64,000 nucleotides of DNA from Botryllus schlosseri. Its lineage: Eukaryota. The DNA lies in contig CM119374.1 of the NCBI GenBank assembly GCA_051294905.1, forward strand, positions 20,832,001 through 20,896,000. The letters run 5' to 3'. Under the pieces are notes generated by a model, which saw only the letters and a program-made list of their open reading frames with translations, was not told the origin of the DNA and did no database searches. Below are positions 1-64,000 of this stretch, piece by piece. Every line of letters begins with the position of its first letter. The stretch's first letter is position 1. Both the position numbers and the translations under genes were made by a program.

Positions 1-1395
1 GAAATTGGAATAATACGGAGGTCGTGCCGACGAGTGAAGAAATACGTGCCAGAAATCTTGCAACGGGGCAGGAAGCTATGACGCGTGGCTTCCATACCAC
101 AAAGAAAGCCTGAGTGGAATGGGACCACTCGTGAAAATCTTTCAGTTGAAGTTTGAATACAGTGACTTCCAGACGAAAATGACTGCATCCAATAATATTT
201 TCACATCTTCAACTTCAATTTGAGACCACATCATATTTAGAGGACACTACTCCAACACAAGATCCATATCTCTGACGTGTAACTGCATTGGATATAACAT
301 CTGTAGGCCTATCACTGCTCTGCGTTTATATTAGTTCAATAGTATAATATCCAGAAATTTGAGTAAAATCTGTATGCTCTTCGCGATTCCTGATTTAGTT
401 GTGAGACCCCTACTCTATGTGACCCTTCGAGATAGTAATTTTAACGAGCATTCTTGGGTGTGTGTGATGTGCTCGATACGAGCCTGTAAATCGGAAGTGG
501 TAGGCCTATCCTTTACACCGACCCTGCAGAATAATATATGACGTCTATATACCCAGCTACCACAACGAGCCATAGTTATAACGCCCAAACTGACGAAATA
601 AAATTTTGAATATGCCAAAAATAAGACTGGAAAGGAGTTTGCAGTAAGCGACACACTAAGCTTAAAGCGAAATTCTTGAACTGCGCTCCGCAAACCATTT
701 GGGGGTCCACAAACTAGCTTCAAGGGGTAAATAAAAGGCCAATTAAGGTCGAGCAGTCGGAGAAGTCGGTTTTGTGTCCGGTGAATTCGCTCCCCAACAT
801 GTGTATCAATTTTGTTTGTTGCTGTTTGTTCGCACTGAGTGGGTAGTCCGCATTTTGTGACTTCGGTCTGATAAGACAGACCAAACTAAAACGTTTATTT
901 AGTTAATTCGAGTCTACAAATATTGATTCATCTCGATGCCGAAATTGCCAAAAGAATATCTGTAAAATGCCCAAAATAACTATGTCTGACCATAAGTCTG
1001 TTTGCAACAAACTATTCTGGGGCGAAGCCCCTGCTTACCCTTAGGGATGTAACAAGATTCAAATCATTTCTTGCCTTCCTAGCGACTTGTAATGTGCCAA
1101 GACTTTGTCATAATAAAATCTTCGTGATCCAGTTACCGGAAGATGCTGGACTTAAACAGAGCCATGATGCCAATACATGTGGAGAGACATTGGTACACAT
1201 ACGATGCGATGTGTTGTTGTTTTTAATAACTCATATAATTGGCGCTTGCAACTCGTGGTTATTTGCGCCCACACAGTAAATTTGATACATTTCATAATTG
1301 CATGTCTTCTTCAACTTGAGTCTTTTTTCGGCTCATTTTGCTGCCTCCTTTCAAGAGTTCGGCTCTCTCTTCTTCTGAGCTTTTCAACGCGCTGT

Positions 1396-1529
1396 ATTTA
1401 CAGCGGGTTCGGCGATGAGGAGCCCAGATAAACCTCCGACACATAGAAACATGGCAGAGCCGAGACTCGAACCACCAACCATTGGTGTCGTGGCTGCAGT
1501 GTTTAACCAACTGCGCCACTCGCTTCCCC
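1396..1529 (-). mobile_element. tRNA-derived SINE
   Basis: Minus strand GGGGAAGCGAG-TGGCGCAGTTGG (A box)...GGTTCGAGTCTC (B box) followed by a non-tRNA body; related fragment (AGCCCAGATAAACC) at ~4000-4075. Confidence 0.7.
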
Positions 1530-2287
1530 ACGATGCGATGTGATAATTCTTTAATGAGAGGTCGATAACCTTCAGTATGCCGTGTGCCAAATGTATGTAT
1601 AATAAACAACTCATGTGCTAAACATATTAGCATGTATTTCGCATTCATTCATGGCTGAACTATACGTCCTGCTGGATTTTCGGGGACTCGCGAACATTTA
1701 TTTCCCACTTGATACATACAAGGGTAAAGATATATCAAGAAGCAGAATACTCGAGCGTTCTCAGGCTTCGAGGGGGGGGGACGTGATGATTAGTCCACAA
1801 TCTAGTACCCTATAGAGGCTACATATAATGTGCAACGCCTTGAATACTGTAATAATTTCCGATCCAAACGGACAAGGTAACCAATTACAGCCTATCTGAA
1901 GGCTTGGAATTGCATCTATGCCTAACCGCATTGATTTTGACCCTCGCACAATTTGGGTCCGTGTCACGAAATTGAACACATGCATATATAAGTAGCCTCG
2001 AGTCGAACTCGATGGTGGTGTTTTATCGTATTTCGCATTTCGCATATCAGATCGGTAGCAAAACTATAGGCAGAGTTGAGTCTCAGGAATGTCGTGATCC
2101 TCCGTTTTCAAAATTGATAGTGTATATTTAAGGCGGTTTCTATTTTTAAATGAGAAATGAAATTATTTGGCGTTATGCCACGATCTCGCATGCCTACTGT
2201 GGTCTGATAAATGGAATTGCCGACTCGCAACGTAGATCTAGGCTAAGTGAAGTGGCGATTTAACTACCTGCATCAGACATATAGCCA

Positions 2288-2721
2288 TGGTTGCATTTAA
2301 AACAAACGGTGTTTTAAAACACTTTGTTTATTACATGTTTTAAACAGTATTTTAAACAAAGACCTTTAAAAAAATTGTGTTTTTCCAAGTTGTAAGATTA
2401 GGCCATAATTGTGTAAATACTTTCTAAAAAACATGTTGAATGAGCCTACGGACAATTGCCACCCGATATAGCCGACGTATAGCGATATGGGATGGTTGGA
2501 ACCCTCAAAATAGTCGGTTCAACTTTATTAGTACAGATATTTCGTCAAAGGAGCTATATTTACCCGATATTTTGAATTGTTAATGCCAATACACTATGAC
2601 GTCACAATTTAATATTCGTGACGTCATGGTTTAAAAACAACAACAATAAAAAAATGTTTTAAATTAGGGCCTTGTTTTAAACATGTTTGTTTTAAATTGA
2701 TTTTTGTTTTAAATGCAACCC
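2288..2721. mobile_element. MITE, TIR GGGTTGCATTTAAAACAAA, copy 1
   Basis: Inverted termini at 2289 and 2721; interior matches 4311-4782. Confidence 0.8.
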
Positions 2722-4310
2722 TACCTATAGCCACAACCCACAGGCCAGACAGCGAACTCAGATATCAATTTTGGTTCGGCACTTGATTGGTGATGTAGTG
2801 CCTAATTCTTAAATCTGGCCACGCAACACGGCCGGTATCCAGCCTAATTATTACGAATGATGGGAGTGTTTATGGGATGAAAAGTTTGACAGGAACACTG
2901 TTAATGTCGACGACGTGCGCAGGACGGGTGCCCGGTAGTAGTGGTTTCTAGAAAACCGACTTCACTTAATAATTTATGTCACGAACAATTCGAATCTCCG
3001 AATTACCATCGACTTGACCTGTAATTCTCTGGAAATCTGTAAATTGATTTTTTGCAAGGTTTGACATGAGCGGCGTGCTCGCATGGATCATTGATAAACA
3101 ATCAACACGGTGCCGTCAGTGTTGTTAATTAAGGCTTATTGGCCTATTTCTATTCGGCGAGATAATAAAATATGAAATGGTAGCTGAAGAAATCGATGGA
3201 TATATATCTATAAGCCGAAGGTAAGGTGTAAAATATGCCTGCTACAACAGCGTATAAAAGACATCTACAACAGCGAGATCGCGTGGGTTTGCAGGCTAAC
3301 ATTTCGGTTTCAAATAGCTTTGCTATGCGACAGTGTCGCATTAATCAATCAATCACAGGAGTAGTGAACATTCATTTCCCAGAAGTTGGCGTCGGAAAAA
3401 CTATATACCAAGTCACGCATTGCATGCACGCATCTGTTTCCCAACTTAAACGAAGAGGAAAACATCACTAATTGCATTGAAACGCAAAAGAAGAGATATG
3501 CAGGGTGTCACATGTCACATGCTAGCGATTGGGAAATTATCTACAATTCTTGCTTGTGATTGGTAGCCTACATCAGATTCAATCGCAGCAGCTACTTAAT
3601 CTTAAAAATTGTAGAATTCTGATGAACTTGGCTACTGGTTCGAGATATGCGTTTAGTAGGCCTTCTGGGGAGGAATATTTTACCGTATACTAAAATTTAT
3701 GCTAATCATTAATCAGCGGTTTCTACATATATAACTCCGCCCAAGACGCAATATGCGTACAGTACATGTACTTTGTAATGCAATACACAAGCGACAATGC
3801 GATATAATGAGCACACGAAAGAATGTCGAAAAGGCCAAGTACGGTCAATCAATCTACAATCTACATTCACTGCGGCCTATAACGAAGCACCAGTTTTCAC
3901 CTTGGTTTTTGTTCTGTCGCTATTATTTACTCAATTTTCCATTCGCTCCCTTGAATTATTCCTTCACCGGGTCTATTTTTATTATGCTCCGTAAGAATAG
4001 CGATGTTGGGGAGAAGCAGCCCAGATAAACCACCGGCATCATGCAACGGTACTACTGCCGATACTTGAACCGTATTAGTGTCTCAAGCCGAAGGCATCGG
4101 ATTATGGCATGCTGCAAGTAGGCTGTACGTACGTTGTACAGCGCCCACTGTAATTCCAATTCGGATTTATGCCCACGTGATGTAGCCTATGCAGAGACCT
4201 GCAGCATTGAAGGTGTCGGATATACAGTAGCCTACTATCTTCATTCATCCATTCATGAACATATTCACCAATGACATATCAAGTCCGGTGTCTTCAAATA
4301 GTTATAATTA

Positions 4311-4782
4311 GGGTTGCATTTAAAACAAACGGTACTGCGTTTTAAAAACATATTTTAAACAGTGTTTTAAAAAAAATCTTTTCAAAAATAACATTTTTTT
4401 AGCTGTATAATTGTTGTATAATTGTTGTATAATTGTTGTATAATTGTTTAGTTGTATAATATAGTTGTAAAATTATGCCATGATTGTGTAAATACTTTCC
4501 AAAAACATGTTGTATGATCCGACGGGCAATTACCAACCGATATAGCCGACGTATATCGATATGGGATGGTTAAAACCCTCAAAATAGTCGGCTCTTCAAT
4601 AATAGTGCAGATGTTTCGTCAAAAGAGCTATATTTACCCTGTATTTTCAATTGTCGATGACAATTTATTATTACGTCACAATTGAATATTCGTGACGTCA
4701 TGGCTTAAAAAACATAAAAACATTAAAAAACATGTTTTAAAATAGGGCCTTGTTTTAAACATGTTTGTTTTAAATGCAACCC
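4311..4782. mobile_element. MITE, TIR GGGTTGCATTTAAAACAAA, copy 2
   Basis: TA|GGGTTGCATTTAAAACAAAC ... GTTTGTTTTAAATGCAACCC|TA; internal (TGTATAATTGT)n expansion. Confidence 0.85.
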
Positions 4783-5797
4783 TAGTTATATTTCCAAGCG
4801 AAAGCATTCGTAGTTTCATTTGGCTTTCGTTGTAATCGTAAGGCTTGTATGGTATGCGATCGAACAAGGTCTTCATAACAGCGCCGTGCATTGTGCACGG
4901 AACTGCGACTTTCATGACTCGTGGTAGAACACAGTATAGTTCAATGTCCCAGTCGCGTCCCAAAGCCAAGCCAGCGGGTACCCGGTTTAGAACTGGCATT
5001 TCTGGTCAGACCGCGTGCACGCGGTTTCCGACTGCCGTTTCTGGCATGCCAACGGACATCCGGCTCTATACTGACATTTCTGAGTTAAAACGAAACATCC
5101 ATTACAAATGAATGTTTTATGCCTACGCGGAAATAAATGTATGGTATATGCATATATCTCGTGTAGCCTAGCTTCTCGTTAAAAAATCCGATTCCATTGC
5201 ATTCGTGTTCTACTCGACCGGGATACTATACTTGATTCAGTTGCTGCGACATCTCATTGGTTCAATATCTAACACAAAGCTTCTACACGCGAGAGGAAAA
5301 CGAGATGAAATCACCCTAACAATTACGAATTTTAGTCACTATGACATTCAAGTATATAATTTGTTACTATACATATTCATGGATCATTTATTATTACATA
5401 CAGTAATATATAATTTATATTGCTTAAAGATTCACTACCACCTTACCTTCTGAAACATGACATGTACTTGCGTTTATAGCATGAGATCGCATTATTATTC
5501 AATTAGAAGGCCGTATACAATACATAGTTGCACGAAAAGTTGTACAACAAATATTTTTATAACAGCATGGAAATGTATGGATAAATAATGTAATTATAAG
5601 GGTCCGCGAAACGTGTTCAGGGAATCCGCGAATCCTCCCAATTTACAATATGGTAGATAACCTAAAATAATTGGTATTTTTTTAAATTAGAGATATCACG
5701 AGGCAGTTTTGCTCCATAACAGCTGAAACTTAAGGACTCACTTAAACAGAATGGCTACCTGAGATTGTACACTTTACGTGTACAGTACAGTGTATAC

Positions 5798-6702
5798 CAG
5801 TGGTCGGGAACCTATGGCTCGCGAGCCGTATATGGCTCTTTTGGGTATAATATATGGCTCTTTGCCCAATATTAATTTTTGTACTGAATTGATCAATATT
5901 GCAGCGACTTGTTGGTAAATTTTCATCACGGCCAGACTAATCATTCACGTGGCAGTATAAACAATCAAACACGTCCTTGAGAGGTAAAGACTATACCGTC
6001 TTCAGGTTTAGGGGATCGGACCTTCTCTTTCGAATGTCCTATAAAACTTAAGTTACTGTCACGCCGGCGACCAATATCACTCGCGAATTTTAAGTACCCG
6101 ACTCGAAATCTGGGATTGTGCTATACGTTGATTAATCAAAGAGCATAGCAGACATCACAACGCCCATATCACAACGCAGTTTACAAATACACATTGTCTT
6201 CCTGATCTACGGCGCGAAATGAACTACCGTGGACTCACAATTACAAACTCGAATTAAAAAAAAACGCCATAGCTATCAACGCTCTTGATTGGTAAGTAGC
6301 TCTGTAGTACCGGTGCAGCGCAACGTTCTGTTACCGACGACTACTTTGAGAATTGAGAAGTCGATCAGTGCTTAGATTTTCGGAATCAGTGTGACAGTTA
6401 CATTCGATAAACATCAGTTATAATAAATTCTAAGCTATTGACGAGGGATTGCTTTGTCAATAGTGAGGCTTAGCCCGTTTGTGCCTTACCTCTCGTTTCG
6501 AGCTTTATTTTCGAACAATAAAAATACCAGTTTTTACTGAGAAAATGTGGCGCACTCGACGAATAGTGAGTTCGAATTAGTGCCACCACGAATTTTCAAT
6601 TGTGACGTAATAGCCGATTTTCATGTATATGGCTCTTTGGGAGTTAAAATGGGAAAATATGTCCAATATGGCTCTCCGGACAAAAAAGGTTCCCGACCAC
6701 TG
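5798..6702. mobile_element. non-autonomous hAT element
   Basis: TIR CAGTGGTCGGGAACCT / AGGTTCCCGACCACTG; perfect 8-bp TSD GTGTATAC. Confidence 0.92.
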
Positions 6703-7544
6703 GTGTATACAATCTCATTTTAATTTCCGAATTGCCATTAGCTTACTGATACAAACACATTGCTGTTTAGAGATGTTTTGTTGGGGTTTTGGAAAATATG
6801 TTTGCATATCTTCTACTGTGATATACATTACCGATATCCCAGAAAATATTCAAGATAAGTTGCTAGAATAGCTAGATAGAAATGACTAGGATGGACGTTA
6901 TATGTTCTTCGAAAAGATGTCCGCCACTAGCGACACTTAATAGCACTATCGGAAAGTTCGTTTAAAAGTCTTCGTAGTTTTCATGTGTAACTTGCTCGAA
7001 ACGAGTTGCTAATCTTAAACAGTTTCGTAGACTACAACACACGCACCTTGCAGAAAATACGTTCCAAACTTATAACGAAATTTAAAATTAGATGTTTTAT
7101 TTCTCTAAGTAATCGACCAGCATCCAAATTATTGCATTTTGGAATTGAGATATCAAATTGTAATATATCTGGCGGACCGGCAGGAAACTTGTCACGGACC
7201 GGCACCGGTCCGCGGACCACCGGTTGAGAACCACTGGATGATATCGGAGGGTAACCATAAATTCCGTAGCGTCCCCTGGCGGGTTTTAAAATGAGGTATG
7301 AACACAAATGACGTCACACTGGCAATGCTTTACCTATCGATTGTATACAGGAATGCATTTTTGAACATAGGTTGTGAAAACTAGATTATTGAGCAATCCC
7401 GAATTTGAGCTCTCGTGATTGCTAGGGTCGGTATTCTCATTTGGTCTGCAACAGACTTCTTCACGGGCCATATGAAATTGTCTGTCCCGCCGGTTACGTG
7501 TTGGACAGCCCTACTATAATGTAAGGTCGGTGAAGATATGTGAC

Positions 7545-8075
7545 TGTGTGTTGTAGCCAGGACCGAAACAACACTATTAAGTCAACTCCCGCTCCGAAAA
7601 ACACTGGTCTGGGGCTCGCCATAGAGTGTACGATGCAACTATACTGGTTTCAACTTATGGGCTTACTACGTGCATCTGGTTGTTAAATTTTGTGAATAAA
7701 TTCTGTCACTAAATTGGTGTCTCCGTACATCACTGTAAAATTTTCGTCCTCTCTCATCCCACGTGATCAAAGTTAACGGTAGAGCTGATGGAGATGATGG
7801 ATTTGAAAATGCAGGGAACGTAATTGTACATAGCTAAGTAATGTTCGTGTCACACGGATATGACTATAATAATGGGTCTAAATGCCGATTCGCACCTGCA
7901 GGTCGCACATCCGGTGGCTTCAAACTTTTATGGTCACGACTCCATTTCCAATCTTAAAAAATGTTTCGTGGCCCACCTCAAAATTTGGTAAGCTGGTTAC
8001 TAAGAAATGGTCAGCACCTTTTCCCAAACTTCCCCGTGGCTGATTAAGTTCAACATCTCCGAGATCCCCAGAAAA
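7545..8075 (-). pseudogene. decayed coding sequence of unknown family (paralog at ~10735-11260)
   Basis: Frame-conserved peptides between copies (LGKGADHFLVTSLPNFEVGH vs LGKSADLFLIISLSNFELGH; ALPLTLITW vs ALPLTLIMW) despite stops and frameshifts. Confidence 0.5.
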
Positions 8076-8099
8076 GGGCCCCAAGCTCGTTGACTATAG

Positions 8100-9402
8100 C
8101 AGTGGTTCCCAACCTTTTTGTCTTCATTCCCCACTTCAGATCTATTCCGAGCCTTCATTCCCCACCAAGACCGTAAGCGCGCGAAGCGCGAAAAATTTAT
8201 ATAATTCATGTTTGAATCGGTCAATAGGATCGGGAATTGCATATATTTTGCTATCAATTTTTGATCCCTTCTCTGCTCACGTAATCAGATTTACCGGTAG
8301 AGCTGAGTGAGGTGTGTTGGAAAAGGTAGGACCCCAAAATATGAATTTAACATCTTCGGGCAGACCCGTTGATATATTGACTTTGTTACATTATGTTATT
8401 TCGTGACCTCTAATATCTGCTGTCAAAAGATATGGAAATCGCCAAAACTAAAAGGCACGCACGATTTCAAATTGGTAGTGCTTTACTGGCAAATATTTTT
8501 TTCCCTGCGGGATGGCATTTTTCTTGTGGGGTTCAGATCGCCAGGACAGGAACATTCGGCACAAGCCATTTAGCTGCCTATGGATAATGACACATATATG
8601 TATATTGTATATATATCGAAATGTTCGGTCAACACACGGGCATTCCTTCTCGGCCAAGGTCTTCTCGCTGCTGATCGGTCTGGCACACTTCTCGGAGTCC
8701 CATGTTACATGGCCTATAACTTCATATGTCTTGGTGCGTCGTGGCGCAGTAATGGCCGACGCCGAAGTCGCCATTTTTATAAATTATACGACTTTTCGTG
8801 GGGGAAGGGTACCCAATAATCAAAATATTAGGCAATATTAAAACGCACGCCCAGCGCAAAAAAAAAAATTGAATAAGTAACATAAATTCCCAAGAAAATA
8901 TTCCATAATTTATGTTAATTCACGAAATAATTTTGGGCCGCTTCGAGCTCGCCCCTCTCCCAATTGGGGGTTTGGGGTGCGGCAGTTACGGTCCTGTTCG
9001 CCACTACCCAACACTTTTGTTATCACAGAACAGCTATTTGCTGGTTTGACTACACAAGACACACAACCACACCTGTACGAAAGACAATAGCCTATAACTG
9101 CAACGTAAAACGTATTGTGAACCGATACCAGTAACGCTCAAAATGTCGCGAAAGCGTTATTATTTCACGTCAAACTAGTCGTGCGTTTGTGGCGCCATGA
9201 TTGGCCATGAAGAGTTAAAAATGAGGTTTTGTGAACACCGCGCAATATAATTAACTGGTAGCGGTAATTGCGCAAATGCACATGTGTCTACGTGAATATG
9301 AAGACTGTCCTGTAGATAATTTTGAGCAAACGCGTCTATTCCCCACCAGAAACCATTGAATTCCCCACCAGTGGGGAATTCCCCACCGTTTGGGAACCAC
9401 TG
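8100..9402. mobile_element. non-autonomous hAT element inserted into repeat copy A
   Basis: TIR CAGTGGTTCCCAA / TTGGGAACCACTG; perfect TSD GACTATAG; absent at the corresponding site of copy B. Confidence 0.9.
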
Positions 9403-10560
9403 GACTATAGCATCCAAATGGCCTTACCGACACTTTGAGAATATCCGATTCTCTTAAAATTGCGATTACAATTAGTCTTATTACGGTAAATGATATATAA
9501 ATTTATTGTTTATTGTAGTTTTTGCGAGGATAGGGGTATACATACTAAAATTCCCGCATGAGACATTAAATCGCGCGAAACGCGAAGAAAAATTCCAAGT
9601 AGCATAAATCTTCTCGAAAATAATATATTGTTTAAGTATATTTACGAAAAATTTTCAGCTCCCTTCAAGCCTTCAAAATTCCTCCCGGACGCAGTTCAAA
9701 CAGTGTAAATCCGGACATGTTCGGGAAATTCCGGATGTATGGCAACTATCGATGATGTGAACGTGAGGTTCACGTTCGCGTTCTCCGTGTGAACCTCAAA
9801 AATTCACGTTCACAAACGAACCTTCGTATAGGTTCTGCACTGTGAACCATTTTCATTTATCACAATTTTAAAGTCATTACAACATCTTTGGTTGAAATTC
9901 TTTCCGTTTAACTTCGGACGACCCTCTGCATGGTGCTGGCAGCGAGAAAAGAAATTTAGAACTAAACAAGTATACACCCTGCCTTTTTCAAAAATTTTAT
10001 TTGCCAAGTTGGAAAGATTTCCTCAAAATATTTAGCTTTTCTTTTGTGAATATTTAGTAGCTGTTTTTTGTTAGCTTTGCCCGCAATAACAATCACCCGA
10101 TCAATGATTGACATCAACAAAACTGTTATAAATTATGCATAGTTGTCTATTGTAAAAAGTATAGCAGACGTACAGGATCTGTCTTGATTTTATATGTTTT
10201 ATGTATTATAAAAACCAATTACGTCCGATTGGGGTGTTGGGTACTGTATAACTTACTTTTGAGATAATACCTACAGCAAGTCTAGAAACCGGTATTTTAC
10301 TCTGATCAATACTAATGCAGCAATAAACCGATACCCTGAGAGCACATTGTCTGTACAGACCGTTAGGGCGTAAGCTTATATTCCATTGCAAGTCTTCGTC
10401 GAAATTGTTGGCAAAGCAACATAAAATATTGATTTTATGTAATTATTATAACGTCTGATTGTTCCAGATGATACAGTTTTGCATTGTGGCAAAATGTTGC
10501 CGGAGTCGTTAATAGGTGTCGTGGACATTATTACTTTACTTTACGGAGATGGAATTAAAA

Positions 10561-11766
10561 TAGGGTTACCATATTTTTGTGAGTCAAATTCCGGACGCAC
10601 CTGAACGCTCACTAGCGAATTTTAAAATGAGGTATAAGCACATTGTCGGACAATATGACGTCACACCAGCAAAGCTTTGTCTTTCGACCAGAGGTTGTCA
10701 CGATCCGGTCCAGGAGTCGTGTAGGGTTGTAAGTGTAACCAGGACCGAAACCGCACTTCCTCAGCCCCTTCCTGCCAAAATAAACACTGATCTTGGGTCA
10801 ACCATAGTGTATAATCGATGCGACTTCTGGGGAGCTTGCTATGTGCATTTGGGTATTAATTTTTTTGAATGCATTCCGTCAATAATATTGGTTCTTCCAT
10901 ATATTACTATATAGTTTTGATCCTCTCTTCGCCCACATGATCAGAGTTAGCGGTAGAGCTGGTGGAGGATGATGAAAATGTAAGGGGCATAATTGTACAT
11001 CGTCAAGTCATGTTCATGTCACACCGATAAAATTATTTATCACCGTAATGCCGGTGCGCACGAGCTATTGAAACACCATGCAACCAGTCGTTTTCACCCT
11101 TTTATGGTCGTGACTCCATTTCCAATTTGAAAATATTGCGTGGCCCAGCTCAAAATTTGATAAGCTGATTATTAAAAAAAGGTCAGCACTTTTGCCCAGA
11201 CTTACTCGCGGCCTACTTTGTGAGCTGATTACGTTCAACATCTTCGCGAGTCCAAGAATAAAGGCAAGCGACCCCCAGATTTAGAACCGCTATCTCTAAA
11301 AAGGGCATTTAAACGGCGTTAACGAACTCTAGGAATATACGGTGCCCCTATAATTGCGATTACAATTAGACTTATTTCAGTAAGTGAAGGTCATTTTTAT
11401 GTGTTTTCGATTGCAGTTATTGCGCGGGTTGCGATCTCCATATTGCTAATAAACCAATGATGATGATGATATTAAAATCAATAAATGTGATCCTAATAGC
11501 GCGCAGCGCGAAGAAAAATAATGTTGTATATGTTGATTTACGAAAAAATATGAGCCTACTTCCAGCTTTCAAAATTCCGACATTTAGGCATATTTTAGAA
11601 TTTTCTTCCGACGCAGTTTGAACAGTAAAATTCCGGACATGTCCGGACGTAAGACAACTCTAAATTAGAATTAGCAATATGACGTCACGTGACGTCATAG
11701 GTTCACGTTCGCGTTCACACGAACCAGAACCTTTCAGAGGTTCACACAATCCCTAATGGCAACCCT
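10561..11766. repeat. diverged direct repeat copy B (Blackjack-like ends TAGGGTTACCA / TGGCAACCCT)
   Basis: Shared blocks with copy A, e.g. CGGTAGAGCTG, GACTCCATTTCCAAT, AATTGCGATTACAATTAG, GGTTCACGTTCGCGTTC; no clear TSD. Confidence 0.6.
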
Positions 11767-13311
11767 GATATAGCATCATATCCCGTTGCCTTATTGACAT
11801 CATGTCCGTCAATGAACTTAAACATCTAAGAAGTCGAAACGGATTGGAGTGATGGTGGGTGGCTTGGGTTGGACTGAGTCAAGTATTTTGAGTATCGCTT
11901 ACATATGACGTCAAAGGAAGAATGATCATTGACGAAAACCACGTCAATGCGACACTGCGCTGGCATCGTAATTCGGTTTTGACTAGTTTGGCCCCTCGTC
12001 TGAGTTCAAGAGCAAGCGGATTGCGATGTTTTACTGGCAATAAAACGAGACATAATTTCATTTAAAAGGTGATATTTAGCGATACTTTAAGCATCCTCTG
12101 TAACATTCGGACGCACAATGCGGACGCACTTCTCGAGTATTCCGTGACGCAAAAACGAGCAGTAACGAGTCTTCCGTCTTTAACAAGTGACTTCAGACCA
12201 GGACTCGAGAATAGAGAACATTTGACACGACAACAGCATTCTTCTACATCGCAAAACGCATCCTGAAAAACAAATGTGTAGCTTCCCGTGTAGGCTCTAT
12301 ATGTGTTGCCGATTGTGTGGCTCCAACCAAGCTACTACGTTTACAACTGAAAAGGATTGGGATTTGCAATGAACCCCGACGTGATTTCTCGGCTTTCTCC
12401 ATGCTACTGCCAGTCTACTACATTATTCTCCACTCAAGCAAACCCAGTCAAAGTCATGGTCCAACACAATAGTTTGGCAATCTTCATTTCTAGTGCCTCC
12501 TCTGGGCAGAGTTGAACAACTGGAAAATTTTCATCTTTTCTAAATTATATCACGAATTAGCTTCACATTTTTTCAAATGAGATTCGAGTTACCATCACTA
12601 AATCAAATCATCAAATTCCGACAACAGCAAAAATCCAGTTCAGATTATATCAAATCAAAGTTCGATCTCGAGCATGGGAATGGAAAATAGAATACATTGA
12701 GCCGAGTCTGTGCACCAAACTTTGCTCGTTTCGCACTATACAGCTGTCTTGTTGCATTTTTTTAGAAGACCTGAAATGATGGTGACCTGAAATCAGATAA
12801 GAATCTTAAAACTAGAGCACAAAAAATTCCACAATAGTATCATCTAGTTGCGCGAGTCTGCCTCTGGCGTCGGTTGATTATACGTCATCATAATAGAACT
12901 TGACGCCACACAATTCCGACCCGCCCGCTCGTCCTTCTTATACTCGCAACGATGGAGAGCAGACATAACAGCATCTCGTGCAAGCCTCGTCCAAAACAAC
13001 GTTTCGGAGCTGGGTTACTCTTTTTGCACATGTCCATTCTATTACCACCTTGATGGGGTTCTTCCAGTAAACGGAACGAGTGACTCGGCTTCGACATATC
13101 AAGGATCTCGTCTATACCTTGCATATATTTGTATCGCATTTCACCAATTGATATGTACCGTAGACAAATAATGAATATATCTCTAGTAACCGACATTTGC
13201 TTTCACGCCACTTCACGGTTAGTTTACAACCAAGTTTTCCCCGGCAACGGTGAAGATTTATAATTCAAAACATCCTTTCCGGATCAAAATCCCGCTATAT
13301 AATTGATAAAG

Positions 13312-13524
13312 TAAGGTAGGTCCTATTTTAAGAGGATTTTCCCTCTTTTTTCAATAAATTGAAAGTGTCCTCAAAGGACGCCTAAAAGTCCTCTTTTTCG
13401 GGAACTTGTCCTCTTTTTCTGGAAAAAAGTATTAAAATGCCATTAAAACCCTACCGCGACGCAGCGAACGTCAGAGTTTTTCAAGAGTGTCCTATTTTTC
13501 GGATCTCAAAATATGTTAACCCTA
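13312..13524. mobile_element. Blackjack-like MITE remnant
   Basis: GTCCTCTTTTT subterminal repeats and a TGTTAACCCTA right end. Confidence 0.45.
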
Positions 13525-13870
13525 AGTAAAATAATCCGGGTATGCAAGTAAGACTATTTTCTAGTCAGAATATCGGAGACTTGTGACTGTCTGCATATTT
13601 GTGAATCCAAGAGCACATGCAAGGTGGGTGTCGGATTAACATACTACTCCATCGACACCCTCCTATATTTTCATTATATCCCAATCTTGTGGTGTATTGA
13701 TCTGGTGAAAATGTAAACAAACTGATTGACTGAATGGCGCGTAAGAACAACAGACAGATGCGTGCGAATAGTGCACATTGCACACTAGCATTCATCAGTC
13801 TGCGCGAATAAAAATATCTGACTCGTGAAGAATGTCATGGCTAATAATACACCATTGATCAGTTAAAAAT

Positions 13871-13876
13871 TTTATT
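13871..13876 (-). terminator. candidate poly(A) signal of the giant gene
   Basis: First AATAAA I found on the minus strand downstream of the stop, ~485 nt away; no transcript evidence. Confidence 0.4.
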
Positions 13877-14360
13877 GGCTAAGATAAATTCGCGAACACC
13901 TCGTCTCCACAGAGGTCATAAGTGCGTGTTTCGCATTAAATACGCTACATGTTGAAGAAATTAGAACGTCACGTTTGCATAAAAAGAAGCATTAGAACTT
14001 GGAACTGTACATGATTATATGACTTTTGAAGAAAGTGCGCAGAACGAGCTAGCGAACAGACTCCAAGCATACACACGTAAAAAGGTAAACTATATTAATG
14101 CAGTAACTTTATACAAACTCAGGGGACTCAGAGAAGTGTTTGGCTCACAATTCAGCAAATCACACCAGTAGGGCCTAATCTAGTGGCTAAATTTGCAGTG
14201 TTAGTTACGTGCATGTATTGAATATGTGTTCAGTGTGTACTGTGCAGTGTTAAGCTACGTGCACCGCAATCATTGTCAAAACACGGCCACGCCATAATCA
14301 GTACCATCTCGAGAAAAATCTACATAAAAACGATGTCTGTTAGGCTTTTCCATTCTAAAT

Positions 14361-14485
14361 TTACAACGGAAAGTCGGCCCCGCCTCTTTTACGCCTCACG
14401 ATGTAAACAACCAGTGCCACGACGAGCGCAATCAGCAGAACCCCGCCGATGACGCCGAACGCGATCGCCAAGTCTCTGTATTGAA
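14361..14485 (-). CDS. exon 58: TM helix, short tail, stop
   Basis: 125 coding nt; QYRDLAIAFGVIGGVLLIALVVALVVYIVRRKRGGADFPL*. Confidence 0.85.
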
Positions 14486-17400
14486 CTGAGAAGACACGCG
14501 TTTGTCAGCGAGGATCGAAACGCAAATAGCAAAATGTCAAATACCTGTATCTTCACATCTGGAACCCGTGAATGAGCTTGTGCATCTAAAATGAATTGTG
14601 TACAGAGTTGGTCAGACGTAGTCATCGTTGGTACTCAGTAGTAGATTTGAGGCCGTTTGGGAACTACTGTTATAGGCCAAAGGTCAGTGTTTCATTGAAA
14701 GACTACTCCAACTCGTCTTAAATCCCTCATAACCTATCATTCCGTCGAAATCTTGGGGTGTTTTGAATTCGAATTATTCTTAATATACTGAACTGAGAGA
14801 TCAATATAAAATGCTCACAGGCATGACGGTGATCCGTTTGTGGCGCTTCGAATGCAGGTGCCACCGTTGCTGCAGTACGAGTCGGTGCATTGATCTAAAA
14901 TCGAATCAACCTTGTTAACACTGTCGTCTTCAAGGAATACGGACGGTAAAACTCACCAATACAAGAGTCTCCAGTTGATGCCACTGAAACACATCAAAGA
15001 ATGGTGCATAAAAGCAGCGAATTAATATAGGAAAGACCGAGGATTGCGAAATCATGCAATGAATGGACCAGGGTTGGGCAGGTACACAAAAGACAAAAAC
15101 CCTTGGCTACCGATATGTATTTTGTTGTATTAAATGATAGCAATTCAACAGGGCATTGATAATAACAAGCTATAAGCAGATGTGGTTAGTAAAAAAGTAC
15201 TTCTACTTTTACGGAGTACTCGAGTACGTTTTGACAACCTCCGCTTCTACTTCGGTGTTTCATGTCGAACTATGCCTATTTACAATTTTTACAATTTGTA
15301 TTTTGTAAAGTACAAAGTAATTAATGGAAATGTTTGCATCGTTTTCATGATTGAAATTGCGTTAACAACCACGCCCAATAGCACCTGTATCACAGCAACT
15401 GAATATATTTTCGAACATTGCCCATATTTGTAGTCTTTCGTTTTTTAGACACCTCTGATTAACTTCTAAAAGCATGGGACAACCTCGACTAAATCTACTT
15501 TTTGTAACTTAACATAGCACCATTTCGCAACTACCATTTGTTGTTGTTATGATACATCTCGGAAATCTCTGCTTTCACTCCTAATTCAGTCGAAATGTAC
15601 GGCGTTACTTCTACTTCTATTTGAGTACCTTGTTTCCTTTGATCATCTCTGTGTATAAGACAGAGTCCAGTTCTGCATTCAATATACAATATGAATACAC
15701 AAAGCGAATATTGCTTGTGAATAAATCACAATAGTTTGCTGCTGACCTATTGCAATGAACTGAAAGCATGCGCTGGTGTCTATAACATAGTGCTACACAG
15801 CACGAAATAACTGACAAAGAAATGCAATATCTCACGTGTGAATCCCGTGTTGCAAACGCACCGGTAAGAACCGACCGTGTCGGTGCATGTCGCGTTGGCA
15901 AAGCATATCGAAAGCGTGTCGCATTCGTCGTCATTAGCGCACGAGCTTCCGTCGCCGGTATATCCGGCGTTGCAGGTACAGGTGAAGTTACCGGGCGTGT
16001 TTGCGCAATTCGCATTTCTGGAATATATAATGTTTGTTGCAAAATGCTGTATCAAACAAATTCAGACTCGATAGTTACTGGCAACTGAATTGAAAATATT
16101 TTCACTAGCCAATCACCATTTCTGACCTGCATATTGCATATAATTGACTAAAACATTCAAGTTCTATTTGGGGAAGTGGAAAAAAGGATGGACGAACAGT
16201 TGAGCCCCATTCTCACATATTATTATACATGTTACCGAATATATTTTTAAAATGTATATTAAGTTCTGTGCTCCAAAAGAATCTTCAAATACACTACCTT
16301 AATACAACGAAACACTTCAGCAAGAAAAGCTGAGGGTTTTAATATATTTACGTAATGAATATACATTTGTATAGGTCAGCTGGAAAGCATTTCTACTTTT
16401 TTGGAGTATTCAAGTAGGTGCTGCTTGCGCAAGTGGTTTTCTTTAAACTACTTCTATTTATACCTCTCAGTATTTAGGTAAAACTACTCACCTTGTATTT
16501 AATTGACTGAAAAGTACTAAAGCAAGTTGTTGTGGCTACTTTCAATATCACAGGGTGTATCTCTGCACTCAAAACGACTAAGGACACAACAAATTACAAA
16601 ATATATACAGTTACTGTTATACAACAGATATGTTGCCCTGTTGTTAAGAAAACTTCACTCAAAGACTTTGACGGAAATGTCTCTCAAAACTACTTTCTGC
16701 TTTACAAAATCCAAAGTGCAAATGGTAGGTTATTTTGCCTACAAAACTGTAGAAGTATAATTAGTCAAAAACATAACTACTTCAACAAGTATCACAAGTA
16801 GGCAAAACTCTCTTGATTATTTCAAAAAAGTAGAAGTTCTTCTTACTAAACACATCTGTACATTAATATATTGGAAATTTTACCCCATGATAATAGGTAG
16901 TTAAATACAGCTATCCGAAATGGCTGAAAACACAATTATAAGAACAAATTTCATCACTTACGTATCACATGGACCGCTCGTGCATTCATCTTCATCAACA
17001 CAGGTCACAGTCCCCTGCAAATTGTATCCGGACCCACAGCCACACCTTTCCTCGCCGTTGTATTCGTAACAAAATCCAGCCGCGTCACAAGTTAACGTGG
17101 AGCAGTTCGATGCTGAAACAGGAAATCTCGTGAAGATATCGATATCATGAAATGAATTTCAGCCTTACATAGAACAGGCAAGGTGCTGAATAAATCGTCG
17201 CCGGCTGTCGCGTCGTAGTAATCAGATATCACGACAACAGCAGGTAGTGGCCTGGCTGTTTCAATCACGTACCTGGTGAAATTAATTGGTTCGGATATTA
17301 GTGCAACAAAAACATGCCCTAGTCATTAGTCATCTTCGATAATCGCGAAATTACTTCACGTAATTTCAGAATGAGCCACCACCGATTAATCGCTAAAAGT

Positions 17401-20400
17401 ATGTGATCCTGACCAAATCTACTTTTCAAAACTACTTGAATATTTTCAGATCTTTCATTTTTCCACTTTCACTCGAAGTAACCCTAATAAGTCTTGCAAA
17501 TTACTTTTCCGTGGTAATAGAGTAGACATGTACGGCGTTACTTTTACTTCTACTTGAGTAGCATTCCTGATTACTCTAACCATCCTCTGCTAACTGGACT
17601 CGGCACACCTAGCCGGGATGGCACATTTCAAAAGCACGTACTGGAAACTTGGACAGGCTAGAACTTTAGTTCACTTTGTAAAAATATCAGGTGAGGGCTC
17701 TCAACTTAACAGAGATTAAAATCTTGACTAAAATCCCGACCAAGCTCAACACTGATCGCCACAGTTTACTTCACTATACTCACGTCACAACGATGGAAGT
17801 ACCGTCTCCGTTGGTGTAAAGTGCGGACACAAATGTAAAATCGCCGGGATAACGAAGAGTAACTTGGCTCTGGACTTCGGCGTCTAAATCCGCCAAAGTA
17901 ACAGCGGCCCGGGCCAGCGACGAATTGTATTCATATTTGGTTATCACTTGCATCACAGTCAGCCGCGTTACGTTTCCTGTGAGAAAGTCAGAAGTAGGAT
18001 CGTCGACCAGTTTAGGATATCTAACTAACAACTATGAAAAACTCACCTACAGATAGACACAAATAATGTGAATTCATGGTTTACAAACCGGGTAGGAATA
18101 GGAATTTATGGTCGCTTCGGAAGCAGATATGGTAGTATTACATTCACTCTAGCAAATAATTTACTGAACCGGTGTCAAACGAAAGCTACGGACGCACTGA
18201 TTTCGAAAAAATAATCTATAATCTGGTCAGGGCACTGAAACTACCCCAAAATCGACCGTGAAATTCGGAAATAGGAATTATTCCGAACAATCAGAGCAAT
18301 ACGATAACCAAAACAATGAGAGGTGATCAAAGGAGCCTCATTGATACCCAAGTTGATGCAGAAGTAACATGTTACCCCAATGCAAGTAGTGATTTTCAAG
18401 TAGGTAAAAAAGTAAGCATTCTACGCCTAGTGTTGTATAAAAACTGAAAAATGCAATCTAAGTATTCTAAATTTTTTGGGTAGTTGCGTGGACCCTATAA
18501 CAATGAAATTTGGGAGGCTGATGAAACAAATAGGTCACCACTTCTGCACAGTCGTAATGACTGATACAAGTCATCATTTTCATGCTGAAAATAAGACAAA
18601 ATAAGGACGCAAAACAAAAATATGGACATATCTTACAAATGCGGAGTTTTATAGTTGTAGTTGCAACCTTTCAAGGATGCCTTCGAACTAGTTCATGGAC
18701 CCTCAAAGGGGCTCATGGACCTTGGCTAAGACCTCATGCCATATCTGTTTACGAAGCGATCATAAACTGGTACCTGTGCCTAGTTTCCTTACCGTGCAGT
18801 TAGGTGGTTTTGCATCTATCCTTGGGTTTATTATCTATAATCAAACTTGTGAATTTACCAATGCAGCTCGTTACGCCATCGCCGACGTAGTAAGTATCGC
18901 ATTCGCACGAGTAACTGCCAAAAGTGTTGTCGCAGACGGCATTTGAGTGACAAAGACTGCTGCTTTGCAAGCACTCGTCCGTGTCCACGCAGTTGGTGCA
19001 AGTTTGCGAAGCCAAACACGTAGGGCCCGTCGTTCCGTTTGAGCATTCGCAGCTGTAACTGCCGAGAGTGTCCTGGCAAACTCGATCGTTCGGACAGTCA
19101 AAGCTTCCGTTAGCGCATTCGTCGGTGTTGTTGCAGTTAGTACCTGATGCGGGACACAGATGATGGAAATGTTGTGCAGTGGGTAAACTGATACTTTGAC
19201 ATGCACCAAGATGAGGCTGACATATATTCGGCGCTCAACTTTCAGGTAAATAGATATATATATTCAATTTATATAACAATTCTTTTATAAGCTACATTTG
19301 GCGTACTGCATCCAATCCTTTTTTGTGTCATGTAACATTTGAATTTCAAGTTTGAATGCGCACTCTCTCTATCTCCACATTGTGACATATCAGTGGACCT
19401 GTGACACCTTGGAAATCTATTTTTGCAGTGGCTTATATCCAGATGCCGTTGTTTCAATGAGAAATTTTGAGTCGTTTTTCGTCATCAAACATTAATAAAC
19501 TATTACCTACTATTAACTAAATTATTTGCACTTGAAATTGTCCTTGCAATACTGAAATTATCAAATCTTCACACGATGAATTTAAAATTATAAAAATAAT
19601 ACTTGTAATGACACTCAGTCTTGCCTTCGGCGAACATGTAACGGGAATTTAATCGTTTCAGACTACAGAGATATGAGAGCCACTGTTCTGACGCTAGTCC
19701 CAAGTTTATTGCATATGTTTGAGTAGATCACACAAAGACAGCACAGGCATGGTAAAAGGTTAGATCAGTGGTTCTCAACCTTTTTGTCTTCGCGGACCCC
19801 TTTCGGACCATCACGGACCCCCACAAAGTTTTAGTTCGCATTCAACTCAATTATCGTGCAATCGTCATCTGTCTTTTGCAAATGATAACTGTAGGCTTAG
19901 TGATAAACAGCAACAAAATGACTTTTGGTGAAAATAAGATCATACTATTCATGTAGAAATTCGGTTGAATTCTAATATTTCAAAGCGAATTCTGCAACTG
20001 CATTTCCTGAAATACGTGATCGTATCTTGAAAATCCGTGAATTTGATTTGATATGAACGAGTGCCGAAAATCCATTTCGATAAATACAGATGGTGGCGAA
20101 TGTGATAATAACGTGTAATAACGCGACGACACCTTTGGGTATGATAGCAACAAATATAGCACCAACATTGACAAATTACTGAACACACAACGTCGAGTGT
20201 GATCATTTGAATCTAGCACAGTGGTTCCCAACCTTTATCGAATAATCGCCCCCTTCTCAAGCTCGACACAAATTTTCGCTCCCCAATATTGACGAATCCA
20301 AAAAAGAGACCTATATACGGGAAAATTATTGATCTAATACTGATTGCTGGTGAATTGACTAAAAATAAGGTCATTATCAGAGTAGGTGCTCTGAAAACCG

Positions 20401-23400
20401 GTTGGCGCGTCCATTTTCCGTTTAGTTTTGACAAAGGCAATTTTTTTCACCTAAAAGGGAAGATTTTGACCTAATAATTCACAATTTTAACATTTTTTTA
20501 CCCTAAAAACCTACTAAAAACCAATGCCCACGCAGTTTTTCTTCAGTTAGGATATTGCGGTACGTTCAGCAAAACACCATGTCAACCTATTTCTTTCATT
20601 TGACCGTTTATGATTCACAATGAGCAGATAATGTGCCGTCTACAACGGTAGGCCTAAAAAGTAGGCTAAAAGCTGTAAAATGTCGTATGAAAAGCTCACC
20701 GACAGTGCAAACATCTAAGAGAAAAACGAAATGCAGGATGCAAAAAATTTTGGACTTTGTAAACAATTTTGACAATTTTTTGACCCAACGTTACAATTTT
20801 GACAAAATTTTGACTTATTTTGACGTGTTTACAAAAAAATCGCCCTAGTTATGATGACCATTTTTAGTCAACTTTCGTGTCACATGCAGAATATGCCGTC
20901 TTCACGTGTATTTTTTGGACGTGGTAATTAAATATATCTAACAGGACGTTCTAACATTTTCGCCCTCCATCGTGCCCCAGTCAGCCCCTTTGGCATTTTC
21001 GCCCCCTTCTTTCTCAAAACCTCCCACTGGGGTGCGATATCGCCCCCATTGGGAACCACTGATCTAGCACCTTATCTTTAAGTTGTTATGGAAAAATGGA
21101 TTTTTGTAAACATTTCCAAGTCACCATGATTGACCTTACTCATCCAACTTATTATTTTTTCTACAATCCCCAACAAAACATCTCTAAACAGCAAAATGTT
21201 AGTATCAGTAGGCTATTGGCAATTTAGCAATTAAAATGAGTCTGCACAATACGATATTGCATCTCAGACGGCAATTCCGTTGATGTGAGCTCTGGAATTT
21301 TACTATAGTATTGAAGCGAAAGTGCCTTGTGATTTTCCCAGTTTCAAAAAATACAAATTAGATTATCAACTGTTTTTGACGCTTCACGGACCCCCGGTTG
21401 AGAACCACTGGGTTAGATATACTTGACAGTCATCATATATCGTGAAGAGACCTATAAGTTTCATTTATCGCGTATATTTTTAAGTTTGAGATATCAAATA
21501 ATGGAATAGGCATTGGGATCTGGGATCTTAAAATTGCAAACCATTTTCCACGAATCCGTTAGGACAATAGCAGTGGTAATTTCCCTCTGTGTTGTTGCAA
21601 GCAAAGTTGTCCTCACATACGGATGAAGCGCATTCGTCAATGTCGCTACAGATCTGAAGTAGGAAAACATTTTAATATTGAAAAAAATATATGTCAAGCG
21701 ATATCGCTGATTTTTTCGATTGGCGGGTTCATGATGCATGCACAACAGACATCTCGACAACTAGAATTAACGCGTAAAAGGAGTAGATTTATCGGCAGTT
21801 TATGACTGATGTTCCTCGAATGTAAGTGGTTCGCAAGGCTATCTGAGCTATACTGTAACTGTAACCAGATAAAGCCAACTTGAGTACTTTCCCAGCAGTA
21901 ATGTTACACAGAGATGGCCCGTAAAGAATTAGTTCTACTTTTTCAAAGTACTCAGGCTGTTTTCGCTAACTTACCCCTGATGATACATCGCATAACATAA
22001 TCATGTCAACGCATCATCAAATGGGCATTGTGCAATATGAATATAGGCAGTTCTATATAAATATGTGCATCGTTAGGAAATTGCATCTTTTTCAGCTAAT
22101 CGTAAAACTAATATTCGAAACCCCTCCACTTACATCGTTACCACCAGAGTATCCGGTCACACAATTGCACACGAAAGAGCCGACTGTGTTTTGGCATACT
22201 GCTGTATCTGAGCAAGAATCGTTGAAGGAACATTCGTCACGATCCACGCATACTTCTCCATCAATCACGTATCCTAAAAAGCAATTCACGCTTGCAACAG
22301 GAACAAGCAAAGTACAGAACTCCTTTTATTGCTATAAATTAAAGTTCAAAATGTGATGTTATGTTTATAACCCTACGCAGTAGACCTACTATTTTTAATG
22401 TGATCCTTACCACTCTTGCAGACGCAGTAGTACGATCCCACAGTGTTCTGGCAATCTCCATCCGTGCATGTGATAGACTGGCATTCATCGATGTCAAGGC
22501 ACTGGGTTGAAGGGTCACCACTAGTAGAAAAAAGACAAGTTCACTACCAGACTGCAGTAAGATTAGATGAAGTCATAGGAGCTTGTCCTATCCTAGTGCC
22601 ATGTGCAAATTGAGATTGAAGTTGAAACACAAAGCGGCGGGAAACTTGATAGTAGTATATTAAGACTAGAGGTAATTAGTAACCAAATACTTCTACTCGT
22701 AGTACTTGAGTGGGTTTGTACATTTCCATTACTTTACAGTAAATACGTTTGTACTCTACTTCAGATGTCACTTTTTCCAGTTTTTCAAGTCAAACTATTC
22801 ATTACATTGTAAAGTAATTGGATCGATTTAGGTTGCTTACACCAATTAAGTTAACATCAAAACTGTGCATCGCAGACCCAATATAATACTAACATATTTT
22901 CCGAAATCACACCTATTCTTATCATCATCATTAGTCACCGGCTCATCCAAATCTACTACTTTAAACTGATCGCTTGAGCATTTCAAAATCCCTCCTGATT
23001 TTCCTTACACTTAAAGTAGTTACCGCATACCTCGAAATTTGTTACTGCCCCTTGTAATCAGGTAGATATTTACGGCATCACTTCAAGTCGTGCTAGAATA
23101 TAAGTACCAACAGTAACCACAGTTTGTCAAAATAGTCAGCATTGCTACACAAGCATAATTGAGAAAAATGCCTGACAAGCACTCAAAAAGTAGATTTGGT
23201 TGTGAGCTTCGAGTAATCTTAGCAGTCATTTGTGAAATATATAAACAGCTATGAATCCCACGAAAAAGGTAAGCAGTATTGAGTCAAAAAATGTTAAGCA
23301 GAAGTGAAATTGGTCGAAAAACATAACCACTCGAGTAACTAGTACAAGATAACAAAACCTACGCGATTACTCTGAAAATGTAGAAACAATTAGCTACCGA

Positions 23401-26400
23401 TTGGGTTTGACAATAATACCTTTGACCAGCTCTGTACAAGAAGATAATACGCGCTATCCCATCAATACCAATGCGCTATTCGTTAATACCTGAATCCAAC
23501 CGAGCAACTGCAACTGAATCCACCGACGCTGTTGTGACAAGTCTGGTTTTCTCCACAACTGCTCTCATCCAGACATTCATCAATATCGGAGCATGTCGTG
23601 CCAGTTCCCGAGTATCCCGAGTCACAAATGCAGTTGAAAGACCCTGGTACGTTTTGACAAGTCGCTACATCTGGGCACGCAGTGGCCACGTTGCATTCGT
23701 TAATATCCTCACAAGCAGACGAGTCTGAATTTTCCTGATAACCACCGGCACAGCCGCATGAATAAGATCCGGGAAGGTTCTGACAGATTTCGTTGCTTTC
23801 GCAGATAGTCAAATTCGTGCATTCGTCGATATCGCCGCATACGGTGCCGTCACCGGAATATCCGTTATCGCACACGCACGCGTACGATCCAACGTTGTTA
23901 TTACATGAAGAGTTTTCTGCGCATGACGCTGATACACATTCGTCGATATCTTTGCAAGAATCAGTGGTATCGTTAAATTCAAATCCGGATTCGCAACTAC
24001 ACAAGTAGCTTCCTTCGTTGTTGGTACATGTCGCGTTACCGCACACGCTAGGAGTGTCGCATTCGTTTATATCAGTGCAACTTATGCCGGTTCTCGTGTA
24101 TCCTGTGTTGCATGCGCATATGTATGATCCAGCTGTGTTGGTGCATGAGGCTTGCGTGTCGCAAGGGGATGCGTCACATTCGTCGATGTCGGAACATTCA
24201 AGACCTTGAAAAAATCATGTTTTATTAACACTGTTGCTGATGCACAGTAAATATTGTGGATCAGCATCCAATCGTAATGTATTAGATGTTTAACATGATA
24301 TATTTTTGTTTTTGTGACTAGGCAGAAATTTGGAGTACTTTGAAGGCTTATAGATTAGCGTAACGGTTTGCCGGGTTTGTGAAGAAAAAGAACAACTGAC
24401 AAAATCCACTGGCATTTGAGAACAGGTGGTCAGAAACGAAGTAGGTTTACTTTTTTTGAAGTACTCTAGCAGGTTATGCCTGCTTGCACTACTTCTCCAA
24501 GGGGTTCTGATATAAGACTACTACTTCCATTTCCACGATGCTACGTTTACTTTTACTTGAGTACTGACAATGACAATGGCAATCATCGCTTTATCAAATA
24601 TGCCGGACCTGAAGTGTGGAACACTATCTTGCCAACCATCCCGTAGTCATCGAGCACGTCCACATTGAAGTTGAAATACAAGCGGTTACTACTCAATGAA
24701 TGCTAGTTAGCCCTCAAAAGTTTACCAGACTGCAACCTGACATATCGATCTTGCCTTCCGTGACATGCCACCTAATTTTGTCGCATGTCTTTTTATATTA
24801 TTTTCTATTATTATTCATTCAGTGTGTATGCCTTGAGATAACACAAAAGAATTTTTTTCACACCAGTGACCGTGCTAAATCTGCCAATGCTCTTTCTATG
24901 GAATCCGACAAGTTTCAGGACAACCGCGGATTATACTGCTATAAAACTTGAAACAATCTTTATGCTAATAGTGATCAAGGCGGAGACTGCTCTTTGCAGA
25001 CCAAAATTCAAATACGTACCATCCCCAGTGTAGCCAGAATTGCAGCTACACTCGAACGATGCATCAGTATCTGCACACGACGCATTACCATCACATACAC
25101 TTGGCATATTCAAACATTCGTTGATATCTGTAATATACAATGACCATGATGAAAAAGGGCTTGTTTCAGGATGCTTGCTCAAGATCACCACAAAATCAAA
25201 ACATTTCCTCCGAACAGATTGTACATGCAAATTTGTGCTTTGAATATGTGCATCAAGATTTTCTTATCAACGTGACAACAATGTAAGATACGCATGCAAA
25301 TAAATGCTGGTGATAAGATTATAATCTGCATACATACATTATTATAATCTGTAATATAATAATACGTATTGATATACAGTTCTTTTGAATTCTGTGTTAG
25401 TTGCTGATGATTACCCCTGACAAGTGTCAGCTGAAAAATATTCAGCTTCATTTCAATATGAATATATTATACAATTGTATATTGCTAAATCGCAATGTAT
25501 CCAGTTGACACTCTGCCTATCTCCCTACAAACCACTACTCTTCAAATCAGAGCCAGGGGCATCATGGTCATGCCACACATAACCTCTAGCATTTACTTTC
25601 CTCAAGGCCTCATCAGCTTCCCGTATCTGAAACACTTCAACAAGGACGAGATCCCGATAAGCATGAATGTCCCAGTTATATGATCAGTTCACAGAAATAT
25701 GGTATGTAGGTATTTTGAACATCTTACTTGTAGTTAACGGTTGACTGGTGTTGAAATCCGCTTTGCTGGCAGCGGTGCCATCGAACGCTGCTATCAAGTC
25801 AGTCTCGTTACTGATTGGGTCGCTGACCGTAGTATTGACTCTGCAGAAAATTCACAAAGAAACAATGTATATTTCAGAGTAACCATGTCCGGCGAATATA
25901 ATACAACATATTTTAATATGTATGCATTTTGTCGGTACCATTGATTTCCTGACAGTTTCAGCGAATTGTTCTGCATGAAATGAAGAAGAGCATTTTGACA
26001 TTTTGATGTCAATCTCAAGTAAGCATAAGCACCGCGGTTGTCTGAGACAGGGATTTTCAATGAGTCGGTCCTCCAGGGTGGGTCAAAGGGTAGTTTCAAT
26101 TAATTAATTAATAAGTATTGCATCTGTATAATAATGAGCTTGAGAATTTGTTCAATTTTTCAACTGCTTCTACATTGTCACATAATGACTGTGAATCCCA
26201 CGAATCACAAAAATACAAAAGTTTTTTGGGTAATCGGACGGAAATTTCTGAAAATAGCAGTCAAATATGACAATTGCGCACTATCGTAGCGCAGTGAAAC
26301 ATTTTGCTATCAACGCCGTATGAGGATTGCATCGCAATACTTTGACAAGACTCTAGTCGCAGAAGTTTAATTGATGTTCAATTTGCTCTGTATCATTTTG

Positions 26401-29400
26401 TGCAATAAAACAGCAATTATTGATTTCGATTCACCACAGAATTACATTTTCACATAAGGCTTGGGAAGCAAAGGCTCGAAGCAAAATTTTTGCGTGGTGA
26501 CATTAAGTATTTGCGGACCCTTTGGGACCAAGATGCCGATTAGACGTGACATAGCATTGATACTTTACGATCTAGTTCAAATGACCTGGCAATGACGCTG
26601 CCTTGAAAGAATCCGATGACTGTAATTTCCACGATGCCGCTGACTCCCGCGAAGATGTTGGTTAGCGCAGTCACCACAGTCTGGCTGTAGTCTTTGTAAA
26701 GCTGCGACGACGTATCTCTCAATTCAACCGAGAAAGAGAAATCCGAGCTCAGAGCGAATTCGAGTGTGAATATGTTGGCTGGGTCTGAAATGAGAAATGC
26801 ATTGGCTAAGCCTTTGTATTTAAGTCGAAGCAACATCATAAATTTTTACTTCAGTACAAGTAGAAATAGCAATTTTCAAGACATGTTGAAGTTACTTCAA
26901 ATGTAAGCATGAAATCAAGGTATGAAAAGTATTACACTTTGATAAACCACGCAAGAAATAATCCACACTAACCCGCTAACCCAACATTAACTCACAATCC
27001 CAAACCTTAACCCTAGCCCGGATGTGCAGTAACACGCCATGTCTAAAAGACTGACATTCAAGGTGTCTCCAGCACACATCTATTTTGGCCAATGATTTCA
27101 GCAAGGGGTATAAATTCACCTACTCAAATCACGCACCTGCAGCAACAGTCATGTAGGCAGGATCTCCCAGTTGCCCTTCCGAATTCACAGCCTGTATCGT
27201 GTAATTGTACGTAGTGCCGAGAACGGTCGGGACTATAGCTGGCGAATTTGTGTAGCTGTACATCTGACCGTTGGCGGTGATATTGTAGGATACCGCGTTA
27301 GGTACGGCGTCCCACGAAAGCTGAATTCTCTGATCCTGGGCGTTTGATACTCGTGCAAAATTGGCCGGTGCCGAAGTCACTAAACAGAAAATAAAATTCC
27401 CGGTTATTCAACAAATTTTTGTCAATATATCCATGAGCCAAGTAAGCAAATGTATATTTCAGGGTTCTGCCCATTCTTCTAGCCAACTTATGATTACGGT
27501 ACCTCAAACGTATCACACTATAAGTTATATAAGAAGTTGATTTCGCAGGCTGCACAGCCTTCAGAATTAGCACTTCGGGGGCCGCACAATATTTGTCTGT
27601 ACGCTGCTTTCGCCAATGAGCTGCAGCTCTCATCAAGCAAACATGTAAATTCGGTGACAATTCGTTGACAATCGATTAACGAAACAGAAGCACACAATAT
27701 AATAAGAAAAAATGAAGACCATAAGTCGGTATTCAAGAAAAACACAGCACCAAATAGCAATCATACATAGAAAATAAAACTTACATATTGTCACGCCTTG
27801 TGTTACATCCCCAGAGCTTTGGCCCACATAAACATATTTCACAATCACCCGTACAGTGTAGCGCGCTCCAGATGAGAGTCCGGATATGGTCGTCGAGGTG
27901 TTTGTTGTTGACGTTACAGTACCATCTTATCAAAATAAATATTATTTGCTATCAAATGTCTGTAATTACAGTTACTTCAAGCAGCATCAATACTTTCAGC
28001 ATGTGATGCACTCTAGAAAAATTCCATCTTAAAATTATATATTTGTAATATTTCGACACAGTTAAACAAACTATAGTTTGGCACGTCATTTTGTGTGGCA
28101 TTGTTCAAAAGTTCGAAGCTGCAATTTCACATTAAAGTGAATCTAATAAAGACACATATCCAAAATATATATATTTTATGGAAGATTCGGTGTGTAGGGT
28201 ATTTCTATATAAAGAAATCTAGCAGTTTCTTCAGCATTGACGGATTTGAATGACGGTTTTAAAATCTTCCAATATTGAGAAGCATTATAATTTCTTACCC
28301 GGAGAAACTTCAATCTCAAAGCTTTCTCTATCGTTGACGTCCGTTATGGTGATGTCAAAACCGCTGGACGTTGTACCGGATATTACAAAGGTGGGTCCAG
28401 ATGATATCACTAAAATTGTTGTTATGCATGTTCACTTTTTCAGGTCAGACAGCTTTCACATAGTACAGGGGTCGGCAACCTTTTGCTAGTCGCGGGCCAA
28501 ATTTCGGGTGTACAACTTTTTGGCGGGCCAGAATTTTTCTTAGTACTATATTTTACACTCACTTCGGTATATTATCCTACATTGCTGCAATCTCAATCAT
28601 ACCAATCAGAAGACATATGTATTTACACTTCAACAACACAGAATAAATGTGACAATTGACGCAGCTTGCTTTGTGAAAGGTTTTCACTTTCTGGTAACAA
28701 GTCAGATGAAACAAGAATTGGACCCTATTCAAAATGGACATCCGAAATACGTGATCTTAGCTTGCTCTTCTTGAATTTCATTGTTCAAAACTATTGTTCA
28801 CATGCGTACGTGCTTCCAAAAATCGATGCAATTTCTTTTGCATTGTTGGTCAAGCTGGGATAAAGACCAATTTCAAGAACGTACGCTTTGTCAAAGTCAT
28901 GCAGCGATATGCTCTTTGTATGATATTTGTCATTCAATTCAACTGCATCGCATTTCAGAAAGGCCCATTTGAAATTTTCAGGCAATGGTATTGGCTTCCA
29001 CATTAAACAGAGTACTGAATAGTCAGAATTCATTTTGTAGAGAAGGATTGTCGGAAAGCGGGTGAATATTCAGTAGTTAAATTTCGTATCACAGTTACAA
29101 ATGTAGTGTTGGTACTAGGTTTTCTTTCCTCCAGTATAGGAAAGTGAGCATAATTTTCTTTGTACTGTTGACATTTCCAGAGTCAAAGATTTGTTTTGAA
29201 TGCGCCTCAACATCGCATGTATTTAGTTGTTTTCCCCCTGAAGTTGCAAATTCCATTTGTTCAGATGTGACGTTAAATGTACCAGGAAAGCAAGATGAGA
29301 TACCCATTTTTGATTACAAGATTGAGTCGACGATATTTGTATTTTCGAGGAAAGTTGCTATTTCATTTCTCAGTTCATACGCTCGTGTAAGCATAGCTGC

Positions 29401-32400
29401 TCGACTTAATGCACGAACATGACAGATATAGGCCAACATGACATCGCCATATTGATTCTCTGCTTCTAGTAATATCTGGCGTAACTAATTCAGTTAATGA
29501 GACAAAAATCATATTAACAGTTTTCACCATTGTGGCCAAAACACTATTCAGGTTTTTTGTCTTGGCACACAATGCCTTCTGGAAAATTAAACTATAGACA
29601 AGCTAACTAACATATGGAGGCTAGTTAGTAGTTATCTATAATTGAACCGTTTGAGATTCCGTCATTGCGTCTGAGATGTTCCAAGCGTTGTTGAAGCAAA
29701 GGAAGAACACCTTTATTGTCACACCCCATTAGAGTGGTAAACCCTTTAAAGAAGTATGGAACACCTTCGGTTGCGAGATACACCCGATTGATAAGCACTG
29801 ATCCAGTCCAGTCTATCTCCATCTCCTACTTCAACCACCTTCGTTTTATGGCGTAACAATAGACTAATACGACGTAGGCTACTATTATATCGTAGCAATG
29901 CCGCATTTTTTTCATGCAGTGCTGCACTGCAGATTGAAACTCATTATGAAACGGCGGGCTGTATTCTTGTGATGACTATAATTATTATGTCGCGGGCCGG
30001 ACGATTTCGCTTGGCGGGCCGGATACGGCCCGCGGGCCGTAGGTTGCCGACCCTTGACATAGTACTATGTATGCAGTGTATACCAAAACAGTTGTTCGGA
30101 TAAAGATGAGATTAGAGTAAACGAAAAAGTTCAAACTGGTGACATATTCTCGAACCCCTTTCATCTAGCACTAATTGGAAAAGAAATACTTCAATTCAAA
30201 GTAGACATTATGAATCTACCGAGCGATATAGCTCATATTTTTTGCGGAAAATAGTTTCAATATCTCACGTCCCAAGGCATAACTGGTCATCTTGCGTTAG
30301 TCAAGCACAACTATTCTCAAACTATTCTCACTATTAGTTTGACGGGTGCCTTTATCTGGATAACATTTTACATATAAACTAGGAAACATTTACAATTTTC
30401 ATCGATAATTTGAGCATCACTGAATAAATTACAAACCTGTGGAATACGACGTGTTGCCTTGCGAAGAGCCAGCTGAATTCTGGGCACTGACTCTGATGTC
30501 ATACATCGTGCCAGGATCCAGGCTTTGGAGCAAACCACTGTTTTTGGAGGTAGTTATACTCAAGTAAACAGCATCGGATTGCTTCTTGTATTGGATGAGA
30601 TAATCGTCAGCACCTTCGACTGCAGGCCAGACCAGCAACAACATGTCAGTCGTCCTGTTTGTCAATGTGAGAGTTGGAGCGCTTGGTACTGTAAGAGATA
30701 TTTGTGTTGAAACAAGATATTAGCTAGGTATCAGTATACTAATAGTTTCAGTTGTCCAAATAAAACTTATCAACTGAGCCATTTTATGAATCGGAACCAC
30801 ACAAAGATTTGGAACACTTATCTGTAGGGCGAGTTTTTGCAGCTTTTCCAACTTTTTTACAGCTTCCGACAGCTTCCTAAATACTCAGAAGTTATGTAGT
30901 ATGGTGTTTTAAGCTGTTTGGAGGAATCTTATATTGCATCTTTTTGCAACTTCTTTCCATTTTTCATGCAAATTTTTGTGACTTTTTCGATTTTTCATGC
31001 AGCGAACATTTTACTGGAAATATTTGGCACTATATGTGACTAGATCGCTTGATTATTTCACTGCCGTTTAAATTTGAGGTCTATTCTGATTTGACATACA
31101 TTCAGGCTAGACCGTCGAAAATGATATTTTCACTGCGTCAATGTTTTCAGGCTATTGATTTTGTTGAAGTCGCCAACGCTGAGGTTTGCTACAGTGCCTT
31201 GGATACGGATCGATTCAAGTATCTCATTCCCTCATAATTTCAAGGAACTTGTCCGTAAATGCAACTTTTGTGAAAAATAAGTGCAACTCTCAACGGATTT
31301 GACTGCAACAAAAACTTGCCCAACTTATCTGGTAAGTGTTGGCAGCTTACCAATATAGTTAAAACGGCGTTCAGAGGTAATAAGTCCCTTCTACTTGAGG
31401 GGTAACATTGCCCAATGACCAGCTATGTAAGCCTGGCACAGTATACACACCTATAACGAAAAGGTGTAATAATATACATAATGTCAAACATGTGTTACAT
31501 AACATTTCACCCCACATATTATTATCTCCTTAAAACACAAAGCTAATCCTGACCTGTAATCTGAATCTTCGAAGTCTTGGCGCTGTTGTCCTGAATGCCA
31601 ACCGTGGCCAGCATGATTGTGTAATTGGTCCCTGGCGATAAATTTGGTATTGTCACCGACTCGGTCCTGACTATTTGGTCGTCCGGACTGAAATTCGTGC
31701 TGTCGTTGGTACGGATGACTTCGATCACGTATCCTATCGCGCTCGGCACTTTTTCCCAAGTCACCGAGATCGAATTGGCGGTGACTTCGGAAATTTGGAA
31801 ATCAGGTGCCAATGGTCCTGGAAATATATTTGAAGCTGATTATGGTGAAAATTATCGAAAATCCTGTACATGAGCTGTAGTAGAGGGTTGCCAGTGGCGA
31901 AATTGGCAGCAATAATCTATTAACTATTATTATTATTATTATTATGAAAGAGGTACATCAATATATTGTATTAATTAATTGTAAAATGTTTCACTGAAAA
32001 TGAGCGTGAAATGTCATATACAGAACCCTGCACTTGGTATCTATGCATTAATATACTTGAGTAAGGGGTAATGGAGATGCGTTAGATTAGAATTACAATA
32101 AGTGTTGCCAAGGGCCGAATTCACCAGTAACCAACAAAAGTTTTAAAGAAGGTAGGAAGCAAGGAAATTTCATTTTCCTTTGGTATCGAGATGCTTGGAC
32201 GCAAAGTTAGCGAGATAGCATCAATATTTCCCCAAGTCCACGCTATCCAGGAGTGCCGAGTGCCTAACTGAGAAGCTTTACAAATGAGTCTTTGGTCTGA
32301 CCAAGTCAGGAACGATATCTTATCGGTAACATAATAATATAATAACATAATCAATAACAATATTAAGACACACAAAATGCACAATGCGATAAACAAGACA

Positions 32401-35400
32401 CAATGAGATGTAAACATAGGGACTATCGAGTAGAACCGAGCGCGATGCCGTAATCGATTGGTATCACACCGATACAAGACGAGGTACTCAAGATAGGCAC
32501 CAAGCATCAAACATCGATAAGACAGAAACTAGCTCATGGGCCTACCTCTTTTACATGTTTTCCGCAATTACAAGGTAATATCAATATGTGTGCACTATGG
32601 CTCATGCAAGTATACAATTGACATTGAACACTGCAGAGAATATGACACACAATGCGCACAATGTGACACGATAGCAAGCATACAAACAGAGATTCAAATA
32701 AAAACAATATGCCAAACATGAAAAGAATTTGGCGGTACAAATAGCTACGCGGTAGTCATGAACAAGCGTGAATTCTAAATGGACAATGGACGGAGAGACG
32801 GTAGACAGTCACATGGCAGTATGTGCATTGCACGTAATCGACTTACTCGTACAAATATCAGTGCCTCGTATGATGGAGCTCTCTCCGAAACTATTGACCG
32901 ACGTTATTTCAATGGTGAAACATGTACCGCTTGGAAGATTAGTCAACGTAGTCGCGTTCGCAGTGGAATTGACAGTCTTTGTGAATCCCGAAGGCCTAAT
33001 CAGAAATGCTTGATTACTCTCAAAGTCCTAATACACTTTGGTAGCGAAAAAATACCCGATAACTGTCACATTATAATAGTCAGCGCCGGCGGCAGTAGCC
33101 CAGACGATTGAAATGGATGTGTCTCCCCGCTCTGTTGCAGTGGGTATGGTCGCGTTTGCCGGAGCTGAAATCGGAATAATCGATTGTGATGTAGTATTCC
33201 AAAATGCGATTGCAACTTGCGATTTTTTCTACATAATGGTGTTTCACCTCTAATTTACAGATTCATTAAGGAAAAATTATTGATTGCGGGGATGAAACTA
33301 AATTCTGTTGATGATGAATTTTGAACTAATATAGGTGTTGGTTCAACACCGTGAACACCTCCATTTCATCTCTCATCCATTGCCTGGTACCGCACATCCC
33401 AAGGCTTGAAAACGAATCTTAAAACACCGAGTTTTTCATTGACTCCACACCAATACACTCCACTTCAGGGTTATGGAGTCGAAGTTGGAACTACAATGAA
33501 TTATCTCATATTGGGTCCATAGTAATAGAAATATTGCAACACCTTTTGGAGTCAGAGTCAGTTAAATGCTTTTGACAACACCTCCCACTAATATAAAATC
33601 AAGCAAAACGCTATGAAATATCTCTAAAAGTGCCAATTGTAAAGAAATTGAGATAATACAGGTTAAATATATTGAAATGGGTTCCTTTTCACGACAGAGG
33701 CATTACCGAAATCTTTGCAACTGTTATTAGTATCATTATGGAAAAAGTATGCATAAAGTTTCGAATAGCAGCAACCAGAGAAGTAATGACTCGAGTCATG
33801 ACTCAACCTGAGTAAAAATTTTTCATTGTCTTGAGTCAATTTGTGTGTTGACTCGATTTGTACGCGAGTCATTGCTTGATTAAGTCTCGTATGTCAGGAT
33901 ACTTGAAAAATTAGCCTAGAAACTGTCTCTTATCTATTTTAATAAACATGTTAAGAGTGAGAAAAATGTGTAGATTATGAATGCGAGGCCTTTAATATCA
34001 CCCAAGAGTATGACAAAAGTGAGTTGAACCTGCCTTGAATTCGATAATGAAGGGTAGACATGATGACCTGGACTCAACCCTATGACTCGGACTCGAACCA
34101 TTGCTCACTGTCTTGGACTCGGACTTGATTTAACAATGAATTGAAGATGACTCGACTTGACTCGAGTCAAAACCATAAACGTAAAATTGACCTGTGACTC
34201 GGAACCTTGAGCTTGGTTATCTGCTCAAAATACGTAGCAAGAAAAATGGTTTGAAACAACTCACCTGTTTCGAATGACAACGATCGCGCTTCGCTGAATT
34301 GCTGTACACCCTGTCCTTCTTTCACTGATATTGCGACGACAGTAGCATTGTAAGCGACTCCTGGTGTTTTTGAATTGAATTCAACGGTAGGCGAGGCGAC
34401 GTTTCTTAAAATAACGCAAGCTGCCAAATATAGTTCCATAGCTATGATCAACTCATACTGAGTTTTACTCTTACTGAGTTTCAGACGTCGCGCCGTCAGT
34501 CACGGTGACATTGTAGCTGTCTGCGCCAATCACGGATTCCCACAACAGTCTGAACCAAGTTTGAGGCACGGGCGTGGTGATGTTGATTACACTTACGGCA
34601 GACGGTACTGGTAAAAAAAATTGGATTCGGGATAATGCTAGGAAGTCACACAGCTTCGCAAAAGATTGATAACATTGGTCGACATGATTTTTGTTTTCTG
34701 ACCAAAATGACGGCTATTGAGTCAATTTACGCACGCTGATTACGAATATGAAGCTGCTTTTTTTCTCTCACGTCAAGATTTTTCATAATATGTGATTTAA
34801 AATTTTGCATTTGAGTGCTAAAACAGCCTGTTCTGTGACGTATTACTTGTTATTTGGTCATAGCTATCACCATTGTGACGTCATCAGAGATGGTCAAAGT
34901 ACTTACCATAGGTACTCAAGTAGAAGAAGTAACGTCGTCAATTTCTACTCAAGTAGAAGAAAAAGTAACTTTTTATAAGTATGTAAAAAAATAATTATCT
35001 AGGCCTAGTTTTTCATATCAGTATCAATTTAATAATATTTTCTTCCTTTCAAATCGTCACAAGACTGTGATACAATGAAAAGATAGCAAGGCGTCGAAAC
35101 GACTTCGAGTAGTCTTTGAAATCAGACATCAGAAAACTGAAATCAGACCGGGGCCTAGGCGATGTAAAGAAGAGGTATGCACAGTACAATGAATGAATAA
35201 TAAAGGGACATTGAGTCTGCGAGGCATTTGAAAACAAAAATATTTACCATTTGGTGTGCCAAGATGGTTTGGAGAGAGCCACATGGACATGGAAAAGATT
35301 GTTACTTTTGCTCGTGATTTTTTATTTATTTAATGTTAAAAATCAGCATAAAATTCAATATCCAATTTGACTTGCGCAATACGACCGATTTCTCATGGGC

Positions 35401-38400
35401 CAGATGTTACAATTCCATTGCCTTCAAAAGTTTTACCAGCAGTTGAAGAAGATTCTCTCGGTGAGGACTCTTTGTCTGAAGAATGTTCTCAGCGTGTGTG
35501 TGATGGTGATCAGCAGCTATATAAAGTTGAATCAAGCTGAACTAAATAACTGTGTCATAAATTTGAATTTGCCAAATGAATCTTCTCTTACTGTATGTTC
35601 TGGATTGAAAGCCAAACATATAGCCTACTTGGCACTGTTACGCTTTTTGCTTGGTATATACATCGTGATAGTGAACACACACTCTTCCTTACCGACGAAC
35701 CTTCTTTAGTCTATTGTGTCGATGTTTAAGGTCTCATAGAGACATTGGGAACCGTGAATTGTAGCCTCTTTATTTATGCATCCAGCCTAAAAGCTGTTTT
35801 GTCGCACAATACAAATCAATGTGCTTCTATCCGTGTAGCTGGTACAACTGGCATCAAGGGGTCTTGCGAGAATATGAAACTTCTGATTTCAAATACTAAT
35901 ACTACTCAAACGCGTAAAGTTTCTGTTGATTTTGAACTCATAAATATGGTACAGGTTCAACGGTCTAGAACAGTGGTTCCCAACGTGGGCGATTTGGCGG
36001 TCTAGGGGGCGAAAATGACGAAGGGGGCGATAGGGGGGCGAAAATGGACAAAGGGGGCGACAGGGGGCGAAAATAGCGAAGGCGAGAGATAAGGGGGCGA
36101 TGACGCGTTAAAACGGCTATATCGGAGTCAAGTCGGTAGTCAACCGAAACCAAAAAGACCTTTTTTTTTTAGTCAACCCGCCAGTAATTACAGTTTGTAT
36201 TCCCATTTTTCGGTTCACAAAATTTGGGGGGGGCGATGATCGGTGTTGAACTTGAAAAGGGGGCGATGGGTCGAAAAAGGTTGGAGAACCCCTGGTCTAG
36301 AACTACAAGGTATCCTAGTTTTATGTGTGAATGGGACAGTAGAAATCATTGAATTTAACGTAAGTGGCCGATGAGGGAGTGTCTTACACTAGGCTTTAAA
36401 ATGTTTCAGAGCCTGCTCATATCGACAGATCTAATGTTGTATTTCCACCATTATATATTAAACTGTATCTCATGAAAAAGTTTTTAAAGGCTCTGATCAA
36501 AGAGAGAGCACGATCTAAATACATTAACGAAAGGTTTCCTCACTTGAGTTAATACAATAGAGGGTGTATTTGCTGGACCTCAAATCACAACACTCACCAA
36601 ATAACCCTATTTCTTATTAGGAAGGCAGATTTGGGAAAAATGCATGACTCTCTTTCATTGAAGTTGCATCTAAATTTCTTGGAAATACTAAGGATCCTGA
36701 TTATCTGGAGGGTTTTAGTTCTTGATAATCAAACCTCAAATCCAATAAAGTAAGCTGAGAGCTTTGGAGGATGTGTTTCGTGTCATATACGGACCTAAAC
36801 GGGCGTAAACGCCCATACAGCCTTATTTGAGTAAAATTCTCATTCGGTTTTTGCGAAAAATTGTAACGTGATGAGTGAATTCTGACGGCAAATTCGGAAT
36901 CAGCATCGTCAAATTAGGTAAACTCAATTAATCGTTCTAAAAAAAAAAAGTTGAAAAATGTCGATCAGTTTATTCCTATACCATCCCATATTTGCATTGC
37001 TTGTATTGTGCTAAGCAAATTGAAATTAAAGGCTTGACAAACTCACCAGTAATCTGCTTGACTTCAACACTGGAAGCGCTCCAACCACCGCCATTTCTCG
37101 CCCTGACCGAAACAGTGTAGACGTTGCCAGGGCTCAAGTTGTTATAAGTCCGTGACGTATCTCCAGTCGTGTCTGTTGACAGCGTGCCTGTGCTGGTTTT
37201 CAGTGTGATTTCATAACTGGTGGCTGTGGCGGATGCATCCCACAAAACTTCCAGCGAGTTGGTGTTGATATTTTGGAAGCTCACCCGGGTAGGTGAGTTG
37301 GGGGCTGGTAGAGAAAAGATGATATTGGATTACTTTTTTATTCGGAAATCACTACTTCCACTCGAGCAGAATATATGTTGTTACTCCTAATTCTACTTGA
37401 GTAACAGCAATAACTACTTTGACCATCTCTGACTCTTTGTTTGTAGATTTACAAACATAGTATTGGGCAGTTTGAACGTAAACAAAACCTTATTTAGTAG
37501 TACTGGTATGGTGTGTTTGTGAATTTACTCCAATGCAGTGTGACTGTTTAGAATTCTCAAAACACATAAAATTTAGTTAAAGTAGCAATTACATGGACAT
37601 GGCCATTGCTGAAATTAAATTTGTACTCACTGCTGCTTAATTATTTCACACCGAACACCCTATGTACAATTGGTCAACACATTTGATAGAATGAAGGTGA
37701 AACCATACCTGTCTGGAAAGATATTGTGTAAGGCATGCTCTCCTGCGTTACAGTCCTTGCGGCTGTGATTGCAACAATGGTCGCGTTGTACGTCATTCCA
37801 AAGTCTAGTTCAGTTCCAGCTGTCCATGATGTGCCACTGTTGATACGTATTGATCTCGTAAATAGATTTGAATGCTTTGAGAAACAGAGTTGGCAAAAAT
37901 AAAGGGTGATATTTCATAAGTTAAACATATCCGAAGACATTTTTAAGTCTCACCTATATGTAGTAAAGTCGTAGCGATTTTGAAGAGATGCCTGGACTAC
38001 TACAAAACTTTCAAATCTCATCATATATTACCCTCACCTATATTGCCAAGTGGCTTCAATAACAATAAAAACCTGTTCAGGCAGAAGTAGAGTAGAATGA
38101 AAACTTATTTTAGCAGCACCAGACCTCAATAATTGGGCACACACGTAGTATACTGGTATTGGAATAACAACTCCAAAAAATTAAAATTAGTACCTATTTA
38201 AAATTTTAAAATTTGTTATTCCTTGTTTCCCTTAACTGTCGGAGTATCCCCGATTAGAATGGTATTTGGTGAAATTAGTACATCATTTTTTTTCTATATT
38301 GAGCCCAACACCTTCAATTTAGAAAAAAAAGCTATCATCAGTACCTTTCCGATATGTCAGCCACACTGTTTTCGTTCTGCGTGATGCTGATTTGGTACAG

Positions 38401-41400
38401 TTGAGCACCCGCGACGGAATTCCAATTCAAGACGACACGCAATTGAGTGTTGCTGGTGTCTGCCAGCAGTGACGAAACTTGGCTCGGGACTGTTAGAAAA
38501 AAAAGGTGACGAAATAAATAGATGTTGCCAATATCACTGTAATGTTAGCCAGGCAATGCCATTATTTCACACACATAAGTTACAACCCTGTGTGTGTTCC
38601 GTTATGACTTCCACAGCAAAGAAGGTTAATCGTGCAGGATCCAATCACTGAAAATCACTGCCCACCCCAACAAAGCGAATTTGATATGACATACCAAACC
38701 AATCTGGAAATGATCAACGTAATGTATCACCTGTAATTTGCTCGAAGGCCGTGCTCTCCGTGCTATTGCCACCGTCATTTTCAGCCTGGACTGTAAAAGA
38801 GTACACCGTTCCAGCAGTAAGTCCAGCGAAGATATATTCAGCATCCTTCGTCATTTGCATTTCGTCTGTCCCAGGCGTTACTTTGACGTAATACGAAGTC
38901 GCGGTAGCGGATACACTCCATTTCAACGATACGCTAGAAGTGGTGGCATTGACTAGTTCCAATACAGGTGCCGTTGGCGCTAAAATAACGAAAGGAACAT
39001 GGACTTTGAAGATAACATTGCAGAATGTAGAGTGATCAAACCAGTGATTTGTTGAACAGCGTCAGAGCTGTAGGCACTGGTACCGGCATCATAATACGAA
39101 AGAATCGAAGCGTTGTAGATTGTAGCTGGCAATAGCTGACAGAATTCTACCGAGGTGCTACCGGAAACTGTCTTAGTCTCCTGTCGAGAAGAAATGATAT
39201 GTTAGATATATTTCAGGTGTGATGATCTGAGATAGGTTTCCTGTGTCATATAAAGAAAAGCAATACCAAACTTAATGGCAACATAGACTGGGAGGTGATG
39301 TTGGGCAGCAAGACCTTCAGAGTCACCGCCGGTAAAAGTAACTGGTACAAACTTTAGCTCAATAAGACATATATATATATATCTACCACATCCACATACA
39401 CACAGCAACCATATACATGCTTAGCAAATGAACAATTACATATTGGTGTTTACAGAAGGATTGAACAAAGTGTTGCGGCTAAAATAACTTGACACATACA
39501 CAGCGGTGTAGCCAGTAGACTAAAAAGGCGCCAATGCCGCCTCCAAATATGCGATATTGGACATTGTGACGTAACCTCTCGAAATTTGGCACCCTAGCTA
39601 CGCCTACGCATGGCTAAAGTGCTGTTTTTCCATATTACTCATTAGTCAAGACCGAGCCAAGATTTTATTTCGTGATCCTACACAATTATTTTTAAACCCA
39701 CCGTTGTTCCATCTGATATATTGGTTAACGTGATATCATATCCCGTAGCAGTTGGCACTTCGTTCCAAGACACAGTGAAGCATGTTTGATTAGTGGCTGA
39801 GATCGCAATGCCACTTGGCGGCGGTAACTCTATAATGAAAACATCATATATTTAATTGATGTCAACTCCCGAATCAAATTGGGAATCACATTATTGAAGA
39901 AAGTATCAGTCGACTACATTATAATCTGTGGTGTATTTTGGTATATTTATAGCAAGAAATTCCTCTGTTTCTAAGTATAAAACTCATGTTTACATGACAA
40001 AAAGGGTTGAAAACCCATGTTTAATAGCTTCAATCTTTAAGTGGGTTTGACATATTTGAAATTGGTACGTCTATTTGTAATTGAGTAAAGATTTACGGAC
40101 TTAATTTCTCTTTAACTCGAGTACCAATACTGAATACTCTGACCGTCTCTCATATAGTATCAATGCCAGACATAATGTGAACATAATTCGTGTATAAGAG
40201 AAATTACTGTAGCACATATGTGCGCTGTCTACCATAAATTGGCACGTTACCTCACTGGATACGATATATAGATTACTAACCTACAGATAGATGCACAACT
40301 CAGATGTCATGCTTGAATATCAAGAGAGATTTACTGCGAAAATACAAATTCAAGTTTGTTCATGGTAATGCAGCAGACCTTTCTGGATATTCAAGTGAGA
40401 CGATTGAGCTACGCATCTAACTGTAGGTTAGTAATCTATAATATGATTTTCAAACACGATTTTCACCTGAATGACAAGTCATAGTGGTGTTCTTCGCTCC
40501 ACTCCCTACTGGATTTGTAGCAAAAACAGAACCACTGTACAGAGTCCCTGTCGTTACGCCACAAATATCAGCTGTCTGCGAGTCCGAGTTTACTTCCACA
40601 TTGACACCAGCAGGCGTAGCATCATTTACTGCTACTGTGTAGCCTACGGCCGTTAAAACTTCGATCCACTCGAGCTTGAAGCAAGTTGCGTTTAACGGAG
40701 AGCATTGCCGGATGGTAGGTGTCGCCGGACCTGGATAAGAAATTAGCAGATACAGATATTGGACATTTACTACTAGTTCATAGGGAGAAACAGATCTGGA
40801 TTTTTGAAAAAGAAAGATTGGACGAAATTAATCGGGAGTGTTTTCAAGAATTGTCGACCGATAAGATAGCGGAGTGGTTAAGCGTCCGGCTTCTCGATCG
40901 GTAGGTCCTGGGTTCGATCCCCGGTCGGGTCAGACCAAAGACCTGATTAGTAACACTGGTATCCATGACTTATTCACCGCTTGGCGCTCATGCATTACTG
41001 GGATAGCATGGAGGGATGGTGCAAGACTTACATAGCCGTACAAGACTATATCTGTACCTTCCTTGTCCAGCGGCATATGCATATGCGCAGATCGTGTATG
41101 TGTATCAATAGTCCGTGTATATGCCGCAAAAACAGCAAGAACAAAAATAAACTACATCCTTTCTTTTTAAGGTGATTTTGACTCGGATGTTATACTGCAT
41201 CGGACATCGTATTGGACGACAAAACACGAAAATTTGGTTCATAAGATTACTGTTTATTGAGCAACCAATGTTGGAAATCTGGGAATAGATTGAAACAATA
41301 GAACCTGCAATATGCCGAGGCATACTTCATTGCTATTTGTCAATGTTCCCAGCAAACGACTAAAAGCAAAAACTCCAAAATTGCTAGTGATAACACATGG

Positions 41401-44400
41401 AAATTATTTTTAATTCTTAAGAGTTGTAAAGATTCATTTTAAGATAAACACATCGCATTTCAGGATTATAATCAAGAATATTTGAGATTAATACGAGTTA
41501 TCCCAACATACAGTTTCCACTTTTGCTTGAATAAGCCAGCCCATATCAACCATTAACAAAAAACATAGTATCAAAATGCAGTGTTAATAATATAAAGCTC
41601 ATATCTTACACCCAAGCCCCTAAATGTTACATCCTAAACCACCAGCAGCCAAATTACTGTAACTAATTGTAATCGTAATTTTCCTAATACATTGAGAAAT
41701 CAAGTTTACTATTGCATGAAATACAAAGCACGTTACCGGCCATGAGATTACCATTATGGTAGTAATATAATACACCAGTAATACAGCAAGAAAATCATGC
41801 CACAAACCTGTAAGCTGGCTTTTAGTCAGGGGATCGCTTTTCACGTCTGATACAGCGACCATTGTCAAATTGTAATACGCTCCCGGCAGCAAATTTTGTA
41901 CAGCGACTGTTGTCGCCTCTGTAAACGGTGATTCTGGCACCGCCTTTACTTCACCAGTGGTGGAATGTACCACGGTCAAGGAATAGACTCTGGCGCCAGG
42001 CACTGCGGTCCAGGTAAGGGTGATAGACGTTGGTGTGACGGCAGTTATTGAAAAATCTGGTGGGTTGGGTCCTGCATGAAATGGAACAGAATTTGAATGC
42101 AGCCTTCAAAAGTATGTTTTATTACATTTATTAACTCGAAGTATGCGGCATTGCTGCTAAGTCTCAGTTTCCAATGATGATACACATAAATCTGACATTA
42201 CTGCTTCATAATCAGCCATTTGGTCAAGATACTGTGATCCACGCAATCAGACGCTTATTTTAGATCAAGAAAAATGCTACACCCTGGACTTCGTTCCTCA
42301 AAGATATCATAGTACCGTTCAGCCACTGTTAGCAGTTAGCAGGGCATGTGAGGTTTGATGCTTTTTGCGAAAGCCGAATTGTTGAAGAGAAATGAAGAGC
42401 TTCTTGGAGGTACAGAACTTCAATATACAATTGAATAGTATATTCATATTGAAATGATCCCGAATATTTTCGGCTGACACTCGTCAGGGGTAATCATCAG
42501 CAACTAGTAGATAATTGGAATTGGATTCAAATTCATGAACGGCACCCAATAAGGTGAAAAGAGGAGCCTTGAAAAAAACTCAGCAAGAGAGAGAGAGAGA
42601 GTATTTATTTGCACAAGGGTTTGCGTCGCCTCTGAAAGCACGTACTACTCTCATTGCGTGGTTTGGAAACCGGTCACTCGGTAAAGACAGATTACCACCG
42701 CCATCGTACTTGTGCAGATTTGTCTCTCTACTGTCTGGCTGGAGCCGAATTCGTTGACTGCTTTAATCCGCAAGGTGTAGCATGTTCCGCTGCTGAGGGC
42801 CGTGAACAGAGCTGTGTTCGTCTCGTTTTTGGTTTCCTGCAGTGCATTTGACGTACTGGAAAGAACAAGTAGTAAACGGTGATTGAGTGCAGACGCGGCA
42901 AATAAAGGCCTGAAATGATAGTCCTCTAAAACAGTGGCTCTCAACTGCCAGTCCATGGACTGGTGCTAGTCTGCAAACTCTCTGGATTGTCTGCCAAATA
43001 TATTTCAATGTTATTGTTGATTGCAAAATGTAAGAGGTTGAAGGCTGGTCAATTGTTTTGAGAAATGAAGCAACTCAATTTCAACTTTTTTACTTAGAAC
43101 GCTTTCTAAAGAGACATAAGTTCATGGCCTGTTTTTGACTTAACCCACGTCACAACACTGCAAGTGTTGAACCATAATGTTTGAAAGTAGCCTAGAACTT
43201 GTTTAAGACCAGTAGTACGTGATGTGAATGCTAACAGACTTTTTAACACAAGATTTGCCGAAATTCGACAGGACAATTTAGTGGCATTTGACAGTAGCAT
43301 AGAATCTAGCAAATTTCCAAGTCGCATTTCTTTCAAATGTAACCCAACAGTAAAATTCGAGTTGGTAGTTTGAATATGACTTAACTTGTAAAAACTTTAA
43401 TAGAACTATGTATAACAGAAGCACTATAAAAAAAGACAGCAGACAATTTCTCATTAAATTCAAGTTACAGTTCTTTGTTTTGAGTTGCATACTTTTGTCG
43501 TAATTACATTCTGGGGTGATTTCGATTTTTGAAAGTTCACCGGCGTGCAAAATTTATTTTGAAAATTTACCGGTCCGCAAGCTGAAAATTTTGAGAATCA
43601 TTGGTATAACATATATCCCCGTTGCTTGAAATACCACAGAATTGGAAAGAACTATGCATGCATAACATCACACAAGTAGGCTACACTGCGATAGTAATGT
43701 TTAGTGTTTCAAATTTCGTGTTTGCTACTGCAGTTAGCTTGCTAATAATCATACTACAGTAAAGCCGCGATCACACTGAATCGAACATTCCAACGCGCGG
43801 TTTCGTTCTCACTCCAACCACAGCAACAGGGTGGCCACACTGAACAAAACAGTGAACAGGCTGCGCGAGTCCAGTAACCGCGCGAAAGTTTGTTTCCAGC
43901 GAAGCTTTCGGCTGACTACGCACAGGAATAGTTTACAGAACCGGAATAATGTACGATTTCGAAGAGACGCTGATTTCGTTGGTCAGGCAGCATGTGCATT
44001 AATATGACCAATCGACAAAGTCCTACAGGAAGTCTTCTCTTCGTGAACAGAGCTGGACAAGCATTGGCAAGGCCTTGAACATACCAGGTGAGAAATGAAA
44101 TATTGTTTACTGTTATGTCTATCTTATCTTTTAATTAATTGTCGTACAGCAGAAGAGGCTAAAGCTAAATGGGACTCTTTAAGGCAGAAGTACATGAGGA
44201 ATCGCCGTGATGGGAAGAGACTGAAGAAAAGTGGAGCAGGGGCAAGCTTTATCAGTGAGTGGCCCCTTCAGAAGCAGATGGCTTTCATCGAACCGTATGT
44301 GCAGTCAAGAACGTAAGTTTGGTTCGCATACCATACCATCTTCCTTTCTTCGAATTGTCCTTGTTTCATCTCATTTTCAATAAAACACGAAACTTCCGTC

Positions 44401-47400
44401 TTCACCGTTATATTTATTTAATTTATCTTTCATCAAATAACCTATGCCTATATGTTCATTATATCGCAATCAGTGTATTTATATTTGATGAAAATGTTAT
44501 CAAGGGGATGATTAGGCCGTATGATGAATAATATTACGAGTCTATGAAATCATTGACTACCGATTTTCTCGCACACATTACAAATTCACTTCTTTTTGCA
44601 GGACATCCAGTAACATGGATAAAATGATCATGATCGAGTTAGTTCAGGAGGAACTCGTTTCTGCAGATTTAGATCCTGAAGCTGAAGCTATCGAGGCTCA
44701 ATCAAATTCTACGGATCTGGAATCTACCGGGGACGTGTTGTCATCTACACAAGAAAGCTCTAGCTTTCCCTTGCCATCAGTCTCTTCAAAATACTCAAGC
44801 CTATCAGTCTCTTCAAAAATATCAAGCCTATCTTCAACACAGAACACAAGCATGACTCGCCCTCGAGAAAGCGTACCGAGGTGCTAGACGACTTTGATTC
44901 GCTTGTTCTCAAACACTTGAGAAAAGATGCTGATGAACTCGACTACTTTGCCAGATTTATCACAGGATCAGCTGAAGACCAACGAAGAACCTAAGAGATC
45001 TCAAGTGATAGAAGAAATTACGCAGTGTATTTCGAATGCGAAACGTAATGTTCTCACTGAACAACAAATCAATACATGTACTCAGTGAATTCAGCTGTAA
45101 TGTTTTCATTGAACAACAAACCAATACATGTACTCAGTGAATTCAGTTTCAGTGAATGATTGGATGACTATTGAAATAGTCGGTGTAGGCATTTCGAACG
45201 TTTTTTGCAATAGTAGTGGAATTTCCAGTATAATGATCCATCGAACGATCCTCAGGAATGATATCATCCGTAGAACATTCGGTATAGTTGGGCGAATGTT
45301 TGAGCAGAAAATTGTGGAGACAACAAATTGCCTTGACCATTATGCTATCCACATTTTCGACCTTTAGGGGGACAGGCTTTAGTAGAATCCGGAAACGTTG
45401 GACGAGGATGCCAAACGCATTCTCCACGACACGCCGTGCCCGAGATAGTCGTTTATTATAAACGTATCTCGGTTGGGCTAGGTATTTTCCAGGGTATGGT
45501 CTCATCAGGTGATATGATAGGGGGAAGGCTTCATCGCCAACAAATACATATGGTAACGGAGGCTTTCCTGGATCAACTTCCCGATCTGCAAGTAGCTGCA
45601 GTTCATTTGCAGCTAGTGCACGCCCAAACGGTGAATCGCGGAAAATTCCTCCATCCGATTCGCGTCCATAGCTTCCAACTTGAGCGAAACGAATCCTGTA
45701 CTCTGCGTCAACAACCGCCATCAAAACCACACTGTAAGTTCCTTTGTAGTTGTAAAACAATGAACCACTATTTGCGGGACATTTCATCTGAACATGTTTC
45801 CCATCGATTGCTCCGACACAATTTGGGAACTGCCACAGTTCTTCAAACTTTTCTGCTATTTCAACCCACTCAGAAGCAGAGGATGGAGTTTTCATATATG
45901 TCCATCGCATGTTATTCCATAACGCCGTACAAGTCTCATGAACAATGTTACATACAGTTGAGCGGCCGAGGCGATAGGATCCAGCGATTGTTCTGAATGA
46001 GTCCCCATGCGCGAGAAATCTCAAAGTGACAGCCAATCTTTCCTCTACAGAAACAGCTTTCCTCCAGTTGGTATCGAGTTTGGCGATATCTTCTCCAATC
46101 AGTTGGATTAGATAATGAAACTGCTGTGGTTTCATCCGAAAGTAGTCGAAATAATGCGCTTCTCTTTCTAATTCATATTCCTTGACCAACCTATGATATT
46201 CTCCTAGCTGTTCCCGCCGTTGTAAAATAGGATGCACCCAGATCGATCTGGCCTGCATCTTTTTTTTTCATTCTTCTTCGAATGCACAAAATTGCCAAGG
46301 CTTGCTTCTGATCAGGAGTTAATATCATACTGCAAGGTATAAATACACTGCAAGGTATAAATACAGAGTCATTGATGTGATATGAAGATGCAGAGGTACC
46401 CGCAACTCTGCCCAAAGCAAATGTACCACAGCACACAGATTTGTACTAACTACTGGATTTGAAAAATGCGCAACTACCGGTATAGAACTACTTAATTTTC
46501 AAAATGGGTAGTTTGTGCAAATCAGACTAGTTATATTACACCAATCGCTATGCAACAACATCACCAAAAGCCTTCTGTCTTTCTTGTCTAGTACCACAAT
46601 CGCCATTCACATGCATCGCTCACTGCCCTCGTACGATATGTCAGCACGACAACCACAGCAACAAAATAGGTACCATCGCCCTCTCGTCGCATCGTCATTC
46701 GGACGGAATCGCGCTCGCGATCATTAAGATAAAGATACAAAGAAATGCTCCGCCGCATCGATCGCTGTTGATCTGGTCGAATTGTGTGTGATCGACCCAT
46801 AATAGCTAACACTAACATAAAAAGTATCAACGAAATTTTATTCAACAAGAAAATAGGATTTTACATAACATATCAAAAATTACAAACCAAAAATTTACTT
46901 ACTCAAGTAAAGATAGTTCATATCGATCCGCGCCAACAGAAAGTGTCCAATTTAACTCGATGGAGCTGGCCTCTTTGGTGATGACCATGGGCTCACCTGG
47001 ATCTGATGGGGCTACAAAATAGGTACAGAAATTAGAAGTTTAAATCTTTTTTGTAGCTTTAATCTCTGCTATCAGATCAATGAGCGCCGGTATCTTCCCA
47101 GCTTTGGTTTCCTTCCTAAGGTTTGAACCAACATAAAAGTAACATCTAATGAACAAGAAATAATGCACACCCAGAAAGTATGAGGCACTTAAATAAATAG
47201 ATGTGAATTTACCATGAATTTGTTCACTTTATTTGAAAAAAGTCTGAATCAGGTTTGTAGCATTGTAGGGATACCTATGAACATCGAAATGAATCTATTT
47301 GTATCATTGTCGAAGGCATGTACTGCCCCATGGCAGTTATGTGAAAATCTGACTAATTGCAAACAGGTGCTCAAGATTCACACTCGCTGAACTGAACAAA

Positions 47401-50400
47401 CAAACAAACAAACAAAAAAACTACATCCTACATTGTCCATAGAAAAACGACCGCAAAAATTGTAACAGCATTTCAACGCGACACAACTCTTTCAGGGTTA
47501 TTACATCTCCAATGAAAATGAAGTGTGGTTGTAGGCGGCCAGCATTTGGACAAAGTTTTCAAATGCAAGCAACACTATACCTGTTTTCAAGGTCAACGTT
47601 GTCGCTGCGCTAGTTTGCTGGGCACCGTACAGCGAAGAATCGGTTTTGGCTACAATAGACACAGAATACTCTGTCCCTTCACTTCTTCCGGTGAATTCAA
47701 TGGTGACATCGTTAGCGGTGCTAAAAACAAACAGTGTAAGTATAACTACAATAAAAAAAACAATTGAACAATGAATAACAACCTAGTTTCCGATGCTCCA
47801 CCGGCGATGGTAACGGTAACGTCATAACTGCTAGCACCAGTCACAGCATTCCAGGTCAGAACGAACGAGGTCTGCGCAACAGGCGTAGTGACACCCAATC
47901 CGTCGACGCTCAGAGGTACTGCAACAGACAAGACAGTATTTAATCATCCAAGGATATACTGAAGCAGAGACCTGTTTATGGTATTTAAAATCGAGGCTAC
48001 AAAAATAAAAATTTGGACTATTCCATTTGTATGAGCAGGGTAATATCTAAAAAGATCGTCTAGTAACTAGCATTACACCTTGGACATTTTGCATGGTTGT
48101 TATGACAATTTTACTCGCAAAAATACCGCTACTTTTCAACTTAACAAAAACTAAGTGTAAAAAAGTAAGCAGTATTGTACAAGAAGTTTCGGAAAACATC
48201 ACCACTTGTGAAAGTAGCACAGTTCAGATTCGAAAAAGGCATACTTCAATATAAAACATTGGATTCAATACAGAATGCTAACCTCAGCTGTGTACTACTT
48301 GCCCATTTGAAATCCCAACTTAAAATGCACAGAACAAAGATTCATTTAGTATTTACATCACGAAATTTCCGAGCAATCAGGTCAAGAATACTTCAATTCA
48401 CGCAAATAGAAACTTACCTGTAATCTGGACAACTGCATCGCTTGATAGACTCCATCCGCCAGTGTTTCGAGCCCTCACCGTTATGTCGTACGCTACCCCG
48501 GGACTCAAATCCGAAAACGATTGGGCGAGGGACGATGTGTTCTGGGTCATAGCAGCAGCCCCGCCAGAGTACGGCGTCACTTGAACTTCGTAGAGGGTTG
48601 CGCTGGATGCTGCATCCCATTCCACGGCAAAACTTGTGGTCGTGATCGATGTGATTCTTGCATTGGTTGGAATTGAGGGCGCTGTAATATTGCATATGTG
48701 AAATGGAAAAACATCATCAATACAAATGAAAGTTGGTATTGCGGTATTGCCTAACAAATGAAAAACTTTATTTTCAATGAGCAAAATAATACTAAACCAT
48801 CTGATTCATCACGAGCACAATGCAAAACATACAAAGACTCCAACTAACCAGTGGTGAAGAGCAGACTTGCCATTGAGCCAACTTGAGTTACAGTCCGTGC
48901 TGCGGTTTCAGCTTTTACCTCGATAGTGTATTCATGACCATCACTCAATATACTGTCAGTTCCAGTCCATCCATTGGTGCTATAAAGAGTGAAATGTTGT
49001 CGAAAGAGTTGATAATAAACGGTATGAAGAATAAAGAAGCAATAATTTTCTATTTTTGGGGTATTTGCACTAGTTTCTCAAATGGCTCAAGTCACTACTA
49101 TAACTAAGAGAATTTTCACTTTTTAGGTGAAACTTCTAAATCTAGTTTGGTAGAAATTTACGTTACTTCTACTTTAGTTTCTACAGTTGGCAATTTCATC
49201 TTGCACTGCTCTCTTTTTCTCTCTTATACGATTAGCATCGCTAAAATCTTTCGACCTATTTACCTCACTGTCTCGGTGTGGATCGAAGTTCCACTATTGT
49301 CCTTCAATGTGATTTGATATTTCGCGGCTCCTTGAATGGAGTCCCAGGTAACCGCGACGTTTCGTTGAACGTTGTCAGTGGCAGCCGCTAAACCCGTCAC
49401 AGCCGTGGGAACTGGAAAAGATTTTGAGAGGCGACATGTCAGAAAAATGAAGGGTAAAATGGAACAAACTGAAATGTTGTGTCGGTAGACCCGACGCATA
49501 CCCGTTACCAAATAAGAAATGTGTATGTGTGGTATTAACAACAAAAAGCAAAAAAAATAATATTGACGTGTCAATTCAGTTGAGAATTCTTCATAAAGGA
49601 CTTTTGTTTCTTCTACTTCTGATATGCATTTACGTTGACACTTATTTGTATAGGACTAGTAATAACCGCCGATCATGCTTTCCTTGTGTGCTTTGATTGG
49701 TATTTATACCCTTTGTTCCACGATTTACTTTGTTTAATGGCACTTCGGATAGTGAAGGCCTGTCTTAAAGAAACCCTGCTTATTAAATAGATTGTTGATA
49801 ATTCATCGTATAAGGTAAATGTTTTATCATGACCATAGAATGGAACAGTTTCTGAATACACGGTTACACAATACACCAGGATGTCTCTTGTGGTGTCATC
49901 TATTGATTTTTTATATCTACACAACTTGACTGCATGCTCTTTAGTACTTCCGTTTTCGAGTGGAGACTTGATATACGCACCGTGTAGTATTTAACCTCGT
50001 GAGATAACTCAAAAATTGAAATCCTCAAACTTAATTAATGAAACGCATTGAATACAGAAAATAAAATTCCATTTATTAAATGTGGCATCAAATTCCATCG
50101 ATATATCGTCATCATGATATATATATCGAAGGATTCAATGGCATATAACCAATCATGCAATACGACGTCTTACATTACATGATACTATTAGGAAAAAGTG
50201 AAGCATTTTTGACACACCGAACCCACACAAATTACCTGTTATTTGCTCCAGCGCTGTGCTTTCAGAACTATTCCCCCCAGCATTCTCAGCATACACTGTA
50301 AAACTGTAGACAGTTCCAGCGTCCAGGATCGTGATAGTGAGAGACAGTTCGGCAGATGTCTCGGTGGATATGACCAACAGTGGCGCCGGTTCGATTCGAG

Positions 50401-53400
50401 TGGTTTTCACATAGTAGCTGGTAGCGGTGTTGACTGCGGCCCAGGACAGGGAGATGCTTGTCTCGGACGCACTTGAGAAAGATAAAGTCGGGGAAGTCGG
50501 CGCTGCAAATAAGACAACCCCATCGTTACAGTGACAAATAACACATTGCGGGAACACACTTCAATTCGCAACTTCGCAGCGTATATTTTCTGATCGCAGA
50601 AGCATTGATTGGATAGTGGTATTATTAGTATGCTGGTTACATTTTTTGATTGGTTCCAAGTAATTTCTGTATTTGTGACATTCTTTTCATAGTCAACTGA
50701 CGTATTTTGGGAATGTGTGACTCCTTTTTCAGCTTAATTTATGATGCTGTGGAACGGGGTAGGAAACATGAAGTTTGTAATGTCTTATTGTTATTGTAAA
50801 GTAAAATATGCATGGCGTTTCTTATGTGACTGTTTGCTAGTGCTATTATTGTATAGTAGAGCGATATTTAAATATACGCGGTATATTCTTAGATTTTCGA
50901 TTCATTTTTATACATTTCTCAAATTATGGGCATCAAGAATCTATATTTTGGGTCATTAGTGAAATAAATCAACTCTCTCTCTCACAATATATACGTTCAT
51001 ACACAAGGCCATGGTAGGATAACCCAAGTCTGACAGTAAGCAGTGAAAATACCTGTACCAGACAAAGGCCATGAAAACACCGTACCAGTTATTTGAGACA
51101 CACCATCCGTGGTAAAGCTGCTCTCCCCTGATTCGTAAAAAGAGGATACGGAAGCGCTGTACGTCGCCGACACTTGTAAGTTGCAAAACAGAGCTGGTGA
51201 TGAATCGACAGGATTGTAGAGAGTCTGGAACATATTATAGTAGAGTTGGAATTCTCAAATATAACGTAACATCCATGAGACATTTAATTCGACATCTAAT
51301 TGGCGTTTCTAAAAGGCACTATTTTAGAAATACCTACCATCCTTCCCAGATTATAGCTCAATATGCAATTGAATAATATAATATTATTGAAATAAACACA
51401 AATATTTTTGCCTGACACTCAACAAGGGTAACCGTCATCACCTAGTAGACAACTGAGAAAAGCAACACCTTGTGAGAACACTATGCTGATACCAAATAGA
51501 CTAAAGTATGTGAAAATTAGGAATGATCAATCAAGAACGCTTTGGTCTCAGTGTAACAGCATTATTTGGCTTAGTACTTCCGTAAAGAGACAGCAGATTA
51601 TAGCCTTACCTGGTCATTGCTAGTCAGCGTTGCATTGAACGATTTTGCAAACGAATTGGCATCCCAATGCACTTCCAAACAACTTTGATTGACCACGGAT
51701 ATTCTGACGTTTGTTGGTGGCGGAAGCACTATGAAAACATGAATGTAACATGTAAATGGGTCAATTATTTCATGAAAATAAACCAAAAACCTTACCAGTG
51801 TGGCAATTGGTTATGGCCACCGATTCCCCAGAGCCAACATCGTTACTTGCTGTCACAGTAGCGTTATAAAGGCGTCCTGTTTCGACCTGGCACACCTCGG
51901 CTTCTGGTATGGTTTTAGTCACATTGATAGCGACAGCTGCTGGATCTTGATGGGTAGTAGTGATCGCGTAGTTCGTGATTATTTGATCGGACAGCGTCCA
52001 TTCGAGTTTGAAGCAAGTCGCACTGACGGCTGCGCATCGCGCGCCAGTTACTGGGCCCGGCACTGTTGTGATAATAGATTTTTATCATTTTCAACCACAG
52101 ATATCCATCAAAACATCGATGATAAAAAACAGCTAAAGTTAGGATTTTAAAAATATTCGACTTTTTGAAAATATTCATTTGATTACATTCCAGACATTTA
52201 TTTTCTACTTCACTTGAAGGAAATTTGAAGTGTCTTCTAAATCGGTATTTCTGTTTGTACTCGAGTAGAGATTTATGCCGTTACTTTTACTTCAACTCAA
52301 AGATCACCTCAGTCTAAACCATATCGATTGAAAGGACTATAAGTCAAATCTGGACATGGACACTGGACAGTCAGTTATTAATATTCTTTAAAGCACTTTA
52401 GACTCATAGAGCGAACAATTACACCTTTATAATACAGAGAATGTATATACAAACAGACCTGTAACTTGTACGGCTTCAAAGTACAGCTCAGATCGACCAA
52501 GCACCGGTAGCACGACATTCACTTTAAGCTCGTAAGATGTTCCTGGGCTGAGTCCTGCGAAGTTTCTGGTCGTAACACTCTGAAAATTGCGTACACACGA
52601 CTTTACTGTCATTACCATCTGTAATGGTAGGACTATCGCAATGCACCCGTATCTAAGTCTCGATTGTTATCTGATAAAATGATTCCATTGTAGTACGGTT
52701 AGTTTTCAAATACTGGAGAAGACAGAAATATCTCATATCCCAATCTACCAATCTACGTTGCAGATAACTGTGATATTTTCACTGACAACTTATTTGTAAC
52801 ACTAACCCATACCATCACGTGCATCGTGAAACAAATGAATTAGACTCTTAACGCAGGGGCCATGATAATATTTAGGCTGAAAAAAATAGGGGCACCATTG
52901 ATTTATAAAAAATTTTAAATGGGGCCACACGGTGTGAAAAAGGTTGGGAACCCCTGCTCTAAGGGAACTTGAATTGTTTGTAACAGAAATGATCACCATT
53001 TTCATTCGTCGCTCAAATGAGCTCTCGCTCAGATATTCTCTCACAATTTTCAAGACAACTTGCAAATAGTTGAAATTACGAAACGAGCAGGTTCACAACA
53101 ATACAAGTGAGAATGAACAAGTAAAACTTACATCTATGACAGGATCAGCAATAAATGGATTGCTGGAACTGATGTAATTCGGCACACCCTGAATCGCCGT
53201 CCAAGACATGGATATTGACTGCGTAGTCACGTCAGATATCGAGTACACATCTAGAAATTGTTAACACCATTAGACACATTCCGGAACGTCGAATCACCAC
53301 ACGGTTGTTATGCTTACTTGACGACACACTGGCAGAATATACACTTGGTGCTGAAGTATCAGTTCTGTACGCGACCGATACCTGATACGGCGTACCAATC

Positions 53401-56400
53401 GGGTCGGACGGAATATGGAAAGTGGTGGAAGATGTCTCGCTTTCCTGCGGACTGCCGTTGTCGTATCGAACGATGTAAGTCACTGCTGTGCCGCCTTGCA
53501 GCACGATTGCGTCATACGCGACATCCATACCGTCTTTTGTAATATTGTACAAAGTCACTCCTGTCACCGTGGACACTGTGAATGATAGTTACCAAGCTCG
53601 AGGTTATCCACAAGTCTACTTTTTAAATATACTTTATCAAATAATGTTTTCTTATGGAATAATACCAGAAAATTTTTGACTGTCAGGTGTAATCATCAGC
53701 AACTAGTAGAGATTTCAAAAGTACTTTGTATGCCAACAGTCGTGTGACCAAAATTCGATGTCACCGGCACACAAATTTTAAGAATTGAGGCAAACAGATG
53801 GCTTGGGCTCAAATTACAATTTTTAGATTTCACACAAACTGCTTCTGCTGGCACAGCTTGTGTTAGTGGATTTTGATTAAAGTCGAATACAAGGCACAGA
53901 AATTGAAGCATGAACGGCTTCTCTCGACAACATCTAGATAATTTTTTGCACTAATAGAATTATCCATTAAATGCTTGCCAATGTTCATAGTCGTAGCCTG
54001 CCATTTTATCGAGCTTAACTTGTCCTTTCTTCATATTTCATCACTTAATAAGTTCATAAAATGAAATAGGAAGGGAAATGAAGTAGTGTTTCAGGCACCA
54101 CATACGGTCATTATCGCATTATGATGGTTATCTGAAATGGTTTAACTCTATGCTTTTCATGGCAGCCTTTGTGATTTATCGATGGATATCTTAGGAAACG
54201 ATCATCACCGCACCCTATTCAGGGTTATAATCCAATCGACTGTGACAATTGTAACCATTAGCACAAACAGTAAGGAGTGTATTTAGAAGCACGGTAATGT
54301 GCTTTTGTAACATAGCAACGAAGGTGGTGAAAGTAGTGATTAATGACTTTAGTGGAGCAGAAGCAGTGTCTTTCACGAAGGAAAAATGTTTGATTTGAAA
54401 GCTAAGTAGGTATGTCACTGGAAAATGAAGATAGGAGTGAAGCAACAATAATAATTTTTGTCAATGACCTATCACAACTGATACAATTTTAGGTAGCATC
54501 TTCATAACTACGGCCAAATGAGTAATAGTAGTATAAAATGCTTCAATTTCACACCATTTACACTCTTCTGATAAAGTGCATGTATAGCTGGCGGTTGTGA
54601 TAACCTTGCTTCTAATAGTGACGCAAAATCATCCACAAATTAAATTCTGCTGAATCAAATTTCAAATTACTAAATGAAGTATTTGACTTAGAAGACTTTC
54701 AAAATAGAATTGAAGCTGAAAATGAAGCTTTTTGACTAAATTGAGTCAGTGTAACCACCAATTTACACAGACATATTTGTTACAGACTATTGATGTTTGT
54801 ATGCCTACGTCAAATACACACCGAGAGTAATAGTCACAGTTTCCGCACTCCCAGTGACACCGTCAACTTCCGGCGTCACGGACACTAAGTAAACATTTCC
54901 CGATGCGACGTTCGTGATATCTTTCACGAAGATGTTATCGCTGATTTCACTGGAGAGCACAGACACTGATGTCGTATCTGTGTCATTTAACGTGATGTGA
55001 TACGCTGATGCTCCTGACACAAATCCAAACTGGACTCTAATACTCGAGCTGCCAAGAGCTGTCACGGTCAAACTTGGTACTTTCGCCACTGCAAAAAAAA
55101 GTGAAATTGATTTCATAATGACCTCGAGTATGTGCATTGTACACTTTCAAGTCTAAATTCATTCAATTTCGACTGGATAAATAGTTTTGGTATTGCAATC
55201 GATGCACTGGCATGCCCCCTCATCGCCTGCCCCCTCTTTGATAAGTCTGTAAGCTATTTCTCATTGAGCATACCTGCCTCTATTTAGGATGTTATATTTG
55301 TAGGCCAAGGTGGGAGTTTGACTTCATCAAATCGCAATACTTGTGGTATTTTTAATCGATGGAAATTTCAACTACAATAATGATGACAATCCAATCATGA
55401 GGAACTACGGTGAAATACACTGATTCAAGGTAACATACTGATGTTGCAAGATTGTTATAACATATCAAAAAAGGCAGACATTTCATATCTTACGGACATT
55501 TCTTTTAAGTAGTAACTGATGCACAGCATAAATTGCAAGGAGTCAATTACAATAAGTACAATCAGTTTAGCTTGGTTACACCAAAATATTCTATCCAAAA
55601 GCACTCCTGGCACGTCAAGGTTTCAATAAAATGACATTCGATCTCAAGATGTATATTTCCATCAAAGACAGTAGTTCCCAAAGTGGGCGATATCGCCCTT
55701 ACATCGAAATTAGCTTCACCAATTGAACTTGTTCATGAATTCTCTGACAATATTAGGTAGGCAAAAATTAGTATCTCAGCATCAAAAACTCTCGAACGTG
55801 AAGCAGTATACACAAAATACTACTTGAGTAAGAGAAATAAGTAGATAAGACCTACTTGAGTCCTAGGATAGAAGTACTTTGTTCCCGATGACCTATACCT
55901 TTTAGGGGGGGGGGATAAAGACAAGTCGATCTTAATAGGGATGCAATGAGCGAAAAAGTTTGAAAACCACTGATCTAAGATACAGTTTGTGCTTCTGTGG
56001 TTCAAGGGCAAATAACTTAAGAATTCTTACATGTGGTGACGGTGACTGAATCGCTGAAACCGGTGATCTCAGGCACTGTTCCACCCACGCTTATGAAAGC
56101 TTGCACTCGAACGGAACACCTGGTATTCGACGTCAAGTCTGACACCGTAACTGTTAGGCCCGGAACATTGTAACTTTGCGATACATTGCCGCATTCCACT
56201 GTGAAAGAAAGCATATTTGTCTAGAGGGGAGATGACACGGTAGGATAATCTAACGAGAGAGACTGCGGTTGGAGTCTCAGCTGTAGCACATTTCCAAGTG
56301 TTATATAAACTAAGTTACCATTTCGCTACAGATCACCTCCAGTAGAAGAAATATTCGAGTATGGTCTGAGAGTTGATTTTAATAATCATACTGGGGACTA

Positions 56401-59400
56401 AAAATTGTAAATCAAATCAAATTATTCCAAAATAATTATCTTGAATAATATTCGTGATGGAAGATTCAATTGCATAATCTGCGTTAAACACTGTAAATTA
56501 TGTTTCATTTCAACACTAGTTCACCGAGCTCCAATGATCTCTTCAGATGTTGATATCATATCCTGAATTAGATGGAATACAATATATACCAAGGCATTTC
56601 AACAGATATAAATCTCTATTAATTCCTCTGTAGGCGTTACTTTTGGCTTTTCAGATCACTGACAAGATGATATCAAGATTGAAGTACATTTAGAGCCACA
56701 AGATATCTAAACATGATACGTGCAAGTAGTGCACCAACACCTTAACACCACGAACACTCGCAAAGTAGTGTACAACGACTAGTGCTTGCGATCTTTGAAT
56801 TCATATTTCTCCACTAGCTATTGTGGTGGCAATACATTATGCATAAAGTTATAAATTTTTCTCATATAGTATTCGGAGGCAAGATCTGTAAGCCGGACCA
56901 TGCTATTAAAAAGTAACTGCGGTAATGATTTAAAGTTGTACATACCTAGTGAAACATATTGGATTGCCGAATTCACTTGGCTCCAAGAAATATCAAAGCC
57001 GTTTGCAGTAGGATTTGAGACGCTGACTGTCGGTGGTGCTGTTGTGCTCGTGCTTACTGGTAAGAAATCATAATTATATTATAGCAAAACCATATATCAT
57101 ATCTGTATGAAATATTACGGCTATGCTGCAATAGCCGTACACTTCAAATAATTCATTCATTCATTATACCAGCATTAATAACTAGGGTTGGGCACAATGA
57201 TTTGAGTACTCGAATCTGAATCGAGTATTATTGTTTATGATTCGAGTCGAGTAGTAAAAGACGATTTTTTCGGGTACTGAAATTATACGCACCTCGGAAC
57301 TGAAAGTTAATTTACTAACGAGAATTTAGTTTTGATACTATTTTCCACTGAGAAAGCCTTGAAACCTTGATTGGCTGTGTCGCAGCGTACGAGACATAGT
57401 ACAAAGCTATGAATGTTAGCAGAAACAACACATTTCCGAAGTCATGATCATCTCACAACATTGTCAAGAAGTGCATTTAAATCAGTACAGTCGAAAAAAT
57501 ACCGATGTATCTTTATTGCGACAGAAAAAATACCGATGTATCTTTATTGCGACAGAAAACAGGCATTATGTTCTTTGCGGTGGCAAAAAGGGTACATATT
57601 TGAACTTTGACACAGTATATTCTGTTGTGTCGTCATAATGTGTGATACTCGAATACTCGAATCAAAGCGTAATACGTGATTCAGAATCGAATCACTCAGG
57701 TACTCGATCTTGCCCAGCCCGAGTAATAACACAATCGCGATCCAAGTTTTGCTGACAACCCGCACTCATATCAGTTACACAACTGACAACTACATATTTA
57801 CAGTGTTTGTTGAACAGATCAACAACAAGTATTGATAATAGCGTACAAACAGTACTATAATGTTGACGTGTGGATTTTTACCTGATCCAGCTTCTCCATC
57901 TGTCAAAGTAGCAGTGCTTATATCTAACGTTGATGCAGAATTCTTTTCGCCATCAAAAATAGCTCCCGTGCTTCCGGAACTGAAAATATCAGATAACAAA
58001 TAGTTTTGACAAATTCATTGATATTTCGCCTACACGACAGAGCAGCAACATATCGAAATAAAGGACAATGAACTTGCAAATCACAATAACGATCGTATAA
58101 CTATTCAAATATCATAGAGTCATGTATTCAAGCTTACTAAAATCCCACGATGGTAAGGGTGGTGTACAGCCCCGGGACGGCTGTTTCGATACGCTGTTGA
58201 CACGTGATTGAGACTTCAGAGAAATAGGGATGGGACCGGTCCAAGAGGCTGGTGTTGTAGGTTATGTCGGTGAATCGAGCAAAAATGCGTTCCGTGGGTG
58301 ATTCTAAGAACAGTAAAAATTTTATTTATAAAGTAGTAGAGAATAATAACCGAACTGATTACAATAGATGGCAACCTGAGTATCCATATGTTTGTCAGCA
58401 AATTTTGCCAAGAAGAATACTATGGGTATGGTTAAATGATGTCACCGCAATACACGGTATAAAATGAGCATCGTTACCTCTGAAGGAATTCAAGTGTGAT
58501 GCTTTATATCATAAATAATGCTAAACTATGTATTTGATACCATGTAGTAGGCAGATTACTATCACTTGCACTGACAATATCAGGGGCATCCTTGAGTTTT
58601 CCGCATATTTGGGTAGTTTATCAGGTAGTTCCTGGTACAGAACTAGAGAATTGCTTTCATCACAACATCCATTACAAGAATACATTTATTATAACTTGAA
58701 GACTTTCCGGGCGCTTCTCATCAAGGGTTTTCGGCACGATGAAGGGATTCAAGAAGATTCCCAAGTGAACACAAATATCTGTACCAGTCAAAATTATGTA
58801 CCATGAAATTCACTTCATAACAACGAAAAAGGGAAGCTTTGAAATACACAGTATAACAATGACAACGGTGAAGGTAAAAGCAACAGACAACATACACATA
58901 ACAAAACAAAATAACGGGAGATTTGTAAGTTATACAAGAAGAATATTTTTAGGGTTACGCAAACTGAGGTTCATTTACTGACTAATTGTTGATTCCAACA
59001 ACGAAACCCAAGTTTGCCAACAACTCTTGATAATAGGCACCCAACAAGTCTTCGAGTTATGATAAATGTATTTTTGCAATGAATGTTGTGATGAAAGCAA
59101 TTTTGGGTAGATTATTATACAGATATATTGAATATGGGAGCTGGGAAACAGAGTGCTGGGATTTTTTTTCAAGGCACTAGACGCGGAATATTACTAACAT
59201 GAATTTCATTAAAGTTGGTTAAATTCAAACGACCCTAGCCCACGTATCCGAAATAAGTACTATGGCGGATTGTGTGATGGAATGTTTTTGTCAAAAGCTC
59301 ACCGCAGAGTGAAAAAAGATGAACGAAACCGTCCAAGTAGGTACACAAGCCAGACTAAATATATTCGAGTATCGGCCGCATATGTACAATATGTACATTC

Positions 59401-62400
59401 TACATGTCTTACTTGTTGTTATTGTCAGTGCTTCACTTTCATTTGACGATACCGCACTCGTATTGGAGAGTGTCAGTATCCGCCCGGTTACGGAATAAGT
59501 CGTTCCAGCAGTAAGGTTACCGAACTCAACATTGACACCTGATGTGGTTTTGGTATCAAGCAGTCCTCCGGTGGCATTATACAGCTTAAACTGGTAAAGC
59601 AATACACAGAAAATCAATATTGGCAAGCTACCACATCCAGAATGATTATTTTCAGCATCGCAACTCAGGGTTGTAATGACTCGAGTCACGATTTGACATG
59701 AGTCATTTTTTCAAATGCGTAAAATGACTCGACTCGAGTCATTGTGGACTACTAGAACCAAGTCATATGACTCGAGACTAGGATGGCCAAGACAGAGATT
59801 TCTTACTCAGCCAGAGTTTTGTAGTAAATAAATGAAGTTTGGATATATTTTTCAAATTACCGCTAGAAGTTCCAGTTGATTATGTCACATTTTGATATCG
59901 GGTTCAATGACAAAAATGTTATATCAATCACTTGGAGGTGGTCAAAGTAATCACTGTTGGTACCCAAGTTAAAGTTGAAGTAAGGTCATAAATTTCTAGT
60001 CAAGTAGGGGTAGAGGTAATGATTTTCAAGTAAAAAAGTAAGTAACCTTCTACGGATATTGTTGCCTAAAAATCGAAAACTGAGTAGAGAATAGAAGTAG
60101 AAGAAAAATTAGTCTATGATCACAACCACTTAAGTAATTACTTCAAATAAGCGAAATCTACTTGAGCATTTTCATTTTCGTTGTTATTGACAACCACGGG
60201 ATATCGGTCGGGCTCTCAATTCGATAGTCTTTAACGGTAGTCAATATGGCACATAGGCTGCACATCATGGCATTAAGAGTGTTCGTCATTGAAATCATTA
60301 GAGTACCTCATAACTGCCAAAGCTCCCTTTCGGTTGAAGCTGGACAATGAATCCCATTTCAAAAACTGAGACTTGTACCGGCGCCGCGAGAATTTCTATT
60401 TCCGAACAGAGGGTGTTGTTAAATTATTCAGGTAGCAAACTCAAATTCAATGTTACCTAGGCATAAGTCCGTTCCGACCCCTTGATATCCAGCTTTGCAG
60501 CTGCATGAGTAATTTCCTGCGGCGTTGGTACAGTCGCTGTTGCTCACGCAGTCATTGGCGTATCCTTCCTGGCACTCATCAATGTCTAAATTGAATTTGC
60601 GACATTTCTGGGCACTTTGGGAAACGATGCACATTTTCGGAATACTTGATCAGTAAAACATGTTTAGAGAAGATATTGTCAGATATAGCTTACACGACAA
60701 CCGATCATAAGTACCCTATGGATGCCCGACGGAAAATTTAGCAGAGAGAAGCATGTCAATGTCAATGACGCTACTTGGTAAATTATACTTATACTTGAAA
60801 TTCTCAAATCACACTCGGAATTAGGTATAGACTTTCAGATGATAGAATTAGGCTTCAATCTTATGCTACAAAGACTGTTTTTAATACAAGGCTTTTAAAG
60901 GTTCGGTGGAAGAAGATACTGGAAAAGGTAGAATCATATTTAAACAAAGACTGGGTGCCAGTGTTTGTTTTGGTGGTTCCATCAGCGTAGTGACATCAAG
61001 ATATCTGAACTTTGGAATTTAGGAGGGCCATAGTGTCTTCAGTTTATAGGCCCATTCCGTAGCTTTAATCGATATTCACATAATAAAAATACAAAGGCAA
61101 AGGTGGCAACAGGTTTTCTGTGAGAGAATTGCGTTGATCTAGAAAATAGTGACTTTCAATTTATTGGACCATTCATCTAAGGCCCCAAGCTGAAAATGAT
61201 ATTTAATCGGAATAGACACATTGAAAGCCTACAATCTTTCTATTTAAATCTTGAGCGCAAATGTGCTTATTCCAAAATCATCAATATCTTTTAAAATCCT
61301 TAACACTTACCATCCCAATTTACTTAAGTAAGCTACTCATTTTGAATTCAAATTATCCAACACAAATTTACCTGAACACGTGCGTCCAGTTCCTGTGTAT
61401 CCGGAGCGGCAATTACAATCATAACTCCCGTCGCTATTGGCACATTGCGCTTCCGAATGGCATTCGTTTGAAGTGGACTGGCATTCATCGACGTCTGTAA
61501 AATTGAGCAAACGGTCGTATAGGTGAAAACTCCAAAAATTGGTTCAGGTTTTCATATGCTATAAAACGACAGGAACGATACAAAATCCAATAACTTTGCT
61601 TGTACTGGTTAGAATTGCGCCAAATTTTTTGTGCATCGTTTTTTTCAGACACTTCTAAAATTTCATAGGGTAGCCAGTGAAATTTGAAGAATTTATCTAT
61701 TTATTTTCATTAAATATGGGCAACACCTTTTTTTATCTTATAGCAATGTCTCTATAGGTTGGAATTGCACCAAAATTGGTGTGCATTTTTAGGTAACATA
61801 CCAATTTTATCAAGTAGTCAGTACAATTTAAAAAAGTCGTTTTGGAACCGCCCTAATGTACAATCTTTGAAGATATATTCAGACGTTGTGGTACAGGGGC
61901 TATTCCATGCCGTTCTTATGACTATACCGCGCGTAAAAGTGATGGAAGCCTGCACTAAAACCACTTTCAATTTTTTAAACATTTATATTCGTTGAATAAA
62001 TGATAAAGACTCAAACCTGTGCAAGACTCTCCGTTTCCAGTATATCCAGTGTTGCAGTTGCATTCATAACTTCCAATAGTATTCACGCAGGCAGCGTTGG
62101 AATCACAATTATTATTATTTCCTTGGCATTCGTCAACATCTTAAGTAATTTAGATTACAGATGAGTTGTATCGTATTCATGATAGCTAAAATTCATCAGT
62201 TGTTATATCATACCGATATATCATTATCGTGAAGCACCATATTTCCAATAAATTTGATAAATATGATTGGTCAGACTAGCTCCTTTACCATGTTAATAAG
62301 ACTGGGAAATCTAGCAAGGCTGGATTCGTTTCTGATGCTTTATCTGCCTGTGTATATATGTAGGCATAATCACCAGCCATCTCCTGGGTTATTGATTTGT

Positions 62401-63315
62401 TTGCAGATTGGACGCAATTTTTAAATTGACAAAGTTAATTGACTAAATCTTAAAGGACTTTTGCACGATTTGAACAAAACAGGGGCACACCAGGAAACAT
62501 GTCTGCTTATAAATATTTTGGTAATTTTAAAGTTATGATGACCCATTATCTTATCCAGCTTAACCTTGCCCCAAACGTACCATACCATGCTAAATTAGAA
62601 ACCCAGTTCGCGGGCCGCACACCACTCAAAATTAGCATTTATTCACGGTCAGCACAAATGCTTTGTTATCGATTGTTGATGTACAATGTTCTTTCCAATT
62701 TTCTACTAGTTACTGACGATTGCCCCTGACGAGTGTCAGTCGAAAATATCCGGGTTCATTTCAATATGAATATAATGTTCAATTGTATATTGAAGTTCTC
62801 TACCTCCAAGACGCTCTAAAAACGCTTCATGTCAAGACTGGCAATAAAATATGGACATATTGATCACATCTAGCTGCATTTTCACATCCAGTGTGGGTGA
62901 TTGGAAAATATTCATTTGATGTATTCTATTTTTCTATTTACCATAGCAGATGTTTCTTTATAAAAACTGAAGGCATGAATTTTATTTGTATTTCCAACAT
63001 AGACGTAAAACGGAAGTGGAATAGTGATCATTCCGTAAATAGGCCTCTTGCTAACAACGGAAACATTCCTCTCACCGGTTAGGCAGTTGCTAATGGTAAC
63101 AACTGAGCTTTCGCACTGTGAATTAACAGCTTTGATCTCGACCGAGTACGACGAGCCAGATACCAAATCGCAGATCTGTGTCTCGGTGACATTTCTGTCC
63201 ACGACCCTCTCGCCGACAACGCTGATCTTGAAATTGTCCTGAGCCGACGTGAAATTGACTCCGATGCAAGTCGCGCTTGCCGGGCCACATACCGCGCTGG
63301 TGACAGGTGGCGGAC
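14361..63315 (-). CDS. Giant 5'-partial type I transmembrane FN3/SEA/cbEGF protein (58 exons, ~3300 aa in window; 25 FN3, 3 SEA, 19 EGF, TM, short tail)
   Basis: Manual splicing of 58 GT-AG exons. Summed length 9902 nt = 2+3300 codons with matching phases at every junction. FN3 W/Y and L-x-P/A-G-T-x-Y motifs, D-I-D-E-C cbEGF motifs, SEA-type segments, hydrophobic TM, then RRKR and stop. No signal-peptide exon found, so the gene continues beyond 64000. Confidence 0.9.
14545..14585 (-). CDS. exon 57: juxtamembrane EGF C-part
   Basis: 41 nt, 2/1; CTSSFTGSRCEDT. Confidence 0.86.
14819..14894 (-). CDS. exon 56: juxtamembrane EGF N-part
   Basis: 76 nt, 1/2; QCTDSYCSNGGTCIRSATNGSPSC. Confidence 0.88.
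14957..14983 (-). CDS. exon 55: 27-nt microexon supplying an EGF sixth Cys
   Basis: 1/1; (L)ASTGDSCI; strong TGTTTCAG acceptor and GTGAGT donor. Confidence 0.82.
15177..15630. mobile_element. abundant AGTAG/CTACT-rich MITE family (ends CAGA(G/T)GTGGT../CAGAGATGGTCA); representative copy
   Basis: Related copies at ~16380-16858, 17400-17590, 22650-23100, 24440-24570, 34887-34990, 37330-37432, 52200-52310, 59935-60170, 63380-63570. Confidence 0.6.
15836..16017 (-). CDS. exon 54: cbEGF parts
   Basis: 182 nt, 2/1; NANCANTPGNFTCTCNAGYTGDGSSCANDDECDTLSICFANATCTDTVGSYRCVCNTGFT. Confidence 0.92.
16962..17112 (-). CDS. exon 53: EGF + start of cbEGF
   Basis: 151 nt, 1/2; SNCSTLTCDAAGFCYEYNGEERCGCGSGYNLQGTVTCVDEDECTSGPCD. 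Confidence 0.9.
17169..17272 (-). CDS. exon 52: SEA-3 C-part
   Basis: 104 nt, 2/1; YVIETARPLPAVVVISDYYDATAGDDLFSTLPVL. Confidence 0.8.
17784..18024 (-). CDS. exon 51: SEA-3 N-part
   Basis: 241 nt, 1/2 (acceptor chosen among nearby AGs by phase); RYPKLVDD...YEYNSSLA...LDAEVQSQVTLRYPGDFTFVSALYTNGDGTSIVV. Confidence 0.78.
18859..19143 (-). CDS. exon 50: two cbEGF
   Basis: 285 nt, 1/1; TNCNNTDECANGSFDC...CVDTDECLQSSSLCHSNAVCDNTFGSYSCECDTYYVGDGVTSCI. Confidence 0.9.
19766..21410. mobile_element. non-autonomous hAT element (outer)
   Basis: TIR CAGTGGTTCTCAACC / GGTTGAGAACCACTG; TSD GGTTAGAT. Confidence 0.92.
20219..21061. mobile_element. non-autonomous hAT element nested in the former
   Basis: TIR CAGTGGTTCCCAA / TTGGGAACCACTG; TSD ATCTAGCA. 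Confidence 0.92.
21542..21653 (-). CDS. exon 49: cbEGF
   Basis: 112 nt, 0/1; ICSDIDECASSVCEDNFACNNTEGNYHCYCPNGFVEN. Confidence 0.9.
22134..22273 (-). CDS. exon 48: cbEGF
   Basis: 140 nt, 1/0; YVIDGEVCVDRDECSFNDSCSDTAVCQNTVGSFVCNCVTGYSGGND. Confidence 0.9.
22411..22520 (-). CDS. exon 47: cbEGF
   Basis: 110 nt, 2/1; GDPSTQCLDIDECQSITCTDGDCQNTVGSYYCVCKS. Confidence 0.9.
23490..24204 (-). CDS. exon 46: 715-nt exon with six cbEGF repeats
   Basis: 1/2; LECSDIDECDASPC...DINECDTPSVC...DIDECVSASC...DIDECTNLTIC...DINECNVATAC...DIDECLDESSC...CSCSVGF. Confidence 0.93.
25020..25127 (-). CDS. exon 45: EGF (lacking last Cys, supplied by exon 46)
   Basis: 108 nt, 1/1; INECLNMPSVCDGNASCADTDASFECSCNSGYTGD. 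Confidence 0.88.
25397..25485 (+). repeat. hammerhead-bearing element, degenerate copy
   Basis: TAGTTGCTGATGATTACCCCTGACAAGTGTCAGCTGAAAAATATTC...TTTCAATATGAATATA. Confidence 0.72.
25728..25840 (-). CDS. exon 44: SEA-2 C-part
   Basis: 113 nt, 2/1; VNTTVSDPISNETDLIAAFDGTAASKADFNTSQPLTT. Confidence 0.82.
26586..26784 (-). CDS. exon 43: SEA-2 N-part
   Basis: 199 nt, 1/2; PANIFTLEFALSSDFSFSVELRDTSSQLYKDYSQTV...ITVIGFFQGSVIA. Confidence 0.9.
27137..27379 (-). CDS. exon 42: FN3-25
   Basis: 243 nt, 1/1; TSAPANFARVSNAQDQRIQLSW...VLGTTYNYTIQAVNSEG. Confidence 0.9.
27785..27925 (-). CDS. exon 41: FN3-24 C-half
   Basis: 141 nt, 1/1; GTVTSTTNTSTTISGLSSGARYTVRVIVKYVYVGQSSGDVTQGVTI. Confidence 0.85.
28299..28409 (-). 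CDS. exon 40: FN3-24 N-half
   Basis: 111 nt, 1/1; ISSGPTFVISGTTSSGFDITITDVNDRESFEIEVSP. Confidence 0.83.
28466..30056 (-). mobile_element. internally deleted hAT (Charlie-type) transposon with transposase remnant
   Basis: TIR CAGGGGTCGGCAACC / GGTTGCCGACCCTTG; TSD ACATAGTA; minus-strand IASIFGSTYACEQ*F*TMKFKKSKLRSRISD (hAT C-terminal dimerisation motif). Confidence 0.9.
30437..30688 (-). CDS. exon 39: FN3-23
   Basis: 252 nt, 1/1; PSAPTLTLTNRTTDMLLLVW...LDPGTMYDIRVSAQNSAGSS. Confidence 0.92.
31554..31817 (-). CDS. exon 38: FN3-22
   Basis: 264 nt, 1/1; PLAPDFQISEVTANSISVTW...NLSPGTNYTIMLATVG. Confidence 0.9.
32847..32995 (-). CDS. exon 37: FN3-21 C-half
   Basis: 149 nt, 2/1, after a 60-nt intron; PSGFTKTVNSTANATTLTNLPSGTCFTIEITSVNSFGESSIIRGTDICT. 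Confidence 0.87.
33056..33164 (-). CDS. exon 36: FN3-21 N-half
   Basis: 109 nt, 1/2; PANATIPTATERGDTSISIVWATAAGADYYNVTVI. Confidence 0.87.
33776..34170. repeat. GACTCGAGTC-rich MITE-like element (second copy ~59665-59780)
   Basis: Both start GTAATGACTCGAGTCA and carry many GACTC/GAGTC units. Confidence 0.6.
34265..34404 (-). CDS. exon 35: FN3-20 C-half
   Basis: 140 nt, 2/1; NVASPTVEFNSKTPGVAYNATVVAISVKEGQGVQQFSEARSLSFET. Confidence 0.87.
34475..34607 (-). CDS. exon 34: FN3-20 N-half
   Basis: 133 nt, 1/2; PSAVSVINITTPVPQTWFRLLWESVIGADSYNVTVT. Confidence 0.87.
35971..36294. mobile_element. hAT MITE with 8 GGGGGCGA units
   Basis: CAGTGGTTCCCAAC ... GGTTGGAGAACCCCTG; TSD GTCTAGAA. Confidence 0.9.
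37047..37304 (-). CDS. exon 33: FN3-19
   Basis: 258 nt, 1/1; PNSPTRVSFQNINTNSLEVLW...LSPGNVYTVSVRARNGGGWS. Confidence 0.92.
37709..37836 (-). CDS. exon 32: FN3-18 C-half
   Basis: 128 nt, 2/1; GTSWTAGTELDFGMTYNATIVAITAARTVTQESMPYTISFQT. Confidence 0.87.
38345..38489 (-). CDS. exon 31: FN3-18 N-half
   Basis: 145 nt, 1/2; PSQVSSLLADTSNTQLRVVLNWNSVAGAQLYQISIT. Confidence 0.87.
38731..38979 (-). CDS. exon 30: FN3-17
   Basis: 249 nt, 1/1; APTAPVLELVNATTSSVSLKW...LTAGTVYSFTVQAENDGGNSTESTAFEQIT. Confidence 0.92.
39042..39180 (-). CDS. exon 29: FN3-16 C-half
   Basis: 139 nt, 0/1; ETKTVSGSTSVEFCQLLPATIYNASILSYYDAGTSAYSSDAVQQIT. Confidence 0.88.
39702..39829 (-). CDS. exon 28: FN3-16 N-half
   Basis: 128 nt, 1/0; LPPPSGIAISATNQTCFTVSWNEVPTATGYDITLTNISDGTT. 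Confidence 0.88.
40467..40730 (-). CDS. exon 27: Cys-containing FN3-15 (absent from ORF track)
   Basis: 264 nt, 1/1; PATPTIRQCSPLNATCFKLEW...DICGVTTGTLYSGSVFATNPVGSGAKNTTMTCHS. Confidence 0.9.
40856..41152 (+). mobile_element. tRNA-derived SINE (Deu/Nin-like core) in intron 26
   Basis: TAGCGGAGTGG (A box), GGTTCGATCCC (B box), then GGTCAGACCAAAGAC...GCTTGGCGCTCATGCATTA. Confidence 0.75.
41808..42071 (-). CDS. exon 26: FN3-14
   Basis: 264 nt, 1/1; PNPPDFSITAVTPTSITLTW...NLLPGAYYNLTMVAVS. Confidence 0.9.
42397..42520 (-). repeat. ~125-bp hammerhead-bearing dispersed element, copy with intact core
   Basis: Aligns by eye with 62693-62816 (+), 25397-25485 (+) and 53680-53712 (-). Confidence 0.8.
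42455..42496 (-). ncRNA. putative minimal type I hammerhead ribozyme
   Basis: Minus strand reads UGAUUA-CCC-CUGACGA-G-UGUCAGC-C-GAAA-AUAU-UC-GGG-AUCA: complete CUGANGA/GAAA/UH core, stem I, palindromic stem III. Confidence 0.6.
42710..42855 (-). CDS. exon 25: FN3-13 C-half
   Basis: 146 nt, 2/1; TSNALQETKNETNTALFTALSSGTCYTLRIKAVNEFGSSQTVERQICT. Confidence 0.87.
42932..43603. mobile_element. degenerate hAT remnant in intron 24
   Basis: CAGTGGCTCTCAAC left end and TTGAGAATCATTG right end; TSD not conserved. Confidence 0.5.
43949..45088 (+). pseudogene. Harbinger partner MADF (Myb/SANT-like) DNA-binding protein with BESS-like tail; disrupted
   Basis: Exons 43949-44087, 44150-44312, 44602-45088. 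LISLVRQHVH*YD...W..I...L and KWDSLRQKY...SGAG...W...MAFIEPY. In-frame TAA at 44000-44002 and two frame changes in exon 3. Confidence 0.8.
45149..46258 (-). CDS. Harbinger/PIF (HARBI1-like, DDE_Tnp_4-type) transposase; probable true start 46328 is out of frame by 1 nt
   Basis: 369-aa ORF with WVHP, EERLAVTLRFLAHG, AIDGKH (D), VGDEAFPL (D), RRVVENAFGIL (E), LHNF motifs. Confidence 0.92.
   Translation of the reverse strand: MQARSIWVHPILQRREQLGEYHRLVKEYELEREAHYFDYFRMKPQQFHYLIQLIGEDIAKLDTNWRKAVSVEERLAVTLRFLAHGDSFRTIAGSYRLGRSTVCNIVHETCTALWNNMRWTYMKTPSSASEWVEIAEKFEELWQFPNCVGAIDGKHVQMKCPANSGSLFYNYKGTYSVVLMAVVDAEYRIRFAQVGSYGRESDGGIFRDSPFGRALAANELQLLADREVDPGKPPLPYVFVGDEAFPLSYHLMRPYPGKYLAQPRYVYNKRLSRARRVVENAFGILVQRFRILLKPVPLKVENVDSIMVKAICCLHNFLLKHSPNYTECSTDDIIPEDRSMDHYTGNSTTIAKNVRNAYTDYFNSHPIIH
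46903..47011 (-). CDS. exon 24: FN3-13 N-half
   Basis: 109 nt, 1/2; PSDPGEPMVITKEASSIELNWTLSVGADRYELSLL. Confidence 0.87.
47581..47720 (-). CDS. exon 23: FN3-12 C-half
   Basis: 140 nt, 2/1; TANDVTIEFTGRSEGTEYSVSIVAKTDSSLYGAQQTSAATTLTLKT. Confidence 0.85.
47783..47918 (-). CDS. exon 22: FN3-12 N-half
   Basis: 136 nt, 1/2; PLSVDGLGVTTPVAQTSFVLTWNAVTGASSYDVTVT. Confidence 0.87.
48418..48681 (-). CDS. exon 21: FN3-11
   Basis: 264 nt, 1/1; APSIPTNARITSITTTSFAVEW...LSPGVAYDITVRARNTGGWS. Confidence 0.92.
48849..48979 (-). CDS. exon 20: FN3-10 C-half
   Basis: 131 nt, 2/1; TNGWTGTDSILSDGHEYTIEVKAETAARTVTQVGSMASLLFTT. Confidence 0.85.
49264..49411 (-). CDS. exon 19: FN3-10 N-half
   Basis: 148 nt, 1/2; PTAVTGLAAATDNVQRNVAVTWDSIQGAAKYQITLK. 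Confidence 0.87.
50236..50502 (-). CDS. exon 18: FN3-9
   Basis: 267 nt, 1/1; APTSPTLSFSSASETSISLSW...LDAGTVYSFTVYAENAGGNSSESTALEQIT. Confidence 0.92.
51086..51224 (-). CDS. exon 17: FN3-8 C-half
   Basis: 139 nt, 0/1; TLYNPVDSSPALFCNLQVSATYSASVSSFYESGESSFTTDGVSQIT. Confidence 0.85.
51610..51728 (-). CDS. exon 16: FN3-8 N-half
   Basis: 119 nt, 1/0; LPPPTNVRISVVNQSCLEVHWDANSFAKSFNATLTSNDQ. Confidence 0.87.
51796..52062 (-). CDS. exon 15: Cys-containing FN3-7
   Basis: 267 nt, 1/1; PGPVTGARCAAVSATCFKLEW...VCQVETGRLYNATVTASNDVGSGESVAITNCHT. Confidence 0.9.
52459..52579 (-). CDS. exon 14: FN3-6 C-half (alternative in-frame acceptor would extend it to 52618)
   Basis: 121 nt, 0/1; SVTTRNFAGLSPGTSYELKVNVVLPVLGRSELYFEAVQVT. 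Confidence 0.75.
53132..53250 (-). CDS. exon 13: FN3-6 N-half
   Basis: 119 nt, 1/0; VYSISDVTTQSISMSWTAIQGVPNYISSSNPFIADPVID. Confidence 0.85.
53318..53575 (-). CDS. exon 12: FN3-5
   Basis: 258 nt, 1/1; STVTGVTLYNITKDGMDVAY...PIGTPYQVSVAY. Confidence 0.88.
53680..53712 (-). repeat. hammerhead-bearing element, truncated fragment
   Basis: GTCAGGTGTAATCATCAGCAACTAGTAGA matches the 42484-42512 segment. Confidence 0.55.
54822..55088 (-). CDS. exon 11: FN3-4
   Basis: 267 nt, 1/1; AKVPSLTVTALGSSSIRVQF...VASGNVYLVSVTPEVDG. Confidence 0.88.
56031..56198 (-). CDS. exon 10: FN3-3 C-half
   Basis: 168 nt, 1/1; ECGNVSQSYNVPGLTVTVSDLTSNTRCSVRVQAF...SVTVTT. Confidence 0.85.
56946..57056 (-). CDS. exon 9: FN3-3 N-half
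   Basis: 111 nt, 1/1; STSTTAPPTVSVSNPTANGFDISWSQVNSAIQYVSL. Confidence 0.85.
57184..57720. mobile_element. MITE with AGGGTTGGGCA / TGCCCAGCCC ends and GAGTA/TACTCGA repeats
   Basis: Inverted termini; internal ~30-bp tandem duplication at ~57496-57555. Confidence 0.65.
57882..57979 (-). CDS. exon 8: SEA-1 C-part
   Basis: 98 nt, 2/1; (Y)SGSTGAIFDGEKNSASTLDISTATLTDGEAGS. Confidence 0.75.
58138..58303 (-). CDS. exon 7: SEA-1 N-part
   Basis: 166 nt, 1/2; SPTERIFARFTDITYNTSLLDRSHPYFSEVSITCQQRIETAVPGLYTTLTIVGF. Confidence 0.82.
58649..59103. repeat. inverted repeat, ~85-bp arms (58649-58733 / 59021-59103)
   Basis: AATTGCTTTCATCACAACAT.CATT.CAA.AATACATTTAT.ATAACT.GAAGACTT present on opposite strands. 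Confidence 0.8.
59413..59590 (-). CDS. exon 6: FN3-2 C-half
   Basis: 178 nt, 0/1; FKLYNATGG...EFGNLTAGTTYSVTGRILT...ALTITT. Confidence 0.8.
60307..60395 (-). CDS. exon 5: FN3-2 N-half
   Basis: 89 nt, 1/0; ILAAPVQVSVFEMGFIVQLQPKGSFGSYE; supplies the phase needed by exon 6; weak acceptor. Confidence 0.65.
60457..60585 (-). CDS. exon 4: cbEGF
   Basis: 129 nt, 1/1; DIDECQEGYANDCVSNSDCTNAAGNYSCSCKAGYQGVGTDLCL. Confidence 0.92.
61372..61494 (-). CDS. exon 3: cbEGF
   Basis: 123 nt, 1/1; [41 protein letters not shown]. Confidence 0.92.
62017..62139 (-). CDS. exon 2: cbEGF
   Basis: 123 nt, 1/1; [41 protein letters not shown]. Confidence 0.92.
62693..62816 (+). repeat. hammerhead-bearing element, copy with U16.1>C change
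   Basis: CCC-CTGACGA-G-TGTCAGT-C-GAAA-ATAT-CC-GGG followed by the shared TTTCAATATGAATATA...GAAGTTCT.TACCTCCAAGA tract. Confidence 0.78.
63076..63315 (-). CDS. exon 1 (in window): Cys-containing FN3-1
   Basis: 240 nt, phase 1/1; PPPVTSAVCGPASATC...LVSGSSYSVEIKAVNSQCESSVVTISNCLT. Confidence 0.85.
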
Positions 63316-64000
63316 CTGGAACGAAAAACAGGATTGACTGTGTAATCGGAAAATCAATCATGACCGGAGCTGGTACGCAAGCAGAAGTAGAAGTATCCTT
63401 GTAGATTTCTACACAAGTACAAGTAGAAGAAGAGATATCCAAGTAGGTAAAAAAAGAAAGCACTCTAGGCCTAGTTCTGCCTATCGGCCGGAAACGGTCT
63501 GGTAGAAGTAGGAGTAACCACTTCAGTAACTAAACGTAGAAGTAGGCCACTTTGTTTCTGACCATCTCTGATTTCGACCATTTGTACTTGCTACCGTCTT
63601 GAGGTTTTGTCCCCTTTTTTACGAGAGGGCTAAAAAGGGGAGATAGGTGTTTCATAAAAATTTGACAGAGAAGGTAATTGAGAGAATTTATTGTGTTGGT
63701 CATCTTTCTAGATTCTCATTTTACTGTTACTGGGTTTGTTGTAGGACTAATTACGAATTTTGTCAATTTGAATCAGTACAGCGGATTCGACATTCGGACA
63801 CATTTTTTAAACTTTTGGATTGTCATTTCAGAATATAATTCAACCTTCAAGTCTACATTTAAGATTTTATTTTGGATAAGCATTAGACCTATAACCATAA
63901 ATCTGTTATTACCGCTAGTTCAATTAAATATTATAAAAAACGTGAAAAAAGGATTTTATGGATGCCGTCCCAAAGCCCTGGTGATTGATTTGATAATTGA

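Follow-up and report, generated by a model that had tools for sequence, protein, structure and literature searches.

MUC16 carries many SEA modules, alternating with PTS domains, and the literature on mucin evolution is said to place the origin of transmembrane mucins within the vertebrates. Tunicates are the sister group of vertebrates. UMODL1 (olfactorin) has a ZP domain at its end, WAP and EMI modules, few FN3 domains and no known mucin repeat. The nematode proteins MUA-3 and MUP-4, which tie the epidermis to the cuticle, carry LDLa and VWA modules and a long intermediate-filament-binding tail, with no known FN3 array or mucin repeat. SEA-type membrane mucins are described as having a single-exon PTS domain, a G|S[V/I]VV motif, EGF modules flanking the SEA module, one transmembrane (TM) helix and a short tail, and MUC3, MUC12 and MUC17 end in a class I PDZ ligand (PMC13643018). 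Published criteria for a PTS domain are an S+T content of at least 40%, P often above 5%, a repetitive sequence and, usually, a single exon (PMC4948705). Here, we describe a locus of the tunicate Botryllus schlosseri, starting from a window of 64,000 nucleotides (the whole stretch of DNA analysed) and extending into its flanks. The window contains the 3' half of what is most likely a single gene, ~91 kb long and with more than 90 exons, whose predicted product is a type I single-pass membrane glycoprotein of ~6,500 residues.

Exon model and domain order

A splice-aware model, refined by repeat-guided inspection, places 57 exons on the minus strand from 63315 to 14361, all flanked by AG and GT (Table 1). 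Spliced together, they form a frame of 3,281 codons without an internal stop, which reads FN3, three calcium-binding EGF (cbEGF), FN3, SEA1, 23 FN3, SEA2, 12 cbEGF, a SEA3-like module, four EGF, TM helix and tail. An initial annotation, made from the sequence of the window, had proposed a single giant surface protein with 25 FN3, three SEA and 19 EGF modules, and the 57-exon frame reproduces both this order and these counts, with SEA3 as a SEA-like module. The limits of the region also agree, with the TAA stop (14363-14361) at one end and the first exon (63076-63315) at the other, and the proposal of one giant single-pass (type I) surface protein is supported. The proposed length of more than 3300 residues exceeds the 3,281 encoded within the window. 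As anticipated from the 5'-partial frame, the gene continues for ~40 kb past position 64000, where we found, on the same strand, five more FN3 domains, a further SEA module, 20 exons for cbEGF modules and one exon of 5.3 kb, all in phase 1-1 and with no gap larger than 2 kb. The last of these cbEGF exons lies at 69667-69798, and the expected joint across the window edge is 64044/63315.

Read from the outermost end towards the membrane, the whole protein would comprise a candidate signal peptide, whose exon would start ~41.6 kb past the window, a mucin-type repeat, 20 cbEGF, FN3, SEA, five FN3, three cbEGF, FN3, SEA, 23 FN3, SEA, 12 cbEGF, a SEA-like module, four EGF, the TM helix and the tail, giving ~30 FN3, ~40 EGF and four SEA or SEA-like modules in total. 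Because all domain exons are of phase 1-1, the gene was probably built, and is probably still variable, through exon shuffling, block duplication and exon skipping.

Table 1. Features of the locus within the window, with the evidence for each.
Feature	Position	Strand	Exons	Evidence
FN3 exon, Cys-containing type	63076..63315	-	63076-63315	FN3 HMM i-E 4e-7; Pfam fn3 sub-threshold, E 0.006; phase 1-1, AG/GT
Three calcium-binding EGF exons	60457..62139	-	62017-62139, 61372-61494, 60457-60585	Pfam EGF_CA 43 and 36 bits, above cut-off; six-Cys, DxDEC start
FN3, two exons	59413..60395	-	60307-60395, 59413-59590	FN3 HMM i-E 1e-4
SEA1, two exons	57882..58303	-	58138-58303, 57882-57979	Similarity to SEA2
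23-FN3 array	27137..57056	-	34 exons	Alignment, HMM count, AF2, Foldseek
4-kb intron within FN3 number 11	42856..46902	-	Flanked by 46903-47011, 42710-42855	
SEA2, two exons	25728..26784	-	26586-26784, 25728-25840	Pfam SEA E 1.4e-4
12 cbEGF, six exons	18859..25127	-	25020-25127, 23490-24204, 22411-22520, 22134-22273, 21542-21653, 18859-19143	
SEA3-like module, two exons	17169..17976	-	17784-17976, 17169-17272	Size, phase-2 split, position
Four juxtamembrane EGFs	14545..17112	-	16962-17112, 15836-16017, 14819-14927, 14545-14585	
Last exon: TM helix, tail, TAA stop at 14361-14363	14361..14473	-	14361-14473	Direct sequence reading
Candidate polyadenylation signal AATAAA	13871..13876	-		~485 nt past stop; pattern only

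FN3, EGF and SEA modules

When the spliced window protein was searched with an HMM built from 12 single-exon FN3 domains, the count was exactly 25 (1 + 1 + 23), 13 of them outside the build set. Across 144 kb scanned in six frames, all FN3 matches fell on the minus strand, from 27132 to 67542. Domains encoded by one exon (243-267 nt, phase 1-1) take turns along the array with domains split over two exons, and in the alignment they carry the W, Y and GxxY residues typical of the fold (strand B Trp and Tyr corner). Per exon, Pfam fn3 (PF00041) stays below threshold, at 17-23 bits against a cut-off of 25. The AF2 model of the exon at 50237-50500 shows seven strands (pLDDT 96.2), and its best Foldseek matches are FN3 domains of fibronectin and tenascin (TM ~0.8, probability 1.0), which confirms the FN3 fold. 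Outside the array, the Cys-containing exon closes a block of five FN3 domains (the 5-FN3 block) that begins upstream and straddles the window edge, and a 61-nt intron directly precedes the first exon of the two-exon FN3.

We noticed, using a duplication matrix, that a block of eight FN3 domains at 52062-41808 matches a second one at 40730-31554 (offset 8, 31-52% identity), a duplication that is old. Upstream of the window, a 4-EGF exon block has been duplicated recently, with ~88% protein identity between the copies. Along with the 5-FN3 block, these make the gene a clear case of a giant surface protein put together from phase-1 modules via nested block duplications. The large intron in FN3 number 11 holds a Harbinger-type transposon with a transposase ORF at 45152-46267 (Pfam DDE_Tnp_4, E 4e-31), whose best match is in Styela clava; none exceeds 54% identity.

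The EGF counts (3 + 12 + 4) are reproduced in the window protein, and the EGF exons score 35-177 bits with Pfam EGF_CA (PF07645), above the cut-off of 27. The highest value comes from the 715-nt exon at 23490-24204 (177 bits, six stretches), with the other exons of the 12-cbEGF block at 35-53 bits, and the juxtamembrane stretch 15783-16061 scores 58 bits with EGF_3 and 50 with EGF_CA. Six-Cys EGFs with the N-terminal D/N-x-D/N-E/Q-C calcium site are found on both sides of the window edge, with 17 consensus sites in the window protein and 20 upstream. The last EGF obtains its Cys5 and Cys6 from a 41-nt micro-exon (14545-14585) that preserves the frame. It is followed by the TM helix, a hydrophobic stretch of 24 residues, and a basic stop-transfer tail, VRRKRGGADFPL, which by direct reading counts 12 residues after the helix instead of the 11 given previously. 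The C-terminus, -DFPL, contains no class I PDZ-binding motif (S/T-x-hydrophobic), and no further coding blocks occur in the 24 kb downstream of the last exon.

The three SEA modules proposed for the window all lie where they had been placed, and sequence support extends to SEA1 and SEA2 but not to SEA3. SEA2 carries FFQ-G-S-V-I-A at the canonical autoproteolysis position. Its Pfam SEA score is 22.4 bits against a cut-off of 26.4, with the exon spanning only profile positions 3-67 of 106, and it scores 21 bits against an HMM of Pfam-positive cnidarian SEA domains, in an alignment that passes through the GSV motif; its pairwise z is 7.3. AF2 run on the first SEA2 exon alone, a partial domain, gave a pLDDT of 48, too low for the model to be used. 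SEA1 resembles SEA2 (z 6.4, 0/500 shuffles reaching the score), and in the ESM Atlas its neighbours belong to SEA clusters (score 0.91); its motif, GF-Y-S-G-S-T-G-A, is degenerate, owing to which SEA1 is probably non-cleaving. SEA0, the upstream module, is significantly similar to SEA2. MUC1 SEA provided the only PDB matches to the SEA-exon profile (E ~1), and there were no Pfam matches for the SEA0, SEA1 and SEA3-like exons. Overall, the SEA identity of SEA0, SEA1 and SEA2 is supported by similarity at the sequence level. The SEA3-like module, the one nearest to the membrane, has the motif G-T-S-I-V-V and corresponds to a mucin SEA in its size, its phase-2 split and its place between EGFs. 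Its assignment as SEA is only putative, as neither Pfam nor the ESM Atlas gave a match and its resemblance to SEA1 and SEA2 did not reach significance.

The upstream mucin-type exon and competing readings

The 5.3-kb exon, at 83901-89210 in window numbering, lies ~20 kb upstream of the window end and, with 5,310 nt, encodes 1,769 residues of a Ser/Thr-rich acidic tandem repeat, with ~50 copies of an 81-bp (27-residue) unit. Threonine accounts for 24.8%, serine for 14.8% and proline for 4.5% of the residues, there is no Cys, and no Pfam domain was detected in the exon. Relative to the published PTS criteria, S+T stands at 39.6% (versus at least 40%) and P at 4.5% (versus above 5%), which makes the repeat a borderline case. 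It stands out for its acidity and for its many N-glycan sequons, 87 in all.

RNA contigs connect this exon to the EGF array. In spliced contigs of runs X1 and X2, which belong to one study, the mucin exon is joined at 83901 to the EGF exon at 83099, while the EGF-EGF joint 82974/81366 appears in X1, X2 and X11 (X11 being from a second study) and the joints 81244/80585 and 80463/80313 in X1 and X11. All these joints are GT..AG on the minus strand, and the two introns that can be resolved have no read coverage outside their repeats. In the bulk RNA-seq run X16, there were no exon reads, its reads lying on an intronic high-copy repeat only. The gene is expressed in the RNA-type runs. The previously stated lack of a long PTS mucin tract is true within the window only: a statement drawn from one window was overturned by reading the neighbouring 40 kb. 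Since the 1,769-residue repeat is spliced to the EGF array in RNA, the closest kind of protein is a membrane mucin of the SEA type into which an FN3/EGF stalk has been inserted, and we put the probability at roughly 60% that the product is a membrane-tethered mucin-like glycoprotein on such a stalk, rather than a mucin-less rod.

As a membrane-tethered mucin, the protein would hold its repeat, assumed to be an O- and N-glycosylated thread, several hundred nanometres above the apical membrane on a semi-rigid Ca-EGF/FN3 stalk, as part of a glycocalyx or a barrier layer. Self-cleavage at G|SVIA during folding would be expected for SEA2 at least; it would leave the ectodomain as a non-covalent complex that could separate when sheared without harm to the membrane, in the manner of MUC1 and MUC17. 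With only 12 residues, the tail would leave little room for signalling and may only retain or sort the protein. Counterpoints to the mucin reading are that the module nearest to the membrane is only SEA-like, the cleavable-looking SEA2 being ~830 residues away from the TM helix, that the repeat is borderline as a PTS domain, that the C-terminus differs from the PDZ ligand of MUC3, MUC12 and MUC17, and that run X16 showed no exon reads.

The long adhesive-type arrays (30 FN3 and ~40 cbEGF) and the several SEA modules spread along the rod, instead of one at the membrane, would also suit an attachment receptor modelled on MUA-3 and MUP-4, in which an FN3/EGF/SEA rod fastens an epithelium such as the epidermis to its apical matrix, the cellulose tunic, with SEA modules as force-limiting links. 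A tunic would be available for such attachment, as the genome has the tunicate cellulose-synthase signature, and Pfam EGF_Mua-3 is matched weakly, at 25 bits and under its cut-off. An amphioxus origin of the genome is rejected, since a B. lanceolatum protein segment gave no match at E 1e-10 and a B. floridae protein reached 53% identity at most; searches with GFP, mitochondrial COX1 and MHC-I returned nothing and are uninformative as species markers. Against this function, the 12-residue tail is too short for cytoskeleton binding of the MUA-3/MUP-4 kind, exon scans detected neither VWA nor LDLa domains, and a distal, acidic Ser/Thr repeat of 1,769 residues typifies a hydrated coat that repels, not an adhesive tip. 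We thus regard an attachment receptor as unlikely, while giving it somewhat more weight than the possibility that the locus makes two or more products, namely a secreted mucin-EGF protein and a separate FN3-SEA-EGF-TM membrane protein, the latter arising from an internal promoter or via alternative polyadenylation. In favour of separate products, the junctions seen in RNA, from reads mapped to the upstream mucin/EGF stretch, are the mucin-to-EGF joint and three EGF-EGF joints, which stop short of the FN3 exons and the window, and with every exon in phase 1-1, phase compatibility alone is no proof of continuity. What makes separate products rather improbable is that no terminal or initial exon signature occurs between 83099 and 63315, where consecutive domain exons are never more than ~2 kb apart, that the 5-FN3 block crosses the window edge, and that the 3' stretch and the mucin/EGF stretch are both represented in the same RNA-type runs, each with an exon-sized share and at similar levels once scaled by exon.

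Finally, a decaying or non-functional mosaic gene, with the long frame as a residue of recent exon duplications, would be in keeping with the recent upstream 4-EGF duplication and with the transposon within one intron. However, the duplicated FN3 blocks are just 31-52% identical and yet all 57 exons retain frame, splice sites and FN3/EGF core residues, and spliced RNA is present in runs from at least two studies, making decay very improbable.

Comparison with known systems

Among the 150 matches listed for the FN3-profile search of proteins, no ortholog with this build was found; these matches were ~25% identical, none had the cbEGF motif, and they comprised bacterial, titin/twitchin-like and tunicate Dep-1-like FN3 arrays. 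A homolog search with a 237-residue EGF exon recovered generic cbEGF proteins only, at no more than 51% identity, among proteins 0.55-1.75 times the query length, and no paralog was detected in the genome with the SEA2 and Cys-type FN3 exons. The likeness to mucins discussed below is one of shared features.

We tentatively suggest the more specific reading, a possibility still well short of even odds, that the gene encodes a tunicate SEA-type membrane mucin whose thread is carried on a rod of ~30 FN3 and 40 EGF modules with several SEA breakpoints. If true, the cassette of PTS, SEA, EGF and TM helix either predates vertebrates or arose independently via phase-1 exon shuffling, and the protein would represent a stalked class of membrane mucins that has not been described, with mechanical fuses arranged in series. 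It would also offer a tractable membrane-tethered mucin in an invertebrate chordate, with which it becomes testable whether SEA-type mucins and their self-cleaving, shear-sensitive anchor are pre-vertebrate or convergent.

Among the other systems considered, UMODL1 likewise combines FN3, SEA and cbEGF modules in one membrane protein. The ZP domain is lacking here, as the initial annotation had maintained, given that every exon between the SEA3-like module and the TM helix is an EGF and no room is left for it. The R3 phosphatases (PTPRB, PTPRJ/Dep-1, PTPRO and PTPRQ) share the long, unbroken FN3 rod in a single-pass protein. The claim that there is no PTP domain also holds, the stop lying 12 residues past the TM helix and the six frames of the 24 kb downstream containing no HCxxGxxR. 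The best FN3-profile matches in eukaryotes include tunicate proteins with Dep-1-type FN3 domains, which are ~25% identical and, unlike this gene, are without EGF or SEA modules. With MUA-3 and MUP-4 of C. elegans, the locus shares cbEGF arrays and, in the form of a SEA-like module, a SEA position beside a single TM helix, and a mechanical function may be common to them. A NIDO, AMOP and VWD block is absent from this gene.

A very large single-exon Ser/Thr-rich tandem-repeat domain is common to this gene and MUC3A/B, MUC12, MUC17, MUC13, MUC1 and MUC16, and the SEA-type mucins further share with it SEA modules with a G-S-V-I-type motif (here in SEA2), EGFs flanking the SEA-like module next to the membrane (12 before and four after), a single TM helix and a short tail. 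In contrast to SEA-type mucins, ~30 FN3 and 35 extra cbEGF modules here separate the mucin domain from the membrane cassette, there are four SEA or SEA-like modules versus one, and the repeat combines acidity and a low proline content with many N-glycan sequons; unlike in MUC3, MUC12 and MUC17, the 12-residue tail is without a class I PDZ ligand. The component modules are all already known, and their combination is probably an unusual variant of the epithelial membrane mucins.

Gene model and domain content within the window

The window has a GC content of 39-41% and contains no N, and pieces resembling FN3 or, where Cys-rich, EGF occur by the dozen in its minus-strand stop-free segments. A splice-aware chain was computed by dynamic programming from a codon log-odds score and donor/acceptor matrices, and was corrected by hand where the repeat pattern pointed to absent or misplaced exons. 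The final model runs on the minus strand from 63315 to 14361, the limits given by the initial annotation, and comprises 57 exons, all with AG and GT borders (57/57), that splice into a single 3,281-codon open frame with TAA (14363-14361) as its stop. All domain exons are phase 1-1. Two small elements are easily missed by gene predictors: a 61-nt intron (60396-60456) between the third calcium-binding EGF (cbEGF) exon and the next FN3 exon, and a 41-nt micro-exon (14545-14585) encoding the two final cysteines of the EGF next to the membrane. The gene is single copy by two genome probes, one with an exon of SEA2 (the second of three in-window SEA-like modules, numbered towards the membrane) and one with a Cys-type FN3 exon, which had no match beyond itself and its internal duplicate.

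With an HMM trained on 12 single-exon FN3s, the FN3 count for the spliced protein came to exactly 25, grouped 1, 1 and 23. This is the number proposed previously, and 13 of the 25 were not in the training set. Since the HMM matched the minus strand only (27132-67542) when 144 kb were scanned in all six frames, the FN3 signal is strand-specific and far beyond chance. Per-exon scores against Pfam fn3 stayed below the cut-off (17-23 bits vs 25) because these domains are divergent, and FN3 hallmarks are visible in their alignment. The AlphaFold2 model of exon 50237-50500 is a seven-strand sandwich (pLDDT 96.2) that Foldseek matched to fibronectin, tenascin-derived and other FN3 structures (TM ~0.8). 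Among the 150 best FN3-array representatives for our profile, the top eukaryotic matches include Phallusia and Clavelina, and none of the 150 combines many such FN3s with cbEGFs in one protein, which weakly hints at lineage restriction.

EGF exons passed the Pfam EGF_CA cut-offs, a 715-nt exon scoring highest (177 bits over six stretches), and the earlier counts of 3, 12 and 4 EGFs were reproduced, the last being completed by the micro-exon. The claim of three SEA domains held in part. The alignment of SEA2 to an HMM made from cnidarian SEA domains recognised by Pfam extends right across the motif FFQ-G-S-V-I-A, and SEA2 scored z 7.3 against one such domain. SEA1, which had no match in Pfam, significantly resembles SEA2 (z 6.4, 0/500 shuffles) and has SEA clusters as neighbours in the ESM Atlas. 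SEA3, nearest the membrane, is SEA-like in position, size, phase-2 split and G-T-S-I-V-V motif, but neither Pfam, ESM Atlas nor pairwise tests against SEA1 and SEA2 gave significant similarity to SEA. Searched against PDB, a profile of the SEA1, SEA2 and SEA3 exons matched only the MUC1 SEA chain, at a non-significant E of ~1.

The last EGF is followed by a hydrophobic helix of 24 residues, a 12-residue cytoplasmic tail, VRRKRGGADFPL, and the stop, with AATAAA downstream at 13876, in agreement with a single-pass surface protein. No PTP signature or further coding block occurred within 24 kb downstream and no ZP domain was found, as the initial annotation had also stated.

The upstream half and its transcripts

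Reading 70 kb upstream of the gene revealed same-strand exons past 64000, so the in-window protein is indeed 5'-partial, and the predicted gene extends beyond the part visible in the window and carries a mucin-type domain.

Features of the gene and of other loci (the window is C4:20832001-20896000; coordinates above 64000 continue window numbering; C9 is another contig of the same genome)
Feature	Coordinates	Strand	Remarks
SEA2	26586-26784 + 25728-25840	minus	Pfam SEA E 1.4e-4, first exon alone, profile positions 3-67/106
Transposase ORF	45152-46267	minus	intact 372-codon DDE_Tnp_4
Four more FN3	64044-67502	minus	5-FN3 block with exon 63076-63315
Upstream SEA-like module	68076-68399	minus	similar to SEA2 (z 5.4, 2/1000 shuffles)
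One more FN3		minus	between upstream SEA-like module and cbEGF array
Twenty cbEGF exons	69667-83099	minus	123 nt each
Mucin exon	83901-89210	minus	5,310 nt, 1,769 residues
Two candidate EGF-like exons	92262-92393, 94294-94449		further upstream
Candidate signal-peptide first exon	start 105605 (fetched piece L008, ~41.6 kb past window end)	minus	ATG, hydrophobic signal-like stretch, phase-1 GTGAGT donor after 25 codons
GT2-GH6 locus 1	C9:15025585-15029719		e.g. matches at 15029174 and 15025585
GT2-GH6 locus 2	C9:15068570-15088831		reverse-transcriptase-like insertion between GT2 and GH6

In the mucin exon product a 27-residue unit recurs ~50 times, and higher-order repeats measure 123 and 150 residues; the product contains T 24.8%, S 14.8%, P 4.5% and D+E 16.4%, no Cys and 87 N-x-S/T sequons, and no Pfam domain was detected in it. 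PTS mucin domains are expected to have S+T of at least 40%, with P often over 5% (PMC4948705), and by composition this repeat would be a borderline case, right on the published threshold. The claim that the protein lacks a long PTS mucin tract is therefore contradicted by a Ser/Thr repeat exon of the same gene, upstream of the window.

Five sequencing runs from three studies (X1 and X2, P1; X11 and X12, P4; X8, P3) contained exon-sized shares of both 14300-19300 and 79901-85900. Junctions were checked by placing X1, X2, X11 and X16 on 79901-85900 only. Four minus-strand GT..AG joints came out: 83901|83099, which links the mucin exon with the first cbEGF exon, and 82974|81366, 81244|80585 and 80463|80313. 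A single contig of 413 nt runs from the mucin exon through one complete EGF exon into the beginning of the next. Exons had a depth of 3-12, and the two introns resolvable by 200-nt bins had zero depth outside repeats. Together, joints and depth indicate that the runs contain spliced mRNA, with the mucin exon and the EGF array in one transcript. The joints agree with the predicted exon ends to the base, lending some confidence to the predicted in-window junctions.

Internal duplications, mobile elements and other loci

Within the array of 23, FN3 5-12 correspond one-to-one to FN3 13-20 (31-52% identity), each pair having a common single-exon or split-exon layout and common phases, which points to an old duplication of an eight-FN3 block of roughly 11 kb. 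The 5-FN3 block at the window edge has its counterpart in FN3 1-5 of the same array, at 21-42% identity. Four cbEGF exons (81248-80007) recur at 78251-76732 (fetched piece L005, ~12.7-17.4 kb past the window end) with ~88% protein identity and, judged from sequence, are a tandem duplication much more recent than those of the FN3 blocks.

One FN3 is split by a 4-kb intron (42856-46902) harbouring a Harbinger/PIF-type transposon, whose transposase has its nearest database relatives at no more than 54% identity, the best in Styela clava. Between two cbEGF exons, an intron holds a high-copy repeat (fetched piece L011:1400-2800, ~17.3-18.7 kb past the window end) whose summed word depth among RNA-type contigs is 1e3-1e4, against 3-12 in neighbouring exons. 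With its many loose ends, the repeat resembles a transcribed mobile element of very high abundance.

Elsewhere in the genome, two tandem loci on contig C9 each have a GT2 (Glyco_trans_2_3) match followed downstream by a same-strand GH6 match. Among animals, GT2-GH6 cellulose synthase is known only from tunicates, and the paired matches are the signature of this enzyme. The genome is taken to be that of an ascidian, in keeping with the Styela clava transposase relatives and the tunicate FN3-array matches; an amphioxus origin was tested and rejected, since a B. lanceolatum protein segment had no match at E 1e-10 and a B. floridae protein reached at most 53% identity. A genome search with a B. 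floridae EGF protein also brought up stop-free frames of 1,267-4,001 aa with tandem cbEGF repeats (C9:7.46-7.82 Mb; contig C10:2.35-2.36, 3.14-3.15 and 17.86-18.08 Mb), apparently single-exon EGF giants.

Nature of the protein

The earlier interpretation stands as regards a giant surface protein without ZP or PTP, but not as regards a mucin-less one. The absence of ZP and PTP domains excludes UMODL1-like and R3 phosphatase identities, respectively, and the lack of VWA, LDLa or a long tail excludes a MUA-3/MUP-4-like one. The main structural rival is that the locus holds two transcription units; against it, the predicted exon chain is continuous, the 5-FN3 block straddles the window edge, and 14300-19300 and 79901-85900 co-occur in the same RNA runs. 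The main functional rival, a MUA-3/MUP-4-like tether between an epithelium and its matrix (tunic), is countered by the 12-residue tail and by the distal acidic mucin repeat.

The best-supported mechanism, by analogy with MUC1 and MUC17, is that the protein would be a mucin tethered to the membrane as part of a glycocalyx or barrier, and that its SEA modules, SEA2 at least, would self-cleave on folding and serve as force-sensitive links. With textbook dimensions of ~0.25 nm for a mucin residue, ~3 nm for a cbEGF and ~3.5 nm for an FN3, the ectodomain may be some 0.6-0.7 micrometres long. Transmembrane mucins reportedly originated within vertebrates.

MUC3, MUC12 and MUC17, among other SEA-type membrane mucins, have the same overall build (features compared from PMC13643018). 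Shared with these are a distal single-exon Ser/Thr tandem repeat, SEA with a G-S-V-I motif, EGFs flanking a membrane-proximal SEA-like module, and one transmembrane helix with a short tail. The protein probably works like a SEA-type membrane mucin and is a candidate member of that vertebrate family: the PTS composition is borderline, the juxtamembrane module is SEA-like, and the PDZ motif of the vertebrate members is absent. Unlike MUC3, MUC12 and MUC17, it also has a stalk insert of ~30 FN3 and ~35 further cbEGF, and four SEA or SEA-like modules instead of one.
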